The notes under the pieces: generated by a model | What the model was told of the DNA's origin: nothing | Database searches by the model: none | Seen by the model: only the letters and a program-made list of their open reading frames with translations | Position numbers and translations under genes: made by a program | Sequence record: PV231354.1 | Length of the DNA stretch: 64,000 nt | Reading direction: 5' to 3' (one strand) | In this document: piece after piece, positions 1-64,000 of the stretch | How the letters are laid out: each line of letters starts with the position of its first letter | Position numbering within the stretch: the first letter of the stretch is position 1

Positions 1-3000
1 AGGCTGCGCGCGGACGCGCGACCTTCGGCCAGCGCCAGCCCTTCACCGGCAACTCCACCTTCGACGCGCGCCCGGCCGCGCGCGGTAACATGCTGGGCGG
101 CCTGATGGGCGCGGCAAGCGCCGGCGCTGCCACGGCGGCGACCACCGCGTTCAGCGGCCTGCGTAAGGTCATCAACCTCCTGCCCGGCGTTGCGCTGACG
201 GCGGCCGTTGCCCTGGCGATCTTCGGCAACAGCATGACCAAGCTGAACGACAAGGCCGTCTCCTACAACAACATCGCCGCCGGCGCCCTGGGCACGGCAG
301 GCGATCAGGTTGGCATGGGCCTGACCGGGCTGTTCAACGGCATCCGGGGCCTGCTGGGCGCCCAGCAGAAGGCCGCCGGCACCGGCGACTGGCTGGTCGA
401 CATCTCCGCCTCGCTGATCGTCTTCGGCAAGACCATCTTCACCCTGGCCTCGACCCTGGGCAAAATCCTCGGCACGATGATGTCCAACATCATCATCCCC
501 TGGATCGACCTGGGTCAGAAGCTGTCCTCGGGCGACCTGAAGGGCGCTGCGGCGGCCTCGGGTGAAATCCTGCTGGGTCAGTTCGGCAAGGAGAGCCGCA
601 AGCGCTGGGGTGACCTGGGCAAGGAACTGGGTCAGGACTGGGGCAAGGCCCTGGACTACGCGGGCACGCGCAAGTCGATCGTCGACGGCGCCCTGAAGTC
701 GGCCGCCGGCGACACGGCCGCCACGCAAGGCGCCAACGCCGCCCAGAAGATGACGGAAGCGGCCCTCGCCCAGATGAAGGCCGCCGACGATCAGGCCCTG
801 GCTGCGGCTGACCTGAAGGACGCCACGGCGAACTTCAAGAAGGACCTCGCGCCGCTCAACTTCAACGACCTCTTCAAGCGCGCCCAGGCCCTGGCCGACG
901 GCACCTTCCAGCGCACGGCCGCCGCCTCCAAGCCGGGCAGCGCGCTGATGGCTCCGTCGCCGGCGCAGACCCAGGCCAATGCCGCTGCCGTCAAGGCGAC
1001 CATCGCCTCGATGGGCGATCGCGTGTACGCGACGGCTGGCCAGCACATGGGGCAGACCGCCGCCAAGGACGGCGCCTCGCTGCAAGCCTACTTCAAGGCC
1101 AACGGCGTCACCATCGACCCCAAGAAGTTGTCCTGGTGCGCGGCCTTCGTCAACGCGGTCCTGGCTCAAAACGGTCTCTCGGGCACGGGCTCGCTCGCGG
1201 CGTCGTCGTTCAAGGACTACGGCTCGGAAGTCAGCCGCGCCGACGCCAAGAAGGGCGACATCGTCGTCCTCAAGCCGCAGGACAAGCTCAAGCGCACGAC
1301 GGGTCACGTCGGCTTCCTGGACGGCTTCAACAGCGACGGCAGCGTCCGCCTGCTGGGCGGTAACCAGGGCGGCGGCGTCAAGGTCTCGAACTTCAAGGCC
1401 GATCAGGTCGTCTCCTTCCGCCGCACCGGCACGGGCGGTGCTTCGGGCGCTGATCCCAGCTTCCTGGGCGGCGCGATCAAGGACGGCCAGGGCGAAGAGG
1501 GAGGCTCGCGCTACGAGCGCCGCATGAACGCCTTCAAGGCCCTGGGCACCATCACCGGCCAGTCTTCGCCGGCCGCCGACGCCTTGTCCGACTACCAGGG
1601 CAACCTCGAAAAGCTGCGCGACATCATCGTCTCGGAAGAGAAGTTGATGACCGACGTCGGCTCCGACGGGCAGTCGTTCTTTAACAAGACCAACCTCGAA
1701 GCCCTGGCGGCCACCCAGAAGAAGTGGAACCGCTCGATCGTCGAGGCGCTGAACCCGATCGCCAAGGAAGCGCGTCTGCTGTCGGAAGGCAATGACGTGC
1801 TGGAACTGCGCGCCAAGGGCCTGTCGCAGGAGGCCGACTGGCAAGAGCGCCTGACCAACATGCGCAACGACGGCCTGAACGTCGACCTGATGCAGGACGA
1901 GGCCAAGTGGACCCAGTACCTGAACGAGTTGAAGAAGCAGGGCCTGGAGATCGACGTCAAGGCGCTGATGATGAAGCCGGACGAACTGCGCTACCAGCAG
2001 GGCCGTCAGGAAGCGCTCCAGGCTGAACTCGACCTGACCAAGGCGCTGAACGACGCCAAGCAGGCGCAGATCGCGCGCACCGGCTCCAGCTACGACCGCA
2101 CCCTGTCGGGCCTGATCGCGGGCAAGGGCAAGGAAGGCGAGAGCCTGACCCAGACCCAAGACCGTCTCGCCGGCTCGGTGGGTCCCAACGGCCGCAACGC
2201 CCTGGAGGCTCTGCAAGAGACCGCCGGGGTGATGGAAAGCTCGCGCTTGGCCGACGCCAAGGCCAGCATGCAGTCCCAGCTTCAGATCATGCGCGAGAGC
2301 GCACGCCTGAACAACAGCCAGCGCGGCGTCTACGAGGACTACCGCAACATCCTGGGCGAACTGCTCAACAAGCAGGGCGCCTCGCTGAAGGAACTGCTCG
2401 ACTCGGCTGACGAGCAGACCAAGCAGCTTGCCCAGTCGTTCGTCAAGGCCAAGCAGGACTTCGAGAACCCGCCGGGCTTCCAGAAGTGGGCTGACGCCCT
2501 GGAGCCGCTGGACAAGCGCCTCCAGGACATCAAGTCGCAGTTCATGGATGACCTGGGCGGCGGCATCACCGACGCGCTGCTCGGCGAAGACGTCGACTGG
2601 CGTGAGATGCTGCACAACACCTTCAAGAAGCAGCTTCGCGCCCAGGTCGACGAAGGGCTCAAGAACGTCACCTACTGGCTGACCGGTCAGGACCCCAACG
2701 CCCAGGCCGCCGCCAAGACGCCGGAAGCCCAGGCCCTGGTCTCGGCCGCCGACGTCCAGAAGCAGGCTGGCGACACCCTCCAGCAGGCCGCCAACAGCCT
2801 GCTCCAGGTCGCTCAAGGCGGAACGCCCGGCGCGCCGGGCATGATGCCGGGCGCTCCGGGAACCTTGCCCAACAGCGCGACCTCGGCCGTCCAGCCGGGC
2901 ATGACCCCGCTGCAAGGCCTCGCCGCCCAGGGCATCAACAGCGCCGTCCAGGGCGTCGGTTCGCTCATCGGCGGCGATCCCACCCAGCACACCGGCGCGC

Positions 3001-4403
3001 GCAGCTTCGGACAACGCGTGGGCGGCATCCTGTCGAGCGTCGGCAGCATGTTCGGCTTCGGCGGCGGGCGCCCCACGGCGATCGCGCCGGGCGGCCTGGG
3101 CGCGATCGGCGAGACCAAGACCTCGGGTGGCCTGTTTGGCGCCCTGGCGGCCATGAACGGCGTCACGGGCTTCCAGAAGACCTCGACCATGGTCGGGGGC
3201 ACGTCCTCGGCCGGCGGCTCGACCGCGATCTCCGACGCCCTGACCATGGGCGGTGATCTGTCGCGCAACGCCGGCATGACCAACGCCATGCAGATCGGTA
3301 GCGCCACCATCTCGATCGGCAGCGCCACGATCAACGGCGGCGGCATGGGTGGCGGGGGTGGTGGAGCCCCCGGTGGCGCGCCGGGCGCTGGCGGCATGGG
3401 GGCCATGGGTGGCGGCGGCCTGGGTGGTCTGCTCGGCAACCTCAACACCAACACCGTGGGCGTCGGCGACAACATGCTGAGCCCGTTCACCATGGACGGC
3501 TCGGGTGGTCCCGGCTTCATGCCGGCTGGCTCGGGCCTGATGAACCTGTTTGGTGGTGGGGGCGGCGGCTTCGGTGGTGGCGCTGACCTCTCGGGCCTGA
3601 CCAACAACGCCGTCGGCCTGCCCGACATGCTGAGCGCGTTCACCATGGACGGCTCGGGCGGTCCGGGCTTCCAGGCGGCGGGCTCGGCCCTGCAAGGCCT
3701 CAACATCACCCCGTTTGGCGGTGGCGGCGGGCTGGCCGGAATGTTCTCGTCGTTCGGCCCGATGCTGCAAGGCGCCATGTCGTTCGCCGGTCCGCTGATC
3801 GGCGCGCTGATGACGGGCAAGAAGGGCGGCCCCAAGCCGCCGCCGACCTATCGCACGCCCAACGGCGTCTTCGGTCAGGCCAGCCAGAACACCGTCACCG
3901 GCCGCCTGCTCGGTCCGCGCAAGAACGTCTTCGGCGAGATCGCCAACCTCGCCATGCAGTTCTTCACCGGCGGCATGGGCGGCGGCGGTCCGATGAACAT
4001 GATGAGCATGTTCGGCGGTGGCGGCGGTCCGATGAGCATGATGGGCTTCAAGGAGGGTGGTCTGACCGGCGCGCCGGTCAACAGCTACGCCGTCTCCTCG
4101 CTCGGCTCGATGTTCGCCAACGCCCCGCACTACGCCGAGGGCACGCAGAACACCAAGCTGGCCAACGGCGGCATGCCGGCCATCGTCCATCCGGACGAAG
4201 CCGTGATCCCGCTGTCGCGTGGCCGGAACATCCCGGTCGAACTGAACGGCAACGGCGGCGGTCATTCGACCACGGTCGTCTCGCCGATCACCGTCTACGC
4301 CAACGACGTCGACAGCTTCCGCCCGGCCCAGAACCAGATCGCCCGCAAGCAGAACCGCACCCTGCGCCGCGCGGCGCTCCGGAACGCCCAGGGCGTCGGC
4401 TAA
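1..4403 (+). CDS. Tail tape measure protein, C-terminal part (5' end lies before the window), with an embedded CHAP/NlpC-like cysteine peptidase domain
   Basis: Frame is open from the window start; long Ala/Gly-rich helical sequence directly upstream of the tail-tip module; internal SWCAAFVNAVL...GHVGF...LLGGNQ motif (TIGR02594-like); ends with the typical tape-measure C-terminal HPDEAVIPL motif. Confidence 0.88.
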   Translation, partial: AARGRATFGQRQPFTGNSTFDARPAARGNMLGGLMGAASAGAATAATTAFSGLRKVINLLPGVALTAAVALAIFGNSMTKLNDKAVSYNNIAAGALGTAGDQVGMGLTGLFNGIRGLLGAQQKAAGTGDWLVDISASLIVFGKTIFTLASTLGKILGTMMSNIIIPWIDLGQKLSSGDLKGAAAASGEILLGQFGKESRKRWGDLGKELGQDWGKALDYAGTRKSIVDGALKSAAGDTAATQGANAAQKMTEAALAQMKAADDQALAAADLKDATANFKKDLAPLNFNDLFKRAQALADGTFQRTAAASKPGSALMAPSPAQTQANAAAVKATIASMGDRVYATAGQHMGQTAAKDGASLQAYFKANGVTIDPKKLSWCAAFVNAVLAQNGLSGTGSLAASSFKDYGSEVSRADAKKGDIVVLKPQDKLKRTTGHVGFLDGFNSDGSVRLLGGNQGGGVKVSNFKADQVVSFRRTGTGGASGADPSFLGGAIKDGQGEEGGSRYERRMNAFKALGTITGQSSPAADALSDYQGNLEKLRDIIVSEEKLMTDVGSDGQSFFNKTNLEALAATQKKWNRSIVEALNPIAKEARLLSEGNDVLELRAKGLSQEADWQERLTNMRNDGLNVDLMQDEAKWTQYLNELKKQGLEIDVKALMMKPDELRYQQGRQEALQAELDLTKALNDAKQAQIARTGSSYDRTLSGLIAGKGKEGESLTQTQDRLAGSVGPNGRNALEALQETAGVMESSRLADAKASMQSQLQIMRESARLNNSQRGVYEDYRNILGELLNKQGASLKELLDSADEQTKQLAQSFVKAKQDFENPPGFQKWADALEPLDKRLQDIKSQFMDDLGGGITDALLGEDVDWREMLHNTFKKQLRAQVDEGLKNVTYWLTGQDPNAQAAAKTPEAQALVSAADVQKQAGDTLQQAANSLLQVAQGGTPGAPGMMPGAPGTLPNSATSAVQPGMTPLQGLAAQGINSAVQGVGSLIGGDPTQHTGARSFGQRVGGILSSVGSMFGFGGGRPTAIAPGGLGAIGETKTSGGLFGALAAMNGVTGFQKTSTMVGGTSSAGGSTAISDALTMGGDLSRNAGMTNAMQIGSATISIGSATINGGGMGGGGGGAPGGAPGAGGMGAMGGGGLGGLLGNLNTNTVGVGDNMLSPFTMDGSGGPGFMPAGSGLMNLFGGGGGGFGGGADLSGLTNNAVGLPDMLSAFTMDGSGGPGFQAAGSALQGLNITPFGGGGGLAGMFSSFGPMLQGAMSFAGPLIGALMTGKKGGPKPPPTYRTPNGVFGQASQNTVTGRLLGPRKNVFGEIANLAMQFFTGGMGGGGPMNMMSMFGGGGGPMSMMGFKEGGLTGAPVNSYAVSSLGSMFANAPHYAEGTQNTKLANGGMPAIVHPDEAVIPLSRGRNIPVELNGNGGGHSTTVVSPITVYANDVDSFRPAQNQIARKQNRTLRRAALRNAQGVG

Positions 4404-4420
4404 GTCACCACGCACGACTG

Positions 4421-4481
4421 TCGTGAATCTTGACGTCCCTGGATGAACGTGGCATCCAGGGACACTCCCATTCATGGTTAA
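4421..4481 (+). promoter_or_regulatory. Phage promoter element TCGTGAATCTTGAC followed by an 11-bp inverted repeat and an ATGGTTAA half-site
   Basis: Motif at 4421-4434; GTCCCTGGATG/CATCCAGGGAC at 4435-4445/4453-4463; ATGGTTAA at 4474-4481, just before the ATG at 4488. Confidence 0.65.
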
Positions 4482-4487
4482 TCCCCG

Positions 4488-5144
4488 ATGCCGAGCTATC
4501 CGTTCCACGACGTCCTGTTCCCCGAGACCATCAGCTACGGCTCCTCGGGCGGCCCGAAGTTCAAGACCACGATCTTCCAGGCCGATAGCGGCTTCGAGCA
4601 GCGCAACAAGGACTGGAGCGACGTGCGGCACGAGTACGACGTCGCCCAGTCGATCCGCTCGACCGAGGACATGGCCGAGCTTCGCGCCTTCTTCATGGCC
4701 CGCAACGGCCGCGCCCACGGCTTCCGCTACAAGGACTGGGGCGACTTCCAACTCAAGAACCAGTTGATCGGTGTCGGCGACGGCCTGACCAAGGCCTTCC
4801 AGATCGTCAAGACCTACACCAGCATCGGTCAGGGCGGGACCGAGTTCACCTACACCCGTAATATCCGCAAGCCCAAGTGGGACTCGATCGCGGGTGTCAA
4901 GGTCGGTCCCGTGGTCCAGGTCGCCCCGACCAACTACGAGGTCGACTACGCCACCGGCATCATGACCTTCGTGGTCGCCCCGCCGGCCGACGCCCCGGTC
5001 ACCATCGGCCTGGGCGAGTTCCACGTCCCCGTCCGCTTCGACACCGACTTCATGGATGTCACCCAGGAATTCTGGATGCGCGAGACGTGGCCCAACATCC
5101 CGATCATCGAAATCCGTGACTGGCAAGAGGTCACCACGCCGTGA
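4488..5144 (+). CDS. GTA-like distal tail protein (DUF2460/TIGR02217 family)
   Basis: FHDVLFP...SGFEQRN...FFMARNGRAHGFRYKDWGDF...FHVPVRFDTD signature. Confidence 0.9.
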   Translation: MPSYPFHDVLFPETISYGSSGGPKFKTTIFQADSGFEQRNKDWSDVRHEYDVAQSIRSTEDMAELRAFFMARNGRAHGFRYKDWGDFQLKNQLIGVGDGLTKAFQIVKTYTSIGQGGTEFTYTRNIRKPKWDSIAGVKVGPVVQVAPTNYEVDYATGIMTFVVAPPADAPVTIGLGEFHVPVRFDTDFMDVTQEFWMRETWPNIPIIEIRDWQEVTTP

Positions 5145-6766
5145 AGGACGTTCCTGAGCAACTGATGCAGCACCTCCAGCAGGAGGTGACGACGCTGGCG
5201 ACGGTGATCACGGTCGTGCGTCAGGACGGCAAGGCCTTCTTCATGACCGATCATGACCGGCCGATCAAGTTCGAGAACCAGACCTTCGTCCCCTACGACT
5301 CCTACCAGCGCACCGCGATCCTGATGTCGTCGGAACTGGAAGTCGACACCGCCGACATCACCGCCTTCCTGACCTCGGACGGCGTGACGCGCGATGACGT
5401 GGCCTCGGGCCTGTTCGACTACGCCGCCATCAAGGTCCAGTTGATCAACTACGAAAACCCCGAGTACGGCGCGATCCTGTTGCGCAAGGGCACCTTCGGC
5501 GAAGTGGTCATGAATCAGGACGAGACCTTCTCGGCCGAAATCCGGGGCATGACCCAGGTCCTGACCTATCGCGTCGGCGAGTCCTACGCGCCCGAGTGCC
5601 GGGCCGACCTGGGCGACAAGCGCTGCAAGATCGGCCTTATGCCGCAGGAGTGGCAGGGCAACAAGTATTATCCGACCAGCACCTGCGTGCTGGGCGAGGT
5701 TGACCCGGCCAACTCCTTCGTCAATCTCGACGTCATCAACTGGAGCTTTGAGGCCGGCGACCTCAACACCGTCGTCACCGCGCCGGCCGGCTGGGTGGCC
5801 TACGGCGATCCGACCAGCCGCTGGGTCTACAAGCACGACTGGTACAACCTCTCCCGGCCGCAACTGGGCGACAAGTTCATCGCCGCGACCCGCACGTCGA
5901 TCGACGACAAGCAGGAGATCGCCGGCATCTTCCAGGACATCAGCCTCGTGTCGGCCGGCGTCTCCGAAGCCGACCTCGACACCGGCCTCTGCCGCGTGCG
6001 CTACAAGTCGTTCGTCGCCTGCCTCAATAACCGCGCCCAGTCGCGCGAGCGCCTGACCTGCATCAAGGCCGACGGCTCGGTCGAAACGATCTGGGACACC
6101 GGAGAGAAGAAGTACCCCGAGGATCGCTGGGTCGCGGTCAATGCCGACGACGTCCTGATCCCGTCCGGCACCCGCGTCCTGCGCATCGACCTGTGGTCCA
6201 AGAAGCGCAACGTCCACGAGGAGGGCGTGGCCTACGACGGCATCAAGGCCTCGATCAACCTCCCGGACGGCACGGCCGGCAACGCCGACGTCTACGGCGG
6301 GGTGATGTTCAAGTGCATCCAGGCCGGCGTGAGCGGCGATACCCCGCCGGTGTGGACCAACGAGATCGGAGCCACCTTCAACGACGGCACCGTGATCTGG
6401 CAGTGCGTCACCAACTACAAGCGGGTGGGCACGGTTGACACCGTCGACTCCAACAAGTCGTTCACCCCCGACGGGGTTGGCGAGCAGGGCGGCTTCTACG
6501 ACGGCGGCGTCCTCTACTGGGAGACGGGCCGCAACGCCGGCCGCGCTCAGGAGATCAAGTTCTGGTCGAGTGGGGTGTTCACCCTGTTCCAGCGGACCTA
6601 CTACCCGATCGAGCCGGGTGACCGCTTCGTCTGCTACCCAGGCTGCGACAAGCGCCGCACCACCTGCGCCGACAAGTTCAACAACATCCTCAACTTCCGC
6701 GCCGAGCCCGACGTGCCTGGCCAGGACATCTACTACCGCACGCCCAACGCGCCGGAGCAGGAATGA
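5141..6766 (+). CDS. GTA-like baseplate hub protein (DUF2163/BR0599 family) with an internal inserted domain
   Basis: N-terminal TTLATVITVVRQDG...FMTDHDR, CRADLGDKRC, C-terminal GCDKRRTTCADKFNNILNFRAEP; overlaps the upstream gene (GTGA). Confidence 0.88.
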   Translation: MKDVPEQLMQHLQQEVTTLATVITVVRQDGKAFFMTDHDRPIKFENQTFVPYDSYQRTAILMSSELEVDTADITAFLTSDGVTRDDVASGLFDYAAIKVQLINYENPEYGAILLRKGTFGEVVMNQDETFSAEIRGMTQVLTYRVGESYAPECRADLGDKRCKIGLMPQEWQGNKYYPTSTCVLGEVDPANSFVNLDVINWSFEAGDLNTVVTAPAGWVAYGDPTSRWVYKHDWYNLSRPQLGDKFIAATRTSIDDKQEIAGIFQDISLVSAGVSEADLDTGLCRVRYKSFVACLNNRAQSRERLTCIKADGSVETIWDTGEKKYPEDRWVAVNADDVLIPSGTRVLRIDLWSKKRNVHEEGVAYDGIKASINLPDGTAGNADVYGGVMFKCIQAGVSGDTPPVWTNEIGATFNDGTVIWQCVTNYKRVGTVDTVDSNKSFTPDGVGEQGGFYDGGVLYWETGRNAGRAQEIKFWSSGVFTLFQRTYYPIEPGDRFVCYPGCDKRRTTCADKFNNILNFRAEPDVPGQDIYYRTPNAPEQE

Positions 6767-7188
6767 CCCGCGACGACATCGTGACCGAAGCGCGCCGCTA
6801 TGTCGCGCTCCAGACCCCCTGGCGCCACCGGGGCCGCACCGAGCGCGGCCTCGACTGCATCGGGCTGGCCGTGATGATCTTCGAGAAGTTCAACCTGGAG
6901 TACATGGACCAGGACGGCTATGCCCGCTCGCCCGACGGCGAGAAGTTCGTCGACGTCATCAAGCAGCACATGACGATCGCCAACCCCACCGACCTCAAGC
7001 CCGGCATGCTGCTGCTGTTCAACGACGACACCCGACCCTGCCATGTCGGCATCCTGGCGCTCCAGCACGGACGCCTGTCCCTGATCCACGCGACCGCCGA
7101 CAAGAAGCGGACGGTCGAAGAACCCTATGATCGTCGGTATTCCGCCCGCTTCCGGATGGCGTTCGATTTCCCCGGCGTTGAGGACTAA
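6763..7188 (+). CDS. Tail-associated NlpC/P60 peptidase (TIGR02219-like)
   Basis: TPWRHRGR...GLDCIGL...HVGIL...LIHA catalytic Cys/His motifs; conserved position in GTA-like tail modules. Confidence 0.9.
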   Translation: MTRDDIVTEARRYVALQTPWRHRGRTERGLDCIGLAVMIFEKFNLEYMDQDGYARSPDGEKFVDVIKQHMTIANPTDLKPGMLLLFNDDTRPCHVGILALQHGRLSLIHATADKKRTVEEPYDRRYSARFRMAFDFPGVED

Positions 7189-7190
7189 GC

Positions 7191-10100
7191 ATGGGCGCAG
7201 CGATTGCTCTTCCGATTATCTCGGCTATCGTCAGCACGGCGATCAGCTACGTGTTCCCCGACGAGGGGCCGCGCCTGCGCGACGCCAAGGTCTCGGCCTC
7301 GACCTACGGCAACGTGATCCCGGAGATTTATGGTACCGCCCGCGTGGGCGGCAACATGATCTGGTCCAAGCCCTTCACCGAGAAGAAGAAGAAAAAGCGC
7401 GCCGGCAAAGGCGGCTCCTACTACAACCAGTACACGTATTTCTGCGACTTCGCCATGGGGTTCTGTAAGGGGCCGGTGAAGGAAATTCGCCGCATCTGGG
7501 CCGACGGCAAGGTGATCTACGACACCACCGGCGGCTCGGAGGTGGTCGACAACAACAAGTACCGCTTCCGCTTCTACCCCGGCGACGAAGAGCAGCTTCC
7601 TGACAGCATCGTCTCGGAGGACAAGGGTCTCGACTACGCCCCGGCCTACCGGGGCCTCTGCTATGTCGTGTTCGACGACTTCGCCCTGGCCGACTTCGGC
7701 AACCGCATCCCCCAGATCATGGCCGAGGTCTATGCCGGCGACGAAGGCGGTGCGGCGATCACCGACGTCACGCCGCTCTCGGGCGACGTCTCGCCCTCGC
7801 CGCCGTCCGGCAGCTATCAACTCGATCAGGCGATCATCGACACCGACCGGGGCTACTTCTACCTCGTCGACGGCTTGGCTGACCCGCGCGGCGGCGTGCT
7901 GCGCCGCTTCAAGCTGTCCGACGGCTTCGAAGATCGCCGCGAGGTGGTGCTCGTGCCACCGACCACGCCGCCGTCGGTCTATGACAGCGCCGGCCTGACC
8001 TCCGTTCGCGGCCTGACCTCGAAGGGTGAACTCCTCTGCGTGTTCGGCGGGGTCAACAACTACATGCGGATCGAGAAGCTCGATCCCTATTCCTGGGCCT
8101 CGCTCGGCACGCTGGGTCGCAGCTTCCCGTTCGAGAACGAAAGCCGCCCCGACTGGAGTCTGGAGTTCTCCAACACCAACTTCAAGACCGGCCGCGACGA
8201 CAAGGGCAACTACTATACCCTGACCCTGGGCGTGTTCGGTGAGTACAACATCTTCGACCCGACCTCGATGTCGTACCTGTCCAAGGGGCACATGGCGGGC
8301 TGGAACGGCCCCGGCACGCCGATGCAGATCACCGCTCGCCAGGGCGGCCCCGCGAGCGCCCGGCGCTTCTACCACGTCACCTACAATGGCGGCCCGACCC
8401 TGTCGGTGTGCAGTCTGGGCGAGACGCTCTACAACCACCCCATGCCGCATCCGGGCGCGGCCGGCGCGACCGGCTGGTGCTTCTGGGACGAGGGCGACCC
8501 CGGCGTCGTCTTCTTCTTCACGGACGGCAACCAGGACCGCTATCTCGCCAAGTGGTCGGAAACCACCGGCGCCCTGGTCTGGCAGACCAAGCTCTCCGAC
8601 ACGCCCTACTGCGGCTACCCGGTCTGGGGCATGGAAGCGCGGATCAAGGACAACGAGCTTCACTGGGTCTACGATCAGCGCCTGTTCTCGATCAACACCG
8701 CGACGGGCAAGTGGATCGACCGGACCTTCGACCAGGACTTCTACAAGACCGACAACGACAAGACGGCCGATCAGGTCAACGACGGCGAGAAGGGCCTGGA
8801 GCTTCCGCGCGAGATTAACGACGACTACGTCATCTATGACCCGCGCCGCAACATCGTCATCGGCCTGGGATCGCCGCAGGTCCAGAACGGCATCGTCCAC
8901 GTCGGGGCCTATACCGGCCAGCGGACCAATGTCGGGCGCATCGTCGAGCAGCTTCTGACCACCACCGGTCAGATGACCTCGAACGACTTCGACCTGACGC
9001 CGCTCTACGAAATCCCGGTGCGCGGCTACGGCTACGCGACCTCGACCGACGTCAAGTCGATCATCTCTGAGTTGCGTAACCTCTTCATGTTCGACCTCGT
9101 GGAGAGCGACGGCAAGCTCTTCGCCCGCGTGCGCGGCGACCAGACGGCCGACGTCGAAATCCCCTGGCAGATGCTGGGCTCCCAGAGCGGTCCCAGCGAC
9201 GACAAGGCCGACTACTGGAAGGAGACGCGGATGTCGGAGTCCGATCTCCCCTCGGCGATCGACCTGACTTACATGAACATCGACGACGACTATAACCCGT
9301 CGACGGCCAAGTCCAAGCGCATCTCGGCCCCGGTCGCCACCATGCTGTCGCGCCAGCAGGTCAAGACCGAGTGCAACCTCGTCATGGACGCGACCGAGGC
9401 GAAGAACCGCGTCAACGTCATGCTCTACACCCAGTGGGACGAGCGCACCCAGCACAACACGGCCCTGCCCTGGCGCTATGCCTACCTCGACGCCTCGGAC
9501 CTGATCTCGGTAACGATGGAGGACGGCCGCAACTACTTCGACCGGATCGGCTCGATCGAGTTCGGCGCTGACTTCTCCTCGCGCCTGGAGACCTACGGGA
9601 CCGACAGCGGGGCCTATCTCTCCGACAAGGTCGGTGAGGGCGGTGGCGCCGGGCGTCCGACCGTGGTCAACGCGCCCAAGCCCGTCGTGGGCTTCATCAT
9701 GAACACCCCGCTCCTGCGCGACACCCACGACAGCGGCGGCAACTACTCCAACTGGTACAGCGCCATCGGCGCCGGCGCGCCCGGCAAGTTCTTTGGCGGC
9801 ACGATGTACAAGTCCGCCAACAGCCAGGACTACGTCGACCTCTACCAGGAGACCGAGAGCGCTGAATGGGGCACGGTGGTGGGTGTCGTGCCGCCGGCGT
9901 CGCACGGCTGGTTCGCGCTCGACTGGGAGACCAAGATCACCATCATCCCGGCGGTCGAGTTCTTCGAATTGGAATCGATCACCGACGACGAACTCTGGGA
10001 AGGCCAGAACGCCGTCATCGTCGGCGACGAAATCATGCAGTTCCGGGACGCGGTCGAGAACGCCGATGGCTCCTGGACGATCTGGAACCTGCTGCGCGGC

Positions 10101-10676
10101 CGGCGCGGAACGCAATACGCTTGCGACAAGCACGTCAAGGGCGAGAAGTTCATCTTCCTCGACGAGCGGTCGATCGAGTTCCAGGCCGAGAACCTGGACA
10201 CCGCCGGCCTCAACCGCTGGTACAAGGCGGTCGGTTCGGGCATGTCCCTGTTCGAGGCCGATCCGATCCAACTGAACTACCAACCCCGCGACCTCATGCC
10301 CTATCGCCCGGCCGACATCCGCCGGGCGGTCGCGGGTGGCGACGTCACGGTGACCTGGAAGCGTCGCACGCGGTTCACCGCCACCATGAAGGACGGGACG
10401 GGCGTGGTGCCCCTCAACGAGGGCTCCGAAGCCTACGAGGCCTACGTACTGGCCGCGCCTTTCTCGGGCGACGAATCCCGTCAAGACCCGCCCGCTGCGT
10501 ACCTGCGGAAATACGACCTGACGAGCCCGACTTTCACCTACACGGCGGCCGAGCAAACGGCGGACGGGTATGACGTGAATCTTGACACTCTCCACGTCGT
10601 GCTCTATCAGTTGAGTTCGGTTGTCGGCCGGGGTTTCCCCGCCGCGCGCTCGATTGAGTCCTGGCAGGACTTCTAA
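7191..10676 (+). CDS. Central tail tip / host-specificity protein (GTA-like, phage-tail_3 family)
   Basis: STYGNVIPEIYGTARVGGNMIW, PAYRGLCYVVF...FGNRIPQI, later NLLRGRRGT motifs. Confidence 0.88.
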   Translation: MGAAIALPIISAIVSTAISYVFPDEGPRLRDAKVSASTYGNVIPEIYGTARVGGNMIWSKPFTEKKKKKRAGKGGSYYNQYTYFCDFAMGFCKGPVKEIRRIWADGKVIYDTTGGSEVVDNNKYRFRFYPGDEEQLPDSIVSEDKGLDYAPAYRGLCYVVFDDFALADFGNRIPQIMAEVYAGDEGGAAITDVTPLSGDVSPSPPSGSYQLDQAIIDTDRGYFYLVDGLADPRGGVLRRFKLSDGFEDRREVVLVPPTTPPSVYDSAGLTSVRGLTSKGELLCVFGGVNNYMRIEKLDPYSWASLGTLGRSFPFENESRPDWSLEFSNTNFKTGRDDKGNYYTLTLGVFGEYNIFDPTSMSYLSKGHMAGWNGPGTPMQITARQGGPASARRFYHVTYNGGPTLSVCSLGETLYNHPMPHPGAAGATGWCFWDEGDPGVVFFFTDGNQDRYLAKWSETTGALVWQTKLSDTPYCGYPVWGMEARIKDNELHWVYDQRLFSINTATGKWIDRTFDQDFYKTDNDKTADQVNDGEKGLELPREINDDYVIYDPRRNIVIGLGSPQVQNGIVHVGAYTGQRTNVGRIVEQLLTTTGQMTSNDFDLTPLYEIPVRGYGYATSTDVKSIISELRNLFMFDLVESDGKLFARVRGDQTADVEIPWQMLGSQSGPSDDKADYWKETRMSESDLPSAIDLTYMNIDDDYNPSTAKSKRISAPVATMLSRQQVKTECNLVMDATEAKNRVNVMLYTQWDERTQHNTALPWRYAYLDASDLISVTMEDGRNYFDRIGSIEFGADFSSRLETYGTDSGAYLSDKVGEGGGAGRPTVVNAPKPVVGFIMNTPLLRDTHDSGGNYSNWYSAIGAGAPGKFFGGTMYKSANSQDYVDLYQETESAEWGTVVGVVPPASHGWFALDWETKITIIPAVEFFELESITDDELWEGQNAVIVGDEIMQFRDAVENADGSWTIWNLLRGRRGTQYACDKHVKGEKFIFLDERSIEFQAENLDTAGLNRWYKAVGSGMSLFEADPIQLNYQPRDLMPYRPADIRRAVAGGDVTVTWKRRTRFTATMKDGTGVVPLNEGSEAYEAYVLAAPFSGDESRQDPPAAYLRKYDLTSPTFTYTAAEQTADGYDVNLDTLHVVLYQLSSVVGRGFPAARSIESWQDF
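10574..10610 (+). promoter_or_regulatory. Internal promoter (CGTGAATCTTGACA-17-TATCAG) for the tail fibre genes
   Basis: Copy of the repeated promoter motif inside the 3' end of the tip gene, with a 17-bp spacer to a -10-like hexamer. Confidence 0.55.
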
Positions 10677-10747
10677 GCACCCCTTCCACAAATCCGTGAC
10701 CCCAGCCTCGGCCGGGGTTGCCCTCTTGTCATAAAAGCCGTGGAACG

Positions 10748-11587
10748 ATGAGCAACACGCCGATCCTGAACATCCCCCAGGTCGCCCCCAACCAGAACCA
10801 AAAAGAAGACACGATCAACACGGGCTTCGCGATCCTGGAAGCGGCGCAGAACGACGACGTCCAGATCACGGTGACGGCGGGCAACTACAGCGTCACCGCC
10901 GACCAGTTCACCAAGGCCTTCGTGCATCGCTATTCGGGGCACACCGACGCCACCGTGGTCGCGGTGATCCCGACCACGGCCCGCTGGTTCGCCCTGTCGA
11001 ACGAGGGCGGTTTCGCCATGGGGCTGAAAGTCTTTGGACAGGTGCCGGTCGTTACCATTCAGCCGGGCAAGATCGTCCTCTTCCAATCCGACGGCACGAC
11101 CCTGCGCGCGGTGTCCGAGGGCGTCAGCCGCATCTTCGACCTCTCCGACGTCGACGGTTCCGACACCCCGTCCAACGGCCAGACCCTGGTCTGGAATTCG
11201 ACGGCCAGCCAGTTCGAGCCGGCCGATCTGCCGGCCGACGTCGACTTCTGGACCAACGGTACGACGGGCAGCAACGGCGTGGTCCTGCGCAAGCTCTTCC
11301 TGCGCCCGGTCCGCTTCCTGGCCGACTACCTGGGTTCGATCGCCAAGGCCGGCGTGGCGGCGACGGGCTCGGCGGTGTTCACGGTCAAGAAGACCACCGG
11401 CGTCACCACGACCTCGGTCGGCACCATCACCTTCACGGGCACCACCGCCACCTTCTCGTCCGACGTCGGGGCCGGCTCGGTGACCGTCAACTTTGGGGCC
11501 GGCGACATCATGACCATCACCGGCCCGGCCACGTCCAACTCCGTCGCTGACATCGTCGCTTCCCTCAAGGGCGTCATCCTGCAATGA
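10748..11587 (+). CDS. Short tail fibre/adaptor protein (DUF2793-like N-terminus)
   Basis: Start chosen at ATG 10748 (MSNTPILNIPQVAPNQNQKE); N-terminus is paralogous to the next gene; carries a DLSDVD...GQTLVWN fibre repeat. Confidence 0.75.
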   Translation: MSNTPILNIPQVAPNQNQKEDTINTGFAILEAAQNDDVQITVTAGNYSVTADQFTKAFVHRYSGHTDATVVAVIPTTARWFALSNEGGFAMGLKVFGQVPVVTIQPGKIVLFQSDGTTLRAVSEGVSRIFDLSDVDGSDTPSNGQTLVWNSTASQFEPADLPADVDFWTNGTTGSNGVVLRKLFLRPVRFLADYLGSIAKAGVAATGSAVFTVKKTTGVTTTSVGTITFTGTTATFSSDVGAGSVTVNFGAGDIMTITGPATSNSVADIVASLKGVILQ

Positions 11588-14500
11588 CCGATTACACGCC
11601 GATCCTGAAGCTGCCTGAGGTCGCGCCCAACCAAAACCAGAAGGAAGACACGATCAACACCGCGCTCGCCATCTTGGAGAGCGCGATGAACAACGTGAAG
11701 CCCTACACCCTGACGGGTGCAGGACCTCTCGCCCTGAACGACGACGACTTCACCCGCTACTTCCTGCACCGCTTCTCGGGGCAGACCGCCGCCTACGAGA
11801 TCACCGTCCCCGCCGTCCAGCCGCGCTGGTTCGCCGTGGAGAACGCCGGCTCGTTCGCCATCACCCTGCGCTGCTTTGGCGTTTCCGGTGGTCTGCCGTT
11901 CGAGGTTCCGCCCGGCAAGATCGGTCTGGTGGTCTCCGACGGCGCGGACCTGCGCACCATCGTGCCGCAGTCGGGCATGGGCCTGCTCCAGGACCTCTCC
12001 GATGTCTCGGGCGTGCCGACCGACAAGCAGGTCCTGCGCTATGACGCGGCCACGAGCCTGTGGAAGCCCTCGACCTTCCTGATCTCGTTCGGCGAACTGA
12101 CCGACACCCCCAACAACTACCTCGGTGCCAACGGCAAGATCGTCGCGGTGAACGCTGCGGGCGATGGCCTGGAGTTCGTCTCCTCGGCCGCCAACGTCAA
12201 CTCCTTCGTCGACCTCGACGACACGCCCAGCAGCTACTCGGGCGCTGCGGGCCTGACCGTCAAGGTCTCGTCCGGCGGTACGGGCCTGATCTTCGCCGCC
12301 CCGACCTTCCTGGAAGCCTCCGACACGCCCAACAGCTATAGCGGGCAGGCCAAGAAGTTCGCCCGCGTCAAGACCGACATGTCGGGCCTGGAGTTCGACA
12401 GCGTCCGCCTGACGGACCTGTCGGATGGGCCGGGGACCTATGCGGGCTTCGGCGGCATGTTCGTGCGCGTCAAGAACGACGGCACGGGGTTCGAATTCAA
12501 CACCGGCTCGGGCGGCCCCGACAACTTCCTGGACCTGACCGACACGCCTGACGCGTACACGGGTCAGGGGAACAAGGCCGTGCGCGTCAAGACCGACGTC
12601 TCCGGCCTGGAGTTCTACACCCCGACCCTGGTGGGCCTGGGCGACACGCCGGCCAACTACACCGGCGCGGCCAACAAAATCCTGCGCGTCAACGGCTCGG
12701 GCAATGCGGTCGTCTTCAGCACCCTGGCCTTTGGGGAGCTTTCCAACGTCGCCAGCGGCGAGGCCAACAAGTGGCTGCGCTGGAACCCGGCCGGCAACGG
12801 CATCATCAACGACACCCCGACCTTCCTGGGGCTGGCCGACACCCCCAACGCCTATACGGGCAACGAGGGCAAGTTCGTTTACGTCAAGGGCGACGGCTCG
12901 GGCCTGGGCTTCTCGGCCTCGTCGGTCAACCTGTCGTATCTTGAGTTGAACGATACGAACGACACGACCTACTCGGGTAAGACCGACATGGTCCCGATCG
13001 TCACGATCGTGGGCTCCACGCCGGTCCTCCAACTGGGCTTCCACAAGTTCAGCAAGCTCTCGGGCATCAGCCTGTCCTCGCCCACCGAGGGTCAAATCCT
13101 CGGCTACGACGCCGACCTGGGCCTGTGGACCAACATCGACGCGCCCGAGGGCGGTGGGGGCGGCTCCATCGGCGTGCCCTCCTATGGGCCGCACGCGTAC
13201 TGGCGCCTGCTGCTGCACACCACCGACGGCAGCACCAGCCAGTACGGCATCCAGGAAATCCAGTTCAAGCACTCCAAGACCGGCGCGGACTTGGCCAATG
13301 GCGGCACGCCCTCGGCCAGCAGCGACCAGTTCGGCACGGTCGCCGGAGCGTTCGACAACGTCATCTCCGGCGCGTGGTTCTCCAACACGCCCAACGACGG
13401 CGAGTGGATCGCCTACCACTTCACCACGCCGGCCGATGTCCGCTACGTGACCCTCCAGGGCTCGCAGTCCCAGCCGGACACCTCCCCGCGCTCGTTCTCG
13501 GTCCAGTACAGCGACGACGGCGTCGCCTACACCACCGCCTGGGAAGTCACCGGGCAGAACGGCTGGGCGCCGGGCCAGACCCGCGAATTCCACGCCCCGA
13601 TCGACCTCTTCTTCACCGATCTGGCCGACGCTCCGCCCAGCTACATCGGTCAGGCGCTGAAGGTCCTGCGGGTCAACGCCGGCGAGACCGCGCTCGAACT
13701 CTTCACCCTGCCGTCCATCCCGACCAAGCTCGACGACCTGACCGACGTCCAGGTCACGGGCACCCCGACCGACGGGCAGGTGCTGGCCTGGGACGACGCG
13801 ACGGGGGTCTTCAAGCCCACCTCGGTGCCGGGCATCACCCCGACCGCGTTCACCGACCTGACCGACGCGCCCACCTCCTATGCGGGCGAGGGCGGCAACG
13901 CCGTGCGCGTCAAGATGACTGAGGACGGTCTGGAATTCTACACCCCCGGCACGGGTGGTGGCGGCGGGGGTGGCAGCTATCGCGGGGCCTGGGCCTCGGG
14001 TTCCGAGCAGGTCATTCTCAACTTCGAGAACGGCAGTCTCAATCCGGCCTTCACCTATGATGCGGCCGGCTTCAACGTCGTCATCCAGCCGGACACGGTC
14101 TCGGGCACCACCCTGGCCCTGAAGTTCCGTCCGATCGGCAATGGAGCGACCTGCTATTGCGACCTGCCGGTCGAGGACGTGGTTGGGATCGCCAACTTCA
14201 AGGTCCGCTACAAGGTCTCCTCCGAAGGTCCGGACTTCTTCCGGGTCATCCAGGACGGTACGACCACGCTGCTGACCGACAGCGGCAACACCGGGCTGTA
14301 CGAGGAAGGGTCTTTCCCGGTCACCGGCGACCACACCCTGCGGTTCCAGTACAGCAAGGACGGCTCGCTGGCGGTCGGCGACGACACCGTCTACATCTCG
14401 CAGATCACCTACTTCAAGACGCTGACCAACCCCTACGTCTACGGGGACACGATCACCTATGCCGGGTCCTATTGGCTCTGCCGCGTCGGTGGAACCTCCG

Positions 14501-16323
14501 AAGAGCCGGGCGTTGGCGACGACTGGATCAAGCTGCCTGATACCCTGGCGCAACTGGATGACGTCGACCTGACCTCGTCGCCGCCCTCGAACGGTCAAGC
14601 CCTGGTCTTTGATGGCGCGACCAACAAGTTCAAGCCGGGAACCGTGGCCGGCGGCTCGGGTGGTGGCAACAAGTACAACATCGGCGTGACGCCGCGCACG
14701 CGTCTGCACCGCGCGGCTATCCAGTCGATCCCGACTTCGACCTGGACGGCGGTCCAGTGGGACACCGAGGCCGAAGACGCCGCCAACGCCTTCACCAGCG
14801 GTGCCAACACGCGGGTCACCATTCCGGCGGGCGTCAAGGCCGCGCGCGTGACGGCCTATGCCAACTGGGTGACGCCGGTCACCACCTCGATCGTGGGCTT
14901 GGCCCTGCGTCGCAATGGCGTCGAGATCGGCTCTACCGGCGGCTCGCCCGTCGCGGCCTCGCGCGCGGGCCTCTACCAGTCGCATCTCAATTTCACGTCT
15001 GAGTGGTTCCCGGTCACGCAAGGGGACTACTACGAGTTGTTCGTCTATCACGACTCGGGCTCCAACCGGGACCTGAACGGTCCGGTCACCAACTTCGGCG
15101 AGAACACCTACCTCCAGTTCGAGTGGGATGAAGGCATCTCGCCCTCGGCGGTCGAGGCCGGAGACTTCCACGGCCCCCACCAGGGCTGGCGGATGCTGAC
15201 CATCGACAGCCAGACGGGAACCTATGCCACGTTTGGGGAACTGAAGTTCTTCGACCGTAGCGGCGTCCAGATCGCCACCACCGGCGGGAAGCTCTTCGAC
15301 ACCTACTCCCACCCCTCTTACCCTGTCCAGCAGGCCTTCGACGGCAACAACACGACCTACTGGTCCTCGCTCCAACAGACCTCGACCGGTCAGCTTGCCG
15401 GCCCCGGCTACATCTTCGCCGCGCCCGTCGATGTCGGCTCGATCAAGCTGACCTCGACGTCGACCGACTTCAACAGCACCAACTCGCCCAAGAACTTCGC
15501 GATCCAGTACACCGATGACGGTGGCGCGTCGTGGTTCACCTACGTCACCTTCAGCAACCAGACCGGCTGGGGCGACCGGGAGGAGCGCACGTTCGTCCTG
15601 CCGACGAGCGGCATCGCCCGCGTCGGGGGCGCCCGCGCGCTCGACGAACTCAAGGACGTCACGATCGGCACGCCCAAGAACGGCGACCTGCTGACCTATG
15701 ACGCGACGACCTCGACCTGGAAGCAGAAGTCCCGCTGGGGCTATGCGCCGCCCGTGGCGGCCGATTTCCCCACGGCCGTGGGCACCGTGCCCCTGACCCT
15801 GACCTATGACGACGAGGTCGGGCTGATGATCGACTGCGGGGCCAGCGCCTCAGGGGACGTGCAGCGCGCCGTCCTCAAGGCGCTGCCGACGGGGGACTGG
15901 AACCTGACGGTGAAGATCACCGACCATCTGGCGCCGGTCTACTATAACGCCGTCGGGATCATGCTGCGTGAAGCGGCGACCGGCAAGATCGTCCTGTTCG
16001 GGTGCGAGGTCGCGGGATCGAGCTTCTCCGTCCCCGTGCGGCAAGTGCGTTTCTCGCGGCTGGCGGGCCTGTCGGGCTTCACGGCCAACGACTATGCCCG
16101 CCCGTCGCCGTCGCTGCCGCAATGGTATCGCATCTCCCTGACCGGCAGCACGCTCAAGGCCGAGGTGTCGGCTGACGGCAAGTTCTGGCGCACCGTGGTG
16201 TCGCAGGCCGTGACCACCGGGTTCACGACCAAGCCCGACCAAATCGGGCTCGGCTGTTCGCTCAACTACACCGACTCCCAGTCGGCGATGTTCTCGGTCC
16301 CCTACTGGAGTCAGTCCTGGTAG
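11584..16323 (+). CDS. Long tail fibre protein with tandem ~33-aa repeats and discoidin/F5-8-type-C-like domains
   Basis: 1579 aa; repeated F.DL.DTP..Y.G...V.V...GLEF units; two AFD....W.S...P..F..QYSDDG modules; lectin-like C-terminus. Confidence 0.82.
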   Translation: MTDYTPILKLPEVAPNQNQKEDTINTALAILESAMNNVKPYTLTGAGPLALNDDDFTRYFLHRFSGQTAAYEITVPAVQPRWFAVENAGSFAITLRCFGVSGGLPFEVPPGKIGLVVSDGADLRTIVPQSGMGLLQDLSDVSGVPTDKQVLRYDAATSLWKPSTFLISFGELTDTPNNYLGANGKIVAVNAAGDGLEFVSSAANVNSFVDLDDTPSSYSGAAGLTVKVSSGGTGLIFAAPTFLEASDTPNSYSGQAKKFARVKTDMSGLEFDSVRLTDLSDGPGTYAGFGGMFVRVKNDGTGFEFNTGSGGPDNFLDLTDTPDAYTGQGNKAVRVKTDVSGLEFYTPTLVGLGDTPANYTGAANKILRVNGSGNAVVFSTLAFGELSNVASGEANKWLRWNPAGNGIINDTPTFLGLADTPNAYTGNEGKFVYVKGDGSGLGFSASSVNLSYLELNDTNDTTYSGKTDMVPIVTIVGSTPVLQLGFHKFSKLSGISLSSPTEGQILGYDADLGLWTNIDAPEGGGGGSIGVPSYGPHAYWRLLLHTTDGSTSQYGIQEIQFKHSKTGADLANGGTPSASSDQFGTVAGAFDNVISGAWFSNTPNDGEWIAYHFTTPADVRYVTLQGSQSQPDTSPRSFSVQYSDDGVAYTTAWEVTGQNGWAPGQTREFHAPIDLFFTDLADAPPSYIGQALKVLRVNAGETALELFTLPSIPTKLDDLTDVQVTGTPTDGQVLAWDDATGVFKPTSVPGITPTAFTDLTDAPTSYAGEGGNAVRVKMTEDGLEFYTPGTGGGGGGGSYRGAWASGSEQVILNFENGSLNPAFTYDAAGFNVVIQPDTVSGTTLALKFRPIGNGATCYCDLPVEDVVGIANFKVRYKVSSEGPDFFRVIQDGTTTLLTDSGNTGLYEEGSFPVTGDHTLRFQYSKDGSLAVGDDTVYISQITYFKTLTNPYVYGDTITYAGSYWLCRVGGTSEEPGVGDDWIKLPDTLAQLDDVDLTSSPPSNGQALVFDGATNKFKPGTVAGGSGGGNKYNIGVTPRTRLHRAAIQSIPTSTWTAVQWDTEAEDAANAFTSGANTRVTIPAGVKAARVTAYANWVTPVTTSIVGLALRRNGVEIGSTGGSPVAASRAGLYQSHLNFTSEWFPVTQGDYYELFVYHDSGSNRDLNGPVTNFGENTYLQFEWDEGISPSAVEAGDFHGPHQGWRMLTIDSQTGTYATFGELKFFDRSGVQIATTGGKLFDTYSHPSYPVQQAFDGNNTTYWSSLQQTSTGQLAGPGYIFAAPVDVGSIKLTSTSTDFNSTNSPKNFAIQYTDDGGASWFTYVTFSNQTGWGDREERTFVLPTSGIARVGGARALDELKDVTIGTPKNGDLLTYDATTSTWKQKSRWGYAPPVAADFPTAVGTVPLTLTYDDEVGLMIDCGASASGDVQRAVLKALPTGDWNLTVKITDHLAPVYYNAVGIMLREAATGKIVLFGCEVAGSSFSVPVRQVRFSRLAGLSGFTANDYARPSPSLPQWYRISLTGSTLKAEVSADGKFWRTVVSQAVTTGFTTKPDQIGLGCSLNYTDSQSAMFSVPYWSQSW

Positions 16324-16340
16324 GGCCTATACGCTTCGCC

Positions 16341-16386
16341 GCATATCCCGGATTTATACGCGAAAGCGCATAAATCCGGGCTATGC
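16341..16386 (+). terminator. Long GAAA-capped hairpin between the tail fibre and the lysis genes (terminator or processing site)
   Basis: GCATA-T-CCCGGATTTAT-A-CGC-GAAA-GCG-C-ATAAATCCGGG-C-TATGC followed by GTTTT. Confidence 0.55.
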
Positions 16387-16402
16387 GTTTTCGGGCATAA
16401 TG

Positions 16403-16440
16403 TCGTGAATCTTGACATCGGCACAAATCCAGGCCATGGT
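16403..16440 (+). promoter_or_regulatory. Lysis cassette promoter (TCGTGAATCTTGACA-17-CATGGT)
   Basis: Exact copy of the repeated motif upstream of the endolysin. Confidence 0.62.
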
Positions 16441-16476
16441 CAAGACCTGATTTTCAGCACTCCCGGAATTCCCCAC

Positions 16477-17115
16477 ATGCGTGTCTCTGACGCTGGCCTG
16501 AAGCTTATCCAGGCCTGGGAAGGTCTCGGCGACGGTAACCCCGCCACCGTGGACCTCGAACCCTACATCTGCCCGGCCAAGGTTTGGACCGTCGGCTGGG
16601 GGCACGCCCTGAAGACGCCGACCGGTCAGATCATCGACGTCGACGTCTTCGGCGCGGCCAGGGCCAAGGCCCTGGCCGCCGAATCCATGCAGCGCAAGTT
16701 CGGCAAGGGCGCCATCACCAAGGCCCAGGCCGTGGACCTCGTGCGCGAGGACGTGACCTATTTCGAGCGGCAGGTCGAGAAGCTGGTGGCAGGCAATGCG
16801 GCCCAGTGCGAGTTCGACGCCCTGGTGTCGTTCGCCTTCAACTGCGGCGTCGCCAACCTCCAGTCCTCGACCCTGCTGCGGATGCACAACGCCGGCAAGC
16901 GCAAGGTCGGCGACGTCTCGCTGTCGGACCTCTGCCAGAAGAGCAAGCTCTCCACGCCGATCGACAACGTCGCCGTGGCCTTCGTCCGCTGGAACAAGTT
17001 CAACGGCAAGTGGGCGCTGGGTCTGTTCCGCCGGCGCCTGTCCGAGGCCCTGGTCTACGGCGGCCACAATCCCGACGAGGCGGTCAAGGCCGCCCAAGCC
17101 TTCAAGGGCTGCTGA
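16477..17115 (+). CDS. Endolysin, GH24 (phage lysozyme) family
   Basis: MRVSDAGLKLIQAWEG...CPAKVWTVGWGH, FDALVSFAFNCG, GLFRRRLSEA; start moved to ATG 16477 because the upstream in-frame GTG lies within the promoter. Confidence 0.9.
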   Translation: MRVSDAGLKLIQAWEGLGDGNPATVDLEPYICPAKVWTVGWGHALKTPTGQIIDVDVFGAARAKALAAESMQRKFGKGAITKAQAVDLVREDVTYFERQVEKLVAGNAAQCEFDALVSFAFNCGVANLQSSTLLRMHNAGKRKVGDVSLSDLCQKSKLSTPIDNVAVAFVRWNKFNGKWALGLFRRRLSEALVYGGHNPDEAVKAAQAFKGC

Positions 17116-17116
17116 C

Positions 17117-17605
17117 ATGGGCCTCTTCGCGATCATCGCCCTGGCCGTGAAGTTCCTGATGAACCCGGCCGTCATGGGCGTGCTGTTCATCACCATCGCC
17201 GCCCTGACGGGACTGTGGTTCCTGGGCGGCCCGGCGCTGTTCTGGAAGGTCCTGCGCGACGCGCGTCTCTGGCTGCTGGTCGCCGTGGCGGCCGTGGTCT
17301 TCGGCTATGCCCACCTCCAGGCCAAGCTCGAAAAAACCGAGCAGCGCCTGGAGCAGGTCGAGCAGCAGAAGCAGGCCCACGACGACGGCCAGGAGGTCGT
17401 CAAGAACAACATCAAAAAGCAGGTCAAGCGCGCCCAGCAGGGGGCCAAGTACCAAGAGGTTATCCACAATGCCCCGACTGGCGAAAAGCTCGACGCCCTC
17501 CTCGACGAGTTCGCGCGCGATCAAGGCGTTCCTGATCCCCGCCCTTCTGCTGCTCAGCCTGTCCCTGACGGCGTGTCAAAGTCTCCCGGTCGGATTCTCC
17601 CCTGA
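17117..17605 (+). CDS. Inner-membrane spanin (Rz-like)
   Basis: ATG 1 nt after the endolysin stop; hydrophobic N-terminal segments then a coiled-coil periplasmic region; overlaps a lipoprotein gene. Confidence 0.72.
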   Translation: MGLFAIIALAVKFLMNPAVMGVLFITIAALTGLWFLGGPALFWKVLRDARLWLLVAVAAVVFGYAHLQAKLEKTEQRLEQVEQQKQAHDDGQEVVKNNIKKQVKRAQQGAKYQEVIHNAPTGEKLDALLDEFARDQGVPDPRPSAAQPVPDGVSKSPGRILP

Positions 17606-17855
17606 CGACCTCTATCCGAAGGAACTGCGCACCTGCGCACCGTCTCCTGCGGTCCCGCCGCGCCCCGCGCCCGGCGCGCCGCGCTCCGAGGACGCCCAGG
17701 CCGGCTACGTCAAGGATGACCACCTCGCCGGCGCCGACTGCCGCGACAAGGTCGAGTCCTGGAACGAGCGCGCCGTCAAGTACGAGGCCCAGTACAAGGC
17801 CATGAACGCCGGGCCGGCGGGCAAGCTGCTCGCCAAGTTCAAGGGGAAGAAGTGA
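17469..17855 (+). CDS. Outer-membrane spanin lipoprotein (Rz1-like), overlapping the i-spanin
   Basis: Signal peptide AFLIPALLLLSLSLTAC ending in a lipobox; Pro-rich mature region; alternate frame within the i-spanin 3' end. Confidence 0.78.
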   Translation: MPRLAKSSTPSSTSSRAIKAFLIPALLLLSLSLTACQSLPVGFSPDDLYPKELRTCAPSPAVPPRPAPGAPRSEDAQAGYVKDDHLAGADCRDKVESWNERAVKYEAQYKAMNAGPAGKLLAKFKGKK

Positions 17856-18340
17856 TGCCGCCCTGGGCCGCCGCGCCGCTGCGGGTCTGCGGCAACTTCT
17901 TCCGCTGGGTGCGCCTGACGCTGGACAATCTCTGCGATCGTCCGGACCACCTTCAGCGCCTGTCGATCATCGGCTCGGGCATGGCGGCCTTCCCGCTGAT
18001 CCTGCTGATCATCCACATCCTCGTCTATTTCGGGCTGCACGGTCCCGACACGGCCGCCGCCCTGGCGGTCATCCCGATCATCGGCAACATGGGCTATGGG
18101 GCCTTGGCGCTCTACGCGCTGTCCCAGGTGGCGCTCCTGGGGATCATCAAGGGCATCCGGATCGCCGCGCCCGGTGGCGTCAACGTCGCCATCGAGACCA
18201 CGGCGGGCACGGGCGACGGCCTGTCCGACGACAACGACGACCATGACCATGGACACGGCCGCTGGCGCGGCCGGGACCGCGATCAAGGTTGCGAACCCAA
18301 TCCCCCTGCCGGCTCTGGAGCCGGCGCTATCACGGAGTAG
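17852..18340 (+). CDS. Putative holin
   Basis: Two to three hydrophobic segments and a charged C-terminal tail; last membrane gene of the lysis cassette. Confidence 0.55.
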   Translation: MMPPWAAAPLRVCGNFFRWVRLTLDNLCDRPDHLQRLSIIGSGMAAFPLILLIIHILVYFGLHGPDTAAALAVIPIIGNMGYGALALYALSQVALLGIIKGIRIAAPGGVNVAIETTAGTGDGLSDDNDDHDHGHGRWRGRDRDQGCEPNPPAGSGAGAITE

Positions 18341-18345
18341 GGATC

Positions 18346-18492
18346 ATGCGCGAAGGCTATGGCGGTCTGAAGATCATCGACGGGCTGGTCGGCGACATCC
18401 TTCCGATCAAGGATGACATCATCCCGGTCAAGGACGACGTCAGCACCGGCTTCCCGGACGGCGACGCGCTCGCCCCGCTCGACTACGGATAG
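18346..18492 (+). CDS. Small acidic hypothetical protein (48 aa)
   Basis: ATG 5 nt after the holin stop; GC3-rich codon usage. Confidence 0.45.
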   Translation: MREGYGGLKIIDGLVGDILPIKDDIIPVKDDVSTGFPDGDALAPLDYG

Positions 18493-18514
18493 ACCTGCGA
18501 CATCCGGTCGCATG

Positions 18515-18552
18515 TCGTGATCCTTGACATATCGACGTTCTTGCACTATGGT
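18515..18552 (+). promoter_or_regulatory. Sigma70-type promoter (TCGTGATCCTTGACA-17-TATGGT)
   Basis: Variant of the repeated motif with a 17-bp spacer; no credible ORF downstream before the terminator. Confidence 0.65.
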
Positions 18553-18553
18553 C

Positions 18554-18819
18554 GCGCTTCTTCGACGGCATCCCACCGTCCCACATGGCTCGCGACCCAC
18601 CGTTCGCAGGGACACGATCGCGACCAAGGCGGTAGCCGGAACGATGCTAGACCGCAAGGTCAAGCCTCCGGAACACGCAGCAGCCGGCTGGAACGCTAGG
18701 CTCCTACGTCCAAACGGGGTAGAGGCTTCCTGAGCCTTCGGGCGAGAGACCCCACCACCTCGAAAGAGGTTCACGCGTGATGCGGAGAAGGGCTGAAAAG
18801 CCCAAGTGTCTGGAAGTGC
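18554..18819 (+). ncRNA. Putative structured non-coding RNA (~265 nt), family unknown
   Basis: Lies between a promoter and an intrinsic terminator; hairpins capped by GCAA, UUCG and two GAAA tetraloops. Confidence 0.6.
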
Positions 18820-18820
18820 A

Positions 18821-18858
18821 GAAGACCCCGCCGGAGCAATCCGGCGGGGTCTTTTTCT
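18821..18858 (+). terminator. Intrinsic terminator
   Basis: AAGACCCCGCCGGA-GCAA-TCCGGCGGGGTCTT plus a T tract. Confidence 0.85.
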
Positions 18859-18879
18859 GTCTGGAGCGGAGGAGCCCGA

Positions 18880-19671
18880 CTAGGCGCGCGCGCGGGCCTT
18901 GGAGGCGACCGGCATCGCCGGCGCCAGGGCGCCCACCTTGCCGACCACCTTGCCCAGGATCACGATCTTGCTGGCCTCGACGTCGATGTGGTCCTTCAGG
19001 TCCGCGTCGTAGATGCGATAGGGGCCGGTCTTGCTCGGGCGCGTGACGTGCGCCACCTGCATGGTCTTGTTGAGCCCGTAGACGAACTCGCCGCCGGCCG
19101 CGTTGGGCTCGACCTCGCGGCGGACCACCGCCATGTCACCCGGATTGAGGCCGGGGGCGAAGTCGTGGATCGCCGCCAGGGCCAGATCGGTGGGCTCGGC
19201 TTCGAAGCGCTCGCGCAGCCAGTCCGGATCGAGGTTCCAGGTCCGCAGGCGCTGGAACTCGCCGGTGCGCGGCTTGAAGGTCAGTTCCTCGACCGGGTTG
19301 GGCGAGCCGACCCCGAAGGTGATGTACTCGGGGGTGGTCTTCAAGACGTGAGCGATCTGCTCCAGCACATCGATGTGTGGCTTGACGCTGTCGGACTCGT
19401 ACATGATGTAGGCGGTGCGCGCCAGGGGCCGACGCTCGCCAGCCTGCTTCGGCTCCCAGCCGGGTTTGGTGCTGACGTCCTTGCGCGAATTGCTCTGCTG
19501 GGTCAGGTAGACCCGCGACGCGACTTGTTCCTGGGTCAGGCCCAGGCCCATGCGGCAGGCGGTAATGCGCTGGCCGATGGTGCGAGGATGCGCGAGATCG
19601 GCATCCTTGTGGATCAGGGAACGAGACCGGTGCGCAGCAACGCCCGGCTTCATCTCGATCACGGTTTGCAT
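18880..19671 (-). CDS. XRE-family HTH transcriptional regulator with an S24-like C-terminal domain (repressor-like)
   Basis: IGQRITACRMGLGLTQEQVA...YESDSVKP..LEQIAHVLKTTPEYITFG HTH; C-terminal GDMAVV...ILGKVVG. Confidence 0.75.
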   Translation of the reverse strand: MQTVIEMKPGVAAHRSRSLIHKDADLAHPRTIGQRITACRMGLGLTQEQVASRVYLTQQSNSRKDVSTKPGWEPKQAGERRPLARTAYIMYESDSVKPHIDVLEQIAHVLKTTPEYITFGVGSPNPVEELTFKPRTGEFQRLRTWNLDPDWLRERFEAEPTDLALAAIHDFAPGLNPGDMAVVRREVEPNAAGGEFVYGLNKTMQVAHVTRPSKTGPYRIYDADLKDHIDVEASKIVILGKVVGKVGALAPAMPVASKARARA

Positions 19672-19857
19672 ATCGTTCTCCTCCGTCCGTTGAGAACCGC
19701 GTCATTGGGTGTCGTGGTAACCCATGACATTCGCGATGGTTCCCAGACGCAACGTCTGTTTGCCAATGTTGACAAAGAGGGATTTACACCCTCTTTGGCA
19801 ACACATCAAGGCCAGAGAAGAAAAAAGTTGACAGGTCGACTTAAGGGTGCGGCTGCA

Positions 19858-20541
19858 CTAATTCCCGGTGGAGCCGAAACCGCCGGCGCCGCGCGCGGTC
19901 GAGGCGAGGTCATCGACCTCGACGACGGGCACGATCAGGCACTGCTCAAGGATGATCTGGGCGATCCGGTCGCCCGGATTGATCACCACGTTCTCGCCGT
20001 AGAACGGCGCGCCGAAGACGTCGGCCTGCTTGCCGTGGTGGGTCAGGATGACCTTGACCTCGCCGGTGTAGTCCTCGTCCACCACGCCGGCCAGGACGCC
20101 CAGGCCCTTGACGCCCAGACCCGAGCGGGGCGCGACGCGGGCGTAGGTGCCTTCGGGCGCGGTCATCGCCAGCCCCGTCGACAGGAGCGCGCGCTCCCCA
20201 GGCCGCAGGGTCACCTTCTCGGTCCCGTCATAGTAGACGTCCAGGCCGGCGGCTTTGGGCGAGCCGCGCGTCGGCAGCTTGGCGGTCGGCGTCAGGCGCT
20301 TGACCTTCAGGACGGGCTCATTGCTGTTCATGCGCGTCATCTCCAGCGCCTCCGACCAGGAGACGAACTTCACGTCGCGCGTGAACCGGCCGTAGAGTTC
20401 GACGTCCTGGCCGCCCCCGACCTTGACCTCCGCCTCGATGCCGGACGCCGCCAGGGTGTCAGCCAGGGCGTAGGCCTGCTCGGCTTGCGCGGTCCGTTGG
20501 TAGAAGACGACAGCTTTGCTGTAAAGGCGGGTCGGGGACAT
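19858..20541 (-). CDS. dut: dUTPase with an N-terminal extension
   Basis: AAGLD, APRSGL, GVVDEDYTGE, GDRIAQ, RGAGGFGSTG motifs. Confidence 0.95.
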   Translation of the reverse strand: MSPTRLYSKAVVFYQRTAQAEQAYALADTLAASGIEAEVKVGGGQDVELYGRFTRDVKFVSWSEALEMTRMNSNEPVLKVKRLTPTAKLPTRGSPKAAGLDVYYDGTEKVTLRPGERALLSTGLAMTAPEGTYARVAPRSGLGVKGLGVLAGVVDEDYTGEVKVILTHHGKQADVFGAPFYGENVVINPGDRIAQIILEQCLIVPVVEVDDLASTARGAGGFGSTGN

Positions 20542-20558
20542 TATTTTCGGGCCTCTGG

Positions 20559-21923
20559 TTAACGGGGAATGTCGAGATGGTCGGCCAGATCATCGGCGCC
20601 GCCGATGAAGGCTTCTTCGGAGCCGTCGTCCGCGTCGAGCAGGAAGACCATCGGCGAGGAGTTCCAGGCCGGATGGCCCCAGTGGTTGCGCACCTCCTCG
20701 AACTTGGCGCGGCGGCCGACATCGCTCGGCTGGACCGCCTCGTAGGGGATGCCCAGGTCGTCGAGATAGGCCTTGGCCCGGTCGCAGTGCGGGCAGTCCT
20801 TCTTGGTGTAGACGCGGTACACCGTCACGTCCGGATCGTAGGTCTTGACGGGCGACACCGCCGGGCGCGTGACGCTCCAGTAGCGCAGCGGCTCGGGCAG
20901 TTCGCAAACCCCCTCGTCGGTGCAGCCGCCGGCGGCGTAGGGCGTCCACATCGGACGCTGGAGGAAGGCGAACGCGGTCGGCCAGCCGGCGACTTCGCCC
21001 TTGCCGTACTCGGTCGAGCGCTGCTCGAAGAAGTTGGCGTGGGTCGGGGCGTTCATGATCCAGTCGAGCCAGTCGAAGGGGTTCTCCTTCTGGCCGTAGT
21101 TGGGCTTCATGCCCAGTTGCAGCCACCGGCGGTCGGCGATGTAGCGGATGTACTTCTTGGTGTCCTCGGGCGTGACGCCGTCGACCTCGCCCAGGGCGAA
21201 GGCTTGGTCGATGAAGGCGTCTTCCAGGTCGACCATCCGGCGGCCGGCGTCGTAGATGCGCTTCTTGGTCTCGTCGTTCCAGGCGCGCGGGTGCTCCTTG
21301 ATCAACTCGTGCAGGAGCTTGATCATGCTCTCGACGTGGTGGGTCTCGTCGCGGATCGACCACTCCACGATCGTGGTCATGCCCTTCATCAGGCCGCGCC
21401 GCTGGTAGTTCATCAGCAGGGCGAACGAGGAGAAAAGCTGCATGCCTTCGCCGAAGGCCGAGAACACGGCGATGTCGACGATCAGGTCGGCGATCGACGT
21501 GCCGCTCTCGCGCTCGAACATGTACTCGTGCTTCTCGCGCATCGCCTGATAGTCCAGGAAGGCGCGGAACTCGACCTCGGGCAGGCCCAGGGTGTCGATC
21601 AGGGTGGCGTAGGCGTCGATGTGGTTGGCCTCGGCCGCCATGAACGAGGCCAGCATCATCCGCACCTCCGGGTGCGGGAAGCGCGGGCCGTACTTTTCGA
21701 AGTAGCCGCGCGCCACATCGACGTCGGCCTGGGTGAAGAAGCGGAAGAGTTGCGTAAGCTGGTTCTTCTCGCTGGGCTTGAGCTTCTCGTTCCAGTCCTG
21801 GATGTCGGTGTCCATCGGCGCCTCGTGGGGGAGCCAGTGGAGCGATTGCATGATCCGGTAGGCGTCGTAGGCCCAGGGGTAGGCGAAGGGCTTGTAGTAG
21901 TCGCGCGGCTTGAGCAGGGACAT
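20559..21923 (-). CDS. nrdB: Ribonucleotide reductase class I beta subunit fused to a C-terminal glutaredoxin
   Basis: FFTQAD, EANH, EGMQLFSSF, WSIRDETHH, NFFE..STEY; C-terminal YTKKDCPHC...PMVF...FIGGADDL. Confidence 0.92.
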   Translation of the reverse strand: MSLLKPRDYYKPFAYPWAYDAYRIMQSLHWLPHEAPMDTDIQDWNEKLKPSEKNQLTQLFRFFTQADVDVARGYFEKYGPRFPHPEVRMMLASFMAAEANHIDAYATLIDTLGLPEVEFRAFLDYQAMREKHEYMFERESGTSIADLIVDIAVFSAFGEGMQLFSSFALLMNYQRRGLMKGMTTIVEWSIRDETHHVESMIKLLHELIKEHPRAWNDETKKRIYDAGRRMVDLEDAFIDQAFALGEVDGVTPEDTKKYIRYIADRRWLQLGMKPNYGQKENPFDWLDWIMNAPTHANFFEQRSTEYGKGEVAGWPTAFAFLQRPMWTPYAAGGCTDEGVCELPEPLRYWSVTRPAVSPVKTYDPDVTVYRVYTKKDCPHCDRAKAYLDDLGIPYEAVQPSDVGRRAKFEEVRNHWGHPAWNSSPMVFLLDADDGSEEAFIGGADDLADHLDIPR

Positions 21924-21976
21924 GTGTGGGAGGTCTCGAAAGGAGGGATGGGGAGGTGAAGGGCGCCGGCGGCGCC

Positions 21977-24790
21977 CTAGCCCTCGCAGGCCACGCAGGT
22001 GGAGTCGGACGTCGGGTTCAGCGCCAGCAGCGCGGCCTCTTCGGCGGACCCCGTGGTCGGGACCTCCTCGGCGACGTCGATCTGCTTGCGCTCGACCTTG
22101 GTGTTGGTGTTCTCGGCCCGCTTGGGCGTCGTCGACCGCAGGTAGTACATCGACTTGACGCCGTACCCCTCGTTCCAGGCCAGGAAGGTGACTTCCGACA
22201 GCGTCTCGGCCGTGGCGTCGTGCGGGTGGAAGACGTTCAGGGACTGGCCCTGGCAGATGTCCTCCGTCCGCCCGACGGCCAGCCGCACGACCCAGCGCTG
22301 GTCGAGTTCCATCGCCGTCTTGTAGACGCGCTTCTTGTGGTCCAGGACCGCCGGGTCGACTTCGATGCCCAGGGCCTCGAAGAACTCGACCGAGAAGTGC
22401 TGGATCGAGCCCTCGTTGGCGACGATGGTCTTCCAGACCTCATCGGTGTCGGCGCCCAGGCTCGCCAGCCACGCGCGCAGCCAGCGGTTCTTGACCTGGA
22501 ACGAACCCGAGAGGGTCTTGTGCAGGAAGGTGTTGGCGCGGTTGGGCTCGATCGACGGCGAAGCGCCGCCGCAGAGGATCGACGAGGAGGCGTTGGGGGC
22601 CACCGCCAGCTTGTGGGCGAAGCGCTCGCCCGAGCCTTCCATGTCCGGAGCTTCGCCGCGCTCGGCGCCCAGGACCAGCGACGCCGCGTCGGCCTTGCGG
22701 CGCATGTGGCGGAAGATGGTCTTATTGAGCGTCTCGGCCGCCATGCTCTCGAACGGGATGTCGAGCGACTGGAGCAGCGAGTGGAAGCCCAGCAGGCCCA
22801 GGCCCACCGAGCGCTCGCGCACGGCGCTGTAGGAGGCCCGGTGCATCTCGTCCGGCGCGTTGTCGATGAACACCTGGAGGCAGTTGTCCAGCATGCGCAT
22901 CAGGTCTTCGATGAAGGTCGGGTGATCCTTCCACTCGACCCACTTCTCGGCGTTGACGCTCGACAGGCAGCAGACGGCCGTGCGCATCTTGCCGAACACG
23001 TCGCGGCCGGTGCCCAGCATGATCTCCGAGCAGTTGCCCGTCAGGTAGCCGTTGAAGACCAGCCGGTTCCGCTTGGGCTCGGTGGCGCAGAAGACGTCAG
23101 CCTTGTGGGCGAGCGGATGCACGCTGGCGACCGTGGCGGCCAGCTTGGGCGCGACCTCGATCTGGTGGGCCGCGTCGATCTGCTCGGCGGTCTTGGACAG
23201 CACCGCGCCGACCTTCGACAGGTACGCCACGTCCCAGGCCGACAGCGAGAAGGCGCTGACCGTGTCGGTCAGGCGGATGCGCGGATGCAGGCCCGTCTCG
23301 ACGGCCATCAGGCGCATCTCGCGGATCAGGTCCGCGTCGGTCGAGCCGACCGTCAGCCAGCGCACGCCGTCGATCTCGACCCATTCGCCAGCCGCGTCCA
23401 GCGCCCCGCCCAGCCACGCCAGACGGCGGCTCGGGGTGTGATGGAACGGCACGACGCCGGTGGCCAGCGTCAGGGGGTCATAGCGCAGGGTGGTGCCCGC
23501 CTCGTCGCCTTCCAGGTTCAGCGACAGCGCCGACAGGGTCTTGAGCACCGCGTCGGGCAGGCCCGCCGGCACGAAGGCCGACAGACGGTTCTTGTCGCTG
23601 AAGCCAGCGAAGGTCGTCCAGCCGGCCGTGTAGGCGACTTCCAGCGGTGGGCTGGCGTCGCTGACGCCCTCGGTGATCGGCACGTTGGCCTTGGCCAGCA
23701 CCGTGCCGTCCTTCAGTTCGCCGGCGCGGACCTCGACGCCCGCCTCGGTGTAGAACTTGTGGTAGGGAGTGCAGTCGATGAAGTCGCCGTCCTCGAACCA
23801 GACGCGGACCAGTTCGGCCTTCTCGTCGGTGGCGTTGGTCTGGTGGATCAGGACGTTGCTGAACTCGACGCCGTTCCAGACGTCATGGAAGCCGCCGGCC
23901 AGCGAGGCGATCGGCAGGTGACCGTTGCGGGTCAGGATTTCGGTCTCGCCCGCCACGCAGAGGTTCGACTGGCGAACGCTCAGGCCAAGCTTCTTCTGCC
24001 GGTCCGGGAAGTGGCGGTTGGAGGTGTCGATGAAGTGGATGTAGGGCTCGCCCGTCTGCACGCGCGTCTCGATCAGCAGGCGCCACAGGTCGCGCGCCCG
24101 CTCCATGCGGATCACCTCGCCCGTCTTGGGCGAGCGCAGGGCGAAGTCGGTGTCGTCGCGCACCGCGATCATGAACTCGTCGGTGACGTTGACCGCGTTG
24201 TGCAGGTTGGTGATCTTGCGGTTGTGGTCCCCGCCCGTCGGCTTGCGCGCGGTGATGAACTCGCGGATTTCCGGGTGGTGGATGTCCAGGTAGACGGCGT
24301 TGGAGCCCCGACGCGTGCCGCCCTGGCTGACGGCCAGGATCAGGCGGTCGTCCACGGCCATGAACGGGATGACGCCGGTCGACTGCGAACCCTTGGAGGT
24401 CTTCTCGCCCAGGCCGCGCAGGGCGCCGTAATAGGAGCCGATGCCGCCGCCCATCGACGACAGCCAGATGACCTCGTCATAGTGCTCGGAGATCGACTCG
24501 CGGCTGTCCTCGATCGCGGTGAGGAAGCAGGAGATCGGCAGGCCACGGGCCGAGCCGCCGTTCGACAGCAGCGGGGTGGCGTACATGAACCAGAGGTTCG
24601 AGACGTAGTCGTACAGACGCTGGCCGTGCTCGGCGTCATCCGCAAAGGCCGCACTCGCGCGCGCGAAGGCCTCCTGGGGGGACGTTTCCCCAGGCAGCAG
24701 ATAGCGTTCACGGAGGGTCTGAAGGGTGAAGTCGTCGAGCAGGGCGTCGCGGGTGAGATCGATCTTGATTTCGTGCGTTGCGACAGCCAT
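21977..24790 (-). CDS. nrdA: Ribonucleotide reductase class I alpha subunit, intein-containing
   Basis: ATPLLSN, PISCF, SQGGTRRG, TGEPY, SNL|intein|CSEI, APNASSS, ICQGQSLN, KSMYYLR, C-terminal CVACEG; start at ATG 24790. Confidence 0.95.
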   Translation of the reverse strand: MAVATHEIKIDLTRDALLDDFTLQTLRERYLLPGETSPQEAFARASAAFADDAEHGQRLYDYVSNLWFMYATPLLSNGGSARGLPISCFLTAIEDSRESISEHYDEVIWLSSMGGGIGSYYGALRGLGEKTSKGSQSTGVIPFMAVDDRLILAVSQGGTRRGSNAVYLDIHHPEIREFITARKPTGGDHNRKITNLHNAVNVTDEFMIAVRDDTDFALRSPKTGEVIRMERARDLWRLLIETRVQTGEPYIHFIDTSNRHFPDRQKKLGLSVRQSNLCVAGETEILTRNGHLPIASLAGGFHDVWNGVEFSNVLIHQTNATDEKAELVRVWFEDGDFIDCTPYHKFYTEAGVEVRAGELKDGTVLAKANVPITEGVSDASPPLEVAYTAGWTTFAGFSDKNRLSAFVPAGLPDAVLKTLSALSLNLEGDEAGTTLRYDPLTLATGVVPFHHTPSRRLAWLGGALDAAGEWVEIDGVRWLTVGSTDADLIREMRLMAVETGLHPRIRLTDTVSAFSLSAWDVAYLSKVGAVLSKTAEQIDAAHQIEVAPKLAATVASVHPLAHKADVFCATEPKRNRLVFNGYLTGNCSEIMLGTGRDVFGKMRTAVCCLSSVNAEKWVEWKDHPTFIEDLMRMLDNCLQVFIDNAPDEMHRASYSAVRERSVGLGLLGFHSLLQSLDIPFESMAAETLNKTIFRHMRRKADAASLVLGAERGEAPDMEGSGERFAHKLAVAPNASSSILCGGASPSIEPNRANTFLHKTLSGSFQVKNRWLRAWLASLGADTDEVWKTIVANEGSIQHFSVEFFEALGIEVDPAVLDHKKRVYKTAMELDQRWVVRLAVGRTEDICQGQSLNVFHPHDATAETLSEVTFLAWNEGYGVKSMYYLRSTTPKRAENTNTKVERKQIDVAEEVPTTGSAEEAALLALNPTSDSTCVACEG
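23033..23959 (-). mobile_element. Intein (309 aa) in NrdA with LAGLIDADG-like endonuclease remnants
   Basis: Begins CVAGETEILTRNG, ends NRLVFNGYLTGN before extein Cys; internal AYTAGW and RLAWLGGALDAAG blocks; excision restores SNLCSE. Confidence 0.9.
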
Positions 24791-24866
24791 GGGGTCTCGT
24801 TCTCGCGACAAGGCGCGATGCGTTAAAAAGCCCTGAGAAATCAGGGCCTTAAGATGAAAGCAAAGG

Positions 24867-24910
24867 ATGGTTAAGATAGCCTGAGGGGTCCCGAAAGTCA
24901 AGATTCACGA
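24867..24910 (-). promoter_or_regulatory. nrdA promoter (TCGTGAATCTTGACT-17-TATCTT) with an overlapping TTAACCAT
   Basis: Reverse-strand copy of the repeated motif at 24897-24910. Confidence 0.65.
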
Positions 24911-24952
24911 CAGTCGCGAACCCCTCAAAGATTCCTTGACAGACCCTGGGAT

Positions 24953-25189
24953 TTACTCGTCGGCGAACTTCATCCCGGCCGCCTTCAGGATGTCCTTGGT
25001 ATTGCAAGGCTTTCCGTCCAGCAGGAAGCAGGTCTTGGTTTCGCGGACCCGGTCGCCCAGCGCCGCCATCGCCCGCTCCAGGATGGTCAGCCCATCGCCA
25101 AGCGGCGCGATCAGGGCGCCGGTTTCGCGGGGAAGGCGAGGACCGCTGGTGCTCGCCTTCTCGGGTTTCTTGGCGCGCTTAGCGGACAA
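24953..25189 (-). CDS. Hypothetical protein
   Basis: Small basic ORF, co-oriented and coupled with its neighbours. Confidence 0.55.
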   Translation of the reverse strand: MSAKRAKKPEKASTSGPRLPRETGALIAPLGDGLTILERAMAALGDRVRETKTCFLLDGKPCNTKDILKAAGMKFADE

Positions 25190-25529
25190 CGCCCTGGACC
25201 CCGACGATGCTGCGGAACTTGTCGAGGGCGGCGTCGACGTCTTGACCGCTGGCGATCTGGGCCGACAGGTCTGAGACGGCGGTGTTGATCTTGTCGACTT
25301 CGGCCTTGAACACGTCGGGCGTGTCCTTCAGGATGTTGACCAGGGCCAGGATCACGATGTCGACCACCGGGATGCGGATGGTCTCGCCGTCGGCTTCGTT
25401 GAACGAGGCCAGCGACAGGCCGATGGTAAAGCCGCCGGGGTTGGTGGGGCTTTCGGTCAGGGCGAGCACCGACTGGGCGGTGATCACCTCTTCGCGGACC
25501 GGGATGAAATCTTCAGTGGGGGAGGTCAT
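25179..25529 (-). CDS. Hypothetical protein
   Basis: Overlaps both neighbours; phage-like codon usage. Confidence 0.6.
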   Translation of the reverse strand: MTSPTEDFIPVREEVITAQSVLALTESPTNPGGFTIGLSLASFNEADGETIRIPVVDIVILALVNILKDTPDVFKAEVDKINTAVSDLSAQIASGQDVDAALDKFRSIVGVQGVVR

Positions 25530-25812
25530 GGGATTCCTGCTGCATGAGGAGAGCGATGCGGTTGGCGGCGTCGACTTCGTTGATCGGGCCGGCGGCGAGC
25601 AGGGCGTCGATCGTGTCGGCGATCACCCCCTGCTGGTCGAGGGTCATGATCGCGAGCCCGTAGAGGAGCGCCTGAGAGGCGTGCCGGCGGATGCTCGGCA
25701 CCGTCTGGTGGATGATGAGGTCGACCTCGCCGCGATCGCCATCGGCCGGCACGTAGGCCGCGAGGGAGAACTGCGGCTCCAGGTCTTCGGGGATGGCGAG
25801 CGGGGCGTTCAT
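25513..25812 (-). CDS. Hypothetical protein
   Basis: Start at MNAPLAIP (ATG 25812), downstream of a motif variant at 25852-25865. Confidence 0.6.
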   Translation of the reverse strand: MNAPLAIPEDLEPQFSLAAYVPADGDRGEVDLIIHQTVPSIRRHASQALLYGLAIMTLDQQGVIADTIDALLAAGPINEVDAANRIALLMQQESHDLPH

Positions 25813-25904
25813 GGGCGGCTCCGGGGGATGTCGTGTCTCCCGACAAGACATGTCAGGATTCACGACATCGGTCAACGTGGTTAATGGGCGGGTGCGCGCT
25901 TTTG

Positions 25905-26855
25905 TCAGGCGTCCCAGACCGCCTCGCCCGGCACGAACTTGCGGAACTGCTCAAAGCCCCGGAAATTGCCGCAGCGGTTCTTCGGCAGGATGCCGCTGGG
26001 GCGGTAGGCGCGCGCTTGGTGCTCCAGGGGCGAGGCGTGGACGGGCTGAGAGCCGGCCAGCTTCATGAAGGTGCCCACGTCGCGCACGAGGTTGGCCTTG
26101 GAGCCGTCGAAGTCGCGGTAGCTGGCGCGCGCGCTGCGGGCCGCCGACGAAACGATGAGCAGGCGGCTCACGTCGGGTTCGCCTTGCAGGTAGGGCGCGA
26201 ACGCGAAGTCGACCATGTCCAGGAGGTAGTGCCCCTGGACTTCTTCATCGCGCAGGAACTTCTTGATCTCGTCGGTGTCGGCCTCCAGGTCGACGAACGG
26301 CAGGTGCCATTCGTTCGGCCCCAGCAGGCGCGGCGTCTGGTCCTCCAGGAGATTGCGCACCTGCCGGGCCAGGACCTGGATTTCATCCTGGGCGCCGGCG
26401 TCGTCGCGCAGGGTCAGGAAGTTGATCCAGTCGGTGGCCGAGACCACCACCGAGATGTAGCCGAAGAACTCGGTGGCGCGGTTCACCCACTGCTTGTGGA
26501 TGTTGAGCCCGCCTTCGGCGCGCGGCAGGCCCAGCTTGGCGACGCCGGCGCGCACCGCGTCGGCCATCTCCATCCAGATCGCCTCGGCCGCTTCCTGGTC
26601 GGCGTTGGAGAGGTACTCGCCCGGCTGCATGCCCGGCTGGTTCTCGCGGAAGAGCGGGATGTAGGGCGCGTCCAGCAGCATCTTCTTGAGCGGGATGGCC
26701 CGGCTCGACGAGGCGTTGCGGCTGAACACCCGGTGGGTCATGAAGTCGGCGTGGACCATGCGCGGATAGCGCAGCAGCAGGCTGTCCAGGCGCTTGCCGT
26801 CATGGGTGATCGACGACGCCAGGGGCGTCGTCTGCACGAAGTCGAGAGTGGGCAT
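25905..26855 (-). CDS. thyX: FAD-dependent thymidylate synthase ThyX-like
   Basis: THRVFSRNASSSRA (RHRxxSxxxxSxR-like) and HASPLEHQA motifs; nucleotide-metabolism context. Confidence 0.85.
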   Translation of the reverse strand: MPTLDFVQTTPLASSITHDGKRLDSLLLRYPRMVHADFMTHRVFSRNASSSRAIPLKKMLLDAPYIPLFRENQPGMQPGEYLSNADQEAAEAIWMEMADAVRAGVAKLGLPRAEGGLNIHKQWVNRATEFFGYISVVVSATDWINFLTLRDDAGAQDEIQVLARQVRNLLEDQTPRLLGPNEWHLPFVDLEADTDEIKKFLRDEEVQGHYLLDMVDFAFAPYLQGEPDVSRLLIVSSAARSARASYRDFDGSKANLVRDVGTFMKLAGSQPVHASPLEHQARAYRPSGILPKNRCGNFRGFEQFRKFVPGEAVWDA

Positions 26856-26856
26856 G

Positions 26857-27432
26857 TCAGTCCTTGTCGAAGACGATCATTTCGATCGCGGCGTGGAGGT
26901 CGGCGATCTCGCGATCGTTGGTGATCGTCCAGTCCGGGACGATCTTGGCCATCTCGGTCTCGGAGGCGTGCTGGGAGGCCGCATCCGTGGCGCGCTTGCG
27001 CGGGTCCTGGACCCGGATGATCACGCCCTTCAGGCCCCGGACCATCTCGGCCTCGTTAAGGAACCGGCAGTCCGAGCAGACCACGCCGGCGACTTCCCGA
27101 ACGCCGCCGAAGCCGTTGGTCACCTTGCCATCGAGATAGGCCCTGGCCTTGTTCGCCCAGGCCTGGACCCAGGTGTCGTCGACATAGTGGCGGAACATGT
27201 CCGTCCCGATGTGCTGGAGGATTTCGCGCGGGCTCTTGAACGGCCAGCGATCGAGCTTGGTCTCCTTCAGGACCGGGTCCAGCATCTCCTCCATCGTCAC
27301 GCCGTAGGCGATCTTGGCGATCTCCCGCAGCGGGTCGGCGAAGTTGATGTGGACATAGCCCCTGGCTTCCAGGGCGGCGGCGGCCGTGGACTTGCCATGT
27401 CCACGGGGGCCGGTGATGGCGACGATGTTCAT
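26857..27432 (-). CDS. Deoxynucleoside monophosphate kinase
   Basis: ITGPRGHGKST P-loop, FADPLRE, PREILQHIGTD, SDCRFLNE, HASE. Confidence 0.88.
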   Translation of the reverse strand: MNIVAITGPRGHGKSTAAAALEARGYVHINFADPLREIAKIAYGVTMEEMLDPVLKETKLDRWPFKSPREILQHIGTDMFRHYVDDTWVQAWANKARAYLDGKVTNGFGGVREVAGVVCSDCRFLNEAEMVRGLKGVIIRVQDPRKRATDAASQHASETEMAKIVPDWTITNDREIADLHAAIEMIVFDKD

Positions 27433-27441
27433 CGGGGTCTC

Positions 27442-28776
27442 CTAGCGAAGGACGGTGAGGGTTTCGGCCGCGCGGGTGACGGCCGTGTAGAGCCACTTGT
27501 CTTCGTCGGCGCGGAAGCAGCCGGACTCGTCGATCACGACGACGTCCTTCCACTGCGATCCCTGCGAGGCGTGGCAGGTGATGGCGTAGGCCCAGTCGGC
27601 GACGATCGAGTTCTTCAGAGCCCGCCACGCCTTCTGCTCGGGCGCGGTGTAGCCCTTGGGCGTGCGCGAGAAGTGCTCCTCGAACATGCCCTGGAACATC
27701 ATCTTGTCGTGGTGTTCGACCCCGTTCTCTTCCTGGAACGAGCCCATGAAGGTGGCGTCGCCCTTGGTGAAGCTGACGTCCTTGATCGAGGTGACCTCGG
27801 TGCCGTTGGTCAGGTCGGGGTTGTCGCGGACGTTCTTGCGGATCATCAGCGGCTCGCCCTTCTGGGGGCCGACGCGCTCGCCGGGGTACTCGACGAAGCC
27901 GAACTCCGAACGCAGTTGCTGGTTGGTGTTCCAGCGCGTCTTGTTGCGGCCGACGATGAACTGCGGGCGGTCCTCGAAATCGAAGACCTCCTCGTATTCC
28001 TGGCGCCGCATGACCTTCACGCCGCTGCCGTAGTCGCGGTAGGGCAGGTCCTTACCTTCGCGCGCCAGGGTCGACAGGTGGATGATCGGGTTGTCCTTGG
28101 CCTGACGGTGGATTTCCGACAGGAAGAAGTCCGGGTCGTTCGCCAGCAGGCCAGCGGCGTCCTCGACCGGCGGAAGCTGACCAGGATCGCCCATGGCGAA
28201 GATCGGCACGCCGAATTCCATCAGGTCGTCGGTCATGCGCCGGCCGACCATGGAGGCTTCGTCGACCACGATCAGGCTGGCCAGTTGGATGGCGCTGTCG
28301 GGGTTGAGTTGGAAGTTGATCTTGTCCTCGCGGTACGCGGCGCTGAGTTCGGCCTCCAGGCGCGTGATCAGCTTGCGTTGCGTGAAGATGTGCTGATCCT
28401 TGTCGGGATCGCCGCCGTCCATGGCGCACAGGTACATCGCCTCCGAGAGCGCTTCCCGGTGGTTTTCCAGGTCGGTTTCCAGTTGCGAGATCGGCGCCGG
28501 CTTGGCGCGATAGATCGACGAGTGGATCGTGCCGGCGTTGGTGTTGGGGTAGCCCTGGGCCTTGAGCTTGGTGCGCATGACCTTGGCGGCCTTGCCCGTC
28601 GGGGCGACGAAGGCCACCGTCTCGGGCGCGATGCCGAGGGTGTCGAGGATGAAGGGCAGGATGGTCGACTTGCCCGAGCCGGCGAAGCCGGTCATGGTCG
28701 TCAGAGGCTGGCCGTCCTTGATCTTCTCAACGACGACCTTGCGGCACTTGTCCTGTTGATCGCTGAGAGTCGTCAT
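27442..28776 (-). CDS. RecD/Dda-like SF1B DNA helicase
   Basis: GFAGSGKS, APTGKAA, VDEASMV, GDPGQLPPV, YAITCHASQGSQW, LYTAVTRA. Confidence 0.9.
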   Translation of the reverse strand: MTTLSDQQDKCRKVVVEKIKDGQPLTTMTGFAGSGKSTILPFILDTLGIAPETVAFVAPTGKAAKVMRTKLKAQGYPNTNAGTIHSSIYRAKPAPISQLETDLENHREALSEAMYLCAMDGGDPDKDQHIFTQRKLITRLEAELSAAYREDKINFQLNPDSAIQLASLIVVDEASMVGRRMTDDLMEFGVPIFAMGDPGQLPPVEDAAGLLANDPDFFLSEIHRQAKDNPIIHLSTLAREGKDLPYRDYGSGVKVMRRQEYEEVFDFEDRPQFIVGRNKTRWNTNQQLRSEFGFVEYPGERVGPQKGEPLMIRKNVRDNPDLTNGTEVTSIKDVSFTKGDATFMGSFQEENGVEHHDKMMFQGMFEEHFSRTPKGYTAPEQKAWRALKNSIVADWAYAITCHASQGSQWKDVVVIDESGCFRADEDKWLYTAVTRAAETLTVLR

Positions 28777-28848
28777 CGGGGTCTTTCGGGCGCGAGCAAG
28801 GGAACCCGCCCGGACAAGCCGGGCGGGTTGGTCGAAGCAGGGAGGTGC

Positions 28849-29991
28849 TTAGAAGCGACCGCGCGCGCGCGGCTTTTCCTCGTCCTTGCCCTTGTCGTCC
28901 TCGTCGTCGCGGCTCGAACGACGGCTCGAACGCTCTTCACGTTCGTCGCGGTCGTCACGATCGTCGTCGCGCGAACGGCGGGCCGGACGCTCGTCCTCGT
29001 CGTCGCGGCTCGAACGACGCGCCGGGCGCTCTTCGTCCTCGTCACGCGAGCGGCGGGCCGGGCGTTCCTCGCGGTCGTCCTTGGCCTTGTCGTCCTCGTC
29101 GTCACGGCTCGAACGACGGCTCGAACGCTCTTCGCGCTCGTCTTCCTTGTCGTCGCGGGCCGAGCGGCGGGTCGAGCGCTCTTCACGATCGTCCTCGTCG
29201 TCGCGGCTCGACCGGCGGGTCGAACGCTCTTCGCGCTCGCTGCGATCGTCACGATCCTCGTCGCGCGAACGGCGGGCCGGACGCTCGTCTTCGTCCTCGC
29301 GACCACGGCGCGAGCCGCGCTTGTCTTCGAGCGCCTTGCCCTTGCCGGCGTCGTAGTCTTCCTGCGAGCCCTCGACCAGGGAGGCGAGGTCCTTCTCCGA
29401 CATCCAGTCGACGATCTTGAACTTGGGCGCGTACTTGGTGACCTTACGGCCGCCCTTGGTCTTGCCCTCGAACTCGTTGGAGTCCAGTTCGATGATCGGC
29501 AGTTCGCCGGGGTGGTTGCGGAAGCTGTTGCCGAAGTCCTTCAGGAACGCGGCCAGCGCGCGGCGCTTGGACACGTTGTTGGCCTGGAAGACCATCTCGA
29601 CGTAGGGCTCGTCGATCAGACGGAAGTCGATCGTGTACTGCTCGACCGGGCCGTCTTCTTCGCCGTAGGGGCCGTGGTCGGGCAGGCTACCCTTGGTCGG
29701 CTGCGGGCCGTCCGCCAGGGCGACCATTTCTTCGTAGACGACCTTGCCGTCCACCCAGATCACCCAGCCGCGCTTGTAGGAGCGCAGGTTCGCGGCCATC
29801 CGCGTCTTGTTCTTCAGCGGCTCGTCTTCGGCGCCGTAGGAGAACGAGCCGTCGTTGCCGTCGAACTTCATGAAGGCCTTGCCGTCGCCGCCGCCCTTGA
29901 GGTTGTTGGCCTCGGTGGCGATCATGGCGTAGAAATCGTCGTTCGACGTCAGGTAGCCGCCGTTCGAACGGGTGGTCACTTCGTTACCCAT
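28849..29991 (-). CDS. Putative ssDNA-binding/annealing protein with a long R/D/E/S repeat tail
   Basis: N-terminal FMKFDGNDGSF...YKRGWVIW...YAPKFKIVDW beta-rich domain; tail of RSSRRSSRDDED and ERPARRSRDED repeats; replication-module context (function inferred). Confidence 0.6.
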   Translation of the reverse strand: MGNEVTTRSNGGYLTSNDDFYAMIATEANNLKGGGDGKAFMKFDGNDGSFSYGAEDEPLKNKTRMAANLRSYKRGWVIWVDGKVVYEEMVALADGPQPTKGSLPDHGPYGEEDGPVEQYTIDFRLIDEPYVEMVFQANNVSKRRALAAFLKDFGNSFRNHPGELPIIELDSNEFEGKTKGGRKVTKYAPKFKIVDWMSEKDLASLVEGSQEDYDAGKGKALEDKRGSRRGREDEDERPARRSRDEDRDDRSEREERSTRRSSRDDEDDREERSTRRSARDDKEDEREERSSRRSSRDDEDDKAKDDREERPARRSRDEDEERPARRSSRDDEDERPARRSRDDDRDDRDEREERSSRRSSRDDEDDKGKDEEKPRARGRF

Positions 29992-30102
29992 AGTGCTGAT
30001 GCCTATTTTCTGGGAGTTCCCCGGAAGCGAGATTGCCTCCGGGGCTGTTTCTAGGACTAGACTGAGACTAGCTAGGACTGAGGGAAGACAACCGAAGTAG
30101 AG

Positions 30103-31239
30103 CTATTCCTCGTCCGCCTTCTGAGCACCCTTTTCAGAGATGTTCAGGCGGCCGTGGCCTTCACCTTCCTTCATGTAGTCTTCGATATTGAGACCATGTT
30201 CAGCCAGCGCTTCGCGAACCGCGCCGGTGTCGAGGGTCTTGCGACCCTTGATCCAGGAGATGGAGCCCTTGATCTTGCCGTCCGCAGACTTCGCGACCCG
30301 GACTCCGGTATTCGTGAACCACTGCTTCAGAGCCTCCGAAGCAGCTTTGTGGCCCACTTCGGCCGCCTTTTTCGCAGCCGAGGCGCACCGCTCCTCGACC
30401 ACAAGGCGTTCGAACTCAGCCAGGATGGGCAGCGGCGTCTCCTTGGAGTTCGCTTCGCCCTTCGTGGGGGTTGACTTTTTGATGGTCTGCGCGCAGGCGA
30501 CCTTGTAGGGGCAGTACGTGCAGGAACTATCGATCTTGCCCTCGGCCATGATCACCGAGGGGTCTTCGATCTCGAAGACGTCGCGCGCCCGTTGCATGGC
30601 GACTTCGAACGCCTTCTGGTCGTAAGGCACGACGAAGATTTCGATGTCGTCGAAGAAGCTGGCGTCGACGTAGATGATCACCGCGTAGTTCGGCCGCCAC
30701 GACGAAAGCTGGCGCGTAAGGCCCATCTGGACGATCGTCTGGCCCCGGTGAATCGCCTTCTCCTCCTTGAGGTTCACGCGCGGGTCGACCGACTTGATTT
30801 CCAGGTTGAAGCAGTTGGAGGGATGCTCGACGTCCTTGCGCGAGCCGCCCAGCGAGGCGATCCCGTACTGGGCCAGGGCGTCGTCATCGGCGTAGATCAC
30901 CAGACCGTCGGGCGTGGCCGACAGCGGCGCCTCGGGCGAGATGAGGGTCTTCTGGTTGGCGCCGCCCCAGATCAGTTGGGCGTCACGCGTCAGGTTCTCC
31001 ATGATCCACTTGACGCCGGGCTCGACGAAGTGGTTTTCCATCATGTCGCCGCGCTGGAGCGCGCCCCACGATTGCTCGTAGTCGGGGTCCTTGTCGGCGC
31101 CATGCTTGGCGTACCAGACCTTGCGCAGGCACCCGAAGGCCTCGGACGCGCCCACGGACTTGGTCCGGTCGTGCTTCCAGACCTTCTGGCGGGAGTTCAC
31201 CCACTTGTCGAAGCCGTCTTTGAAATCGATCGCAGCCAT
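30103..31239 (-). CDS. PD-(D/E)xK (Cas4/RecB-like) exonuclease
   Basis: GASEAFGCLRK...RG..ME, SATPDG, LEIKS, CTYCPYKVAC Cys cluster. Confidence 0.8.
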   Translation of the reverse strand: MAAIDFKDGFDKWVNSRQKVWKHDRTKSVGASEAFGCLRKVWYAKHGADKDPDYEQSWGALQRGDMMENHFVEPGVKWIMENLTRDAQLIWGGANQKTLISPEAPLSATPDGLVIYADDDALAQYGIASLGGSRKDVEHPSNCFNLEIKSVDPRVNLKEEKAIHRGQTIVQMGLTRQLSSWRPNYAVIIYVDASFFDDIEIFVVPYDQKAFEVAMQRARDVFEIEDPSVIMAEGKIDSSCTYCPYKVACAQTIKKSTPTKGEANSKETPLPILAEFERLVVEERCASAAKKAAEVGHKAASEALKQWFTNTGVRVAKSADGKIKGSISWIKGRKTLDTGAVREALAEHGLNIEDYMKEGEGHGRLNISEKGAQKADEE

Positions 31240-31314
31240 CTAGCGCACCGCCGTCATAAATTCCTGGTTTCGTGACTAGGGTTCATCCAGGGTCACGGGC
31301 CTGGGACGCGGGAA

Positions 31315-31398
31315 CTAGGTCCGGTCGAGCCGGTTGCGCAGCCAGATCAGGAAGGCGATCCCGAGGACGGTGCCGATGATGAAGACGAGGTCGTTCAC
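31315..31398 (-). CDS. Small membrane peptide (27 aa), not in the ORF track
   Basis: GTGA overlap with the upstream stop, AGGAG upstream, MNDLVFIIGTVLGIAFLIWLRNRLDRT. Confidence 0.5.
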   Translation of the reverse strand: MNDLVFIIGTVLGIAFLIWLRNRLDRT

Positions 31399-32024
31399 GC
31401 CGCCTTCTCCTGGCGCTTGGCCTCCACCATGTCCTGCATGGCGTAGTAGCAGCGGCGCGTGGCCTGGACGTCGGCGATCGCGGTGTGGGCGTCTTCGAAG
31501 CCTTCGCCGGTCAGGTGCTTGTGCAGGTCGATCAGCTTGGGCTTGCGATAGCCGCCCTGACGCGAGGGCAGCTTCATCAGCGGCGTGCCCGCCACGATGG
31601 TGTCGAACATCGACTTGCCTTCGAACGGATCGGCGTCAGGCCGGCCCAGGACGCGGCGCACCACGTTGGTCACGATCTTGTTGTCGAAGGAGATGTGGTT
31701 GTGCCCGACGATCACGTCGGCGACGGCGACCATGTCCATGAAGGCTTCGATCGCGATCGCCTCGGTCATGCCGATCTTCTCGGAGATGTCGGGCGAGACG
31801 CCGTGGATGGCGGCGGCGCCGCCCTTGCCGTCGCGGCCGATCGTCCAGTCGCTCAGGACGCTGGTCGGGACCGTGCCCAGGCTCAGGATCGTGTCGAGGC
31901 GGGCGGCCTCGCGCCGGTCCGGATAAGCCAGGATCGCACCCAGTTGGACGATGCGGGGCTGCTCATCCAAGGGCTTCTTGCTGTCCGGAAAACCGGTGGT
32001 CTCGGTGTCGTAAAAAAGGATCAT
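31395..32024 (-). CDS. DEDDh 3'-5' exonuclease (DnaQ/epsilon-like)
   Basis: FYDTETTG, HGVS, GHNHISFD, AHTAIADV; start at MILFYD. Confidence 0.88.
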   Translation of the reverse strand: MILFYDTETTGFPDSKKPLDEQPRIVQLGAILAYPDRREAARLDTILSLGTVPTSVLSDWTIGRDGKGGAAAIHGVSPDISEKIGMTEAIAIEAFMDMVAVADVIVGHNHISFDNKIVTNVVRRVLGRPDADPFEGKSMFDTIVAGTPLMKLPSRQGGYRKPKLIDLHKHLTGEGFEDAHTAIADVQATRRCYYAMQDMVEAKRQEKAA

Positions 32025-32096
32025 CGGGGCGATCTCGTTCGGGAGTGTCTTGTTAACCAAGTTCCGGATGGGTGTCAAGATTCACGACATCGAAAG

Positions 32097-32759
32097 TCAC
32101 GAAGGATGACGCACGGCCTTGATGATCTCGTAGATGCGCTGCACCGACAGGCCCAGGTCCGCCGCGATCGACGACACCGGCTCACCGTCGGCGTAGCGCT
32201 TCTCGGTCCAGGCGTAGTGCGCCTTCTTGGTCTCCTCGCGCTTGGCTTTGGCCTCGGGCGCGTGGCGGTCGATGAAGCGGTAGATCGCGATCCGCGAGAC
32301 GCCGTACTGCTGGGCGATGAACGGCACGGGGGCGAAGCTGGTGAATTGCAGGACGATGTCGTCGGCGTGGTCGGCGAGGGCCATGAGGTGCTCCAGGGTG
32401 TCGAGGGCGCGGTCGATCACCACCGCCGCGCGCTTGGAAGGCTGTTTGGTCAGGAAGCCGCAGAGGCGGCCGGCGGCGTAGGGTGGCTCGCACCCTTCGA
32501 TCAGGTATTGTTCGGCGGTCGGGTCCAGCCGCTCGCCGGCCTTGTTCGCCAGCCACCAGTGGGTGCCGCCGTCAGGGTCCGGTGCGACCATGGGCCGCCA
32601 GGGGCCGTCGAGACCTCCGGACAGATGCCAGAGCGCCTCGGAGGCGACATAGCAGTGCCCGGCGGTCGGGTTCGAAGCCGTGTACGCGGAACGATAGGGC
32701 TCGCGCAGAAGCTCGGGTGTGAGGGCGCCCTGCACCGCTCTGAGGGTGTCGATGTCCAT
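32097..32759 (-). CDS. Hypothetical protein with C-terminal HTH-like repeats
   Basis: Start coupled to the polymerase stop (TGATG); IAQQYGVSRIAIYR and IAADLGLSVQRIYE. Confidence 0.6.
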   Translation of the reverse strand: MDIDTLRAVQGALTPELLREPYRSAYTASNPTAGHCYVASEALWHLSGGLDGPWRPMVAPDPDGGTHWWLANKAGERLDPTAEQYLIEGCEPPYAAGRLCGFLTKQPSKRAAVVIDRALDTLEHLMALADHADDIVLQFTSFAPVPFIAQQYGVSRIAIYRFIDRHAPEAKAKREETKKAHYAWTEKRYADGEPVSSIAADLGLSVQRIYEIIKAVRHPS

Positions 32760-35005
32760 CAATGGGTTTCCGCCCACGTGCGGCCCCACTTGACGTCCAC
32801 GTCGACCGGCAGGCGGAAATCGAACCGGTGCCCGGCTTCCTTCGCCGCGTCGACGATGTTGCGGCGGCAGATTTCCTTGATCGCCGGGTCGTCGCGCACG
32901 GCGACCTGCATTTCGTCGTGGACCCAGGCCAGCACCGCGTAGTCGCCGTCCCAGCCGTGGACGAGGCCGTCGTCTTCGTTGAAGGTCTCGAAGTTGACGC
33001 ACCAGCCCTTGGCGATGGTCGCGCCGGCGCCCTGGAGCTTGGTGTTGAGCGCCGAGTGCTTTGCCCGCACGTAGAGCAGGCGCCCGTCGAGCGCGTCGAC
33101 ATAGCCGCGCTTGGCCTCCCGCTGCACGGCCTTGACGACCTGTTGCAGCGCCGGGATGCGCGTCATAATGCGGCGGCGCATTTCCGAGCCCAGGGCCTTG
33201 GCCTTTGCGACGTTCATCGTCAGGGTCGGATCGACGGTGCAGCCCAGCTTGTAGTCCTGGGCGCCGTAGATCATGGCGTAGATGAAGGTCTTGGCGGTGT
33301 CGCGAGACTCCATTTCCATGGCGGCTTGGTGGACGCCGTGGACGTCGCCATCCAGGACGATCTTGCCGTACTGCCCGTTGTCGAACTCCGCCATGAAGTG
33401 CGCCAGACAGCGCAGTTCGATACCCGCTTGGTCGGCGCCCATGAGGACCCAGCCCTCGGGCACGTAGAAGAGGTCGCGGCTATCCCAGCCGTGGTCGCCC
33501 TCGCGGCCCTTCATCAGGACCTTCTTGGTGATCACCTCGCCCTTCTCGTTGAGCGTGAACTCGCCCTCGGGAGTCAGCACCGGCCGGCCACGGATTTGCT
33601 TGCCGTCCGGGCCGAGCAGCGGGACCTTCTTGGCCTCGTCCTTCCACTGCGGCGGCGACTTGAAGACGACGCGCGGAACCTGGGCGATGTTGGGGTTGGA
33701 GTGCGAGGCGCGGTTGGTCACCGTGCCGCCCACGTTGACGCGGCCGTGAATCTTGCCGTCGCCGTTCCATTCCTCGCACTTCGCCAGCCAGCCGTTCTTG
33801 CCGTCGACCAGTTGCCCCAGGCGCTTCTTGTAGTAGAAGATTTCCGCCAGGGTCTCGCAGATCGGGATGACCAGCTTCTTGGTGTTCTCGTCCTCGGCCT
33901 TGGCCAGATCGCGCAGCACCTCGTCGTCGACGACGGGGGCGTTGTTCTCGGTGAACTCCTGGGGCTCCCAGCCGTAGACCTTGGTCAGGCGGTCAACGAT
34001 CTGCTGGCGCGAGTTGGGGTTGAACTCGGTGATTTTGACCGGGCAGAACGGGGCGCCGGCCGTGCGGTCGCCCTTCATCGGGTCCTTGTACTTGACGTCG
34101 CGCGAGGGCACCGTCACCTCGGCCCAGTGCTCGCGCGTATCGTCCTCGCCAAACTCCGGGCGCGGGCGATAGGAGACCTGATCCTTCTCGGGCTTGCCGG
34201 TCTCGGGCGAGCAGTAGGTGGTCGACTTGTTCTTCCGCAGCCACTTGCCCGGCACCCACCAGGAGCCGAAGTGCTTGATCGCCTCGTCCGACATCTTGGT
34301 GTGGGCCGTGCGCAGTTCGTCTTCGAGACGGCGCGCGCGCTCGCGGTGGAACGGGAAGCCGTTGCGCTGCACCCGCTCCATCATGTCGTGGACCATGTGT
34401 TCGAGCGTGATCGCGGTCTTGGACCACGGCCGGCTCTCGATCTTGCGCCACAGGGCCTCGGTGACCTCGACGTCCTGGATGGCGTAGTCTTCCATGTCCT
34501 GGTTCCAGGAGCCCCAGACGTAGCGGCTGATCTCCGCCTTGTCCGTGATGCCCTTGGCCTTGGCCTCTTCCTCGGCGACGTCGGCATAGTCGCCCTTGGG
34601 GAAGCCCAGGCGCTGGCCCCAGGCCCCCAGTTCGTGCGAGCCGATGTAGCCGCCGTAGAGGTCGCCGCGCTTCCACATGCGGAAGTCGTCGTCCTTGAGG
34701 TCGGCGAACAGCATCCGCGTCATCACCAGGGTGTCGCGCAGGATGCCTTGCGGGTTGAACTTGTTGCCGTAGACCTTCTTCAGGGCCTCGCAGTCGAAGC
34801 CCACGATGTTGTGGCCGATCAACATCTCGGCCTCGTTCAGCATCTTGATGCCTTCGAGGATGTTGTCCTCGCGCTTGTTGCGGTGGAAGACCCACCGCTG
34901 GCGCGTGTCAGCGTCCTTGATCACCAGGATGTGGATGCGCGTGAGTTGCAGCAGCAGCCCATCGGTTTCCAAGTCGAAGAGGAGGCGGCGCTTACGCAGC
35001 TTCAT
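32759..35005 (-). CDS. DNA polymerase family A, T7-like, with a 3'-5' exonuclease domain
   Basis: FDLETDG, GHNIVGFD, YAIQDVEVT; polymerase motifs GADQAGIELRCLAH, RDTAKTFIYAMIYGA, WVHDEMQ. Confidence 0.95.
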   Translation of the reverse strand: MKLRKRRLLFDLETDGLLLQLTRIHILVIKDADTRQRWVFHRNKREDNILEGIKMLNEAEMLIGHNIVGFDCEALKKVYGNKFNPQGILRDTLVMTRMLFADLKDDDFRMWKRGDLYGGYIGSHELGAWGQRLGFPKGDYADVAEEEAKAKGITDKAEISRYVWGSWNQDMEDYAIQDVEVTEALWRKIESRPWSKTAITLEHMVHDMMERVQRNGFPFHRERARRLEDELRTAHTKMSDEAIKHFGSWWVPGKWLRKNKSTTYCSPETGKPEKDQVSYRPRPEFGEDDTREHWAEVTVPSRDVKYKDPMKGDRTAGAPFCPVKITEFNPNSRQQIVDRLTKVYGWEPQEFTENNAPVVDDEVLRDLAKAEDENTKKLVIPICETLAEIFYYKKRLGQLVDGKNGWLAKCEEWNGDGKIHGRVNVGGTVTNRASHSNPNIAQVPRVVFKSPPQWKDEAKKVPLLGPDGKQIRGRPVLTPEGEFTLNEKGEVITKKVLMKGREGDHGWDSRDLFYVPEGWVLMGADQAGIELRCLAHFMAEFDNGQYGKIVLDGDVHGVHQAAMEMESRDTAKTFIYAMIYGAQDYKLGCTVDPTLTMNVAKAKALGSEMRRRIMTRIPALQQVVKAVQREAKRGYVDALDGRLLYVRAKHSALNTKLQGAGATIAKGWCVNFETFNEDDGLVHGWDGDYAVLAWVHDEMQVAVRDDPAIKEICRRNIVDAAKEAGHRFDFRLPVDVDVKWGRTWAETH

Positions 35006-36065
35006 GGAGCACCTTGAGAATCTGGTCGCCGATCCAGTCCACCATCGGGACGATCAGGCTGTTGCCGATGATGGTGCGGCGCTCGGTGTCGGAGAGGCCC
35101 GGCACGTCGGTGTGGGTTCCCGACATCCCCATCAGGCGCTCACACTCGGCCACGGTGTGGTTGCGGATGCGCCAGTCGCCGCGCTCGTGGACCAGGAGCA
35201 TGCCGATGCTGGAGCCGCCCGAGGCGGTGCGCAGGCAGTTGGCGATCTGGCCGCCTTCTTCGATCTGCTGGCCGTCGAAGCCGTTGATCACCCGGCCCCG
35301 GACGGCGACGGTGCGAGCCCGAAAGACAGGGCGGCCGTCAATTCCGGGGACAACGTCCGCCCCGCTTTCGTAGCGTTGTCCAAGAGCGTCGCACGGCGGG
35401 ACGGGCTCATGTACAATGCGGCGGGGATCGATTCCGGAGCGTCGAGTACACGCGACAAGGACAAGCCGCCGGCGGGACTGGGGGACGCCGAACTCGGGGC
35501 CGTCGAAGACCCGCCACGCGATGGCGCGACGGGGTCCCAGCACGTAACCACAGTCCGGCCACCGACGCCCTGCCTTGTGGTCGTCACCTTCGGGCTTTCC
35601 GTAGGGGTAGAGGGCGTCGCGCTCGCCGGCGAGGCGGCCGAGGAACTGTCCAAAGGCGTTGTCCTTGTTGTTGAGGAGCTTGACGACGTTCTCGAAGCAG
35701 AAGATCGGCGGGTCGATTTCGTCGACCAGCCGCAGCCCCGAGAGCGTCAGGCGCCCGCGCGGGTCATCCAGGCCCAGGCCCTTGCCGGCCTCGCTCCACG
35801 CTTGGCAGGGGAACGACGCCCAGAAGACGTCGAGCGTGCCCTCGTGCTGCGTCCCGTCGATCTCCTCCAGGTCGCCCAGGTTGGGCACCGTGCTCCAATG
35901 GTGAGCGAGGAGCTTGATCGGCGCGGACGCGATTTCGCTGAAGAAGCGAGCCTTGCCACCCTTCTTCTCCCAGGCGTAGGACGGGATGTCCGCGCCGGAG
36001 CAAAGGGTCGCAAAGGCCCACGGCTGGACGTCGGAGGCGTCCGCCTGGAGAGGGATCGGGGGCAT
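34992..36065 (-). CDS. C5 cytosine DNA methyltransferase
   Basis: LCSGAD (motif I variant), FPCQAWS (catalytic PC), FENV, PQSRRR, ECERLMG, IGNS. Confidence 0.85.
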   Translation of the reverse strand: MPPIPLQADASDVQPWAFATLCSGADIPSYAWEKKGGKARFFSEIASAPIKLLAHHWSTVPNLGDLEEIDGTQHEGTLDVFWASFPCQAWSEAGKGLGLDDPRGRLTLSGLRLVDEIDPPIFCFENVVKLLNNKDNAFGQFLGRLAGERDALYPYGKPEGDDHKAGRRWPDCGYVLGPRRAIAWRVFDGPEFGVPQSRRRLVLVACTRRSGIDPRRIVHEPVPPCDALGQRYESGADVVPGIDGRPVFRARTVAVRGRVINGFDGQQIEEGGQIANCLRTASGGSSIGMLLVHERGDWRIRNHTVAECERLMGMSGTHTDVPGLSDTERRTIIGNSLIVPMVDWIGDQILKVLHEAA

Positions 36066-36119
36066 GAGGTATGGTTAACCGATGTCGTGAATCACGTCAA
36101 GAAATGTCGTCGGGGACGA

Positions 36120-36878
36120 CTACTTCTGACCGTTGGCGGCGGCGATCTCGGCGTCCGTGAGGAGCCGGCGACCGGTGGTCTTGACCTCGCCGCGCCAGAC
36201 GCGGTCGGCCATCTTCAGGAAGGCCTTGGCGACCTTCTGCTTGTTCTCGTGGCCGATGTGGCGCGCCATCGACAGCGGCCAGCGCGGGGGCAGGGCGTAG
36301 AAGAACATCACCCCCGGCTTGGTGTAGGCATCGACGACGAAGTCGCCGGCCATCCGCTGGTTGACCGAGAACGACTGGTCGCCCAGGATCGCGGTGTTGG
36401 TGTCGTCATAGTAGCCGATGCCGAGCCTGATCTTGTCGATCGCGCTGTCGTAGGCCAGCCAGATGAGGCGCCCGTCACCCAGGCTGACCTCGTCGACCTT
36501 CCAGTCCTCGGGATGGCCCCAGACGGCGTCGTGAGCCATCCGGATGGCCTCGGCCAGCAGCGAGGTGACCGACTTCATCTCGCCGCCGGCCACGAACATG
36601 TCGTCGGTCGTGAGGTCGAGGGTCTTGTCGACGCCAAACAGCGGGGCCAGCTTGCCGGCCTTGAACGAGAAGCCCTCGCGCTCGATCTTGTCGGCGATCT
36701 CGTAGGCGAAGCCCGGCTTGAGGTTGAACGTCATCACGTGGGTGACGTTCAGCCCCGAGGCGGACTCGTGCCCGAGCCCAATCTGGATCGATTGGGTCTC
36801 GTCGGTGACCAGGGCGTAGAGGAAGCCGCCTTTCGGGCGCGTCGGGAACGGCACGCGGCGGGAGACGAGAAGGGTCAT
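36120..36878 (-). CDS. Hypothetical protein
   Basis: 252-aa ORF, GC3-rich, coupled to the upstream gene. Confidence 0.65.
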   Translation of the reverse strand: MTLLVSRRVPFPTRPKGGFLYALVTDETQSIQIGLGHESASGLNVTHVMTFNLKPGFAYEIADKIEREGFSFKAGKLAPLFGVDKTLDLTTDDMFVAGGEMKSVTSLLAEAIRMAHDAVWGHPEDWKVDEVSLGDGRLIWLAYDSAIDKIRLGIGYYDDTNTAILGDQSFSVNQRMAGDFVVDAYTKPGVMFFYALPPRWPLSMARHIGHENKQKVAKAFLKMADRVWRGEVKTTGRRLLTDAEIAAANGQK

Positions 36879-36888
36879 CGGGGCCTCG

Positions 36889-38589
36889 TTACAGGTGCCA
36901 GCGCGAGCCGGTGAAGGTGATCAGCGCGCGCTTGCCGTTCGGGTATTGCACGCAGTGGGTGTGCGCCCAGGACGAGGGACCCTTGTTGTAGCCCATGTCG
37001 AGCAGGGAGGTCGTCCCGGTGTTGTAGGCGCTCTCGTAGATGCCCGGCGAATGGGTATGGCCGAACGTCACCTTCGGCCCCAGTTCGGCGAACTGCTTGA
37101 TGTTGCCGCGCGAGCCGTTGGTCCCGTTGTGGCCGTGGACCGAGTGCTCGACCTTGCCCTTCATGTGGGATTGGTCCTGGAAGAGGAACTTGACCCCCTC
37201 GCAGGCCCAGGCCGTGAACTTGTTCTGCATGACCCAGGAGAAGATCGAGAACCCGCTTTCGCGCTCGCGGATCGAGCGGTATTTGCGCGCCTGACATTCC
37301 AGGAAGAACTCGGCGTTGACCGGGTCCTGGCGGTAGTCGGCCGTCTTCAGCCACTTCTCAAGCGCCAGATCGTGGTTGCTCTCGACCACCGCGATCTCGG
37401 TGTCGGGGTGGTCGGCCGCCAGGACCGACATGAACATCGCCACCTCGCGAAGCTCTTCCTCGACGCTCTCGGTCCCGTTGATGTAGAGCCAGTAGCGGTC
37501 GTGGGGGTCGGAGATGTTGTGGTGGTTGCGCGCCCGGAAGTCCGAGACGTCGTGCAGGAACACGTTCTCGGGCCGCAGGACGTCGATCATGCTGGGCGTC
37601 GCCTGCTTGACCCAGACGCGGCCGTTCGCCGTGCGCTGCTCGGTGGGGAAGAACCCGAACGTGCCGGCCGAGACCTGGGGGTCGATCTGGGCGACGTGGA
37701 TGTCGCCCGGCGTCAGGGCGGTGACCCGGTGGGCCTCGGTGACCTTGCCGTCCTGGACGAAGCGGTCCAGGTCGTAGAACGAGCCGTCCTTGTCGCCCAG
37801 CAGGTGGCGGCAGAAGAACGTGCCGTCCTCGTCGATCTCGACCAGGACAGCCCCGAGTTGGTGGTGGTGCTGGGCCTTCTGGCCCGCCAGCTTGGGAATG
37901 TAGTTCGGCTTGGTGACGGCGCCGGTCGTCATGTTCTGCTTGGACGGCTGGTCCTTCATCGTCGCGATGCTGGCCAGTTGGACCTTGGCGTGCGGGAAGA
38001 TGCCCCAGCGCTCACCCGAGTAGGTCTTCAGGCCTGAGATCGGGTTGACGTTGGTCGGCAGGGCGTTGATGTTGCCCAGGAACTCGACGCGGTCGCCCAG
38101 TTGGACGCGATCGACGATCAGGTAGTCCATGACGCGCTCGTGGTAGACCGAGGCGTGCTTGGCGTGATCTTCGAACAGGCGCTTGGAGTAGGTGAAGCCG
38201 GCGATCATGATGTCGCACGGTGCGTCCTGGCGCAGGTATTCGGCGTAGGCCTCCAGGTTGTCCACGAACTCGTCATGGACGTAGGTGGCGTCCTGGGCCG
38301 ACGACAGAATGAAGCGCCGGCGCCCGGTGTCGGGGCCGACCGGGATGACCCGCGCTTCCGGGATCGGGCGGTGCGAGAACGGGTCCTTGCGCATCGCGTA
38401 GAGGCGATTTTGCAGGGTCGTGCGCTTGACGCTGTACTTGCGGGAGAACGCCCGCTGGCCGCCGGCCTTCTTGACCATCGCCAGCAGTTCGATCGGCTCG
38501 ACCGAGTAGATGTCGAAGGGGCCGTCCTTGGGCAGGGTCACCTTCATCCGCTTGGCGGCCTTGGAGGCGTGTTCGAACTCAGCCGGCAT
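36889..38589 (-). CDS. Putative calcineurin-like metallophosphoesterase with an N-terminal HTH-like region
   Basis: GDIH, FLHD, VESNHD, VHGHNG, FGHTHSP motifs. Confidence 0.7.
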   Translation of the reverse strand: MPAEFEHASKAAKRMKVTLPKDGPFDIYSVEPIELLAMVKKAGGQRAFSRKYSVKRTTLQNRLYAMRKDPFSHRPIPEARVIPVGPDTGRRRFILSSAQDATYVHDEFVDNLEAYAEYLRQDAPCDIMIAGFTYSKRLFEDHAKHASVYHERVMDYLIVDRVQLGDRVEFLGNINALPTNVNPISGLKTYSGERWGIFPHAKVQLASIATMKDQPSKQNMTTGAVTKPNYIPKLAGQKAQHHHQLGAVLVEIDEDGTFFCRHLLGDKDGSFYDLDRFVQDGKVTEAHRVTALTPGDIHVAQIDPQVSAGTFGFFPTEQRTANGRVWVKQATPSMIDVLRPENVFLHDVSDFRARNHHNISDPHDRYWLYINGTESVEEELREVAMFMSVLAADHPDTEIAVVESNHDLALEKWLKTADYRQDPVNAEFFLECQARKYRSIRERESGFSIFSWVMQNKFTAWACEGVKFLFQDQSHMKGKVEHSVHGHNGTNGSRGNIKQFAELGPKVTFGHTHSPGIYESAYNTGTTSLLDMGYNKGPSSWAHTHCVQYPNGKRALITFTGSRWHL

Positions 38590-39280
38590 AGAGAAGCTCC
38601 GGTTTGGCGCTGACGGGCTTGGACCAGTCCCAGACGAACCACGCGTAGGCGAAGCGCGGCGCGCCCTTGGTCCCCTCGATCCAGCGGGGGCGATGGCGAA
38701 GGGTGACCTTCGCGGCGAAGGCGGGGTGATCGAAGAGGTCGGCGCGCGAGCGCGCGGCGTCCCATTCGTGGCGGCAGAGGAAGGCGACGAAGCCCTTGTC
38801 GGCTTCCATCAGCTTCAGGGCATGACGGGCGGCGCGCTCGGCGTCCTTACCGTAGGGCGGGTTGGAGATGATGGCGTCCGGGCGCGCCGGCAGCGGGGTG
38901 ACCTTGCGTTCCTTGCCCTCGTCGTCGAGGACCACCGCCGGCCGGGCCTTCAGCGCGCCCAGGCGATCCAGGTCGTCCGGCGTGAGCTTGAAGAAGTCCT
39001 CGACCGCGTCCACGTCGAAGCCCTCGTAGCGATGGATGTCCGTGGAAAGGACCTCCTGCACGTAGGGCCGCAGCGGGTTGGCGATCGCGCCGTTGCCCGC
39101 GAAGGGCTCCCAGACATAGAAGCCGGCGAACTCGTCGCCCATGGCCTCGATCAGCGCGTCGAACGCGGGACGAGGCGTCGGATAGAAATCCAAGGGGTTC
39201 CTGGCATAGCCCGAGGCGCCCAGCATGGAGGGGTCTTTGCGACCGGCATCGGAGAGAGACATGGCCAGGAGGGATGTCAT
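38579..39280 (-). CDS. Amino-type (N6-adenine/N4-cytosine) DNA methyltransferase
   Basis: DFYPTP, WEPFAGNG (SAM-binding), IISNPPY (catalytic motif IV). Confidence 0.8.
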   Translation of the reverse strand: MTSLLAMSLSDAGRKDPSMLGASGYARNPLDFYPTPRPAFDALIEAMGDEFAGFYVWEPFAGNGAIANPLRPYVQEVLSTDIHRYEGFDVDAVEDFFKLTPDDLDRLGALKARPAVVLDDEGKERKVTPLPARPDAIISNPPYGKDAERAARHALKLMEADKGFVAFLCRHEWDAARSRADLFDHPAFAAKVTLRHRPRWIEGTKGAPRFAYAWFVWDWSKPVSAKPELLYAG

Positions 39281-39339
39281 GGTTAACGAAGGGTGTCAAG
39301 ATTCACGACATTGACTGTCGTGACGCACCACGCTACACA
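39279..39339. promoter_or_regulatory. Back-to-back promoters: leftward TCGTGAATCTTGAC (39295-39308) and rightward TTGACT-17-TACACA (39311-39339)
   Basis: Motifs read directly; ATGGTTAAC at 39279-39287. Confidence 0.6.
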
Positions 39340-39972
39340 CCCTCGACGAGGCGGTCTCCTGCTCCTAGCGCGCGCTCTCCAGCCTTTCCGAGGGCGATGC
39401 GCCGGACCTGCTGAGCATGGGAATCCAGAGCGAGGCAGCGCTCTGCTCCCCAAAGAGTGGGCCAAGCGGTGCGGGCGGAAAGGCTCCGGGTCCGTGGCTC
39501 CATGCAATGCGCAGGAGAGACCGTGCTCCTTCTGACGCAGCGGGCGCCCGACGTTGCGGGTCGTGAGGCGAGGCCGGCCGAGATGATCAACGGCCTGGGG
39601 CGGGAGGGGCTTGACCTCTCCCGCATCCGCCTCTAGCGTCACCATCAATCAGGCGCAGCACTGCCTCACGATCGGACCATGTTCGGCTCCCGGTCCTGGA
39701 GCTTGGAAGCCTCACTCTGGAGCAGGACTGCCGCTGCGCCGGGGACGGTTTGGACGACGCACCCGTCCATGAGGCGAACGCCGGCCAAGACATGGCACGA
39801 GGCGTGACGGGGACCAGAGGTCCCACTCCATTCGCCGCGCCGGCGGCAGCAAAGCTCATTGAGCGGATGGTGGCACGGGTGCGAGCCCGATTTTGAGAGC
39901 CAGCGGAGAGCCACCTTCCTCCCTGGCCCGGCGACGACGAAAGCTGGGTGGCTGTAACCGCTCGTCTGAGGG
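39340..39972 (+). ncRNA. Putative large structured ncRNA (~630 nt), family unknown
   Basis: 5' CCCTCGACGAGGCGGT pairs with 3' ACCGCTCGTCTGAGGG; multiple internal helices; promoter upstream, terminator downstream; no credible ORF. Confidence 0.62.
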
Positions 39973-39998
39973 ATGCGTCCCCAAGATCATCAAGACGC

Positions 39999-40030
39999 AA
40001 AAGGCCCCGATCTCGCGATCGGGGCCTTTC
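39999..40030. terminator. Bidirectional intrinsic terminator
   Basis: AAAAGGCCCCGATC-TCGC-GATCGGGGCCTTTC between the convergent large RNA and tRNA-Cys. Confidence 0.8.
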
Positions 40031-40036
40031 AAATTC

Positions 40037-40125
40037 TGGAGCTACGGGAGGGACTCGAACCCTCATAGGTGTCGCCACCAGCAGAGATTTGCAATCCCGC
40101 GCCTAACCTCTCGGACCACCGTAGC
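40037..40125 (-). tRNA. tRNA-Cys(GCA) with a long variable arm
   Basis: GCTACGG/CCGTAGC acceptor stem, U73-CCA encoded, loop TTGCAAA, T arm GAGGG-TTCGAGT-CCCTC, variable hairpin GGTG-GCGA-CACC. Confidence 0.85.
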
Positions 40126-40311
40126 AAAACGGGACTGACGCCCGAAGGCCCAGCCCCGTTCCCGACGATCCAAGGGAGTGCCGTAGCTGTCCCAAGGAGC
40201 ACCGTGACGGCGTGGCAGGCGACTGAAGCCGTCAAGTCGAAGGGCTTCCGGCGCCGGTCACCCTAACCTCCGGGCTCTTGCGAGCGCGAGTGAGGTCCTC
40301 CTACGCCGATC

Positions 40312-40402
40312 CTTATAGCCGAGCCTTCACGCGTCCGCAACGAAAAATGTGTCGTGAGTGATGACTTTTTCCTTGACACCTTCGATTAGGCTCTGGTAGA
40401 GA
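40312..40402. promoter_or_regulatory. Divergent promoters: leftward TTGCGG-17-TATAAG and rightward TTGACA-18-TAGAGA
   Basis: Hexamers at 40335-40340/40312-40317 (minus) and 40373-40378/40397-40402 (plus). Confidence 0.55.
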
Positions 40403-40404
40403 AC

Positions 40405-40760
40405 AGGCATCGTTGTAATTCGGACAACGGAAACGGCGGCAAGACAGGGGTGCGATTCCCCTCGCCTCCACCATGAGCATCCGGCGCTGGGAGTACGCGA
40501 CTCCTGGGCAGGGAGTGTTACCCTGGCGGGCTGCGGCCCGAGCCAAAGGTAGCCGGGTGCTCATGACGGGGGCGATCAGCTTCGATTGGCGCATGTGACT
40601 GGAAGACGCAACGGTGGGTGACCTCCAGGCCAGCTTGCTGGTGATCGGGTCGAAGCAACAGAAATGTCGCTGCAAATGACAACGCTCCGTTCGCGGTGCG
40701 TGAAGCCATCGCCGCCTAATAAGCGGTAGAGGCGTGTCCCGGCGGACGCGCGTGTCACAA
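40405..40760 (+). ncRNA. ssrA: Circularly permuted (two-piece) tmRNA; tag ANDNAPFAVREAIAA
   Basis: Acceptor piece ends AGGGG-TGCGATT-CCCCT-CGCCTCC-A-CCA (40473); coding piece starts GGGGGCG (40568), giving G3.U70; tag ORF 40672-40719 followed by a second TAA; outer ends approximate. Confidence 0.9.
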
Positions 40761-40901
40761 AAAGGCCCTGCATCTACGGACCGGGGCCAGTCCGCCACCC
40801 ACCTTTCGCAGGCGGGGACCTAACTTCGGACGTCTGTCGGGCGATGGATGTTCACCTTGGGTCCCCGTCTTCGAAAGGTGGTCGAAAGACCGTCTAAAAG
40901 A

Positions 40902-40980
40902 CGCGGGGTAGAGGAGTCCGGTTGTCCTCGTCTGGCTCATAACCAGAAGATCAGGGGTTCAAATCCCCTTCCCGCTCCCA
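40902..40980 (+). tRNA. tRNA-Met(CAT), initiator-like
   Basis: CGCGGGG 5' end with C1:U72 mismatch, TCTGG-CTCATAA-CCAGA, AGGGG-TTCAAAT-CCCCT, CCA encoded. Confidence 0.85.
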
Positions 40981-41230
40981 GGACCTGAACGCCGAGGGAC
41001 TCCTAAAGAACGACGGCGTGACACGCTCGGAGAGAACGAGCACTGCAATCCGGGCTATGAGACCGTGATGTAGCGGACGCCGAAGCGAGAGCAGGCGTGA
41101 CACCTGGAGAGACGGGACCAGTTTTCCAGGCCGCATGCTCTCCCGCTCCGGCGAAGGGCGCCGGCGTCAGGGGATGAGGCTAGTTCCCGGCGAAGTGAAA
41201 GCCAGGGCATGCGGCTTGGAAAACTGGTTT

Positions 41231-41317
41231 GGTACGGTGGCTCGACAGGTAAGGCATCGGCCTCATAAGCCGAGGGACTAGCTCCCGATCCTGGTTCAAA
41301 TCCAGGTCGTACCTCCA
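41231..41317 (+). tRNA. tRNA with CAT anticodon, long variable arm and U73 (Met or Ile2; identity uncertain)
   Basis: GGTACGG/TCGTACC, TCGGC-CTCATAA-GCCGA, variable hairpin GGGA-CTAGC-TCCC, CCTGG-TTCAAAT-CCAGG, T-CCA. Confidence 0.82.
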
Positions 41318-41427
41318 ATTCCAGAAGTGCGCTACCCACATAGCTCGGCGAGTTCGTGCTCGGGGCGCTTAAAGAAGAGACAACCCGAAAGGGGAGTAAC
41401 GCGTTCTCGCTTCTGTGACACAACATG

Positions 41428-41458
41428 ACGGCCGCCGGGGCGATCCGGCGGCCGTTTT
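41428..41458 (+). terminator. Intrinsic terminator ending the RNA operon
   Basis: ACGGCCGCCGG-GGCGAT-CCGGCGGCCGT-TTT. Confidence 0.8.
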
Positions 41459-41462
41459 GCTG

Positions 41463-41500
41463 TCGTGAATCTTGACACCTAGGGTCGAGCTAGGCATTAT
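41463..41500 (+). promoter_or_regulatory. Promoter TCGTGAATCTTGACA-17-CATTAT
   Basis: Exact motif copy upstream of the cadherin-repeat gene. Confidence 0.65.
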
Positions 41501-41528
41501 GCCGCTTGACTTTCAGGAGATTTGTGTC

Positions 41529-44246
41529 GTGGCTCGATCCACTCGTTCCGTCGCGTTGGCGCGCGTCGTCACGCCCGCGCAACTGAAGCGCGACATCCGT
41601 ATTCGCCGTGCTGACGAACTGGCTGGGCCGAGCGGCCCCAATGGCATGGTCCTGATCGGGATCACCAACGACCGCGTCATGGAGAACAGCGCGCCCGGCA
41701 CGCCCGTGGGCGACATCTTCACGATCCCGGCCGGCGCCGACATCGAACTGGTCACCACCGGCGGCAATCGCTTCGACCTCGTCGGCTCGACCCTGGTCGT
41801 GGGCTCCACGCCCCTGGACCACGAGGCCACGCCCGTCGTCAACGTCCTGGTCCATGCCGAGTACGCGGGATCGACGCTGGAGACCACGCTGCCGATCACG
41901 ATCCTCAACGAGACCGAGGTGATCGGCGTCACCCTCTCGGCCAACACCGTGCTGGAGAACACGGCCGCCGGCGTGACGATCGGGACCCTGACGCCCAATC
42001 CGGCGGACGCCACGCTTCAGGTCGTCGGTCCCTATGCCGGCTACTTCACGGTCGCGGCCGGCAACATCCTGAAGACCGGGGCGACGCCGACCGATTACGA
42101 GACCGCGCCCAACCTGACCGACCACTCCTACCCGGTGACGATCGCCGCCACCCGCCAGGGTGAGACGGCCAATTTCACCATCCCGGTCTTCGTGTTGAAC
42201 CAAGTCGAGATCACCAACATCACGCTCTCGGCCAACCACATTGCCGAAGGCTCGGGCAGCGGGACGGTGGTGGGCGGCCTGACCTCCACGCCGTCGGGCG
42301 CGACCTTCTCGCTGGTCGACAACGCCGGCTCGCGCTTCGCCCTGGCCGGCAACAACGTCGTCGCCGGTAGCGTCGCCACCAACTACGACACCGCCACCCA
42401 GCACGACATCACCGTGCGCGGCACGATCGGCAACGAGAGCCTCAACAAGACCTTCACGATCCTGGTCGACAACGTCAACTCGATCAGCGACATCACCCTG
42501 ACGGGCGCGTCGGTCAACGAGAACACCGCCGCTGGCGTCACCGTCGGGACCTTCGCCACCGTGCCGCCCGGCCTGCCGCTGACCCTGACCAACACCGCCG
42601 GCAACTGTTTCACCCTGGTGGGCAACACCCTCCAGACGGGCGCGGTGGCGACCAACTACGAGGTCGCCCAGACCCTTCAGGTCACCGCCCAGGCGACGTT
42701 CGGCAGCGACACCCTATCGAAGAACTTCACGATCACCGTGGTCGACATCGACGAGATCAGCGACATCGCGCTCTCGGGCAACTCGGTGACCGAGAACACG
42801 GCCGCTGGCGTCACCGTCGGCGCCCTGACCTCCACGCCCACGGGCGCGACGTTCTCGATCGTCTCCCAGACGCCGGCCGGGGCCTACTTCACCATCAACG
42901 GCGCCAACCTCCAGACGGGGGCGACCCCGACCAACTACGAGGCCAACACCAGCCACTCGGTCACGATCCGGGGCACCCGGCAAAGCGAGACCTTCGACAA
43001 GACCTTCACGATCAACGTGGCGGACGTCGACGAGATCAACAACATCACCCTGACGGGCTCGTCCTTGAACGAGAACTCGCCCCAGGGCACGACGGTGGGC
43101 ACGCTGTCGGCCGCGCCGATCGACTCCGGCGTGACCTACTCGATCGTCTCCCAGACGCCGTCGGGCAACTACCTCCAGATCACCAGCAACATCCTTCAGG
43201 CCGGCTCGACCTCGACCAACTACGAGGCCAACACCAGCCACTCGGTCACGATCCGGGGGACGCGCTTGAGCGAGACCTTCGACAAGACGTTCACGGTCAA
43301 CATCAACGATCTGGTCGAGATCAGCGACATCACGCTGTCGCCGGCGTCGGTGGACGAGAACACCGGCCCTGGCGTCGGTGTTGGCACCCTCTCGTCGACT
43401 CCTGCGGGGGCGTCCTTCGTGCTGACCAACAGCGCGGGAAGTCGTTTCGCGTTGTCGGGTAGCACGATCCTGACCGGCTCAGTGGCCACGGACTACGAGA
43501 GCTTCCAGAGCCACGACATTGTCGTGACGGGTACGCGGCTGGGTCAAAGCTTGGCGAAAACCATCACGATCACCGTCAACGACGTGAACGAAGCCCCGCC
43601 CGCGCCTGACCTGGACAGCTTCAGCCTCTCGGGCAACTCGCTCCAAGAGAACTCGGCAGCGGGCACCCCGATCGGGACCTTCTCGTCCTCGCCCTCGGGC
43701 GCCACTTATGTCCTGACCGACAGCGCGGGCGGCCGGGTTTCGCTCTCGGGCGCCAACCTCTCGGCGGGCTCGACCAACACCGACTACGAGACCACGCCCT
43801 CGTTCTCGATCGGCGTCACCGCGACGCGCGGCGCGACCTCGATCCCGCAGAACTTCACGATCAACGTCGGCGACGTCTCGGAAGGTGGTGGCGGTGGCGG
43901 CGGGAGCCAGACGCTGACGCCCGGCGGCGGTGGCAACCGCTCGGCAATCGCGACTGGCCCCGGCGAGCAGGCTGTCACGGGTACGATCCAAATCACGATC
44001 AACGGCGGAACTGCTCCCTATAGCTTCTCCTGGGAACTGGTCAGCGGCGATTCGCAGGTTTATGTGGCCCAAGCCGACTCGGGCACCACGGGAAGGTCTG
44101 GGGACCTGGGCTATTGGTACTTGGCCCAGAATGACCGCCCCGCCAACCGGACGGCGGTTTATCGCTGCAAGGTCACGGATGCGGTCGGGAACTACGGCTA
44201 CTCCTCGAACTGCACGATCAACTGCCAGCAGACGAACCCCGCCTAA
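41529..44246 (+). CDS. Cadherin-like repeat protein (8 repeats plus a C-terminal Ig-like domain)
   Basis: Repeats I.LS..SV.EN...GT.VG.L...NYE......V......F.I.V.D..E; probable start GTG at 41529 after CAGGAG; own promoter and terminator. Confidence 0.8.
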   Translation: MARSTRSVALARVVTPAQLKRDIRIRRADELAGPSGPNGMVLIGITNDRVMENSAPGTPVGDIFTIPAGADIELVTTGGNRFDLVGSTLVVGSTPLDHEATPVVNVLVHAEYAGSTLETTLPITILNETEVIGVTLSANTVLENTAAGVTIGTLTPNPADATLQVVGPYAGYFTVAAGNILKTGATPTDYETAPNLTDHSYPVTIAATRQGETANFTIPVFVLNQVEITNITLSANHIAEGSGSGTVVGGLTSTPSGATFSLVDNAGSRFALAGNNVVAGSVATNYDTATQHDITVRGTIGNESLNKTFTILVDNVNSISDITLTGASVNENTAAGVTVGTFATVPPGLPLTLTNTAGNCFTLVGNTLQTGAVATNYEVAQTLQVTAQATFGSDTLSKNFTITVVDIDEISDIALSGNSVTENTAAGVTVGALTSTPTGATFSIVSQTPAGAYFTINGANLQTGATPTNYEANTSHSVTIRGTRQSETFDKTFTINVADVDEINNITLTGSSLNENSPQGTTVGTLSAAPIDSGVTYSIVSQTPSGNYLQITSNILQAGSTSTNYEANTSHSVTIRGTRLSETFDKTFTVNINDLVEISDITLSPASVDENTGPGVGVGTLSSTPAGASFVLTNSAGSRFALSGSTILTGSVATDYESFQSHDIVVTGTRLGQSLAKTITITVNDVNEAPPAPDLDSFSLSGNSLQENSAAGTPIGTFSSSPSGATYVLTDSAGGRVSLSGANLSAGSTNTDYETTPSFSIGVTATRGATSIPQNFTINVGDVSEGGGGGGGSQTLTPGGGGNRSAIATGPGEQAVTGTIQITINGGTAPYSFSWELVSGDSQVYVAQADSGTTGRSGDLGYWYLAQNDRPANRTAVYRCKVTDAVGNYGYSSNCTINCQQTNPA

Positions 44247-44248
44247 AC

Positions 44249-44283
44249 CAACCGCCCAGGCTCAGCCTGGGCGGTTTTCTTTT
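44249..44283. terminator. Bidirectional intrinsic terminator
   Basis: AACCGCCCAGG-CTCAG-CCTGGGCGGTT plus a T tract, between convergent genes. Confidence 0.8.
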
Positions 44284-44287
44284 GGGC

Positions 44288-44701
44288 CTAGACCTCCAGG
44301 AAGAACGCTTCGACGCCCTGGGTCTTGCCGAGAACAAGCCAATCATCCCCCAGGAACTGGAGGGAAATGGCGATGCGCCGGATGGGGAAAGACGGCGGCG
44401 CTTTCTTGATCACCTGGAAGCCTGAGGTGACGCTGTCGCCCTCGAAGAACTGCGCGACATTGGGATCGATGACCGAAAGGCCGGCGAGCTTGAATTTCTG
44501 GCCGACAGGCGCGGCATTGCCGAATGTGAACCGGACCAGGACGATGTCGCCGATTTCATTGGCAGGCCCAAGCAGCGTGGGGTAATACCCCGCCGCATCG
44601 CCCGAGACGACGTCGATGATCGTCTCCCCGTTCGGGTTGAGCAAGGTCCCCGAGTATTCCTGCACATTGGCTTCGGTCAATAGGACGGTGCGACGTGTCA
44701 T
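44288..44701 (-). CDS. Hypothetical protein
   Basis: 137-aa ORF with GGAG RBS; somewhat lower GC. Confidence 0.6.
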   Translation of the reverse strand: MTRRTVLLTEANVQEYSGTLLNPNGETIIDVVSGDAAGYYPTLLGPANEIGDIVLVRFTFGNAAPVGQKFKLAGLSVIDPNVAQFFEGDSVTSGFQVIKKAPPSFPIRRIAISLQFLGDDWLVLGKTQGVEAFFLEV

Positions 44702-44854
44702 GCGGTACTCCTAGCCGGCCCAGCGCCGGCAGAGCTTCCTAGCCGAACTCAACGTCAGGTTCCAGACACTATTTCATGACGGCGCTTGACCACCGCGACC
44801 GATCTGCTACCTTCACCGTGGTAGCGACGCGTCCTTCCTGACAGCAGTCAAACC

Positions 44855-44886
44855 AAAGCCGCCGGAGCCTAGCTTCGGCGGCTTTC
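44855..44886 (-). terminator. Intrinsic terminator
   Basis: AAAGCCGCCGGAGC-CTA-GCTTCGGCGGCTTT immediately after a stop codon. Confidence 0.7.
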
Positions 44887-45237
44887 CTATTCCACGACCC
44901 GCAGCTTGCGCGCGGCCTGGGAGCGCTCCATCGCCGCGTAGCGCGACACGTCCTGGAGGTGGGCCTTGGCGATGAGATCGGGCGCGCCCACGGCCCGGAA
45001 CGGTACGGCGGGGGAGAGTTCGACGTAGCGCCGCAGCAGCGGCTCGAACTCCAGGTCCCGCGCCTTGGCCAGCCGGGAGAGGGCGCCGGCGACGATCGCC
45101 ACCACAAGGACGGTGGCGGGGGTCTCCTTGGTCAGGTTCCAGACGCCCGGCAAGGTCTGGCCTGGATGGAGCGGCTGGCGCGCGACATCGTCGGCGGCAG
45201 CGCGAAAGATGTTCTCGTAGGGGACGCCATCAATCAT
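44887..45237 (-). CDS. Hypothetical protein
   Basis: ORF starting MIDGVPYE. Confidence 0.55.
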   Translation of the reverse strand: MIDGVPYENIFRAAADDVARQPLHPGQTLPGVWNLTKETPATVLVVAIVAGALSRLAKARDLEFEPLLRRYVELSPAVPFRAVGAPDLIAKAHLQDVSRYAAMERSQAARKLRVVE

Positions 45238-45319
45238 GGGTTGGGACACTTACTCAAACCGAGCAGGCTGTCTACCATCTACCCTTGCTAGTAGAAATGT
45301 CGGTTTTACAACACAGACG

Positions 45320-45715
45320 CTAAATCCGCCCACCGTAGTAATCGCGCCACATCCCTTCCCAGTAGGCCTCATGCTCCTCGGTGCAGTGCGGACAGTAGCG
45401 GCGATCGCGGTTTGGGTCCTCGCCCTTGCCGTCCCAGTGGTAGCAGGTCATCGAGCCGACCATGGCCAGCCGCCAGAACGTGCCGCAATGCTCGCACCCG
45501 CCCAGGGCGATGTTCTGCATCAGCCGGTGGCCGTTCCACCATGCCTGGGGCCGGCGCCAGAGTTCATAGACCAGCGCCGAGCGGATGCTGGGGTACTGGT
45601 GGAGCCCGACCTGGACGACCTTGCGCCGGCCCTGGGGCTCGACCTTGCCTCCGGCCCAGCGGTAGGTCGGCTCGTGGTAGACCTTGATCTTCGGGAGCCA
45701 GCGGCGCTTCTTCAC
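45320..45715 (-). CDS. Hypothetical protein with CxxC motifs
   Basis: GTGA overlap with the helicase stop; CEHC and CPHC pairs. Confidence 0.6.
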   Translation of the reverse strand: MKKRRWLPKIKVYHEPTYRWAGGKVEPQGRRKVVQVGLHQYPSIRSALVYELWRRPQAWWNGHRLMQNIALGGCEHCGTFWRLAMVGSMTCYHWDGKGEDPNRDRRYCPHCTEEHEAYWEGMWRDYYGGRI

Positions 45716-47658
45716 GTGTCCATGACCTTCGCGATGTTGTCCTCCTTCTCCTTGGCGGCCTGGGCGATGCGCGCGTCGAGCGAACCGTTGGCCACCAGGA
45801 AGAAGCACATGATTTTCTCGGCCGTCTGACCAATCCGGCAGGCGCGGTCCTCGGCCTGCTCGATCAGGGTCGGCGTCCAGTCCCCCTCGGCGAACGCCAC
45901 GTCGTGCGCCCGCGTCATGGTGAAGCCTACACCGGCGGCCTGGAGGTTGCAAACGATGACCCGGCAGGTCTCGTCCTCCTGGAACTTGTCGACCTGAAGC
46001 TGGCGCTTGTTGACGGGGGTCCCGCCGTAGATCATCGCCGGATTGTAGTCGGCCAGGGCCTCGGCGAGCGCCTTGACGACGTCGGAGTGGTAGGCGAACA
46101 GGATCAGCTTGTCGCCGCCGTCCAGGAAGTTCTTGACCCACGGGATGATCGCCGGGAGCTTGGCCATCCCCAGTTCGCGGCGGACGGCGGCGATCTCCTC
46201 GAACAGCACCGCCACGGCCGGCGGGGCAAGGCCCAGCACGGCGGCGGCGTAGTCGAGGTTGAGCGCCCGCGAGTTGGGCTTGTCGGGATCGCCGTCGACG
46301 CCCACGGCCTTGTCGAAACCGTAGGCCTGGGCCGTCTCCAGGGCCGCCAGCCCCAGCCGGATGTCGCGCTGATCCTCGGTCTCGTTGTCGCCGGCCAGGA
46401 CCGAGGACTCGTAGAGCTTCAGGGCCTGGGTAAGCTCGTCCTCGCGCGCCACCACCTCGCGGATTTCCGGGCTGTCGAGGAGCACGACTTGCCGGAACTT
46501 CGGGGGAAGCTCGGGCAGCACCTCGCGCTTGTTGCGCCGGACCATGAAGGTCGAGCGCAGGCGATAGCCTAGCTCCTCCAGGTTCGAGGCGCCGGTGAAG
46601 TTGTAGGCCCCGTTCTTGCCGCGCGTGTTGTCGAACCAGCCCTCGCAGTAGCGATAGCCGTAGTCGTTGTAGCTCTTGCCCAGGCCGTCGGGATCGAAGG
46701 CCTTGACGATCGACCACATCTCGATCGGGCGGTTCATCATCGGCGTGCCCGACAGGAAGACCCGCCGCTTGGCGTCGACCGGGTTGAACCAGATGTCGGC
46801 CAGCACCGGCTCGCGGTTCTCGGCCTCGGCCTTCTTGATCTCGGCGGCGTTGGCCTCCTTGCGCTTCTTGCGCACGGCCGCTTTGGAGCGGGCGTCCATC
46901 TGCTCGCCGCCCAGGATGAAGATCGTCCGACCACTGTCGGGGGTCTTGATCGCGTGGCACTCGTCGCAGACCAGCAGGTCCCAGGGAGCGTCGTGGATTT
47001 CCTTGGAGAAGCGCTCCAGGATGTCGTAGTTGATGATCACCACGTCGGTCTTGGGCCACCAGCGCGGGTGGACGACCTTCTTGAAGCGCGGCTTGCCGTT
47101 CTTGTAGAAGCCGTCGCGCACGGTCTCGCGGTAGCGGGTCTCGGCGATCCCCACCGTCAGGCCCTTGCTGCACCAGAGCTTCCACTCGCGGCGCCAGTTC
47201 TCCTTCAGCGACGCCGGCACCACCACCAGCACGCGGCGGATTTTCTTCATCGCGTTGGAGACGCCGACCGCCTGGATCGTCTTGCCCAGGCCGGGCGGAT
47301 CGGCGATGAGCGTGTCGCGCCGGCCCGGCAGGGTGGCGAAGTCGATCCCCGCGCGCTGGAATGGCTTGAAGTCCCAGCCCTTGGCCTCGACCGCCTTGGA
47401 GATCGGCGGCCAGAAATCGCAGTCGGCCTTGTAGGAAAGCTCGCGGCTGATGTTGGCCAGATGCTCGCGCCGCCCGAGTTCGTCGAGCGCGTTGGCCTTC
47501 CAGACCACGCCCGCCACCTTGAGGGCGACGGCGGGATTGTGGGTGATCAGCGCCTTGCGCGGCGGGCTCCAGCTAAAGCCGGCCTCCTGGAACCGCTTGC
47601 GGTCTTCCCATTCGGTGACGGCCCAGAAGTAGCCGTCTCGGTAGTCGATAAATGCCAT
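45712..47658 (-). CDS. SNF2-family (HARP-like) helicase
   Basis: ADPPGLGKT, VVVPASL..NW, CDECH, LSGTP, AGVGFTMT, EQAEDRACRIGQ. Confidence 0.92.
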   Translation of the reverse strand: MAFIDYRDGYFWAVTEWEDRKRFQEAGFSWSPPRKALITHNPAVALKVAGVVWKANALDELGRREHLANISRELSYKADCDFWPPISKAVEAKGWDFKPFQRAGIDFATLPGRRDTLIADPPGLGKTIQAVGVSNAMKKIRRVLVVVPASLKENWRREWKLWCSKGLTVGIAETRYRETVRDGFYKNGKPRFKKVVHPRWWPKTDVVIINYDILERFSKEIHDAPWDLLVCDECHAIKTPDSGRTIFILGGEQMDARSKAAVRKKRKEANAAEIKKAEAENREPVLADIWFNPVDAKRRVFLSGTPMMNRPIEMWSIVKAFDPDGLGKSYNDYGYRYCEGWFDNTRGKNGAYNFTGASNLEELGYRLRSTFMVRRNKREVLPELPPKFRQVVLLDSPEIREVVAREDELTQALKLYESSVLAGDNETEDQRDIRLGLAALETAQAYGFDKAVGVDGDPDKPNSRALNLDYAAAVLGLAPPAVAVLFEEIAAVRRELGMAKLPAIIPWVKNFLDGGDKLILFAYHSDVVKALAEALADYNPAMIYGGTPVNKRQLQVDKFQEDETCRVIVCNLQAAGVGFTMTRAHDVAFAEGDWTPTLIEQAEDRACRIGQTAEKIMCFFLVANGSLDARIAQAAKEKEDNIAKVMDT

Positions 47659-47669
47659 GGGTCCGCACG

Positions 47670-47745
47670 TGGTTAACGCGCGGCAATGTCGCCCATGACG
47701 ACGTCACATGTCAAGATTCATGACTTGACCCAAGGCGTTAACCAT
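47670..47745. promoter_or_regulatory. Divergent promoter region with TCATGAATCTTGAC (minus) and two TTAACC half-sites
   Basis: Motif at 47710-47723; TGGTTAAC 47670-47677; TTAACCAT 47738-47745. Confidence 0.55.
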
Positions 47746-47796
47746 GGCACGGTCGGGGCACGGCTGAGAGATCAGCCGGTCACAAGGAGAACTACC

Positions 47797-48096
47797 ATGA
47801 CCCTGATCGTCAAGATCATGTCGGACGAGAACCTGCCCGACACCGACCCCTCCAAGCGCTTCTCGCTTTATGCCGGGGTGAAGTCCTTCCATCCGATCGT
47901 CCAGGAGCCCGAGGTGGCGGGTGGCAAGCCCTACTGCTACCTGCGGCTCTACATCGCCGATCCCGTCAAGACCGCGACCGTGCCCGGCTTCGTCGAGCAT
48001 GAGACCCACGTCGACGTCGGCGGCAACGTCTACGTGATGAACGAGGCCGGCAAGACCATCGCCACCTGGACCCCGCCCTGCGGCGCGCCCAACTAG
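47797..48096 (+). CDS. Hypothetical protein
   Basis: AAGGAG RBS then MTLIVKIMS. Confidence 0.65.
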   Translation: MTLIVKIMSDENLPDTDPSKRFSLYAGVKSFHPIVQEPEVAGGKPYCYLRLYIADPVKTATVPGFVEHETHVDVGGNVYVMNEAGKTIATWTPPCGAPN

Positions 48097-48332
48097 GTCT
48101 TCTGCGCTTCCAGACCCGGATCGCCTTCCCAGGCGGCCGGGTCTTTCTGCCAGCCCATCCGCTCCATGACCGCGTGGCAGTCGAGCGGCGCGCTGCCGTC
48201 CTTGGGCTCCTCGCCCAGGCAGAGGAACACGAACCGCTTGCCGGTGTTGGCCTTGTAGCGGATGCGCAGGTTGCCGTCCTCCGAGACGATCTCGCACGAC
48301 GTCATGTTCACGACTTCACCAGGGCGCATCAC
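48093..48332 (-). CDS. Hypothetical protein
   Basis: Coupled to the upstream gene by a GTGA/ATGA-type overlap; AAGGAGG RBS. Confidence 0.6.
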   Translation of the reverse strand: MMRPGEVVNMTSCEIVSEDGNLRIRYKANTGKRFVFLCLGEEPKDGSAPLDCHAVMERMGWQKDPAAWEGDPGLEAQKT

Positions 48333-48901
48333 GCCGCCTCCTTAATTTCCCGAGCGCGCTCGGTCCAGATCATCAGGTCGTAGTCGGCCGGGCTCATCCC
48401 GGCGGCGTCGGCAAGGCCCAGGAAGGCCTCTTCCAGGCGACGATAGACCTTCGGGTTGCCCGGCGTCACCTTGGGCGCTTCCACCCCGTTCTGGGCCAGA
48501 TGCGCGAGGATGTGGGTGTCCAGGGCCGACAGGCGCTGATCGGCGCGCGAGTGCAGCAGGAAGAACCGGGCCGTCTTGGGGCCGACCCCGTGGATGGCCT
48601 CGAACTTCTCGACCGGATCGTGGCGCAGGTCCAGCCCCCAGGCGCTCTGGGCAAAGCAGGCCTCCAGCCGGGCGTACTGCCCGATGCCGAACATCTCCAT
48701 ATAGGGCCGCAGCTTGTTCTCGAAGATCGCGCAGCGCAGCTTGTCGAACGGCGTGGTCCCGACCATGGCGTGGAGCATCTGGTCGAGCTTGCGGGCCTGG
48801 ATGTCGGCGGTCTTGCCCGCGACGATGCAGCAGAACAGCCACCACTCTTCCAGTTCCGCGTCGGTGCGGTCGAACTTGGTCACGTCACGCGGGTCGATCA
48901 T
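48329..48901 (-). CDS. HhH-GPD superfamily DNA glycosylase-like protein
   Basis: AIHGVGPKTARFFL (helix-hairpin-helix) followed by LDTHI; start MIDPRDV. Confidence 0.7.
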   Translation of the reverse strand: MIDPRDVTKFDRTDAELEEWWLFCCIVAGKTADIQARKLDQMLHAMVGTTPFDKLRCAIFENKLRPYMEMFGIGQYARLEACFAQSAWGLDLRHDPVEKFEAIHGVGPKTARFFLLHSRADQRLSALDTHILAHLAQNGVEAPKVTPGNPKVYRRLEEAFLGLADAAGMSPADYDLMIWTERAREIKEAA

Positions 48902-48905
48902 TGGC

Positions 48906-49361
48906 TCACTTCTTGTACTTCTTGGCGTGCTGGCGGCCCTTCCAGGAGGCCTTGTAGCCACCGAGCTTGGTGAAGCCCGAACAGCAGGGCGATCCACAGG
49001 AGCAGCGGTTGTAAGCGTCCTCGACCAGCCCGCGCTTGTAGAGGGTGTGCATGTGCGAGCCCTTGAACGGCTCGGGCGGGCGGCGCACCTGCTCGTCGGC
49101 GACCATCTCGATCAAGAGCCACTTGGGGCCGTCGATCTCGCACGCGCGGCAGGTGTGTTCGTCCTCGGCGGCGAACATCGCCTCGGTCTCGGCCTGCGAG
49201 CGCACCATGGCGGCGAACTCGTCGTCCGTGTACGCGCCAGTGATGTAGCGCTCGACGGTGACCGCCCTCTTCAGCGTCCGCCCGCAGGTCTTGCAGGCGC
49301 AGGTGTAGCCCACCGTGGCGCTGAAGAGGTCGACGTTGTCGGAGACAGCGTAGCCGGCCAT
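48906..49361 (-). CDS. Hypothetical Cys-rich protein
   Basis: CACKTC, CRAC, CSCGSPCC; start MAGYAVS. Confidence 0.55.
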   Translation of the reverse strand: MAGYAVSDNVDLFSATVGYTCACKTCGRTLKRAVTVERYITGAYTDDEFAAMVRSQAETEAMFAAEDEHTCRACEIDGPKWLLIEMVADEQVRRPPEPFKGSHMHTLYKRGLVEDAYNRCSCGSPCCSGFTKLGGYKASWKGRQHAKKYKK

Positions 49362-49363
49362 GA

Positions 49364-49813
49364 CTAGAGGTGCGGCGCCAGTTCGCGTTCCAGGCGGTCG
49401 AGTTCGCCGCGCTTGTGGAGTTCGGAGACGCGGTGCAGGGCGATGATCTTCTGCTCGATGTAGGTCATGGTCGCCGGCGCCCGCGTGGGCAGTTCCGACA
49501 GGCCCGTGCCGATCCCGTCGGACGGGTAGACCACGATGCCGCCCTTCTTGACGTGCTCGAACAGCGGGCGGAAATCTTCGTCGATCGTCCGGCACTGGGC
49601 GTCGGTGGCGATCGGATCATCACCGAAGAAGTCGGTGGCGTGCATGCCCGGCGTGCGCTTGGTCGCCACACCGATGGCGTTGGGCTCGCCGCGCATGTGG
49701 CCGGCCTGCCCGCCCATCCCCTGGCGGATCATGTTGTCGCCGAAGACGTAGAGGACGTCGGGATTGCGGCGCAGGTCCTCGCGGAAAATGCGGTGCTGGT
49801 AGATGACGGGCAT
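49364..49813 (-). CDS. Conserved phage protein (LYVFGDN motif), possibly macrodomain-like
   Basis: LYVFGDN...GGQA..MRGEPNAIGVAT...DGIGTG motif; fold assignment is inference. Confidence 0.6.
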   Translation of the reverse strand: MPVIYQHRIFREDLRRNPDVLYVFGDNMIRQGMGGQAGHMRGEPNAIGVATKRTPGMHATDFFGDDPIATDAQCRTIDEDFRPLFEHVKKGGIVVYPSDGIGTGLSELPTRAPATMTYIEQKIIALHRVSELHKRGELDRLERELAPHL

Positions 49814-49873
49814 GGGGCGATCCTTCTGAAGTGGGAGAGGGGCCGGCGAACCGGCCCCTCGGGGTGGGAGCGA

Positions 49874-51496
49874 TTACTTGTTGGCGAACGCCGCGACGTA
49901 GGCCTTGGCGTAGGCTTCCTTGTAGAGCGGGCCGACGTCGTCGTTGTTCTCGTCTTCGAGGTCGGTGAAGTTCGAGTAGTGCTCGCCCTTCTCGGCGTCG
50001 AGGTCGAACGTCTCGGCGTACTCGCCCTCCAGGCGCCCGTCGCGGTCGCCCGCCAGCTTGGCCCAGGCCGCGTAGTGGTGGACGAGGACCTCCTCGAACG
50101 CTTCCTCATAGAGGTACGAGTAGGTGCCCACGCCCTTGTCGGCGCTGGCGCTGTTGTCGAGCGCCGATTCAGCCACCACGTCCAGGCGCTCGCCTTCGGG
50201 GCCTTCGCCCTCGACGAGGTCGACCAGGGCCTGGAGGCGCACGCCTTCGTCGGTCTGGCTCATCGCCTGGGCGATCAGCTTCTCGGCGTCCTCGCGGCCC
50301 CAGGACTTGGCCATGGTCGTGGCCAGATCGTGGTCGACGGCGGCAAAGCCGTTGGCGTCGTAGGCGGGGGTCTCGTCGGTCGAGGCGGTCTCTTCGACCT
50401 TCTCGTCCGAGGCGTCGTCAGTGGCGGCGGCCGAGAAGCCGACGCCATAGCCCTTGACATAGCCCTCCGAGTACGCCTGCCGGGCCGAGTCGGGGCCGTC
50501 GGTGAGTTCGCCCGGCAGATCGAAAGACGCGTCGTACTCGTAGCCGTTGTCCTGGTCGGCCGCACCCGCCTTCAGGCCAGCGTCGTGGCCGATCTTGGCC
50601 CAGTCGGTCGCCTCGGCTTCGACCACCGCTTCGGGGGCCTCGGTGGTGATCACGCCGTCGGCGGCCGTGGCGTCGGTCTCGATCTCGGGATCGACCTGGG
50701 CCTGGGCGTCAGCCTGGGCGGCCTTCTCCTCGGCGTAGCGGCGCTCGACGGCGGCGGTGAAGTAGTTGACCGCGTCGGCCTCGGGGATTTCGCCCAGGAC
50801 CTTCATCTCGCAGCAGCGCAGCTTGGTGAGGTTGTAGTCGGTCGGGATCGCCGTGACGTCCTTGGGGTTGATCTCGACGATGATGATCTTGCCCCGGCCG
50901 CCGTGGAACGAGCGCAGGTAGTCGAACGAGCAGGCGTGCAGGCCGCGCGAACAGGTCTGGTTGCGGTTCGGGTCACAGAGGTCGCGATCCATCGAGACCG
51001 TGCTGCCGATCTTGTACTCGACGGTGTGTGAGTGCAGGTCGAAGTAGTCCTCGCCCACGCGCTTGAAGGCATGGAACATGCCGTCCGGCGTCAGCGGGTT
51101 GCGACCCTTCTCCAGGAAGGCGTAGAGATCGGCGGCGATCGACTTGTCGGGGTTCTGGTCGACATTGGCGATGAAGTTGGTCAGCGGCTCCATGTCGAAG
51201 CCTTCCGCCAGCACGCGCTTGAAGGTGCCGGCCGCCACGTAGTCGACGACCTTGCCGTCCAGGCGCAGGCGGTCGCGATCGTCCAGGATGACGCGGCCGA
51301 ACGAGTGGGCCGCCACATAGGCCGCCACGTCGGCGATCAGCCGGATTTCGTCGATGTCCTGCGGGACCTTCTTGACGGCCTCTTCCAGCTTCTTGCCCTG
51401 CGACGAGCCGCGAGGGAAGGAGCGGTAGCGCCCGTCCAGGGTGATCGAGATCGCGTCGACGGTGATCGTCACGGCGACCTTCGCTTGGGTAGTCAT
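49874..51496 (-). CDS. rIIB: rIIB-like protein with an acidic C-terminal extension
   Basis: FHAFKRV..DY.D.HS, MDR..CDPNRNQTCSRGLH, INPKDVTAIP.DYN..KLRCC; follows rIIA. Confidence 0.88.
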   Translation of the reverse strand: MTTQAKVAVTITVDAISITLDGRYRSFPRGSSQGKKLEEAVKKVPQDIDEIRLIADVAAYVAAHSFGRVILDDRDRLRLDGKVVDYVAAGTFKRVLAEGFDMEPLTNFIANVDQNPDKSIAADLYAFLEKGRNPLTPDGMFHAFKRVGEDYFDLHSHTVEYKIGSTVSMDRDLCDPNRNQTCSRGLHACSFDYLRSFHGGRGKIIIVEINPKDVTAIPTDYNLTKLRCCEMKVLGEIPEADAVNYFTAAVERRYAEEKAAQADAQAQVDPEIETDATAADGVITTEAPEAVVEAEATDWAKIGHDAGLKAGAADQDNGYEYDASFDLPGELTDGPDSARQAYSEGYVKGYGVGFSAAATDDASDEKVEETASTDETPAYDANGFAAVDHDLATTMAKSWGREDAEKLIAQAMSQTDEGVRLQALVDLVEGEGPEGERLDVVAESALDNSASADKGVGTYSYLYEEAFEEVLVHHYAAWAKLAGDRDGRLEGEYAETFDLDAEKGEHYSNFTDLEDENNDDVGPLYKEAYAKAYVAAFANK

Positions 51497-51517
51497 GGGA
51501 GACTCCTTGCTCGCGGC

Positions 51518-53647
51518 CTAGTAGCTGCCGAACTTCAGGGTGAGAGGGATGGTGCGAATCAGCGCTTCCAGGGCCTTGGTGCAGGCGGTGACCTGCTCGG
51601 TCGAGGTCGCGTGGTTCGTGTTGTCGAGGAACTTGCGGATCGGGTGGTTGGACGTGGCGTTCAGCTTGGTATGACCCTCCTCGAACGTCTTGGTCAGTTC
51701 CGAGCGCGGCGGCGCCTTGAACTGCCCGTCCACCTCGTAGAGCGCCTTGATGAAGGAGCGCTCGCGCTCGGTCCACTCGACGAGGCCGGCGGCCAGCAGC
51801 GGCTTGACCGCGCCGAAGTAGGCCGCGACCGACGACTTCATCCGCGTCAGGCGGTCGAAATCGGCCGGGCACTTCTCGATCGCCCGGTTGTAGAAGCCGT
51901 AGGCCGTCGACGAGGTCGACAGCTTCTGCACCGCCACCACGCAGTCATCCAGGCTGACCTTGTGCTTGGCCTGGATCGCCGCGTCGATCGCCTCGCGCAT
52001 GGTCGGGACCTTGGCGTCCTCGACGTGCTTCTGGGCGGTGGGCGAGGCGATGTAGATGTGCTTGATGCCGTACTTGTTGGCGACGACGAAGACGTCCTCG
52101 GCCTTCTTGCGGTACTGGTCCGACGACACCCAGGCCACGGTCCCGGCAGGGAAGGTCTCCACGCCGGTCACCGCCATCTGCTCGCCCGCGCGCTTGGCCA
52201 GGGCCAGACCCCGGATCGGCGGCACATAGGCGGGCGCGTCCTTGCTGACCTTGTCGCGGCGCGGGACCTCGCCCTTGAGCGTGGCCACGTCGATGTCCTC
52301 GAACTTGGCGGTCGGCAGGGCGCAGTTCCAGAAGGCCTTGTCCCGGTCGTAGCCGAGCATGAAGACCCCGTCCTTCAGGTTCTTGCTCTCCAGGTAGAGG
52401 CGCAGGATGCGCGCAAGGCGGCGCGTCTCGCTCTGGGAGAACTCGCGCTTGGTCGAGTCGTCGCGCGACGGGTCGAGCAGGTCGGAGATGTCGCGCAGGA
52501 CCAGGAAGTGGGTTTCGGCCTTCTGGCTCAGGTCGAGCGTGTTCTCGATCCGGTAGCCCCAGCGCTCGCGGTGCTGGTCGAACGAGGCCTTGTAGAGGCA
52601 GGCCACGCCAGGGAAGGAGATCGTCGTGCTTTCCAGGCCCGTGGCCGGGTGCTTGGGCTTGCTGCTGATGAACGGCGGGCGCAGCTTGTTGTGGGTCGCG
52701 AAGAACTCGGTGACCGACTGGATGTCCTTGATCTTGACCCAGATCGCCGCCTCGACGTCTTGGCTGATCGTGCCGATGATGTCTTGCAGGGCCTTGACCG
52801 CTTCGGGCTTGTACTGGATTTCTTCCCGCGACGGGATGGGCTCGACCGTGCCCATCGGCACCGTGATCAGCCACTTGCGGCCGTTGTCGTGGGGCAGGCT
52901 CAGACCGCCCTTGGCGGCCAGCGGGTAGATGGCGCAGCCCTGGCGCACGTTCCACGTCGCCGGCAGGGCCGAGTTCTCGTAGGCGGCCCAGGTGCCGTCG
53001 GCGGCTTCGAACTGCGGCATGCCCAGCGGCTGGCCCAGGTCGATGTTGCTGTCGTACATGGGGATGAAGCCCATGGCGACGTTCTTGACGGCGCGCTCGA
53101 AGGAGGCGAAGTCGGTGGGGTTGACCGCGACGGTGACGCGCACGCCGGCCGGCTCGGAGCAGTCCTCGGTGCCCTGGAGCATGACGCGCGGCACGCCGCC
53201 CTTGCCGATCGCGGCGGTGTAGTGGCGCACGACGTCGCCGTCGTAGCAGGACAGGGCGAATTGGGAGGTGTAGGCGAACGGGCTCTTGGAGCCCAGGCCG
53301 AAGGCGCCGGTGAGATCGTCGGTCTCGTCCTTGTCCGACTCGAACAGGGTCGAGTAGAGGTGCATGACCTTGGCGTGGTCCATGCCGGGGCCGTAGTCGC
53401 GCACGTAGAATTCGGGGCGCATTTCGCTGGGGACGTGGACGAAGAAGCTGCCGGGGTAGCCGGCGACGATATGGGCGTCCTGGGCGTTCGAGCAGATTTC
53501 CCGCACCAGCGAGCCGATCTTGTCCGAGTAGAGCCCGTCGATCAGCATCCGGAACGCTTTGCCAGACGCCTTGATCTTGAACTCTTGCTCCTCCTGAACG
53601 CCGATGGTTTCGAGGAAGACCGGTTCGGTTGCAAGCCGCATTATCAA
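51518..53647 (-). CDS. rIIA: rIIA-like protein (N-terminal GHKL ATPase)
   Basis: LYSDK..LVREICSNAQDAH, VRDYGPG, TGAFGLGSKSPFAY. Confidence 0.9.
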   Translation of the reverse strand: MIMRLATEPVFLETIGVQEEQEFKIKASGKAFRMLIDGLYSDKIGSLVREICSNAQDAHIVAGYPGSFFVHVPSEMRPEFYVRDYGPGMDHAKVMHLYSTLFESDKDETDDLTGAFGLGSKSPFAYTSQFALSCYDGDVVRHYTAAIGKGGVPRVMLQGTEDCSEPAGVRVTVAVNPTDFASFERAVKNVAMGFIPMYDSNIDLGQPLGMPQFEAADGTWAAYENSALPATWNVRQGCAIYPLAAKGGLSLPHDNGRKWLITVPMGTVEPIPSREEIQYKPEAVKALQDIIGTISQDVEAAIWVKIKDIQSVTEFFATHNKLRPPFISSKPKHPATGLESTTISFPGVACLYKASFDQHRERWGYRIENTLDLSQKAETHFLVLRDISDLLDPSRDDSTKREFSQSETRRLARILRLYLESKNLKDGVFMLGYDRDKAFWNCALPTAKFEDIDVATLKGEVPRRDKVSKDAPAYVPPIRGLALAKRAGEQMAVTGVETFPAGTVAWVSSDQYRKKAEDVFVVANKYGIKHIYIASPTAQKHVEDAKVPTMREAIDAAIQAKHKVSLDDCVVAVQKLSTSSTAYGFYNRAIEKCPADFDRLTRMKSSVAAYFGAVKPLLAAGLVEWTERERSFIKALYEVDGQFKAPPRSELTKTFEEGHTKLNATSNHPIRKFLDNTNHATSTEQVTACTKALEALIRTIPLTLKFGSY

Positions 53648-53734
53648 CTCCAGAGGAGAGTGGTTAGGTGGATGTCGACGATCCTTCTATCCAGGGCATC
53701 CGGTTCTGTCAACACACTCGCTCCGGCTTTTTGG

Positions 53735-53772
53735 TCGTGAATCTTGACGTTCTCGCACGGGTCAGGCACAAT
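53735..53772 (+). promoter_or_regulatory. Promoter TCGTGAATCTTGACG...CACAAT
   Basis: Exact motif copy at the strand switch. Confidence 0.6.
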
Positions 53773-53778
53773 TTTCTC

Positions 53779-54027
53779 ATGTGGTCAATCCGCAACATCA
53801 CGACCGAAGCCTCCCACTCGATTCGCACCTGCACCGCCAAGGACTACCCGTGGCCTGAGCGGGGGTCGGAGGGCTGCATTTGTCGCGACCCTGGCGCGCG
53901 CCGTGACCGGGATTTCATGCTGCTGATCGACCGCCATGGCGAGATTCAATGGTACGCGAGGACGACATGCCCGATCCACGGCCCGAAGATCACGACGGTG
54001 GACGTCGAAACAAAATCCACGACCTGA
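53779..54027 (+). CDS. Hypothetical Cys-containing protein (possibly leaderless)
   Basis: ATG a few nt after the -10 box; overlaps the next ORF. Confidence 0.4.
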   Translation: MWSIRNITTEASHSIRTCTAKDYPWPERGSEGCICRDPGARRDRDFMLLIDRHGEIQWYARTTCPIHGPKITTVDVETKSTT

Positions 54028-54374
54028 TCGTCGGCGACCCGCGCGAGGACCCGCGCTACAATCGCAAGCTCAGCAACCGCGACAAGACCGCCTTCCTCTG
54101 CGGCGTCCTGCGCCACCCGGCCCAGGCGTTCGACCTGGACCTGCCGTTCCCGGTCGAGGACTGGGTCGCCTCGGACGACAACTCCCTGATCGTCGCGGGC
54201 CTCTACCTGTCGGACCTGCGGCTCCAGTTCTATGACGCCCTGGAGGTCAAGCCCGACGACGAGCACGGCTTCGTGCGCCAGGGCGAGGCCGAGTTCTGGC
54301 ACCACGCCTTCAACGTCATGGTCGAGCGCCGCAGCCACGGCGTGCTGGTCTCCGACGGGCGCGTGCTCAATTGA
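53949..54374 (+). CDS. Hypothetical protein (start uncertain)
   Basis: GC3-rich ORF coupled to the next gene. Confidence 0.55.
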   Translation: MVREDDMPDPRPEDHDGGRRNKIHDLIVGDPREDPRYNRKLSNRDKTAFLCGVLRHPAQAFDLDLPFPVEDWVASDDNSLIVAGLYLSDLRLQFYDALEVKPDDEHGFVRQGEAEFWHHAFNVMVERRSHGVLVSDGRVLN

Positions 54375-54742
54375 CCCTGCTCTATGACGGCGCCCTGGAA
54401 GGCAACTGCGTCGGCCGCTTCGTGCGCGCCGGCCAGACCTTCGACGTCATCCGCCCCGGCTACGACGCCCAAGGGGTCAAGCGCCAGACCTGGACCCAGA
54501 TCATCCACGACGGCGTGCCGGTCTTCGAGGTCAAGGTCCGCACCGACCTCGACAACGTGATCGACCGCTTCGACGCGCTCTGGGAACGCCACATCGGCGA
54601 TGACGACGACCTGCTGGCCCGCGCCCTGACCTCGGTCAAGCGCGAGCGGGCCTCCAAGTTCCGCGATGGCAAGGCCGGCGTCGCGCCCGCCCCGACCCTG
54701 GCCCATGACGAGCATCCCTACCCGCCGCATTATGTCGCATAA
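54371..54742 (+). CDS. Hypothetical protein
   Basis: TTGA overlap start; GC3-rich. Confidence 0.6.
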   Translation: MTLLYDGALEGNCVGRFVRAGQTFDVIRPGYDAQGVKRQTWTQIIHDGVPVFEVKVRTDLDNVIDRFDALWERHIGDDDDLLARALTSVKRERASKFRDGKAGVAPAPTLAHDEHPYPPHYVA

Positions 54743-54816
54743 TGTTGGCGTGAGACTGTTGACATCTCTGATTTTGTGACATAGAAGCCTCCTCGACGAC
54801 AACGAAGGAGGCTTTC

Positions 54817-55443
54817 ATGCCCAAGCGGATCAAAGGCAAGCGTATCGCCCTGCACCAAGCCAAGGTGCTGGACGCCCAAGAGTTCCAGATGGTTCTCGAC
54901 CGCGCCGAGCAGGGTGACAACCCGCTGCGTGACCGCGTGCTCTTCAAGCTCTCCTTCTACTGCGGCATGCGTGTCGCCGAGATCGCCGGCCTGGAGTGGC
55001 GCAAGCACCTCCTGGACGCCAGCGGCCGGCTGCGCCCCGCCATCCACATCACCCACGACATCGGCAAGAACGCCGTCGCCCGCCACGTCCCGATCGAGGC
55101 GTCGCTGGCGGCTGACCTGCGCGCCCTGCGCAAGGAACGCGGCGGCGATCGCTTCGTTGTCTACCCGCTGCGCGCCTCGATGCGCGGTGGTCCCGAGAAG
55201 ACCGACGCCAACACCCTGGCTCAATACATGCGCCGCATGTACCGCGAGATCGGGCTGGACGGCGCCTCGTCGCACTCGGGCCGCCGCACCTTCATCACCG
55301 ATCTGGCGCGCAAGGCGAACATGTTCGACTGCTCGCTCCGGGACATCCAGGAGATGGTCGGGCACCGGCGGATCGAAACGACCGGGACCTATATCGAGAC
55401 GAGCCCCCGCCAGGACCGGCTCGTCAACATGGTCCTGCGATAG
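54817..55443 (+). CDS. Tyrosine recombinase/integrase (catalytic domain only)
   Basis: GMRVAEI (R), SHSGRRTF (HxxR), VGHRRI (H), TTGTY (Y); only 208 aa. Confidence 0.88.
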
Positions 55444-55452
55444 GGGGCGGCG

Positions 55453-55863
55453 ATGACCTTCATCTGCACCGAACTGGACAACGCCACCCCCGTCGACCTG
55501 GACGCGGCCGAGGCCCTCCTCGCCACGACCCCGCGCAAGCGCGCCAACTTCGCCAAGGCCAAGGGTGTCTGCCGCGAGTGCGGCGCGCCCAAGCACGAGC
55601 GCCGCCTGGGCGCGGACTTCTGCTCGGCCCGCTGCCGCTCGGACTTCCACAACCGGGCCAAGATGGAAGGCGCCTCGATCGTCCACATCATCAAGCGCTG
55701 GCGCCGTTACCGCCGCCCCGGCGATTTCGCCCTGATGACCAAGATGGCTGATGACCTGATCCGCATGGACAAGGCCCTGAAGCGCGACTTCTACCCCGAT
55801 CCGCCGGCCACCGCCCACGCCAAGGTCGTCGCCACCAATATCGCCGGCCGCCGCCGCGCCTGA
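55453..55863 (+). CDS. Hypothetical zinc-finger protein
   Basis: CREC...FCSARC motif. Confidence 0.62.
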   Translation: MTFICTELDNATPVDLDAAEALLATTPRKRANFAKAKGVCRECGAPKHERRLGADFCSARCRSDFHNRAKMEGASIVHIIKRWRRYRRPGDFALMTKMADDLIRMDKALKRDFYPDPPATAHAKVVATNIAGRRRA

Positions 55864-55878
55864 AGTAAGGAGTACAGC

Positions 55879-56133
55879 TTGAACCAACCCACCGAGAAGC
55901 CCGTGTTCGCCACCGAGAGCGGCGGTTACCTTTTCCAGGTCTACGCCGCACCGGCTGACCACGGCCGCGCCTACCTGGGCTTCTGCGACGGCGTCCTGAG
56001 CGTCAGCGGCGACACCGTCGATGTCACCCTGCGCGCCCTGGCCCGCAAGCACGCCGAGCCCAAGCGCACGGCCCAGGTCATCGACTTCACCGCCGAAAAG
56101 CTCAAGCGCCTGGGCGCGGTGGTCGCGGCCTGA
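55879..56133 (+). CDS. Hypothetical protein
   Basis: AAGGAG RBS, TTG start. Confidence 0.58.
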   Translation: MNQPTEKPVFATESGGYLFQVYAAPADHGRAYLGFCDGVLSVSGDTVDVTLRALARKHAEPKRTAQVIDFTAEKLKRLGAVVAA

Positions 56134-56522
56134 TGGCGTCTCCTGTCGAAGAGCGCCTGGACCCGACGATCCTGGCCCCGCTCATCTACCGCCACTTCTA
56201 CAACGGTCCCGTCGGCGGCGCGGCCTTCCGCCTCGCGCGGATCATCCGCAACCACGCCATGGGCCTGCCGATCCTGTCGTTCGCCGAGGTGCTCGACGAG
56301 TACCTGAACGCCAAGCTCGGACTCAATGACAGCGCCGACCCCGAGATCAGGGCGGAGAACGAGCGCACCCTCAAGACCGCCCGCGCGGCGTTCTGGAAGG
56401 CGCTCAACGGCATAGGCGATCCCGAGCACGTCGACGGACTGGTCCGCTATGCCCAGGCCAAGAGCCTGAGCGAGTGCATCGCCGAGACCCTTGAAAAACG
56501 TCGTCCGCAACAACTGTCATGA
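56133..56522 (+). CDS. Hypothetical protein
   Basis: TGATG coupling with the upstream gene. Confidence 0.6.
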   Translation: MASPVEERLDPTILAPLIYRHFYNGPVGGAAFRLARIIRNHAMGLPILSFAEVLDEYLNAKLGLNDSADPEIRAENERTLKTARAAFWKALNGIGDPEHVDGLVRYAQAKSLSECIAETLEKRRPQQLS

Positions 56523-56555
56523 ATCTTGACACCTGTCGGGAAAGGGGGCTAGATG
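56517..56555 (+). promoter_or_regulatory. Promoter TCATGAATCTTGACA...TAGAT
   Basis: Motif variant upstream of the primase-like gene. Confidence 0.55.
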
Positions 56556-56589
56556 ACCCCCGCCTTTCACCCCCGTCCCGACAGGCTTC

Positions 56590-59500
56590 ATGTCCGATCC
56601 CTTTGATTTCCTCGCCGCGCTGTTCGCGGCGCATGAAGGCCCGATCGCCTTCGAACACGACAACAAGACCGTCAAGACCCGCGAACCTGAGTTCGTCGAG
56701 GATCATGCCGGCGCCCTTTACGTCTCGCCGTCCACGCCGGACGGCCGCGTCGCCTTCGTGTTTGGTTCCGACCAGGACGTCGACCGCGACGCCTGGGAGT
56801 CGTTCCGCCTCAAGCCGACCGTGGTCCTCTACAAGGAGAAGACCGGCGACATGATCGTCGCCTGGGCCTTCGAGGAGACCCAGGAGCCCGACGACGTCCG
56901 CCGGCTGGCCGACGCCCTGGGCATGGCTGATCTGGAAGAGCCGATCCCGCTGCCGGGCACCAACGGCTGGACCTTGGTCCACGCCGAGGAGAGCGACTAC
57001 TACAAGCTCGACGAGGTCGAACGCGTGTACGCGCCTGACCGCAAGGTCGGCTACCCCGACCCGCCCAAGAACCGGCAAAAAGATCGGCAATTTTCTGACA
57101 CGGCTTCCTCGCAAGCCTCGGAAAAGGCTGGGAAAAAGGCTGCTTCGAAGACCGGCAAGAAAACCGGCGCCGACGACCCGCCGTGGGACGAGGACCTCGG
57201 CGTTTATGCCGACGCCCAAATCAAGACCCGCTACGACGAGAGCGACCCGGCCCTGAGCCGCGAGATCATCGTCTCGGTCGGCGGCAACAGCAAGTCGATG
57301 AACTGGCAACCCAAGGCCATGCCCCTGGGCGCGTTCGTCGCGCAGTTCTGCCAGCACCGCGAGGGCGCCAAGGATGGCGTCTCCTTCGTCATGGGCGACA
57401 TGGTGCCCGGCCAGCGCAAGAAGACGGCGGTCAAGGCCCTCTACGCGGTGGGCCTGGACGTCGACGTCGGCATGGCCTCCTCGGCGATCGACGCGGCGCT
57501 GAAGAAGTTCGGCCGCATGGCCGTGCGCTACACCACCCACTCGCACCTGAAGTCGGTCACGGACGTCAAGAAGGACGTGCTGATCAAGTGGTGCGAGCAG
57601 GAAGCCGACGGCGCCGACTACGAAGAGGACGAGGTCCTCCAGCGCTACTTCCTGGCCAAGGACCTGATGACGCCGGAGATCGCCAAGACGGTCGAGTTCA
57701 ACGGCACCGAGCACAAGGATGGCGGCATCATGGTGAGCGTCAAGCACGCTCCCATCGCCAAGCACCGGATCATCGTGCCGCTCGCCGAGGCGTTCGACAT
57801 CTCCAAGGTCGCCCCGACCCAGAAGGAGGCGATGGAAAAGTGGGCCAAGGTCCCGACCGCCCTGGCGGCGGAACTGGGCGTGCCGCTCGACAAGTCGTGC
57901 CTGGACCCCTCGCGCCTGTTCTATCTGCCGCGCCACGCCAAGGGCAAGCCGTTCGAGGTCAGCCTGTTCGGCGGCGACCTGTTCGACTGGAAGAGCCTGA
58001 CGCTCGACGATCCGTTCGAGGCCGAGATCGCCAAGCTCTCCAAGGGCACCAGCAAGTCCAAGACCGCCGCCGGCCGTGACCTCGGCCGCTGGTCGATGAA
58101 GGCCGCCCACGGCTTCCAGGTCGTGCAGGTGATGGAGGAGCACTGCCCCGACAAGCTGCGCCATCAGGTCTCGGCCGGCTACGAGATCGAGTGCCCGTTC
58201 GACGACCTGCACTCCAACGCCGGCGACACCGAGGACCGCGCCTGTCTGGCGGTCAATGCCGGCGACGGCCCTAGCGAGTGGTTCACCGTCCGCTGCCAGC
58301 ACGAGTCCTGCCGCGAGTTCACCAACCTCGACATGCTGGGCAAGATGGTCGAGGACGGTTGGTTCGATCGCGCCTGCCTGGACGACGAGGACTACAACAT
58401 CGTCGAGGCCGAGAACGCTCCCAACCCGGTGGCGGCCAAGCGCATCGAGACCGAGGACAAGGCCAAGGAAGCCTACATGCAGGCGATCTTCGACCTGCCC
58501 GAGGTGGACTTCACCGACGACGACGTCGACAAGGTGGTGCGGACCTGCTGCGAGGCCGCCCTGGGGACCCTGGCCGAGAACAAGGCCAAGGACGCCCTCA
58601 AGGCGCGCCTGGGCGTCAACGGCACGGTCATCAACAAGATGTTCAAGGACATGAAGGCGGCCATCGCCCGTGACCAGAACACCGAGGGCAACATCAAGGA
58701 CCCGCTGGGCCGCAGCGTCTTCTCCTACGCTGGCGAGTTCAACTTCGACGAGGCGTTCTCCTGCTGCTTCCGGGCGCTGCTGAACACCAACCGCGAGAAG
58801 GACCAGCCGATCTTCTCCTGCTTGCAGGACAAGCCGGTCCGGATGGCGACGGACGTCGATGGGCGCCTGAAGTTCACCGAGATCGGGGCCTCGGCCGCGA
58901 TGAACGCCGAACTGAACGAGCTTGTCACCTTCGTGCGCAAGAACGACCAGGGCACGGGTGTGCGCGGCCGGGTGCCTGACGACGTCGCCCGCCACGTCTA
59001 CGAGAAGTGCTACACCCGTCTGCCCCGGACGCCCGAGATCATGTACACCCCGATCTATACGGCCGACGGTGACCTGATCCGCAAGCCGGGCTGGTATCAG
59101 AACCTGGACATCATGATGGCCGACATCGGCTTCCAGGTGCCCAAGGTCTTCAGCGACCCCACGCCCGAGGAGGTCCAGGAGGCCGTGCGCCTGCTGACCG
59201 ACGACGTGCTGATCGACTTCCCGTTCCTGGACTACGACACCCAGGGCAACGAGCGTCGCGAGCCGTCGCTGGCCAACGCCATGGCGATGTTGATCACCCC
59301 GTTCATGCGCCGCATGATCGATAGCTGCACCCCGGTGTTCTTCGTCTCCAAGCCTACGCCGGGCACGGGCGGCACGTTCCTGGGCATGGTGCCGATCATC
59401 CTCTTCGACGGGGAAGAGCCGGCCCCGATCCGCTATACCCAGAACGAGGAGGAGATGCAGAAGGCCCTCCTGGCGTCGCTGATGAATTCGAAGGCCTACC

Positions 59501-60246
59501 TGTTCTTCGATGACGTGAAGGAGTTTAACAACCGGGTGTTGCTGATGGCGATCACCTCGCGTTATATTGGTGGCCGCGTCCTGGGCTCCTCGAAGAACAT
59601 CGAGATGCCCAACAACTCGATCTGGATCGCCACGGGCAACAACCCGCTGATCTCCTCGGAAATGGCCCGCCGGGTGGTCGACATCCGCCTCAACGCCAAG
59701 ACCTCGGACATCCAGAAGCGCACCTATCGCCACCCCGACTACGTCCAGTGGCTGAAGGCCAACCGGGGCGAGATCGTCCACGCGATCCTGACCCTGATCG
59801 CCCACTGGATCAACTGCGGCATGCCCAAGTTCACGGCGCGCAAGCGTGCCTCGTTCGAGGACTGGTCCGAGAAGGTCGGCGGCGTGCTGATGTGCGCCAA
59901 CATCGACGGCTTCCTGGACAACCGCCGCTCGGTGGCCGCCGACATGGACGAGGCCGCGATCAAGCAGTTCGTCCGCGACTGGCTGCTGAAGTGGGGCGAG
60001 AAGGCTCCGGTCAAGATCGCCGACCTGTGGAGCTACGCTTTCGACATGGAACTCGACATCGTGTCGGGCGCCAACGACGACCAGAAGAAGGCCCGCTTCA
60101 TGCGCATCCTTCCGACCCTGGACGGCCGGACGTTCAAGATGCCGCGCGGCGACTGCATGGTCCGCGCAGGCGCCGACGTCGACGGCAACGTCACCTATCA
60201 TCTGGAGCGCTTGAGCGCGCCGGAGGAGGTCCTGGAGACTGCCTGA
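56590..60246 (+). CDS. Large replication protein: primase-like N-terminus, zinc-binding region, C-terminal P-loop helicase-like domain
   Basis: VGLDVD, TTHSH, DPSRLFYLP (PriCT-like), CPF..LH...CQHESC, PGTGGT/FFDDV/TGNN helicase-like motifs. Confidence 0.72.
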   Translation: MSDPFDFLAALFAAHEGPIAFEHDNKTVKTREPEFVEDHAGALYVSPSTPDGRVAFVFGSDQDVDRDAWESFRLKPTVVLYKEKTGDMIVAWAFEETQEPDDVRRLADALGMADLEEPIPLPGTNGWTLVHAEESDYYKLDEVERVYAPDRKVGYPDPPKNRQKDRQFSDTASSQASEKAGKKAASKTGKKTGADDPPWDEDLGVYADAQIKTRYDESDPALSREIIVSVGGNSKSMNWQPKAMPLGAFVAQFCQHREGAKDGVSFVMGDMVPGQRKKTAVKALYAVGLDVDVGMASSAIDAALKKFGRMAVRYTTHSHLKSVTDVKKDVLIKWCEQEADGADYEEDEVLQRYFLAKDLMTPEIAKTVEFNGTEHKDGGIMVSVKHAPIAKHRIIVPLAEAFDISKVAPTQKEAMEKWAKVPTALAAELGVPLDKSCLDPSRLFYLPRHAKGKPFEVSLFGGDLFDWKSLTLDDPFEAEIAKLSKGTSKSKTAAGRDLGRWSMKAAHGFQVVQVMEEHCPDKLRHQVSAGYEIECPFDDLHSNAGDTEDRACLAVNAGDGPSEWFTVRCQHESCREFTNLDMLGKMVEDGWFDRACLDDEDYNIVEAENAPNPVAAKRIETEDKAKEAYMQAIFDLPEVDFTDDDVDKVVRTCCEAALGTLAENKAKDALKARLGVNGTVINKMFKDMKAAIARDQNTEGNIKDPLGRSVFSYAGEFNFDEAFSCCFRALLNTNREKDQPIFSCLQDKPVRMATDVDGRLKFTEIGASAAMNAELNELVTFVRKNDQGTGVRGRVPDDVARHVYEKCYTRLPRTPEIMYTPIYTADGDLIRKPGWYQNLDIMMADIGFQVPKVFSDPTPEEVQEAVRLLTDDVLIDFPFLDYDTQGNERREPSLANAMAMLITPFMRRMIDSCTPVFFVSKPTPGTGGTFLGMVPIILFDGEEPAPIRYTQNEEEMQKALLASLMNSKAYLFFDDVKEFNNRVLLMAITSRYIGGRVLGSSKNIEMPNNSIWIATGNNPLISSEMARRVVDIRLNAKTSDIQKRTYRHPDYVQWLKANRGEIVHAILTLIAHWINCGMPKFTARKRASFEDWSEKVGGVLMCANIDGFLDNRRSVAADMDEAAIKQFVRDWLLKWGEKAPVKIADLWSYAFDMELDIVSGANDDQKKARFMRILPTLDGRTFKMPRGDCMVRAGADVDGNVTYHLERLSAPEEVLETA

Positions 60247-60273
60247 CGGGGGTGAGTGCTCCAGGACTACGAG

Positions 60274-60304
60274 AAAGGCCCCAGGAGCGATCCTGGGGCC
60301 TTTT
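60274..60304. terminator. Bidirectional intrinsic terminator
   Basis: AAAGGCCCCAGGA-GCGA-TCCTGGGGCCTTTT. Confidence 0.82.
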
Positions 60305-60315
60305 GAGTTGTAGCC

Positions 60316-60705
60316 TTAGAGCCAGACGACCCGAGGCGGTTTGCCCCGCTCACGCACGATCCTGACGTCGCCGCTCGCGACGAGCTTGGCGAACATCTTG
60401 TCGAGCGAGGAGGTCTTGGTCTTGCCCTTCTGGGCGGCCTGGGCGCGCCGGCGCTGGCGGCGGTTCATCTGCCCTTCATCGGCGACGGCGTAATTGGTGC
60501 TGTCGGGCTCGGAGCCCCGGCCGTAGCTCATCTCGAACGAGGCCGACTGGAGTTCCTGGCGGGTGAGCTTGCCGCTGGTGATCGCTTGGTCCAGGACGGC
60601 GATCGCATCGGGCGGGTACTTGTCGCGGACGGCCTCCAGATAGGCCGCCTTCTCCTCGGGGGAGAGGGCCTCGGCCGGGTCGAGAGTGGAGGGGTGAGGC
60701 GTCAT
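60316..60705 (-). CDS. Hypothetical protein
   Basis: 129-aa ORF with GGAG RBS. Confidence 0.6.
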   Translation of the reverse strand: MTPHPSTLDPAEALSPEEKAAYLEAVRDKYPPDAIAVLDQAITSGKLTRQELQSASFEMSYGRGSEPDSTNYAVADEGQMNRRQRRRAQAAQKGKTKTSSLDKMFAKLVASGDVRIVRERGKPPRVVWL

Positions 60706-60820
60706 GAAAATCTCCAGAGGCGGGAATGTCGCCCTTCATGACACGCCCGGCAGTAGACGTAAAGTGTTGACAGACGACACTCGATCCCGGTATGTGATCC
60801 TTGTACGGTAAGGGAAACCG

Positions 60821-61420
60821 ATGAACGACGACGATTTGGACTGGCAGGACGGCGAGCTTTCGCCGGCCCGCGCTCCGGTCACGACCAAGGACATCGCCGA
60901 TGTCGCCCAGGCTCCGGCCGGCGGGCGGATGGCGGCGATGCGTGAAGCGGGTGATGCGCATCGGCGCGACTTCCTGCTCCTGCGCGGTCCGCTGGGCGTG
61001 GTCCGTCTGTCGCTCGCGCACGTTCCGGCGCTGCACGCTCTTTGGCGAGTCTGGTCGCGCAAGCGCACGGCCCAGACCGCCGATCCTGGCGCCAGTCTTG
61101 CAGAGATCGGCGAGGAGATGAATTTGCCGGCGGCCTCGGTGCGTCCGATGGTCGTCAGCCTGCTCAAGAACCGACTCATCCGGACGCGGCGCAGCCACCA
61201 CGGATGGCAAGGGGTGCGGGCGACCTACTACCCGTCGGCGATCGCCGTCCAGGCCCTGGCCTTGGCGGAGGTCCTCGGTCCGGGGCATGCGGTTCAGGTG
61301 GGGCGCAACGCCTCGGCCTGGGCCAATCGCAGCCTGACCGAACCCGGCAACCTGTTCCAACACGCCGCCTTGTTGCGCGGCGGGGCTCCCCTCGGGGCCT
61401 CCGAGACGGAGTATTCATGA
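60821..61420 (+). CDS. Hypothetical protein, possible winged-HTH
   Basis: SLAEIGEEMNLPAASVRPMVVSLLKNRLI resembles a winged HTH; TTGACA promoter upstream. Confidence 0.55.
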   Translation: MNDDDLDWQDGELSPARAPVTTKDIADVAQAPAGGRMAAMREAGDAHRRDFLLLRGPLGVVRLSLAHVPALHALWRVWSRKRTAQTADPGASLAEIGEEMNLPAASVRPMVVSLLKNRLIRTRRSHHGWQGVRATYYPSAIAVQALALAEVLGPGHAVQVGRNASAWANRSLTEPGNLFQHAALLRGGAPLGASETEYS

Positions 61421-61421
61421 G

Positions 61422-61838
61422 ATGCCTCAACGCCAAAAAGACGTCCAAGCCCAAGCCGACAAGCCCGCTGGGGCTCAGGGAGGCGCGCAGCCTGGAAGTT
61501 CTCAAGGCGAGGCCGCCCAGGCTGCGCAGCTTCTGAGCCCCGAGGCGATCGGTCAGATCGGCGAAGCGCTCGGCGGCCGGACCCATTGGCAGGCCTCGAT
61601 CGCCCGCCGCGTCGGCGTCTCCAAGTCGCAGATCACCCGCTACCTCAACGGCGATCGCACGCCCAACACCGCGCTGGGCGACAGCTATCTCGAACTGATG
61701 CTCGACAACCTCGCCGAGCTTTCGGACCTGCTCTCGACGCCCGGCCTGCCCCAGGCTGACGGTGCCGACGTCGCCGAAGCCCAGCGCCACATCCATCACG
61801 CCGTGCGCCTCCTGCGCGACAAAGTTCTCTACGCCTGA
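61422..61838 (+). CDS. XRE-like HTH protein
   Basis: WQASIARRVGVSKSQITRYLNG. Confidence 0.65.
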   Translation: MPQRQKDVQAQADKPAGAQGGAQPGSSQGEAAQAAQLLSPEAIGQIGEALGGRTHWQASIARRVGVSKSQITRYLNGDRTPNTALGDSYLELMLDNLAELSDLLSTPGLPQADGADVAEAQRHIHHAVRLLRDKVLYA

Positions 61839-61846
61839 AGGACCCC

Positions 61847-62308
61847 ATGACGACCCTGATCGAACAACTCCGCAACGACGCCCTGGCCGCGCGCAAGGCC
61901 GCCATCAAGAAGGAAGCCGGCGGTGAGCACGCCGCGCTCCTGGCCTCGGTGGCGTCCGACGCCACCATGATCGGCAAGAACGACCGCGCCGCGCCCGGCC
62001 GCGAACCGACCGACGACGAGACCGCCAAGGTCGTGAAGAAGTACATCGCCGGCCTGGAGACCTCGATCGAGGCCGCCCGGAGCGAGGAGGAGCGCTCGCG
62101 CTTCATCGTCGAGAAGCGGCGCCTGGAGGGCTTCCTGCCGCAGATGCTCGACGGCGGTCACCTGACCGACGCCATCCACGTGACCCTGGCCAAGCTGGGC
62201 GTCGATCGCGACGTCAAGAGCACCAAGGCGGTGGTCGCCGATCTGCAAGAGACCTACCCCGGTCAGATTGACCCGGCGGCCGTCTCGCGCTACCTTCGCA
62301 ACGTCTGA
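61847..62308 (+). CDS. GatB/YqeY-domain protein
   Basis: LIEQLRND...DDE..KVVKKYI...E...LE.FLPQML...YPGQID pattern. Confidence 0.72.
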   Translation: MTTLIEQLRNDALAARKAAIKKEAGGEHAALLASVASDATMIGKNDRAAPGREPTDDETAKVVKKYIAGLETSIEAARSEEERSRFIVEKRRLEGFLPQMLDGGHLTDAIHVTLAKLGVDRDVKSTKAVVADLQETYPGQIDPAAVSRYLRNV

Positions 62309-62335
62309 TCCCAGACGAAATCCCAACCAGAACTC

Positions 62336-62367
62336 AAAAGGCCCCGGAGCGATCCGGGGCCTTTTCT
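62336..62367. terminator. Bidirectional intrinsic terminator
   Basis: AAAAGGCCCCGGA-GCGA-TCCGGGGCCTTTT. Confidence 0.82.
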
Positions 62368-62377
62368 TCGTCCAGGT

Positions 62378-62698
62378 CTACCGGCGCTGCGCCGGCGGAT
62401 CGCCATAGATGACGGGGTAGTGGGCGCGCACGTCAGGCGGCGTGAAGTCGCCCCCGTCCTTGACGCACTCGCGCGCCCGCATGACGGTGTGGTCGTAGAG
62501 GGTCAGAAGCTCCTCGCGCGTCAGCGCCATCAGGGCGTTGGTGAACCAGACGCGCTGGGAGCCGTGGACCTCGGTCGGCTCGTAAGGCAGCGGCGCGGTC
62601 AAGAACACCTGATGCGCGCGGTTCTCACGCCAGTTGGCGATCTTGAGCGCCCGCTGGAGGAGGCCCATGGGGTTGACGTCTTCGTTAGGCGGCTTCAT
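62378..62698 (-). CDS. Hypothetical protein
   Basis: AGAGGA RBS before MKPPNED. Confidence 0.55.
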   Translation of the reverse strand: MKPPNEDVNPMGLLQRALKIANWRENRAHQVFLTAPLPYEPTEVHGSQRVWFTNALMALTREELLTLYDHTVMRARECVKDGGDFTPPDVRAHYPVIYGDPPAQRR

Positions 62699-63758
62699 CG
62701 TCGGTGTCCTCTTGCTTGGCCAGCCAGTCGGCGTAGAGCGCCTCCAGGACCTTGACGCGGGCGCCGTCCATGTCGGACGGATCACGCAGGCCCTCGAACA
62801 CCCCGTGGCGCGGCAGGTCGTAGTCGCCGGCCAGGGCGTAGCTCATCTTGACGAACTGACCCACCGGCGGGTTGACGAAGTAGTCGGCCTTGGTCTTGTC
62901 GTTGAGGCCCGAGGCGATCCGCGCCACCTTGCCCGGCCATTCGGGGAAGATCACCAGCAGCTTGCCGGCGCGGCCCTTGGCGGCCTTGTTCGCCTTGTGG
63001 GTCGAGCGCTTGGTGTAGCCGCGCTCGTCGAGCGTCGCCTCGTTGTTGTTGGCGAACTCCTCCTCGACGCCGATGCAGACGCCCTCCAGGTCGGCCTTGT
63101 CCTTGGCCTTGACGTTGTAGCCCTCCAGGACCGTCGAGCGGCCGGGCTTGTAGGGGCCGTCGATCGCGCAGAAGATCAGGCCCTCGTCCTCGTTCTCCAG
63201 CGCCTCCAGGTACATGGCCAGCGCCTCCTCGGCGTTGCGAAGCAGGCGCTGCTCCAGGACCACTACCCACGACGGCAGGGACAGTTCCAGGGCCTTGAGC
63301 GCGGCGAGGCGCTCGGCCTTGCCGCCCGGCGCCAGGAAGTGCTCGAAGACATAGTAGCGGATGTCGGGCTCGCCCTCATGGGTCATCACCGCCGAGGTCG
63401 AGCCCCGGAAGTTCAGCTTGCCATCGGTCAGGATGCCGATCTCGCCGTCCAGGCCGTGCGGCAGCGTCGACAGCAGCTTGCGCACGTGCAGGTTCGGGAT
63501 GTACTTCAGCGACCGGGTGATGCCGTGGCCGATCGTGTCGCGCTCGTTGGTCACCCAGCCGGCCTCGGTGTGGGTGATCGCCGCCTCGATCCTGTCGGGA
63601 TGCACCGGCGAGACGCTGGCCCGGACCCCGTCCTTTTTGAAGGACCCGTAGCAGGGGAACGTGATCCGCGTGGCGAACTCGCTGGGCTTGACCGAGTCGG
63701 TGTCGGCTAGGGCGATACGGAAGCGCTTGTAAAGCTTGGGCTTCTTGATCTTGCTCAT
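62685..63758 (-). CDS. ATP-dependent DNA ligase (phage type)
   Basis: KKDGVR (KxDG), LDGEI, YVFE, EDEGLI, YKPGRS, VKAK; C-terminal OB fold with PRHGVF; start MSKIKKP. Confidence 0.88.
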   Translation of the reverse strand: MSKIKKPKLYKRFRIALADTDSVKPSEFATRITFPCYGSFKKDGVRASVSPVHPDRIEAAITHTEAGWVTNERDTIGHGITRSLKYIPNLHVRKLLSTLPHGLDGEIGILTDGKLNFRGSTSAVMTHEGEPDIRYYVFEHFLAPGGKAERLAALKALELSLPSWVVVLEQRLLRNAEEALAMYLEALENEDEGLIFCAIDGPYKPGRSTVLEGYNVKAKDKADLEGVCIGVEEEFANNNEATLDERGYTKRSTHKANKAAKGRAGKLLVIFPEWPGKVARIASGLNDKTKADYFVNPPVGQFVKMSYALAGDYDLPRHGVFEGLRDPSDMDGARVKVLEALYADWLAKQEDTDDEAA

Positions 63759-64000
63759 CTCAATTTCCCCTCGATCAACTTGAGGCCGGGCTGGTCCCGG
63801 TCCATCTGGTAGACGGTGTAGCGATCGCCGTCGAACTCGACGCTGTAGACCCGGATGCCGGCGTTGAGGCACTGCATCCACATGTCGCGCGTGCCCGGCC
63901 CGCCGGGAAACGCCACGCAGACGTCGGGCTGGCTGGTCTCACGCATGCGGGTGTTGCGCCGCTTGGGCGCATCGTCGCCCTCGCCGTCGAGCGCCGGGTC
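63755..64000 (-). CDS. SLOG/YspA-like (DUF2493) protein, C-terminal part (5' end beyond the window)
   Basis: RRNTRM..TSQPDVCVAFPGGPGTRDM motif. Confidence 0.65.
   Translation of the reverse strand, partial: DPALDGEGDDAPKRRNTRMRETSQPDVCVAFPGGPGTRDMWMQCLNAGIRVYSVEFDGDRYTVYQMDRDQPGLKLIEGKLR

Follow-up and report, generated by a model that had tools for sequence, protein, structure and literature searches.

Several phages mark one class of their promoters by an activator site beside or over the -35 element, as in the T4 middle promoters (MotA box), the Mu Pm and late promoters (Mor and C), and the lambda promoters PRM (CI at OR2) and PRE (CII). Mycobacteriophage L5 carries "stoperators", asymmetric 13-bp repressor sites found across its genome, one of which overlaps a -35 element. 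The housekeeping consensus of the Caulobacter sigma-70-type factor sigma-73 is TTGACGS-N10-14-GCTANAWC. For phiCbK, no promoter description was found in the literature, and none is defined by Gill et al. 2012; the motif described below was not found in a Caulobacter context in the literature searched.

The stretch of DNA analyzed here (64,000 nucleotides; hereafter the window, whose numbering is used for all features) corresponds to bases 62001-126000 of the 223-kb genome of the phiCbK-like Caulobacter phage RBC8 (PV231354.1). Among sequencing data, wastewater metagenomes alone contain part of this stretch. The first-pass annotation had described a repeated 14-bp element joining a GANTC site to a -35 box, together with several variants, and all of these are present, the copy given as 10574 being the one at 10573+. 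The exact 14-mer occurs seven times in the window (4421+, 16403+, 24897-, 32074-, 39295-, 41463+ and 53735+), and the expectation from dinucleotide shuffles is 0.00 matches; when up to two mismatches are allowed, 14 matches are found versus 0.34 expected. Variant copies are located at 10573+ (ACGTG), 18515+ (GATCC, which destroys the GANTC), 25852- (CTGAC), 47710- and 56517+ (both TCATG). The two-mismatch matches at 5718+ and 33744+ lie deep in coding sequence, lack the TTGAC/-10 layout and were treated as chance. Twelve copies in the window are promoter-placed. Over the whole genome, 21 copies were found within 19.9-118.5 kb and one more at 207.6 kb; the region from 126 to 205 kb has only two chance-like two-mismatch matches, both without the GAATC core. 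Twenty of the 21 copies precede a gene in the same orientation, the start codon lying 0-190 nt from the predicted start site; the exception, 18515+, faces RBC8_107c, a convergent gene. The placement, orientation and non-chance counts uphold the proposal of a promoter-associated element. The operons behind about 20 of the copies are structural, lysis and replication operons; the suggested regulon across structural and replication genes is supported and extends to lysis genes. It was wrong to call this regulon phage-wide: the phage has at least two promoter families, of which the box marks one, and no copy was found in the 10.2-kb terminal repeats.

The predicted promoters that carry the box, named class A here, have a sigma-70-type layout in which 17 bp separate TTGACA from the -10 hexamer. 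The -35 element begins with TTGAC in 20 of the 21 RBC8 copies and with CTGAC in one. At the 17-bp spacing, an A is found at -11 in 15/21 copies (P ~1e-7), a T at -7 in 14/21 (P ~5e-7) and a G at -14 in 17/21 (P ~6e-6); the -10-like hexamer noticed earlier 17 bp after TTGAC thus holds over the 21 genome copies. The class A -10 is rather weak, with T at -12 in just 10/21 copies; by contrast, the second family, class B, has CTAGAAG. The conserved bases at -45 to -36 directly adjoin TTGACA, as in class II-like activator promoters, and no conservation was found beyond -46. An A/T tract of the UP-element type (-40 to -60) is not found either, as the A/T-rich part is limited to WWT at -39 to -37 and the bases at -45 to -40 read GTCGTG. 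A search of four genomes for a phage sigma factor returned no Sigma70_r2 domain. From layout and placement, we infer that the box copies act as promoters.

Class A promoters resemble those of sigma-73 in TTGAC at -35, the 17-bp spacing, G-14, A-11 and T-7, but they add ten invariant bases upstream of the -35 element, in one phage clade and at one gene class. With the T4, Mu and lambda class promoters they share a short element at about -50 to -30 that marks one class. In those systems, however, the -35 element is absent or poor and a phage protein reads the site with the host holoenzyme, whereas the class A -35 is perfect and the box has candidate readers. As with the L5 stoperators, an asymmetric site containing the TTGACA complement is present in many oriented copies; the L5 sites belong to a temperate phage, where they halt elongation within transcription units, whereas every class A copy is at a predicted promoter of a lytic phage.

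On the plus strand, the predicted promoter at 4420..4458 (16-nt box, TTGACG, 17-bp spacer, -10 CATCCA) lies in the gap between the tape-measure gene (end 4403) and RBC8_096 (start 4488). The one at 10572..10610 (ACGTG variant, -10 TATCAG) lies inside the host-specificity gene, in its final 104 nt, points at RBC8_100 (10748) and has orthologous sites in Colossus and Marchewka. In the lysis cassette, the putative promoter at 16402..16440 precedes the endolysin gene (16477), 30 nt from the predicted start. The GATCC variant at 18514..18552 (TTGACA-N17-TATGGT, no GANTC) is conserved in phiCbK; no annotated gene lies downstream, and it runs antisense into RBC8_107c. The site at 41462..41500 (-10 CATTAT) directly follows a terminator-like hairpin, lies 22 nt before the cadherin-like RBC8_127 (41529) and is without a phiCbK counterpart. 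A divergent site beside rIIA (53734..53772) points at RBC8_140 (53967), and the annotated RBC8_139 start (53668) is upstream of it. The last plus-strand member, at 56516..56554 (TCATG variant), precedes the 1218-aa RBC8_146 (56590).

On the minus strand, predicted class A promoters precede ribonucleotide reductase alpha (24873..24911, TTGACT-N17-TATCTT; start 24790), whose leader contains a hairpin followed by a T run, as well as RBC8_113c (25828..25866, CTGACA variant; start 25812), the exonuclease-like RBC8_119c (32050..32088, -10 TAACAA; start 32024) and the helicase RBC8_131c (47686..47724, TCATG variant; start 47658). The predicted promoter at 39271..39309, with TTAACCAT in its spacer, stands before RBC8_125c and the T5 A1-like RBC8_124c; its spacer also contains the annotated ATG (39280), and with the ATG at 39262 as start the mRNA would be near-leaderless. 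The form noted earlier as rearranged, at 36085, proved to be real: it belongs to the predicted promoter of the C5 cytosine methylase gene (36073..36105, minus strand; TTTC-TTGACG-N17-TAACCA), which has a leaderless ATG at 36065. Here TCGTGAATC (36086-36094 on the plus strand) is inverted within the spacer and forms a near-palindrome around GANTC.

The small-gene arms use the class B family, GAGAGTG-TTGACAG, found over 115.7-202.7 kb, a region free of class A; RBC8_148 is preceded by a class B-type promoter (60765). The upstream part of class B also varies between lineages, and lineage-specific upstream sequence is therefore not unique to class A.

The analysis was extended to seven Dolichocephalovirinae: RBC8, phiCbK, Bajun, CcrBL9 (BL9), Colossus, Marchewka and Kikimora. 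In 20 orthologous promoter pairs of RBC8 and phiCbK, each position from -45 to -30 is identical in 18-20 pairs and -12/-11 in 20/20, whereas positions of the upstream flank are identical in only 10-15. The orthologous promoters of the seven phages have TG-N5-WWTC-TTGAC in common, with a lineage-specific N5: TCGTG in phiCbK and RBC8, ACGCR in BL9, CCAGN in Colossus, MCGTA in Marchewka and TTGTA in Kikimora, while Bajun has CG in place of TG and TCGYG as N5. GAATC is nearly fixed only in RBC8 (22/23 sites), phiCbK (21/25) and Bajun (16/20), which form one clade (support 100/100); GANTC is rare (0-8 sites) in the orthologous promoters of the other four phages. The box variant tracks phage phylogeny and not the host: Bajun, a Brevundimonas phage, groups with phiCbK, and the Caulobacter phages Colossus and BL9 differ.

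We consider it somewhat probable (about 0.58) that the box is the site of a phage-encoded regulator abutting the -35 element and marking one of the two promoter families. Host RNA polymerase with its primary sigma factor would read TTGACA (-35 to -30), the 17-bp spacer and the weak -10, and the ten bases GTCGTGAATC (-45 to -36) would serve as a lineage-specific recognition element. A phage-encoded DNA-binding regulator would sit on GTCGTGAATC beside sigma region 4 and would thus distinguish the operons for structure, lysis and replication from the small-gene arms. The co-ordinated change of the box at about 20 dispersed orthologous sites in each lineage supports such a regulator, whose existence, identity and sign are proposals. 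A phiCbK time course has the replication genes peaking by 15 min, ahead of the structural and lysis genes (PMC10688885); because the box is present in both groups, it cannot set timing by itself. The best candidate readers are a conserved helix-turn-helix pair present in all seven phages. RBC8_149 (61422..61838, +), an HTH_3 protein, has a recognition helix that does not vary among RBC8, phiCbK and Bajun but differs in the other clades, and RBC8_148 (60821..61420, +), a possible reader or partner, is modelled with a winged-helix core at residues about 60-150 that resembles MarR/ArsR/PadR regulators (weak fold match, E ~3e-3, mean pLDDT 64). A further candidate is RBC8_107c (18880..19671, -), also in all seven phages, with an XRE-type HTH and a C-terminal domain that match phage repressor families; the orphan promoter at 18515 faces it. 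RBC8_120c has a weak HTH-level match to Mor and is not conserved outside the clade.

Given the weak -10 hexamers, we lean by about 60:40 towards an activator rather than a repressor as the proposed regulator; the perfect-consensus -35, unusual for activator-dependent promoters, speaks against an activator and suits a repressor or no factor at all. That the 17-mer from -46 to -30 is the operator of a dimeric phage repressor lying over the -35 element, which would keep otherwise strong promoters shut until a signal came, is unlikely, though it ranks first among the alternatives. The 17-mer is dyad-symmetric at 6/8 positions in RBC8 and in Colossus (P ~0.004 each, post hoc), the half-site near-palindrome in the methylase promoter spacer occupies a classic repressor position, and repressor-like XRE and MarR-like proteins are conserved in seven of seven phages. 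However, only 4-5/8 positions are symmetric in Marchewka, BL9 and Bajun, the central, asymmetric bases vary no more than the outer ones, promoters with weak -10 hexamers may not be strong alone, and the phages are lytic, the operons concerned being needed in every infection. It is quite improbable that no dedicated factor is involved and that host RNA polymerase reads the upstream bases as an extended -35 or UP-like element, within-phage uniformity then coming from selection for strength or from copying among promoters. The WWTC beside TTGAC, common to the seven phages and A/T-rich like a proximal UP subsite, would fit this, as would the perfect -35 hexamer and the likewise uniform upstream sequence of class B; but the distal part is G/C-rich and differs among C. 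vibrioides phages (TGTCGTG, TGCCAG, TGACGC), and the joint change of about 20 dispersed sites per lineage is hard to explain without a co-evolving reader.

The first-pass annotation had put forward control of these promoters by host CcrM methylation read by host GcrA, and had already doubted that the GAATC context suits GcrA. GANTC (GAATC or GATTC) does lie at -40 to -36 in 20/21 RBC8 copies, in a sigma-70-type promoter, and GcrA acts on sigma-70 promoters and promotes open-complex formation (PMC4647560). The doubt proved right: TGAATCT (= AGATTCA) departs from the preferred YGAKTCK, is ranked 32nd of the 32 NGANTCN contexts for GcrA and served as the "low-ranked" mutant site (PMC4647560). Moreover, working GcrA boxes are centered at -20, -30 and +5 to +30, none having been found upstream of about -32 (PMC9976885), whereas the GANTC centre here is at -38; the swarmer cells that the phage infects are without GcrA (PMC3556154); and sister lineages on the same host lack the site, GANTC not being the conserved feature of the element. 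Reading of the box by host GcrA is thus unlikely, and host methylation as the control is the least probable explanation; a phage factor, the other possibility raised, is more plausible. The phage does encode a GcrA homolog, RBC8_230c, located outside the window at the start of a small-gene (presumed early) arm. It aligns with full-length host GcrA, with a well conserved sigma-interacting domain and a diverged DNA-binding domain. Anchored on sigma domain 2, it might read GAATC at -38, possibly depending on methylation, and help to open the weak class A -10, which would gain from an open-complex-promoting factor (PMC4647560); the phage would in this way bring an orthogonal version of the GcrA/CcrM module of the host into swarmer cells, which lack GcrA. 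Full-length homologs are found in exactly RBC8, phiCbK and Bajun, the phages in which GAATC is nearly fixed, and are absent or N-terminal only in the other four; since the three form one clade, the association amounts to a single evolutionary event. Colossus and BL9 have the same promoter architecture and no GcrA homolog. The N of GANTC and both flanks are invariant too, which neither methylation nor GcrA alone needs; host GcrA boxes do not lie so far upstream; the 18515 copy, kept in phiCbK, is without GANTC; a search of four genomes, RBC8 included, returned no N6_N4_Mtase (CcrM-family) domain; and genome-wide GANTC has no unusual bias. We regard this role of RBC8_230c as doubtful, just after the repressor operator in rank, and its specific form, in which the homolog of the three phages has a specificity orthogonal to the host's and reads adenine-methylated TGAATCT at -38 from sigma domain 2, as more doubtful still. 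If that were true, structural, lysis and replication promoters would answer both to the GcrA of the phage itself and to how its DNA is methylated. Most likely, GANTC is a lineage-specific by-product and not a switch, because the clade fixed G and AA at -40 to -38.

The promoter definition corrects several gene starts, and the class promoters would be portable and phage-specific. In work on the Caulobacter cell-cycle model, phiCbK serves as the standard phage. Two promoter families, together with a box whose sequence shifts in concert over seven phages, offer a handle on a regulator that would separate gene classes, and a striking CcrM site need not signify epigenetic control.

The 16-nt element that includes the -35 hexamer TTGACA, here called the class A box, contains the repeated 14-mer with a GANTC site noticed in the first-pass annotation and is a genuine promoter signature, specific to one gene class and of a general kind already known. 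The analysis was performed on the whole genome of RBC8, a 223-kb phiCbK-like siphophage near CcrRogue, which was put together from annotated stretches; its bases 62001-126000 (PV231354.1) agree with the window in every letter. In the window the 14-mer has seven exact matches, versus 0.00 in shuffles, and 14 matches with at most two mismatches, versus 0.34 expected. The copies and variants listed in the first-pass annotation account for 12 of these 14; the two-mismatch matches at 5718 (+) and 33744 (+) lie within genes, have no promoter layout and appear to be chance matches. All 12 promoter-placed copies face a downstream feature, and ten of them are intergenic, one lies in the 3'-terminal 104 nt of the host-specificity gene and one, at 53735 (+), sits inside an annotated ORF. 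The predicted start sites are 0-190 nt upstream of the start codons. The "rearranged form" reported near 36085 was identified as an inverted TCGTGAATC within the promoter of the C5-methylase gene (minus strand), where it falls in the spacer.

As had been proposed from the window, a -10-like hexamer follows the -35 element, and this could be confirmed across 21 copies: after TTGACA and a 17-bp spacer there is a strong enrichment of G at -14 (17/21), A at -11 (15/21) and T at -7 (14/21), with T at -12 in only 10/21. Judged from its bases, the layout is of the sigma-70 type, in which the -35 element is perfect and the -10 element mediocre. In 20 orthologous RBC8/phiCbK pairs the positions -45 to -30 are essentially invariant, whereas the upstream flank is 50-75% identical, and a second peak of conservation can be observed at -14 to -10, which indicates that the functional unit is the 16-nt box plus the -10 hexamer.

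The 21 good copies of the whole genome are located within 19.9-118.5 kb, the territory of the structural, lysis and replication modules, and one further copy was found at 207.6 kb. No good class A copy was detected at genome 126-205 kb, and no copy at all in the terminal repeats. The regulon is therefore not "phage-wide", as had been suggested, since the box is concentrated in one territory and a second promoter family, class B, serves where class A is absent. Class B was found by k-mer enrichment in the genome territory without class A. Its promoters consist of TTGGCG..GAGAG-TG-TTGACAG, a stretch of about 11 nt and GCTAGAAG as the -10 element, followed by a leader in which CGACGACAACG..AGGAGG is conserved. 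Approximately 27 copies serve the small-gene arms at genome 115.7-202.7 kb; those of this family in the window are at 53708 (-), 54757 (+) and 60765 (+).

The promoters of the same genes were compared in seven phages, RBC8, phiCbK, Bajun, CcrBL9, Colossus, Marchewka and Kikimora. All have WWTC at -39 to -36 and TTGAC, and all but Bajun, which has CG instead, carry TG at -46/-45; the bases between this dinucleotide and WWTC are specific to each lineage. Box-like sites were counted with a loose pattern, for which reversed genomes, as a control, yielded 0-3 sites each. The upstream element is TG-TCGTG-AATC in RBC8 (23 box-like sites, 22 with GANTC at -40 to -36) and in phiCbK (25 box-like sites, 21 with GANTC at this position), and CG-TCGYG-AATC in Bajun (20 sites, 16 with GANTC). 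The corresponding sequences are TG-ACGCR-WWTC in CcrBL9 (25 sites, 3 with GANTC), TG-CCAGN-WWTC in Colossus (21 and 8), TG-MCGTA-WWTC in Marchewka (27 and 2) and TG-TTGTA-AWTC in Kikimora (14 and 0). In a tree built from seven concatenated proteins, Bajun clusters with RBC8 and phiCbK (100/100 support) and Colossus with Marchewka and Kikimora (100/100), with BL9 apart. Bajun has a Brevundimonas host, yet carries the phiCbK-type box, whereas Colossus and BL9 share the host C. vibrioides with phiCbK, yet carry different boxes; the box variant thus tracks phage descent and not the host. A co-evolving phage-encoded reader would yield such a pattern, in which about 20 dispersed sites are altered together in each lineage. 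Another GANTC-containing sequence, GGAGTCACGTTTC, occurs 9-17 times in the Colossus and Marchewka genomes, often in inverted pairs or at a ribosome-binding-like position ahead of start codons. CGTGAWTCACG palindromes of these two genomes were set aside as parts of hairpins or terminators.

The presence of GANTC, the CcrM methylation site read by host GcrA, had raised the possibility that the box depends on methylation, and this reading is not supported. Host GcrA prefers YGAKTCK, and AGATTCA ranked last of 32 contexts and was used as the "low-ranked" mutant site (PMC4647560). The class A context TGAATCT is its complement, in agreement with the earlier remark that GAATC is off the GcrA consensus. 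Boxes for GcrA have their centres at -20, -30 or +5 to +30, and their absence farther out was attributed to linker length (PMC9976885); the GANTC of the class A box is centred at -38. Moreover, the N of GANTC and the bases on either side of the site vary as little as G, A, T and C, which is more than methylation alone would require, and the copy at 18515 (+) is conserved without GANTC. No N6_N4_Mtase domain is encoded in the four phage genomes searched. The one clear methylase is RBC8_122c, a C5 cytosine methylase; RBC8_125c (38579-39280, -), present in all seven phages, matches part of a PHROG "DNA methyltransferase" profile (E 6.5e-55) but has no match among the Pfam or NCBIfam families. The phage's own GcrA homolog may read the site: a full-length homolog is present in RBC8, phiCbK and Bajun, and that of RBC8 has a well-kept sigma-interacting domain and a diverged DNA-binding domain. 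Marchewka and Kikimora encode only the N-terminal domain, and Colossus and BL9 have no homolog. However, the three phages form one clade, so that the association of full-length GcrA with GAATC reduces to a single evolutionary event and carries little weight. All seven genomes show a mild deficit of GANTC (observed/expected 0.66-0.86), which is no stronger than that of palindromes of equal composition and has no link to GcrA. In the RBC8 terminal repeats (genome 1-10202 and 213069-223270), where motifs such as TTTTGTTAAGA and TTAAGGTTAAC recur, GANTC is threefold denser (32-36 per 10 kb versus about 10 elsewhere).

Regarding other possible readers, no Sigma70_r2 match over the cut-off, which would mark a phage sigma factor, was found in four genomes. 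Among HTH proteins, those common to the seven phages are RBC8_107c (an XRE-type protein with a C-terminal domain), RBC8_148, RBC8_149 and TgrL, an already known early factor. RBC8_148 adjoins RBC8_149, and the pair lies behind a class B-type promoter. The structure model of RBC8_148 has a confident winged-helix core, with MarR, ArsR and PadR regulators as best structural matches at weak E-values. In RBC8_149 the three box-sharing phages have the same putative recognition helix, which differs in each other clade. These predictions are suggestive only, and mark both proteins as candidate readers.

The weak -10 hexamers tip the balance towards regulation by activation. The 17-mer at -46 to -30 has dyad symmetry of 6/8 in RBC8 and Colossus, and of 4-5/8 elsewhere, and so an operator overlapping the -35 element is a live rival to activation. 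In a published phiCbK time course (PMC10688885), the replication genes come early, followed by those for structure and lysis; as the box is present in front of both sets, other inputs are needed for timing. CtrA may be one such input. The CtrA-type half-site TTAACCA occurs 25 times in the RBC8 genome. Of the 21 class A promoters, 10 have one at -60 to +110, versus 0.4 expected; it lies within the spacer, at the -10 element, close to the start site or about 20 nt ahead of the box (for example, 39277-39284, 47661-47667 and 4473-4479). This enrichment agrees with a report that phiCbK genes are under CtrA control (PMC9437464).

Several further features of the window were also observed. RBC8_139, the ORF holding the 53735 (+) copy, is annotated to start upstream of the promoter expected to drive it (53668-53967), and this start is probably wrong. 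The annotated ATG of RBC8_125c at 39280 lies within the promoter spacer, and ATG 39262 would give a near-leaderless transcript; mis-annotation is probable in both regions (39262-39280 and 53668-53967). Only the class A copy at 18515 (+) lacks its own gene; it points antisense into the conserved XRE-type gene RBC8_107c (region 18514-19671), an arrangement suggestive of a circuit based on antisense or convergent transcription. In the ribonucleotide reductase operon, the 76-nt leader contains a hairpin followed by a T run (24795-24860, -), possibly an attenuator or regulatory stem, and matches no Rfam family. A permuted two-piece tmRNA gene (40411-40719, +; Rfam 89.8 bits), flanked by tRNA-Cys and two tRNA-Met genes, is unannotated in the RBC8 record.

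Among viral contigs, only cultured phiCbK-like genomes hold multiple copies of the exact 16-mer. A sequencing-run search with a stretch of the window returned only wastewater metagenome contigs (6-12% of words) and no infection RNA. Gill et al. (2012) described no promoters, and no paper with the motif in a Caulobacter context was found among those searched; the class A signature is apparently undescribed so far for this model phage. The present analysis adds the co-variation of the box across lineages, the phage tree and the candidate proteins.

Follow-up and report, generated by a model that had tools for sequence, protein, structure and literature searches.

A structured RNA gene beside the lysis genes of phiCbK-like Caulobacter phages represents a new RNA family with homologues in other Dolichocephalovirinae

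GOLLD, ROOL and raiA are orphan RNAs of ornate fold that are often carried by phages near tRNA genes and are transcribed on their own; RNAs of this type multimerise, and the stable RNAs 'species 1/2' of phage T4 likewise come from a tRNA cluster. It is uncommon to encounter a conserved RNA of complex fold, 150-620 nt in length, that is unrelated to any of the 4227 Rfam families, and earlier RNAs of this sort proved to be ribozymes, riboswitches, protein scaffolds or self-assembling particles. The RNA described here differs from GOLLD, ROOL and raiA in its size range and core motif and has no match in Rfam. It might be compared with YrlA of the Rsr/Ro60 system, since both would be stable structured RNAs of large phages, and Y RNAs are protein-bound scaffolds, which is the mode of action that we tentatively propose below. 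The permuted (two-piece) tmRNA of alphaproteobacteria and phages is of similar size and has a CTTGACA-type promoter in the same genome as the new RNA. The Hfq-type small RNAs of phages are alike in having a stand-alone promoter and a rho-independent terminator with a U tail, but the new RNA is 3-6 times larger, has a multi-helix conserved core and exhibited no target complementarity in the 64-kb stretch of DNA analysed.

This stretch, the 64,000 nt from sequence record PV231354.1 that we refer to as the window, contains the RNA gene and its neighbours as listed in Table 1. Over 401 bases around the locus it is 100% identical to the Caulobacter phages RBC63, RBC8, RBC11 and BL64 and 97% identical to CcrRogue, on the strength of which we assign it, by sequence, to a CcrRogue-like phage, i.e., a phiCbK-type giant siphophage of Caulobacter; for phiCbK, Karma, Swift, Magneto and Ccr phages the same 401 bases are 80-82% identical. 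phiCbK is the classic model phage of Caulobacter, and the RNA gene is unannotated in the records inspected: in all ten annotated records its place is taken by a gap of ~390 bp without annotation, and a terminator prediction has been entered in the gap in three of them (phiCbK, Karma and Swift). In phiCbK the gene corresponds to about 80,545-80,845 of NC_019405. No co-oriented gene lies downstream of the RNA among the window ORFs or in the annotated records, where the next gene is a convergent one encoding a helix-turn-helix (HTH) protein for which the name repressor is an assumption.

Table 1. Positions of the RNA gene, its structural elements and neighbouring features in the window
Feature	Position	Strand	Remarks
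Small ORF after holin gene	18346-18492	+	Left border of the gap
Upstream promoter element	18496-18523	+	Palindrome GCGAC-N5-GTCGC (18497-18511), then family box ATGTCGTGATCC
Sigma-70-type promoter TTGACA-17-TATGGT	18524-18552	+	Scan score 10/12; both hexamers unchanged in 10/10 phages
RNA gene, ~300 nt	18558-18858	+	5' end placed from the position of the -10 hexamer; 3' end, terminator T run
Hairpin GACGG-CAUCCCA-CCGUC	18564-18580	+	Invariant in phiCbK-like phages
Helix A	18586-18626	+	Base UGG/CCA, stem UCGCGA/UCGCGA, conserved apical loop ACCGUUCGCAGG
Helix D	18629-18678	+	GCGGU (18629-33) with AC(A)CGC (18673-78), bulged A; encloses helix B
Helix B, CCGGA/UCCGG	18636-40 with 18667-71	+	Enclosed by D; covaries
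GNRA hairpin inserted in B loop	18646-18665	+	Contains the GCAA hairpin 18650-61 of the earlier note
Helix C	18682-18702	+	Hexaloop UGGAAC (18689-18694) conserved
Helix GGGGU/ACCCC enclosing GCC-UUCG-GGC (18734-18743)	18716-18753	+	Compensatory pairs
Hairpin ACCUC-GAAA-GAGGU	18757-18770	+	Poindextervirus group; ACCC-GACAA-GGGU in Shapirovirus and BL57 (shorter)
Conserved block GGUUCACGCGUGAUGCGG	18768-18785	+	Invariant in 10 phages; one change in Bajun
Hairpin GGGCU-GAAA-AGCCC	18790-18803	+	Three covarying pairs; loop GAAA or GUCA
Linker, poorly conserved	18804-18819	+	Includes 3' strand of proposed closing helix; 33-44% identity over 18804-18821
Intrinsic terminator	18820-18858	+	Stem GACCCCGCCGGA/UCCGGCGGGGUC (18824-18851) plus U5
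XRE-type helix-turn-helix gene	18880-19671	-	Convergent with RNA; Pfam HTH_3
Permuted tmRNA of the same phage	40411-40719		Rfam match

That positions 18558-18858 are a genuine structured RNA gene can hardly be doubted, as the locus combines the features by which structured non-coding RNA genes are generally recognized: a promoter and a terminator, a structure maintained by compensatory change, and no coding signal. The + strand folds with -143 kcal/mol (z = -4.4 against dinucleotide shuffles), and in the RNAalifold consensus structure of ten phiCbK-like phages 99.2% of the cells are paired. Double-sided changes occur at 7 pairs of this consensus vs. 0-1 when the partners are slid by 1-3 columns, a comparison that favours the tested structure because it was derived from the same ten-phage alignment; the covariation score of 0.134, vs. 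0.078, was reached in none of 500 shuffles. The alignment contains no changes in the promoter hexamers or in most of the initial 160 nt; those that do occur are compensatory and cluster in four hairpins and the terminator. An earlier note on this DNA had pointed out five hairpins (18564-80, 18650-61, 18734-43, 18757-70 and 18790-803), all of which exist as described, and had argued for a functional non-coding RNA without a gene-like ORF, a claim that is borne out by the fold, the covariation and the lack of ORF conservation. When covariation analysis, which it had put forward as a check, was run across the related phages, the four tetraloop hairpins and the terminator proved to keep their pairing through compensatory changes.

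The loops of these four hairpins are exchanged among GCAA, GUAA and GCGA in the first, UUCG, UCCG, GCAA and GAAA in the second, GAAA, GCAA and GACA in the third, and GAAA and GUCA in the fourth. Such replacement of UNCG by GNRA loops in the periphery suggests that they act as caps rather than as contacts. That the + strand is the one transcribed is indicated by the promoter, by the U tail and by the large number of G-U pairs, whose counterparts on the opposite strand would be A-C. Between this phage and phiCbK the 5' domain of the RNA is 91% identical and the peripheral 3' hairpins, which keep their pairing, 64%; the values for the neighbouring genes are 84-86% in three of four and 76% in the small ORF, with 74-83% at third codon positions. 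One element of the earlier description did not hold. The closing helix between 18554-60 and 18813-19 can pair in this phage, but two of its seven pairs are mismatched in six of the ten phages and others fail in single phages; moreover, its 5' strand begins 2 nt past the -10 hexamer and thus probably precedes the transcription start.

The promoter was reported previously as TTGACA-17-TATGGT at 18524-18552, where we find it as the only such site in the 64 kb: the pattern TTGACA-N16-18-TANNNT matches once in the window, at the RNA promoter, vs. 0.12 matches expected by chance, and a promoter scan of the region 17.5-20.5 kb yielded no other promoter-like site. The element upstream of it (18496-18523) is unchanged or nearly so in the ten aligned phiCbK-like phages, and a palindrome just 5' of the -35 hexamer recurs in Bajun, Colossus and an uncultured phage (see below). 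The box that follows the palindrome belongs to a wider set. In the forms (A)TGTCGTGA(A)TC or ATGTCGTGA(A)TC, followed by CTTGACA, it occurs at least 8-9 times in the window, and as (A)TGTCGTGAATC directly abutting CTTGACA it is found at 16411 (endolysin), 10581, 41471 and 56525 on the + strand and at 32079, 39300 and 47715 on the - strand; a looser form lies 5' of the tmRNA at 40372. The presence of box and CTTGACA at the endolysin site upholds the view that the RNA uses a variant of the promoter element of the lysis genes. The copy of the RNA gene reads GATCC where others read GAATC and hence is devoid of the GANTC methylation site.

At the other end of the gene, the strong terminator expected from the earlier reading is present as the stem 18824-18851 with its T run. 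The stem consists of at least 12 G+C-rich pairs with compensatory changes across the ten phiCbK-like phages, and no conserved alternative pairing for it was found in the sequence or in the ten-phage alignment. A simple terminator scan missed it; an extension of pairing from the stem into the T run may be the reason. A run of A residues precedes the stem, as in two-way terminators, so that it probably also serves the convergent HTH gene, which ends at 18880. In homologues the spacing and hexamers are TTGACA-16/17 with TATGGT, TATAAT, TATAGT or CATAAT, and both promoter and terminator have been kept in all lineages that have full homologues.

Comparison of these homologues reveals a common core that consists of hairpin A, a linker AR, helix D enclosing helix B, and hairpin C. 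Sequence constraint in the core is concentrated in its loops, bulge and junctions, as the stems and caps drift: over the whole size range of the RNA, 151 to 620 nt, GCGGU, ACACGC, CCA-AR and the UGGAA loop do not differ, whereas the stems change. Compensatory changes in helices A, B and C extend over six or more lineages. Helix A forms a hairpin in all ten lineages, with four pairs that covary across lineages (UA/CG; GC/CG; CG/GC/UA/UG; GC/GU/UA/UG), and it is joined to helix D by the linker AR, CCA-AR being identical across the 151-620-nt versions. Because both strands of helix D are identical in every lineage, its pairing is deduced from geometry and energy-minimised folds, not from covariation. 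The stems of helix B, on the other hand, occur as CCGGA/UCCGG, CCGGC/GCCGG, ACCGCGC/GCGCGGU, GGCGC/GCGCC and GGC/GCC in different lineages, and the hairpin inserted in its loop covaries (UA/CG; GC/GU/AU) under a loop that is always GNRA. The stems of helix C also vary yet pair (GCCGGC/GCU-GGC, CCCGAC/GUCGGG, CCGGC/GCCGG and CCCC-GC/GC-GGGG), and it is capped in all lineages by a UGGAA(C/A/AC) loop; hairpin A likewise has a UGGAA loop in Colossus, PW, Kikimora, Domovoi and Bambus. Upstream of the core, the position of the hairpin 18564-18580 is occupied in Bajun by a different hairpin of 7 bp, and in the phage at hand ACCGUC (18575-18580) could pair alternatively with GGCGGU (18628-18633), a pairing that RNAalifold prefers.

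The 3' domain is specific to each lineage and ranges from 0 to ~450 nt. Here it is made up of three tetraloop hairpins and GGUUCACGCGUGAUGCGG. In the helix at 18716-18753 the closing pair (CG/UA/UG) and an inner pair (GC/CG) change in compensatory manner and the loop alternates between UNCG and GNRA. Of the large versions, those of Bajun, Colossus/PW and Kikimora were checked, and all retain GAUGCGG; in Kikimora it is accompanied, at a distance of ~55 nt, by GAGGUUCAC. The 151-nt version has neither block. RNAalifold also proposed a long-range helix UCCGG..CACGC/GCGUG..CGGA (18667-78 with 18775-86), which is invariant within the phiCbK-like phages. We rejected it, as it acquires an A-C mismatch in Bajun, has no 3' partner in the 151-nt version and competes with hairpin B for the same CCGG.

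The homologues just mentioned were reached by several routes. Brevundimonas phage Bajun has one of 404 nt (E = 4e-8, nhmmer) in the same place and orientation, and synteny of the HTH gene led to a 151-nt version in the uncultured 279-kb phage IMGVR_UViG_3300001199_000001, where a TTGACA-16-TATGGT promoter is followed by the 5' part of the RNA alone and a terminator. The signature CCAA-N-GCGGTA...ACACGC...CTGGAA was found in IMG/VR only in phiCbK-like genomes, in that uncultured phage, and in CcrColossus and CcrPW, which have an RNA of ~404 nt after the lysis genes and tail to tail with an Rsr/TROVE gene. By blastn from the Colossus and Kikimora copies, versions were detected in seven large Brevundimonas phages; two that were measured are 591 and 620 nt long, and the upstream sequences read for Kikimora, Domovoi and Bambus contain TTGACA-16/17-TATAAT or TATAGT. 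In CcrSC and CcrBL9 (Bertelyvirus) only a 3' module is matched, so that their RNA is probably a partial relative; in CcrSC it is preceded immediately by tRNA-Asp within an array of tRNA genes. Genome and metagenome collections scanned for exact patterns added nothing further, all of the matches listed (at least 120 for each) being chance matches confined to the seed according to nhmmer, and further IMG/VR patterns met known phages or chance matches only. A covariance model (R1) run with default filters recovered the phiCbK-like copies, missed Bajun and detected no paralogue in the window.

Almost all of the lineages checked among the long-headed Caulobacter/Brevundimonas phages have a relative of the RNA; the family is a conserved one in the phage subfamily Dolichocephalovirinae, and homologues have so far been seen only there (among the matches listed, as regards the collection scans). 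The occurrence of full homologues with near-consensus promoters from Shapirovirus to the large Brevundimonas phages suggests that the product is important and probably abundant, and the natural 151-nt version might serve as a minimal core that is tractable for biochemical and structural work. The earlier note was silent on both the conserved 5' core and the breadth of the distribution.

We regard the RNA as the founder of a new family, and the novelty that we claim is that of the family and not of a mechanism. With Rfam 15 (4227 models) only the tmRNA and tRNAs of the window pass the gathering score; at E<=10 the interval 18300-19000 yields terminator-driven noise only, and the homologues of Colossus, PW and the uncultured phage have no match. 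No description of the RNA was found in the literature searched, and it is unmentioned both in the phiCbK genome paper (PMC3556154) and in the paper on phiCbK transcription factors and RNA-seq (PMC10688885). The suggestion that this is an undescribed RNA, for which an Rfam search had been named as a check, is thereby sustained.

Several known classes were considered in turn. The Rsr gene of Colossus prompted the idea of a Y RNA, and in CcrColossus and PW the new RNA does lie tail to tail with Rsr and near YrlA-like RNAs, but on the strand opposite Rsr; a same-strand location no more than ~4 kb from an Rsr/TROVE gene was looked for and not found. YrlA gave no match to either strand at E<=10, the phiCbK-like phages are without Rsr, and the Colossus Rsr as a tblastn query detected only Colossus and PW among Caulobacter phages. 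Y RNAs have a Ro-binding motif, GNCGAA(N)G, near the 5' end (PMC4201824); GNCGAAN0-1G is absent from 18554-18860. A tmRNA or tRNA is opposed by the lack of any ARAGORN or Rfam match to the RNA and of a tRNA-like domain, and unlike a tmRNA tag frame the GCA GCA GCC frame of the new RNA loses its stop between clades. The sole match to 6S RNA is the terminator hairpin (E = 7.3), and the fold has multiple hairpins. The repeated purine loop motif UGGAA(C/A) on helices A and C of several lineages is reminiscent of CsrB/RsmZ, and GGAA(A/C) is 2-3 times more frequent than chance in each lineage, which is not significant by itself; across seven lineages GGA is not enriched (7 occurrences vs. 7.5 in shuffles), with no excess in predicted loops, and we rejected a sponge of this type. 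To our knowledge, no CsrA is known in Caulobacter. An antitoxin RNA of a type III toxin-antitoxin system was likewise set aside: no tandem repeats are visible by eye in the RNA sequence or the alignments, and no toxin gene is annotated beside the RNA in the phiCbK-like records inspected. Likenesses noticed by eye to the P4 region of RNase P (UAGCCGG/CCGGCUG), a T-box (UGG), an acceptor (GGGGU...ACCCC-ACCA) and a tmRNA-like tag frame were dropped as unconserved or unsupported. A blastn search of the RNA against E. coli genomes returned no match, which argues against any obvious mimicry of universal RNAs.

As to what the RNA might do, we lean, without great confidence, toward an abundant trans-acting RNA that works by its fold through the binding of protein, as a scaffold or decoy. 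Host RNA polymerase with the housekeeping sigma factor would transcribe it from the near-consensus promoter with the aid of the phage upstream box; near-consensus promoters are apt to mean strong transcription by the host enzyme. The strong intrinsic terminator would end the transcript, which would then fold into the conserved 5' core and a lineage-specific 3' domain with interchangeable stable tetraloops, and the invariant loops, bulge and junctions might bind a host or phage protein of RNA metabolism or translation. A decoy, which the earlier note had named as one possibility, would fit the pattern of conservation. Expression, the transcription start, action in trans and protein binding are what we infer from the features described above. 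The invariant single-stranded segments would equally suit a base-pairing seed, a ligand pocket or a catalytic core.

Base-pairing regulation of host or phage mRNAs, possibly dependent on Hfq and including a version that acts on lysis timing, appears rather unlikely to us, even though the gene has its own promoter and, as in many Hfq-binding sRNAs, a U-tailed terminator behind a single-stranded purine-rich linker, and invariant unpaired segments that are potential seeds. The RNA is far bigger and more elaborately folded than typical sRNAs of the seed type, and its conservation spans helices, bulges and junctions rather than a single short seed. A search for antisense targets found 18 complementary 11-mers in the 64-kb window vs. 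17.3 in shuffles, so that complementarity, that to the lysis genes included, is no higher than chance, and antisense pairing is probably not the mode of action. The location of the gene would be an argument for this explanation insofar as it directly follows the lysis cassette in the phiCbK-like phages, Bajun, Colossus and the large Brevundimonas phages (in all three flanks inspected among the last), as the earlier note had reported for the present phage; the copies of the uncultured phage and CcrSC, however, have no lysis neighbourhood. The proposed role in lysis timing thus loses ground on both counts, the window having no excess complementarity and the position not being universal. A link with late functions and the plain inheritance of gene order would account equally well for the position beside the lysis genes.

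We would assign a similarly low likelihood to a more speculative idea, namely that the RNA is a new ornate class that marks the phage subfamily, whose core of ~90 nt might be a catalytic or a ligand- or protein-capturing module (for example, a sponge or ribozyme for host takeover) and whose decoration of 0-450 nt might tune it or cause it to multimerise. That the RNA binds a ligand, as an aptamer standing by itself and sequestering a small molecule (a signalling nucleotide, for instance), or is a ribozyme strikes us as quite improbable. Riboswitch aptamers and ribozymes display the same pattern, in which covarying helices hold invariant junctions, loops and a bulged A in place, and from the 151-nt version it is evident that nothing beyond the core is required; against this, no riboswitch or ribozyme family matches in Rfam even at E<=10, and neither a candidate ligand nor a cleavage site was found. 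A riboswitch or other cis-regulatory leader was rejected in particular, because there is no co-oriented downstream gene for it to control, nor is there an expression platform.

Two further explanations seem to us very unlikely. The first, a self-assembling particle of RNA only, as in ROOL, GOLLD and raiA, would agree with the modular and ornate build, the size of 151-620 nt, the tRNA array around the CcrSC copy and the self-complementary blocks CACGCGUG here and CGCGCG in Bajun, but Rfam reveals no similarity to those RNAs and palindromes are common in G+C-rich DNA. The second is a cis-acting element: the structure might form the 3' end of the late/lysis transcript and stabilise or insulate it, or else control the HTH gene as an antisense or terminator device. 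The RNA does lie at the border of two convergent modules with a terminator that probably serves both strands, and its convergence with the HTH gene has been kept in the phiCbK-like phages, Bajun and the uncultured phage. Yet a near-consensus promoter of its own precedes it in all lineages, the Colossus copy is ~3 kb away from the HTH gene with Rsr and the Y RNAs in between, an invariant core would be superfluous for a mere stabiliser, and the RNA and the HTH transcript would share no more than the terminator hairpin. That the locus encodes a protein, from one of the open frames that exist in this phage (ORFs of 60-69 aa at 18517-18699 and 18524-18733, or one of 163 aa on the minus strand at 18283-18774), deserves practically no credence, inasmuch as variable sites in the ten-phage alignment exhibit no three-base periodicity (28/28/22), single-base indels occur at four columns, BL57 breaks all frames (longest, 56 aa), both + strand ORFs begin inside the promoter itself, and stem substitutions are compensatory; the overlapping 60-69 aa ORFs, whose translation had been named beforehand as a possible refutation of the RNA, are not conserved across phages.

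The genes that surround the RNA in different lineages include those of stable RNAs (tRNAs, tmRNA and Y RNAs) and of RNA enzymes, a company in keeping with the mechanism proposed above. In the uncultured phage the sole identifiable neighbour is a divergent gene for an enzyme of the CCA-adding type, and the small ORFs farther away have no Pfam match. In CcrSC a tmRNA lies beside the HTH gene, at the site that is held by the new RNA in the phiCbK-like phages.

The window carries a permuted (two-piece) tmRNA gene that is recognized by its match to Rfam family RF04321, was not detected by ARAGORN and has no annotation in the record of the Caulobacter phage RBC63. It has a CTTGACA promoter of its own and is adjoined by one gene for tRNA-Cys and two for tRNA-Met. 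Between ~28.8 and 41 kb, positions in the window are shifted by +5 to +8 against those of the RBC63 record; the two sequences therefore do not agree base for base, though the region of the structured RNA gene is identical in both. Matching records annotate the ribonucleotide reductase alpha subunit of the window as intein-containing.

A phage promoter family of the form (A)TGTCGTGAATC-TTGACA, in which the -35 hexamer is directly abutted by a GANTC (CcrM) methylation site, recurs on both strands of the window, and a regulator of phage or host origin, e.g. GcrA, may target this family. The promoter of the structured RNA gene (window ~18558-18858) is a variant of this family without the GANTC site.

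Within the RNA family itself, several lineages (genome pieces L428, L427, L430, L432 and L433) bear an identical UGGAA(C/A) loop on both hairpin A and hairpin C of the conserved 5' core, and these loops may constitute a two-site protein-binding motif; GGAA(A/C) occurs at 2-3 times the dinucleotide-shuffle level in each lineage, an excess that is not significant alone. The 151-nt version in an uncultured 279-kb phage is transcribed divergently from a gene of the CCA-adding / poly(A) polymerase family. In CcrSC, a structured RNA that has only a 3' module in common with the Brevundimonas-phage versions lies within a tRNA gene array, between tRNA-Asp and a new promoter, and is probably freed by tRNA processing.

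Colossusvirus and the large Brevundimonas phages encode two to four YrlA-like Y RNAs upstream of the Rsr/TROVE gene, with scores of 30-42 bits that lie below the Rfam gathering score. Some annotated 'tRNA-Gln' and 'tRNA-Ser' genes of these phages adjoin or overlap the YrlA-like matches and may represent the tRNA-like domains of Y RNAs. Downstream of Rsr, the large Brevundimonas phages have unannotated, apparently non-coding stretches of 560-810 nt, in which the signature of the RNA family is absent and which may contain other RNA genes.

Coordinates of RNA genes, promoters and neighbouring genes in the window and in pieces of related phage genomes
Feature	Location	Strand	Match
Permuted tmRNA gene	window 40411-40719	+	RF04321, 89.8 bits
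Its CTTGACA promoter	window 40372		
tRNA-Cys	window 40037-40125	-	
tRNA-Met (two)	window 40902-40980, 41231-41317		
Ribonucleotide reductase alpha subunit	window 21977-24901	-	
Promoter family copies	window 10581, 16411, 41471, 56525	+	
Promoter family copies	window 32079, 39300, 47715	-	
CCA-adding / poly(A) polymerase family gene	L307 (279-kb phage) 3880-5094	+	Pfam PF01743, 3e-30
Structured RNA, ~400 nt	L431 (CcrSC) 1296-1695		
YrlA-like Y RNAs	L017 (CcrColossus) 4015-4626; also L016, L018, L295		
Apparently non-coding stretches downstream of Rsr	L295 7079-7891, L015 6080-6666, L018 6080-6642	-

Follow-up and report, generated by a model that had tools for sequence, protein, structure and literature searches.

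A repeated pseudoknot-hairpin motif in a conserved non-coding RNA locus beside the tRNA/tmRNA cluster of phiCbK-like phages

Structured RNAs around phage tRNA genes

A number of structured RNAs are known to accompany the tRNA genes of phages. GOLLD is a large structured phage non-coding RNA, its function unassigned, that lies next to or around tRNA genes, and ROOL is an ornate RNA of ~600 nt that occurs in phages and prophages near tRNAs. The tRNA cluster of phage T4 includes two small stable RNAs, species 1 and species 2 (rnaC and rnaD), which are co-transcribed and co-processed with the tRNAs; neither is known to carry a repeated pseudoknot handle. Repeated structured elements are also known, including the RNase III sites of phage T7, irregular long hairpins distributed across the early and late regions that leave protective 3′ hairpins once cut, and ToxI, the RNA of a type III toxin-antitoxin system, in which 36-nt pseudoknot repeats stand in tandem beside toxN and of which phages can carry mimics. 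Minimal HDV-like (theta) ribozymes adjoin phage tRNAs and have a proposed role in tRNA maturation (PMC10879173).

The window analysed here is a 64,000-nucleotide stretch of DNA that corresponds to the genome of RBC8 (PV231354.1) from position 62001 onward, annotated genes included, with 100% identity over the segment of interest. RBC8 is a Caulobacter phage, a CcrRogue-like member of the Dolichocephalovirinae. Within the window, a non-coding interval of 756 nt (39281–40036) is bordered on the left by a minus-strand operon that starts with a DNA methylase (38579–39280) and continues with a T5 A1-like protein (36889–38589), divergent from the RNA described below. On the right, tRNA-Cys (40037–40125, minus strand) lies 6 nt past a predicted terminator and is followed by a permuted tmRNA (40411–40719) and two tRNA-Met genes, so that the tmRNA and tRNA-Met genes are at most 1.3 kb away. 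In phages of the phiCbK type, tRNA-Cys is on the opposite strand from the RNA.

Rfam models were run, at gathering and at permissive thresholds, on the region and the whole window as well as on 11 related loci. No family matches the locus (39200–40450 at E ≤ 10; the whole window at E ≤ 1), with ROOL, OLE, RNase P RNA and group I and II introns all absent within these limits, and GOLLD (RF02032, criterion ≥150 bits) was found in neither region nor window. The sequence-only reading had not matched the segment to RNase P or group I/II intron cores, and the models of these, of GOLLD and of ROOL gave nothing at E ≤ 10. A GOLLD in the locus would have been detected, because the same scans recover it in sister phages, including phiCbK (L003:3548–4034, 165 bits) and BL57 (170 bits), with a further match in Bajun (104 bits, E 1e-26) that is below the gathering score. 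In these phages GOLLD is on the minus strand between tRNA-Cys and tmRNA, and RBC8 and BL10 are without it. The suggestion that the segment is an RNA of the GOLLD kind fares poorly, as true GOLLD in the sister phages is located on the other side of tRNA-Cys and on the opposite strand. The locus further departs from GOLLD in its modular build, its lack of a supported global fold and its lack of a model match, and from ROOL in matching no model at the thresholds used and in having no common motifs that could be seen.

The other systems resemble the locus in more limited ways. By description, T4 species 1 and 2 can be likened to the module RNAs proposed below, as small stable RNAs that occur with phage tRNAs. 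Theta ribozymes share with the motif reported here the character of a small pseudoknotted element abutting phage tRNA genes, but they lie 3′ of tRNAs and have a nested double-pseudoknot HDV fold with a catalytic C, whereas the motif is mostly 5′ of tRNAs and consists of an H-type knot plus a hairpin. The T7 RNase III sites are similar in being repeated, conserved, structured elements between the units of polycistronic phage transcripts, though the motif contains a pseudoknot and is confined to one RNA island. ToxI, like the locus, has a promoter and terminator of its own and repeats an RNA unit that forms a pseudoknot; the units of the locus, however, measure ~60 nt, stand ~200 nt apart and have no adjacent toxin gene. 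The paper that described the phiCbK genome reported tRNAs as the sole RNAs obtained from Rfam (PMC3556154), and no description of such an RNA was found in a literature search. Among the unexplained structured RNAs already known alongside the tRNA clusters of phages, the motif constitutes a new family.

Transcription signals and coding status

Homologues of the locus were present in all 38 Dolichocephalovirinae records searched, and conservation that includes the promoter and terminator extends over 30–38 phage records. Using blastn, the whole 756-nt interval was recovered from 21 phiCbK-type records, with ~67% identity to the Shapiroviruses. In an alignment of eight phages, the left end forms an invariant block, part of which belongs to the neighbouring operon. 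That part includes a copy of a phage promoter motif, GTCGTGAATCTTGACACC (39292–39309, minus strand), which drives the divergent methylase/A1-like operon and not the RNA. The motif occurs 11 times in the window compared to 0.04 expected, and every copy is oriented toward adjacent coding genes.

The predicted promoter of the RNA, P1 (39311–39339, plus strand), is composed of TTGACTG (39311–39317), a 14-nt spacer and GCTACACA (39332–39339), from which transcription is expected to start near 39346. The Caulobacter sigma73 promoter consensus is TTGACGS, 10–14 nt and GCTANAWC, and P1 is a sigma73-like candidate. Across the eight phages, the −35 element of P1 is invariant and the −10 element is kept as GCTA or GTTA; the sequence around the promoter-like site named in the sequence-only reading (TTGACT...TACACA) varies little or not at all. 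The predicted intrinsic terminator (40003–40030, plus strand) has a 10-bp GC-rich stem (40003–40012 with 40017–40026) followed by UUUC, for which relatives have UUUU, and is conserved in all eight aligned phages; the terminator proposed previously is kept in both its hairpin (40003–40026) and its U-run. A simple scanner for E. coli-type promoters and terminators listed neither P1 nor the terminator, its terminator rule being five T in eight.

A second candidate promoter, P2 (39611–39639, plus strand), is a consensus match with TTGACCT, 14 nt and TCTAGCGT, and its −35 element falls in the loop of a hairpin described below (copy A). CTTGA and CTA are invariant at P2 in the eight phages, and its spacing equals that of P1 and of the promoter-like sites located after copies of the motif in CcrPW, Gurke, Marchewka and the metagenomic contigs L019 and L115. 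P2 is probably an internal promoter that splits the locus.

Several GenBank records annotate an ORF on the minus strand of the interval (39587–40000; RBC8_126c, ‘DNA transfer protein’, CcrRogue gp125), which raises the alternative of a protein-coding gene. The phiCbK counterpart, gp128, matches phrog_13461, a family without an assigned function that was presumably built from the same ORF calls, while the RBC8 ORF has no match in PHROG. Third-position GC content (GC3) was 0.90 ± 0.03 (minimum, 0.80) in the 36 annotated genes of the window, compared to 0.58–0.76 in every ORF overlapping 39283–40138 and 0.62 in the annotated ORF, the start codon of which is at the foot of the terminator stem. Among close relatives, substitutions by codon position numbered 14/12/13 and 14/16/13, with no codon periodicity, and indels in multiples of three were rare. 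In 263 of 329 aligned columns, the ORF annotated in RBC8 is in a different phase from the one annotated in phiCbK, and several genomes have no ORF annotated at the locus. These results uphold the earlier view that the segment holds no credible ORF and make a minus-strand gene extremely improbable, annotations and PHROG match notwithstanding. A spurious ‘DNA transfer protein’ or hypothetical gene can in this manner leave a family of phage annotations.

Judged by sequence comparison, positions 39346–40030 of the plus strand are a transcription unit of phiCbK-like phages that is conserved, structured and not translated. Comparative evidence sustains the proposal that a structured non-coding RNA is encoded on the plus strand next to the tRNA/tmRNA cluster, between a promoter and a terminator of its own. 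Of the sequence-only reading as a whole, the conserved, non-coding, structured RNA locus stood and the global end-paired architecture did not.

The pseudoknot-hairpin motif and the fold of the locus

The comparisons point to a locus that is a chain of modules, each with a variable structured body and a conserved element of ~60 nt. This element was first seen as a conserved 60-nt core repeated four times in CcrPW, and it comprises a predicted H-type pseudoknot (S1, 3–4 bp; S2, 4–6 bp) followed by a GC-rich hairpin, P3. In the consensus drawn from copies at 14 loci, the 5′ part reads (Y)UGA-S-G-C-G-A, the 5′ strand of S2 (ACGCC) and GGCC-RAGA, and the 3′ part has 6–9 variable nucleotides, AC-N-A, the 3′ strand of S2 (GGCGU), GACG and P3 topped by CC-AGA-GG. 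Approximately 30 bases are invariant or near-invariant, many of them unpaired.

Covariation was scored on 24 copies. Overall, 82% of the motif cells were paired compared to 72% in shuffles, nine pairs had double changes, and the covariation score was 0.272 versus 0.103 (reached by 0 of 500 shuffles; above every slid control), though the 24 copies derive from ~5–6 independent lineages and their relatedness inflates these statistics. S2 was 99% paired, with double changes in three of five pairs, and four of the six P3 pairs covary. S1 pairs the G-C in the 5′ block with that in GGCC; at its centre, C-G occurs in 18 copies, G-C in four, A-U in one and U-G in one, with no copy unpaired, and the neighbouring pair is an invariant G-C. 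Copies at the positions of copies A and C (below) add further variants of S2 (GGCC/GGCC, GGACU/GGUCC, CGUC/GACG and UGCGUC/GACGCA). The strand order (S1-5′, S2-5′, S1-3′, S2-3′), with covariation in both stems, argues for an H-type RNA pseudoknot.

Because G·U pairs outnumber A·C pairs in the motif helices (13 versus 5), the plus strand is favoured as the one that folds, and the alifold energy is lower for the plus (−184.8) than for the minus strand (−164.7). This bears on the alternative that the repeats act as DNA, as an origin or regulatory repeat of the replication module. The interval, ~750 bp of non-coding sequence amid the replication genes, contains promoters and repeated units, as such an element might, but its helices are kept by compensatory changes with strand-specific G·U pairs, copies abut tRNA genes of the same strand, and in the last copies the terminator is part of the motif. 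A DNA-level element is accordingly very improbable.

Scanning the window with the covariance model of the motif (R1), together with inspection by eye, placed three copies in the RBC8 RNA, at 39564–39624 (copy A), 39770–39824 (copy B) and 39966–40030 (copy C). The body of module 1 (39346–39561, plus strand) contains a domain closed by 39353–39362 with 39512–39523, a helix found by RNAalifold with compensatory pairs, and has a hairpin at 39426–39446 with the invariant loop CGAGGCAGCG. Copy A (plus strand; R1 match at 39562–39628, 18.5 bits, E 4e-5) has UGAGGCGA, an S2 of GGCC/GGCC (39572–39575 with 39592–39595), which is GGACU/GGUCC in BL10, then GGCCGAGA and a long hairpin (39600–39624). The body of module 2 (39646–39767, plus strand) contains the conserved blocks GCGCAGCAC (39653–39661) and GGACUGCC (39725–39732) and precedes the canonical copy B (plus strand; R1 match at 39768–39829, 73.5 bits), which is ~90% identical in Brevundimonas jumbo phages. 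In copy B, UGAGGCGA (39770–39777) is followed by an S2 of ACGCC (39778–39782) with GGCGU (39801–39805); S1 pairs GGC (39773–39775) with GCC (39784–39786), and a GACG linker leads to P3 (39810–39815 with 39819–39824) and its AGA loop.

A structured spacer (39830–39965, plus strand) separates copies B and C and contains a GNRA hairpin (39876–39889), a conserved UUYGAGAGCC (39893–39902) and more hairpins, with compensatory changes. Copy C (plus strand), recognised by eye, begins with CUGAGGGA and has an S2 of UGCGUC (39974–39979) with GACGCA (39994–39999) that is present in the consensus fold; its further elements are CCCAAGA, AAA, the terminator stem and UUUC. Its R1 score is only 0.6 bits because the terminator replaces P3. 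Two degenerate copies (40979–41043 and 41067–41121, plus strand; 9.7 and 16.6 bits) are present between the tRNA-Met genes.

For the locus as a whole, the plus-strand fold had z = −4.0 against 20 shuffles, compared to −2.3 for the minus strand, and an RNAalifold consensus of seven sequences contained 172 pairs, 44 of them with compensatory changes. The four local hairpins proposed earlier (39426–39445, 39600–39624, 39810–39824 and 39876–39889) are kept with compensatory changes; the last has a GNRA loop, with the GCGA of RBC8 replaced by GAAA in some relatives. The long-range architecture found no support in the comparison. The helix proposed to join the ends of the RNA (39340–39355 with 39957–39972) is paired in 54% of alignment cells, essentially in RBC8 and BL10 only; its 5′ arm coincides with the likely start site or precedes it, and its 3′ arm belongs to copy C. 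A second helix (39357–39365 with 39719–39727) shows zero double changes and lacks its 5′ partner in Bajun, and a third (39561–39569 with 39663–39671) clashes with the covarying pseudoknot of copy A. The pairing read as a competing switch (39352–39362 with 39511–39523) is the one that the consensus fold keeps, where it closes the 5′ domain. Covariation among homologues, which was to decide the matter, is thus found for the motif and the local hairpins and not for the terminal and long-range helices, and the comparative data favour a modular chain of two or three units over a single end-paired fold of ~630 nt that has a switch and is held by long-range helices.

One large ornate RNA of ~685 nt of the GOLLD/ROOL kind, perhaps multimerising, with the motifs as building blocks or contact sites, would account for the single clear pair of promoter and terminator, for the z-score of the whole segment and its 44 compensated pairs out of 172, and for the occurrence of the locus in the same island as the GOLLD of sister phages. 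The terminal and long-range helices are not conserved, however; Bajun is without module 1, promoters, ORFs and tRNAs separate the modules in the jumbo relatives, and neither the GOLLD nor the ROOL model matches. A single RNA of this kind seems unlikely.

Several known classes and additional pairings were considered for the motif and rejected. A Y RNA (YrlA) was prompted by the Ro60/TROVE gene beside the motif region in Gurke and Kikimora and was dropped as RBC8 and the phiCbK types have no Ro60. The gene occurs in jumbo relatives only (Colossus, CcrPW and Brevundimonas phages), is 25 kb from the motif in CcrPW, and has weak YrlA-like matches upstream of it, on the other side from the motif region. 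An HDV-like or theta fold requires the nested double pseudoknot P1-P2-P3-P1.1-P4, with the 3′ strand of P2 after a catalytic C in J4/2, whereas the motif has the strand order a-b-a′-b′ followed by a hairpin; the bases past P3 are not conserved, contig L019 leaves only 1 nt before tRNA-Cys, and there was no Rfam match. The hammerhead core (CUGANGA ... GAAA, with A-U closing helix III and a cleavable NUH) differs from the CUGA-S-G-Y-GA and GACG of the motif, where G-C closes P3, and the hammerhead models of Rfam matched neither the region nor the related loci. A riboswitch was rejected as the motif is not tied to genes of one pathway, being followed by tRNA-Cys or tRNA-Met, by a promoter, by unrelated small ORFs or by nothing, and no conserved alternative pairing was found. 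Pairing of the variable loop with sequence 5′ of UGA, which would make a second pseudoknot, is inconsistent among copies, and copy C can form an antiterminator with the terminator sequence in RBC8 but not in the Shapiroviruses.

Distribution and possible roles of the motif

Beyond the phiCbK types, the 60-nt core is ~90% identical in Brevundimonas jumbo phages and CcrPW by blastn, with one to four motif places per record, all in the tRNA/tmRNA island wherever sequence was fetched. A pattern scan of IMG/VR returned the known phages and one extra contig, L019, a looser scan of the same database added chance matches only, and a scan of metagenomes yielded one more true contig, L115. No true copy occurred among the loci screened from a pattern scan of a bacterial and archaeal genome collection of 185,579 species, and relatives sought through the A1-like protein were the known phages only. 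The phylogenetic range of the motif appears to be narrow, all copies found being from phiCbK-like phages and, within these, from the tRNA/tmRNA island.

What follows the motif varies among relatives. CcrPW has four copies, the last of which abuts the 5′ end of tRNA-Cys, and the motif ends 1–6 nt before tRNA-Cys in CcrPW, Colossus and L019 (1 nt in L019). In L019, a strong copy (47.7 bits, R1) is located in the tRNA-Met spacer 6 nt before tRNA-Met, and the motif also occurs ~20 nt ahead of the RBS of small ORFs. Promoter-like TTGAC-N14 sites begin 0–12 nt past the motif in Gurke, CcrPW, Colossus, Marchewka, L019 and L115. The last copy has a terminator instead of P3 in RBC8, the Shapiroviruses, BL57, Bajun, Gurke and Marchewka (for example, Bajun L267:3175, Marchewka L265:3515 and Gurke L010:2745). 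Overall, there is about one motif per promoter-delimited unit.

The module bodies are too divergent for a MAFFT/RNAalifold consensus across genera, and none was obtained, but blocks of module 2 recur in CcrPW and L019 within the tRNA-Cys 5′ leader, where GCGCAGCAC, GCUUGGAAG and GGACUGC are shared with RBC8, and are also present in Marchewka and Bajun. Bajun infects a different host genus and has the same gene order; module 1 is absent, its promoter is directly before the equivalent of module 2, and module 2 alone is behind that promoter. The locus is considered modular because Bajun has only module 2 and because module 2 blocks occur in tRNA-Cys leaders. Module 2 of RBC8 appears to be orthologous to the 5′ leader of the tRNA-Cys/tmRNA/tRNA-Met operon of the jumbo relatives.

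The function of the motif we infer from its position. The reading that we prefer, with a probability of roughly 40%, is that the locus is an array of leader-derived small RNAs that may share the pseudoknot-hairpin as a 3′ handle for end protection, processing or protein binding. The locus would then yield two or three small RNAs of ~180–290 nt, and not one giant RNA, by way of P1, the candidate P2, processing and termination at 40030, with the pseudoknot-hairpin as their common 3′ handle. The handle would set the mature 3′ end and shield it once RNase P or another endonuclease has cut immediately downstream; in the last copy, this end would come from intrinsic termination, with the terminator hairpin in place of P3. 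P3 is taken to mark the mature 3′ end because a tRNA 5′ end, RBS, promoter or terminator follows the motif, although the contexts in which the next promoter or a terminator follows need no cleavage, so that processing is not required by the data. The invariant unpaired bases could be the docking site for a putative protein. Because module 2 appears orthologous to the leader of the jumbo tRNA operon, the module RNAs would be tied to the maturation of that operon, as by-products or partners of it.

Against an array of small RNAs, the motif is confined to one island, unlike general processing signals, which are spread across operons; the z of −4.0, taken over the whole 633 nt, would also be explained by a single large fold; and P2 is a consensus match only. 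A public RNA-seq time course of phiCbK infection (GEO GSE241057; PMC10688885) covers a phage of the same type, with the locus at 101,241–101,962 of the reference JX100813.1.

Some of the same placements would suit a cis-regulatory leader, in which the motif would control downstream cargo by put-like antitermination, by attenuation or as a ligand- or protein-responsive switch. One copy stands between each promoter and its cargo, copies occur just before an RBS or tRNA, and terminal copies present an aptamer-like fold with a terminator at once behind it. The cargo is inconsistent, however (tRNA, unrelated small ORFs or nothing), copies A and B of RBC8 have no cargo, no terminator-competing pairing is conserved, that of RBC8 being absent from the Shapiroviruses, and no riboswitch model matches; control of this kind is rather doubtful. 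A new class of small self-cleaving ribozyme that would cut polycistronic tRNA-island transcripts at module boundaries appears more doubtful still. The compact pseudoknot with its many unpaired invariant bases, the several copies per phage and the direct adjacency to tRNA ends speak for it, with the theta ribozymes of gut phages as precedent (PMC10879173), but the strand order fits neither the HDV-like fold nor the hammerhead, no Rfam ribozyme matches, the gap between motif and tRNA-Cys in L019 is just 1 nt, and RNase P already makes tRNA 5′ ends.

More broadly, on a speculative and unlikely view, the pseudoknot-hairpin would represent a new class of RNA that is catalytic or that directs a polymerase or nuclease: a self-cleaving ribozyme, or else a put-like RNA able to reprogram the host RNA polymerase or a host RNase. 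If true, the Dolichocephalovirinae would use it to mature their tRNA/tmRNA operon, or to insulate it, without depending on signals from the host.

phiCbK is a classic model phage, and its tRNA/tmRNA island is a dense island of RNA genes. A structured RNA family that spans the lineage occupies this island, joined in some genera by a true GOLLD. As the motif is small and well defined and belongs to a tractable, non-pathogenic host-phage pair, it offers an entry point to the structured RNAs that travel with phage tRNA clusters.

GOLLD RNA and the tRNA–tmRNA island

In the sister phages phiCbK, BL57 and Bajun, the interval between tRNA-Cys and the tmRNA is occupied by a GOLLD RNA on the minus strand, with scores above the Rfam gathering score in phiCbK (L003:3548–4034, 165 bits) and BL57 (L009:2753–3239, 170 bits) and a weaker match in Bajun (L267:3712–4130, 104 bits). 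The annotated tRNA-Gly/Lys of these phages is enclosed within the GOLLD. RBC8 and BL10 are without GOLLD, and their tRNA-Cys–tmRNA gap spans just 285 nt (window 40126–40410). No mention of GOLLD in Caulobacter phages was found in the literature searched. Two tRNAs of the window, tRNA-Cys (40037–40125, 89 nt) and the second tRNA-Met (41231–41317, 87 nt), are unusually long for their isotypes, and the Rfam tRNA model gives tRNA-Cys a score of just 35 bits. The permuted (two-piece) tmRNA (window 40411–40719) was identified by Rfam (89.8 bits) and missed by ARAGORN, which reported homologues in the relatives' loci L014 and L019.

Ro60 genes and minor RNA matches

A Ro60/TROVE-vWA protein is encoded by Brevundimonas jumbo phages, CcrPW and Colossus (L010:630–2000, L011:631–2001, L265:1083–2468). 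Weak YrlA-like (Y RNA) matches occur directly upstream of the Ro60 gene (L010:465–563), where they overlap an annotated ‘tRNA-Ser’. On the metagenomic contig L019, degenerate short repeats (ccggacat/ctggaca-like; 2130–2400) lie between two modules bearing the pseudoknot–hairpin motif. In the window, a model of retroviral-type frameshift sites matches weakly at 50192–50238 on the minus strand (31.5 bits, E = 0.036); this hit is below the gathering score and probably due to chance.

Annotation of the ‘DNA transfer protein’ and methylase

RBC8_126c, annotated as ‘DNA transfer protein’ (CcrRogue gp125; window 39587–40000, minus strand), is a spurious ORF. The genuine A1-like ‘DNA transfer protein’ is RBC8_124c (36889–38589; phrog_1745, E = 6e-192), labelled hypothetical in the RBC8 record. 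The methylase start also differs by record, at 39280 in RBC8 versus 39193 in Rogue and BL10 (window 39193–39280). GC3 falls to about 0.66 across 39200–39300, and the upstream ATG is only 12 nt from the minus-strand promoter (39292–39309); both features favor the downstream start.

A phage promoter motif

The sequence GTCGTGAATCTTGACAYC occurs 11 times in the window (4420, 10572, 16402, 24894, 25849, 32071, 39292, 41462, 47707, 53734 and 56516), compared to 0.04 copies expected. GTTAAC-like elements are frequently close to these copies, and a GANTC site, the target of CcrM methylation, falls within the motif immediately upstream of the −35 element. All nine copies checked are oriented toward annotated genes, which identifies GTCGTGAATCTTGACAYC as a class of phage promoter.

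Follow-up and report, generated by a model that had tools for sequence, protein, structure and literature searches.

A conserved, probably functional two-piece tmRNA gene of alphaproteobacterial type in Caulobacter phage RBC8 and its phiCbK-like relatives

Introduction

What is encoded between the tRNA-Cys and tRNA-Met genes of Caulobacter phage RBC8, an interval that carries no annotation in the RBC8 record? The DNA considered here (the window) is a stretch of 64,000 nt from sequence record PV231354.1. A sequence-only reading of it had proposed that positions 40405-40760 hold a phage-borne, circularly permuted tmRNA gene with an alanine determinant and a divergent tag that opens at a GCA codon. 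Two-piece tmRNA (ssrA) was reportedly described from Caulobacter vibrioides/crescentus by Keiler, Shapiro and Williams in 2000; the Caulobacter host tmRNA is cell-cycle regulated and undergoes RNase R-dependent destruction. Phage tmRNAs have been known since those of mycobacteriophages (PMC4131195), and a 2022 ARAGORN survey counted 53 two-piece forms among 133 distinct phage tmRNAs (Buchholz et al., 2022; PMC9004378). The locus thus raises the questions of whether the gene is complete and conserved, where its tag begins, how it relates to the host gene, and how much of it is new.

Results

Locus, detection and extent of the gene

The window is of phage origin, as had been claimed: positions 36000-46000 are 100% identical to Caulobacter phages RBC8 (PV231354) and RBC11, 99.9% identical to RBC63, and ~95% identical to CcrRogue and BL64. 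RBC8 and RBC11 are CcrRogue-type relatives of phiCbK, within a group of phiCbK-like giant siphophages (Dolichocephalovirinae, genus Poindextervirus) with C. vibrioides CB15 as host.

The Rfam model RF04321 (tmRNA_permuted; gathering score 47 bits) matches 40411-40719 on the plus strand across its full span (1-213 of 213), with 89.8 bits and an E-value of 5.9e-16 for the whole 64-kb window, far above chance level. The clade-specific alpha model RF01849 (alpha_tmRNA; gathering score 50 bits) stays below its cut-off on the window copy, scoring less than 43.4 bits and being displaced by a 43.4-bit beta_tmRNA match in the same clan; the Rfam check suggested earlier therefore succeeds with the permuted model and fails with the alpha model. 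Elsewhere, RF01849 scores 240.6 bits (host), 66.8 bits (CcrPW), 57.4 bits (Bajun), and 53.5 bits (Colossus), and the shortfall of the window copy fits the insertions and the differing 5' and 3' ends of this phage family. ARAGORN, also suggested as a check, reports at its default setting only three neighbouring tRNAs in the window and does not call the tmRNA gene; with the threshold relaxed by 5% it finds a permuted tmRNA at 40381-40810 with the tag VAANDNAPFAVREAIAA and two stops, so that the default miss reflects a marginal score rather than a defective gene. The gene probably extends from ~40409, the predicted transcription start, to ~40790 (Table 1). A tmRNA gene is thus present in the span proposed earlier, with limits that are more probably these than 40405 and 40760.

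Table 1. Features of the tmRNA locus (positions in the window)
Feature	Position	Strand	Basis or remarks
Promoter-like element	40373..40402	+	TTGACA 40373-78, 18-nt spacer, TAGAGA 40397-40402
Acceptor piece (3' piece of mature RNA)	40409..40473	+	Rfam alignment; 5' end placed from the promoter-like element
Intervening segment, 94 nt	40474..40567	+	excision predicted by analogy with the host gene
Coding piece (5' piece of mature RNA)	40568..40790	+	Rfam alignment; 3' end approximate
Pseudoknot 1 (PK1)	40615..40651	+	stem 1 40615-17/40625-27; stem 2 40620-24/40647-51
Resume context AAAU	40662-65	+	AAAUGUC invariant, 11 phages
Probable resume codon GUC	40666-68	+	comparison with phages and host; ARAGORN choice
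Tag frame VAANDNAPFAVREAIAA, 17 codons	40666-40716	+	followed by tandem stops UAA UAA, 40717-22
Post-tag hairpin GCGUGUCC-CGGC-GGACGCGC	40732..40751	+	8 bp, solid
Initiator-like tRNA-Met	40902-40980	+	ARAGORN, Rfam
Long-arm tRNA-Met(CAU)	41231-41317	+	ARAGORN, Rfam
Terminator-like hairpin, then UUUU	41428-41455	+	GC-rich hairpin 3' of the second tRNA-Met; the next promoter-like site comes after it

The transcription start predicted from the promoter-like element (~40408-40411) coincides with the 5' end of the modelled acceptor piece. The arrangement CTTGACA, 17-18 nt, and TAnnnn recurs at the same distance from the gene in 11/11 Caulobacter phages, with a spacer of varying sequence; in Bajun, TTGACA-17-TATAGG lies farther upstream of the tmRNA gene. 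A strict sigma-70 scan did not return the element at 40373-40402 among its matches, and its role as a promoter is a prediction from motif and position. It is plausible that the tmRNA and the two tRNA-Met genes form a single transcription unit and would be co-transcribed.

Conservation in related phages

With a 421-nt query, matches were obtained in 30 records of Caulobacter phages and in one of a Brevundimonas phage. For comparison, the locus was taken from eleven related phages: Rogue, BL64, and BL10 (Poindextervirus); BL57, phiCbK, Karma, Magneto, and Swift (Shapirovirus type); Colossus and CcrPW (Colossusvirus); and the Brevundimonas phage Bajun. RF04321 matches at the syntenic site in all eleven (69-90 bits), and the order tmRNA, tRNA-Met, tRNA-Met on one strand is likewise kept in 11/11; every phiCbK-like phage examined has the tmRNA at the syntenic position. 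At default, ARAGORN calls the gene in phiCbK, Karma, Magneto, Swift, BL57, CcrPW, and Bajun, and misses it in Rogue, BL64, BL10, and Colossus, where scores fall just below threshold. As a consequence, the gene is missing from the records of Colossus and of phages with Rogue-type copies (RBC8/11/63, Rogue, BL64, and BL10).

tRNA-like domain, P2 and intervening segment

The circular permutation is read directly from the gene: the acceptor piece ends in ...CGCCUCCACCA (40463-40473), with its CCA upstream of the GGGGGCG (40568-40574) that begins the coding piece, and a structured 94-nt spacer separates the two. This is the order of pieces that the sequence-only reading had described. Within the acceptor piece, 5' strands of P2 (40411-15, 40436-38, and 40440-42) precede the T arm (40446-40462, loop UGCGAUU) and the 3' strand of the acceptor stem (40463-69), and both the discriminator A40470 and CCA (40471-73) are encoded. 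The coding piece comprises the acceptor 5' strand (40568-74), the D-loop analogue AUCAGCUUCGA, the 3' strands of P2 (40586-92 and 40609-13), PK1, the tag, and a 3' structured region; its 3' limit was estimated from homology to the point at which the alpha_tmRNA model ends in CcrPW and in the host, and from a tentative strand of a second pseudoknot (40781-85). The acceptor pairs are G40568-C40469, G-C, G40570·U40467 (G3·U70), G-C, G-C, C-G, and G40574-C40463, so that the alanine determinant claimed for this stem is present, and it is invariant in 11/11 phages.

Covariation was assessed with an 11-sequence alignment (A1, BL64 left out), in which pairs were counted by script (Table 2). Together with the RF04321 match, it bears out the earlier proposal of a permuted, alpha-type tmRNA gene with an intact tRNA-like domain.

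Table 2. Pairing and compensatory changes in alignment A1
Element	Paired	Compensatory	Remarks
Acceptor stem	77/77	1/7	pair 5, G-C to C-G
T stem	55/55	2/5	
P2 inner	97%	3/6	
P2 outer	93%	1/5	
Closing stem of intervening segment	91%	6/12	
PK1 stem 1	97%	1/3	U-A to A-U in Colossus/CcrPW
PK1 stem 2	100%	1/5	
PK1 loop 3 hairpin	95%	2/4	CUUG or UUCG loops; deleted in Bajun

The intervening segment is itself structured, with a 12-bp closing stem (40474-85/40552-63), three or four hairpins (including 40487-40507, 40509-25, and 40527-40), and a single-stranded UGAC leader before G40568. Its minimum free energy is -53.3 kcal/mol (z -3.85), and 0/200 shuffled sequences are as stable. At 81-118 nt in the phages, the segment is about three times as long as in 68 Caulobacterales hosts (28-33 nt).

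A thermodynamic fold of the two pieces recovers the acceptor stem and T arm. Instead of P2, the same fold has 40434-41 paired with the resume region (40665-72); this pairing was rejected, being impossible in Colossus and CcrPW, and covariation favours P2. Also rejected was a phage-specific, compensated tertiary change involving T-loop G55 and AG in the D-loop analogue: the host tmRNA has identical bases, and their presence in the host and in all phage copies marks them as a trait of the lineage.

Pseudoknots and 3' region

PK1 has the architecture of the host PK1 (CGG/CCG and GGCCC/GGGCC), with a family-specific hairpin inserted in loop 3 (40630-33/40638-41, CUUG loop). Downstream of the tag, the post-tag hairpin is followed by the A-rich stretch ACAAAAAG, which is homologous to loop 3 of the second pseudoknot of the host, and an A-rich element (CAACAGAA/CACAAAAA) aligns across the phages and host. 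The post-tag region folds no better than shuffled sequence (z -0.3), and of several hand-built models of a second pseudoknot none is well supported; a candidate stem 2 (strand 40781-85) is 75% paired.

Resume codon and tag

In E. coli tmRNA, GUC stands just before the resume codon. In the window, GCA (40672-74) opens ANDNAPFAVREAIAA in frame, ahead of the tandem UAA UAA (40717-40722), and is itself directly preceded in frame by GUC GCU (40666-40671); the 3' end of the tag reads AUC GCC GCC UAA UAA. The reading frame, AA end, and tandem stops given by the sequence-only reading hold, whereas its start at GCA with 15 codons gives way to a likelier start at GUC with 17 codons, which is also where ARAGORN begins the tag. 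The codon at the GCA position is GCA in RBC8, Rogue, and Bajun; GCC in phiCbK and BL57; GAC in Karma, Magneto, and Swift; and UCG in BL10; the position is absent from Colossus and CcrPW (GUC AAC GAC AAC). GUC, within the invariant AAAUGUC, is thus the only choice compatible with every phage. The host site reads cuAAAU followed by the resume codon in GCG AAC GAU AAC, and AAAU stands immediately 5' of the resume codon in 35 of 68 host genes and 56 of 100 viral alpha-type genes, being the commonest -4..-1 context in both sets. The distance from PK1 is 13-14 nt to GUC and 11 nt in the host. Placement of the resume codon depends on positions -6..+1, read by SmpB (PMC3985003), which for the phage tmRNA would be the SmpB of the host. 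On these comparisons the resume codon is probably GUC 40666, which would give Ala-VAANDNAPFAVREAIAA; GCU is a possible but unlikely choice, and GCA a distinctly unlikely one.

The fuller form of the GCA reading, by which resumption at GCA 40672 adds the 15-residue tag ANDNAPFAVREAIAA and the changed middle re-routes proteins from or to SspB and particular proteases, is improbable. It draws on the Rfam alignment, which puts the consensus GCa resume codon on GCA 40672, on the match that ANDN would then make with the ANDN start of the host tag, and on a tag middle unlike the host FAEEF. Yet this codon is replaced or absent in sister phages that all keep AAAUGUC, its -4..-1 context would be CGCU, unlike any common host context, it would lie ~20 nt from PK1 as against 11 nt in the host, and the dependence of placement on -6..+1 through SmpB (PMC3985003) also speaks against it. 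The re-routing part is opposed by the invariance of NDN and of the (I/L)AA end.

Table 3. Tags of the phage tmRNAs, read from GUC
Phages	Tag
RBC8, Rogue, Bajun	VAANDNAPFAVREAIAA
BL10	VASNDNDVVAYASAREAIAA
phiCbK, BL57	VAANDNDVVAFASAREAIAA
Karma, Magneto, Swift	VADNDNDVVAFASAREAIAA
Colossus	VNDNDAPVMEQLLAA
CcrPW	VNDNDAPVMEQRLAA

Every phage tag (Table 3) keeps the initial V, the NDN core, and an (I/L)AA end, with variation in the middle. Indels within the tag are of 6 and 9 nt; elsewhere in the gene most are not multiples of 3. No third-position excess was found among the tag substitutions, and the middle of the peptide is without visible constraint. In-frame indels, invariant ends, and the lack of a third-position excess together indicate that the frame and both tag ends are constrained and the middle is not; as there is no synonymous-site excess, it is the reading frame, both ends, and the stops that speak for translation. 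Rogue-type and Bajun-type phages appear to have swapped the tag region.

In E. coli, SspB reads the N-terminal part of the ssrA tag and ClpX reads the C-terminal AA. By this analogy, the invariant parts of the phage tag are those read by the degradation machinery, which argues against a tag tuned for avoidance; the invariant NDN and (I/L)AA ends would instead argue for ordinary recognition. IAA ends are present among host-clade tags as well.

Comparison with host tmRNA

A degenerate scan for ANDNFAE(E/D) returned at least 120 host loci, nearly all from Caulobacterales, and ARAGORN reads ANDNFAEEFAVAA in 13 of the host loci listed, including the Caulobacter loci inspected and a C. vibrioides genome. 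The Caulobacter tag that the sequence-only reading had quoted is thereby confirmed, and its claim that the phage tag differs from it in the middle is borne out by the tag comparison.

The tmRNA of C. vibrioides and that of the phage have in common the unusual T loop UGCGAUU, the AUCAG D-loop analogue, G3·U70, and ACCA; the host two-piece gene also has the same order of acceptor piece, excised loop, and coding piece, and the same PK1 architecture. Further features held in common are AAAU immediately before a resume codon beginning with G, the NDN core, and the hydrophobic-AA end. If the phage tmRNA has to work with the AlaRS, SmpB, EF-Tu, and RNase P of the host, a host-type tRNA-like domain is what one would expect. 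In contrast, the phage gene is ~90 nt longer than the host gene, has an excised segment of 94 nt vs. ~30 nt, carries an additional hairpin in PK1 loop 3, lacks the 5' hairpin, and differs in the 3' region. Its probable resume codon encodes Val, vs. Ala in the host, and its tag is VAANDNAPFAVREAIAA with tandem stops, vs. ANDNFAEEFAVAA.

Outside the tRNA-like domain there is no significant similarity to the sampled host genes, the best host match being 88% over 26 nt in the last part of that domain. Because significant similarity does not extend beyond these 26 nt, the phage tmRNA seems to belong to a long-standing phage lineage and not to have been acquired recently. In a rough tree of a 112-nt core, built from a short alignment and carrying no support values, the Caulobacter-phage genes other than those of CcrSC and CcrBL9 form one clade beside the Caulobacterales hosts and separate from the remaining alpha-type tmRNAs of viruses. 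The Bajun gene branches basally in the host clade, and those of CcrSC and CcrBL9 attach just outside the group that phages and hosts form together.

Alternative explanations

Three further readings of the region would deny the RNA a tagging role. The tmRNA might work mainly as a decoy or competitor, sequestering host SmpB or obstructing host tmRNA, without tagging. The phage has no SmpB of its own, and the tmRNA-like gene of DS6A, reduced to a tRNA-like domain (TLD-only), resembles strong tmRNA inhibitors and perhaps titrates SmpB (PMC4131195; PMC11915505); but PK1, the resume context, an open tag frame with in-frame indels, the AA end, and the stops are kept in 11/11 phages, and a pure decoy needs none of them, so that we give this reading little probability. 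Still less probable is a dead remnant of host ssrA, left by imprecise excision or as an attachment site and without function of its own. Such remnants are conceivable, as integration often takes place at tmRNA genes and prophages can contain pieces of them (PMC9004378; PMC4131195). The gene in the window, however, is complete, and compensatory changes accompany its conservation in three phage genera and in a Brevundimonas phage; its similarity to the sampled hosts is confined to 26 nt within the tRNA-like domain; a promoter-like element belonging to it is likewise conserved, and no integrase lies within 6 kb of it.

The region is also open over most of its length on the minus strand in several phages (ORF 40313-40798, 161 aa, in the window), and record PV745554 annotates a hypothetical protein there (BL64_127c). 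Open antisense frames are, however, common at ~61-62% G+C, neither Pfam nor PHROG gave a match up to E = 1, substitutions show no preference for any codon position, and the majority of the indels that separate the phages would break the reading frame. That the region is a minus-strand protein gene is therefore scarcely credible.

Discussion

Partners and proposed action

Very probably, then, the plus strand of the window at ~40409-40790 encodes a complete, conserved two-piece tmRNA of the alphaproteobacterial type that acts as in the host. A tblastn search with E. coli SmpB (K-12 record) found 68 phage records, 0 of them from Caulobacter or Brevundimonas phages, and gave only noise against the window (E >=2.9); smpB is accordingly absent from the window, as noted earlier from the sequence, and also from the related phage genomes. 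In the absence of a phage smpB, host SmpB, AlaRS, and RNase P must serve the tmRNA.

To the gene model and its conservation, as described above, we add steps of processing, charging, and tagging that are predicted from the homologous gene of the Caulobacter host. Transcription would begin from a sigma-70-like promoter, where the acceptor piece starts or close to that point. Host RNase P would cleave before G40568, the 94-nt structured segment between CCA40473 and G40568 would be discarded, and the acceptor stem and P2 would hold both pieces together. Host AlaRS would charge the RNA via G3·U70 and A73, and host SmpB and EF-Tu would bring it to ribosomes stalled on broken mRNAs. Translation would then resume, most probably at GUC 40666, adding Ala-VAANDNAPFAVREAIAA, and the ...AA-COOH end would mark the tagged protein for ClpXP. 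In this way, the phage would top up or replace the ribosome-rescue capacity of the host during infection.

Relation to known phage tmRNAs

The novelty implied by the sequence-only reading does not hold, in that a published list and a GenBank record already give this gene for sister phages. Table S1 of the 2022 survey gives phiCbK, Karma, Magneto, Swift, CcrPW, CcrSC, and CcrBL9 as 'Permuted' (Buchholz et al., 2022; PMC9004378); Rogue, BL10, and Colossus are absent from this list, as the Rogue-type and Colossus copies score under the ARAGORN default threshold. The GenBank record of Bajun (ON529858) annotates a 'tmRNA', with a tag identical to that in the window. A 2026 announcement reports one tmRNA in Caulobacter phage Shash and none in Senya (PMC13459779); given the behaviour of ARAGORN, a gene may have been missed in Senya. 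There is no mention of tmRNA in the 2012 phiCbK genomics paper and no phage list in the supplement of the 2025 tmRNA database paper, and the tag sequences of Table 3 were not found in print in the literature searched. The permuted tmRNAs of the sister phages are orthologous to that of RBC8, occupying the same locus 5' of two tRNA-Met genes, and the RBC8 gene has 85-95% identity to the Shapirovirus and Poindextervirus copies; the tags of the Rogue-type phages and Colossus differ from the listed sister-phage tags in the middle (APFAV vs. DVVAFASA).

More widely, a scan of IMG/VR for the alpha-type tRNA-like domain returned at least 120 loci. The two-piece tmRNAs of marine phages (Melnitz and the Pelagibacter phages HTVC008M and Mosig; PMC9004378) are likewise alpha-type, permuted, near tRNA genes, and without a phage smpB, but they belong to another phage family and host, and their tags begin with A. 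The 3' domain of Melnitz tmRNA has a glutamine riboswitch, whereas the RBC8 tmRNA region gave no riboswitch match. Mycobacteriophages (Bxz1 group; PMC4131195) similarly are lytic phages with tmRNA-type genes beside sets of tRNA genes; however, these genes are either one-piece (Bxz1) or tag-less (DS6A, TLD-only). The DS6A type lacks a tag frame and pseudoknots, whereas the RBC8 gene keeps every part needed for tagging.

The RBC8 tmRNA is thus a gene of a type already known from sister phages, absent from the RBC8 annotation, and the new points are modest. The gene is universal in the phage subfamily, including lineages that default ARAGORN misses, and has an invariant Val codon after a host-type resume signal. 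Its excised segment is structured and three times the host length, and PK1 carries an additional hairpin.

Significance

For annotation, at least the records of RBC8, RBC11, RBC63, CcrRogue, BL64, CcrBL10, and CcrColossus omit a tmRNA gene, and the BL64 record has a spurious CDS over it. Where ARAGORN was used at its default, a count such as the '0 tmRNAs' given for a 225-kb relative is probably a false negative.

The phiCbK-like tmRNAs examined are always without an SmpB of their own and always have the Val codon after a host-type resume signal. The Val-Ala extension and changed middle of the tag might alter handling by SspB-alpha/ClpXP (or another protease), and the different 3' region and freedom from cell-cycle control might let the phage RNA escape RNase R-dependent, cell-cycle-timed destruction; we regard this extension of the model as doubtful. 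If true, infection would free ribosome rescue, and perhaps also the timing of DNA replication that depends on tmRNA, from the host cycle. With a host tmRNA that is cell-cycle regulated and with easy genetics, Caulobacter is a good system in which to address the purpose of phage tmRNA.

Genes and reading frames around the tmRNA

The permuted tmRNA gene of the window lies among tRNA genes and is overlapped on the opposite strand by an open reading frame, the counterpart of a protein annotated in phage BL64 (Table). Judged by family searches (Pfam and PHROG), the spread of substitutions across codon positions, and the lengths of indels between phages, neither BL64_127c nor the window ORF is accepted as a real protein gene; both are regarded as spurious. 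The tRNA-Met directly 3' of the tmRNA is initiator-like, as read from the mismatch at the top of its acceptor stem. The tRNA-Cys and the second tRNA-Met each have a variable-arm stem of 4–5 bp, a D stem of 3 bp, a discriminator U, and an encoded CCA, and their counterparts are of similar length (85–89 nt) across all related phages. A long variable arm is unusual for Cys and Met/Ile tRNAs.

Features near the tmRNA gene in the window and in loci from related phages (L004–L008, Shapirovirus-type; L012, BL64)
Feature	Location	Strand	Remarks
BL64_127c CDS (PV745554)	L012 1448-1789	-	"hypothetical protein"; annotated opposite BL64 tmRNA gene
Counterpart ORF of BL64_127c	window 40313-40798	-	open frame antisense to tmRNA
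tRNA-Cys(GCA)	window 40037-40125	-	89 nt; long class-II-like variable arm
tRNA-Met	window 40902-40980	+	directly 3' of tmRNA; C1·U72 mismatch topping acceptor stem; counterpart named tRNA-fMet in BL10 record
Second tRNA-Met(CAU)	window 41231-41317	+	87 nt; long class-II-like variable arm
GOLLD RNA	L005 508-994; L004 460-946; also L006, L007, L008	-	RF02032; outside window

Five phages of the Shapirovirus type (phiCbK, Karma, Magneto, Swift, and BL57) have a GOLLD RNA (165–171 bits, against an Rfam cut-off of 150) ~500 nt upstream of the tmRNA and on the strand opposite to it; the GOLLD RNA encloses a tRNA-Gly or tRNA-Lys gene. An Rfam scan of the 64-kb Rogue-type window gave no GOLLD match.

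Published ARAGORN counts list no tmRNA for Senya and one for Shash (PMC13459779). Because ARAGORN at default settings misses the Rogue-type and Colossus copies, the zero count for Senya may be a false negative.

Variation within the tmRNA and possible exchange of the tag region

The acceptor end of the CcrRogue tmRNA (L002, ~1590-1600) aligns as CCACCACCA, with one more CCA than that of RBC8; BL64 probably shares this extra CCA, since the length and coordinates of its match equal those of CcrRogue. The 5' strand of P2, CGGCGGCA (window 40434-40441), is complementary over 8 bp to UGUCGCUG (40665-40672), which spans the probable resume codon. A comparable 7-bp pairing, with GCCGCCA, is possible in phiCbK; in the phage alignment, this pairing cannot form in Colossus or CcrPW. 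The complementarity may reflect chance, GC-rich Ala codons being set against P2.

Across the tag and downstream sequence (window 40666-40810, compared with 1501-1620 of Bajun, L010, and with a viral contig, L195), Rogue-type Caulobacter phages share 86–98% identity with Bajun-type Brevundimonas phages, whereas the remainder of the tmRNA gene has diverged beyond blastn detection. Furthermore, BL10 carries a phiCbK-type tag, although BL10 and RBC8 belong to one genus. Together, a similar tag region in otherwise diverged genes and the tag of BL10 suggest that the tag module has been swapped between phages.
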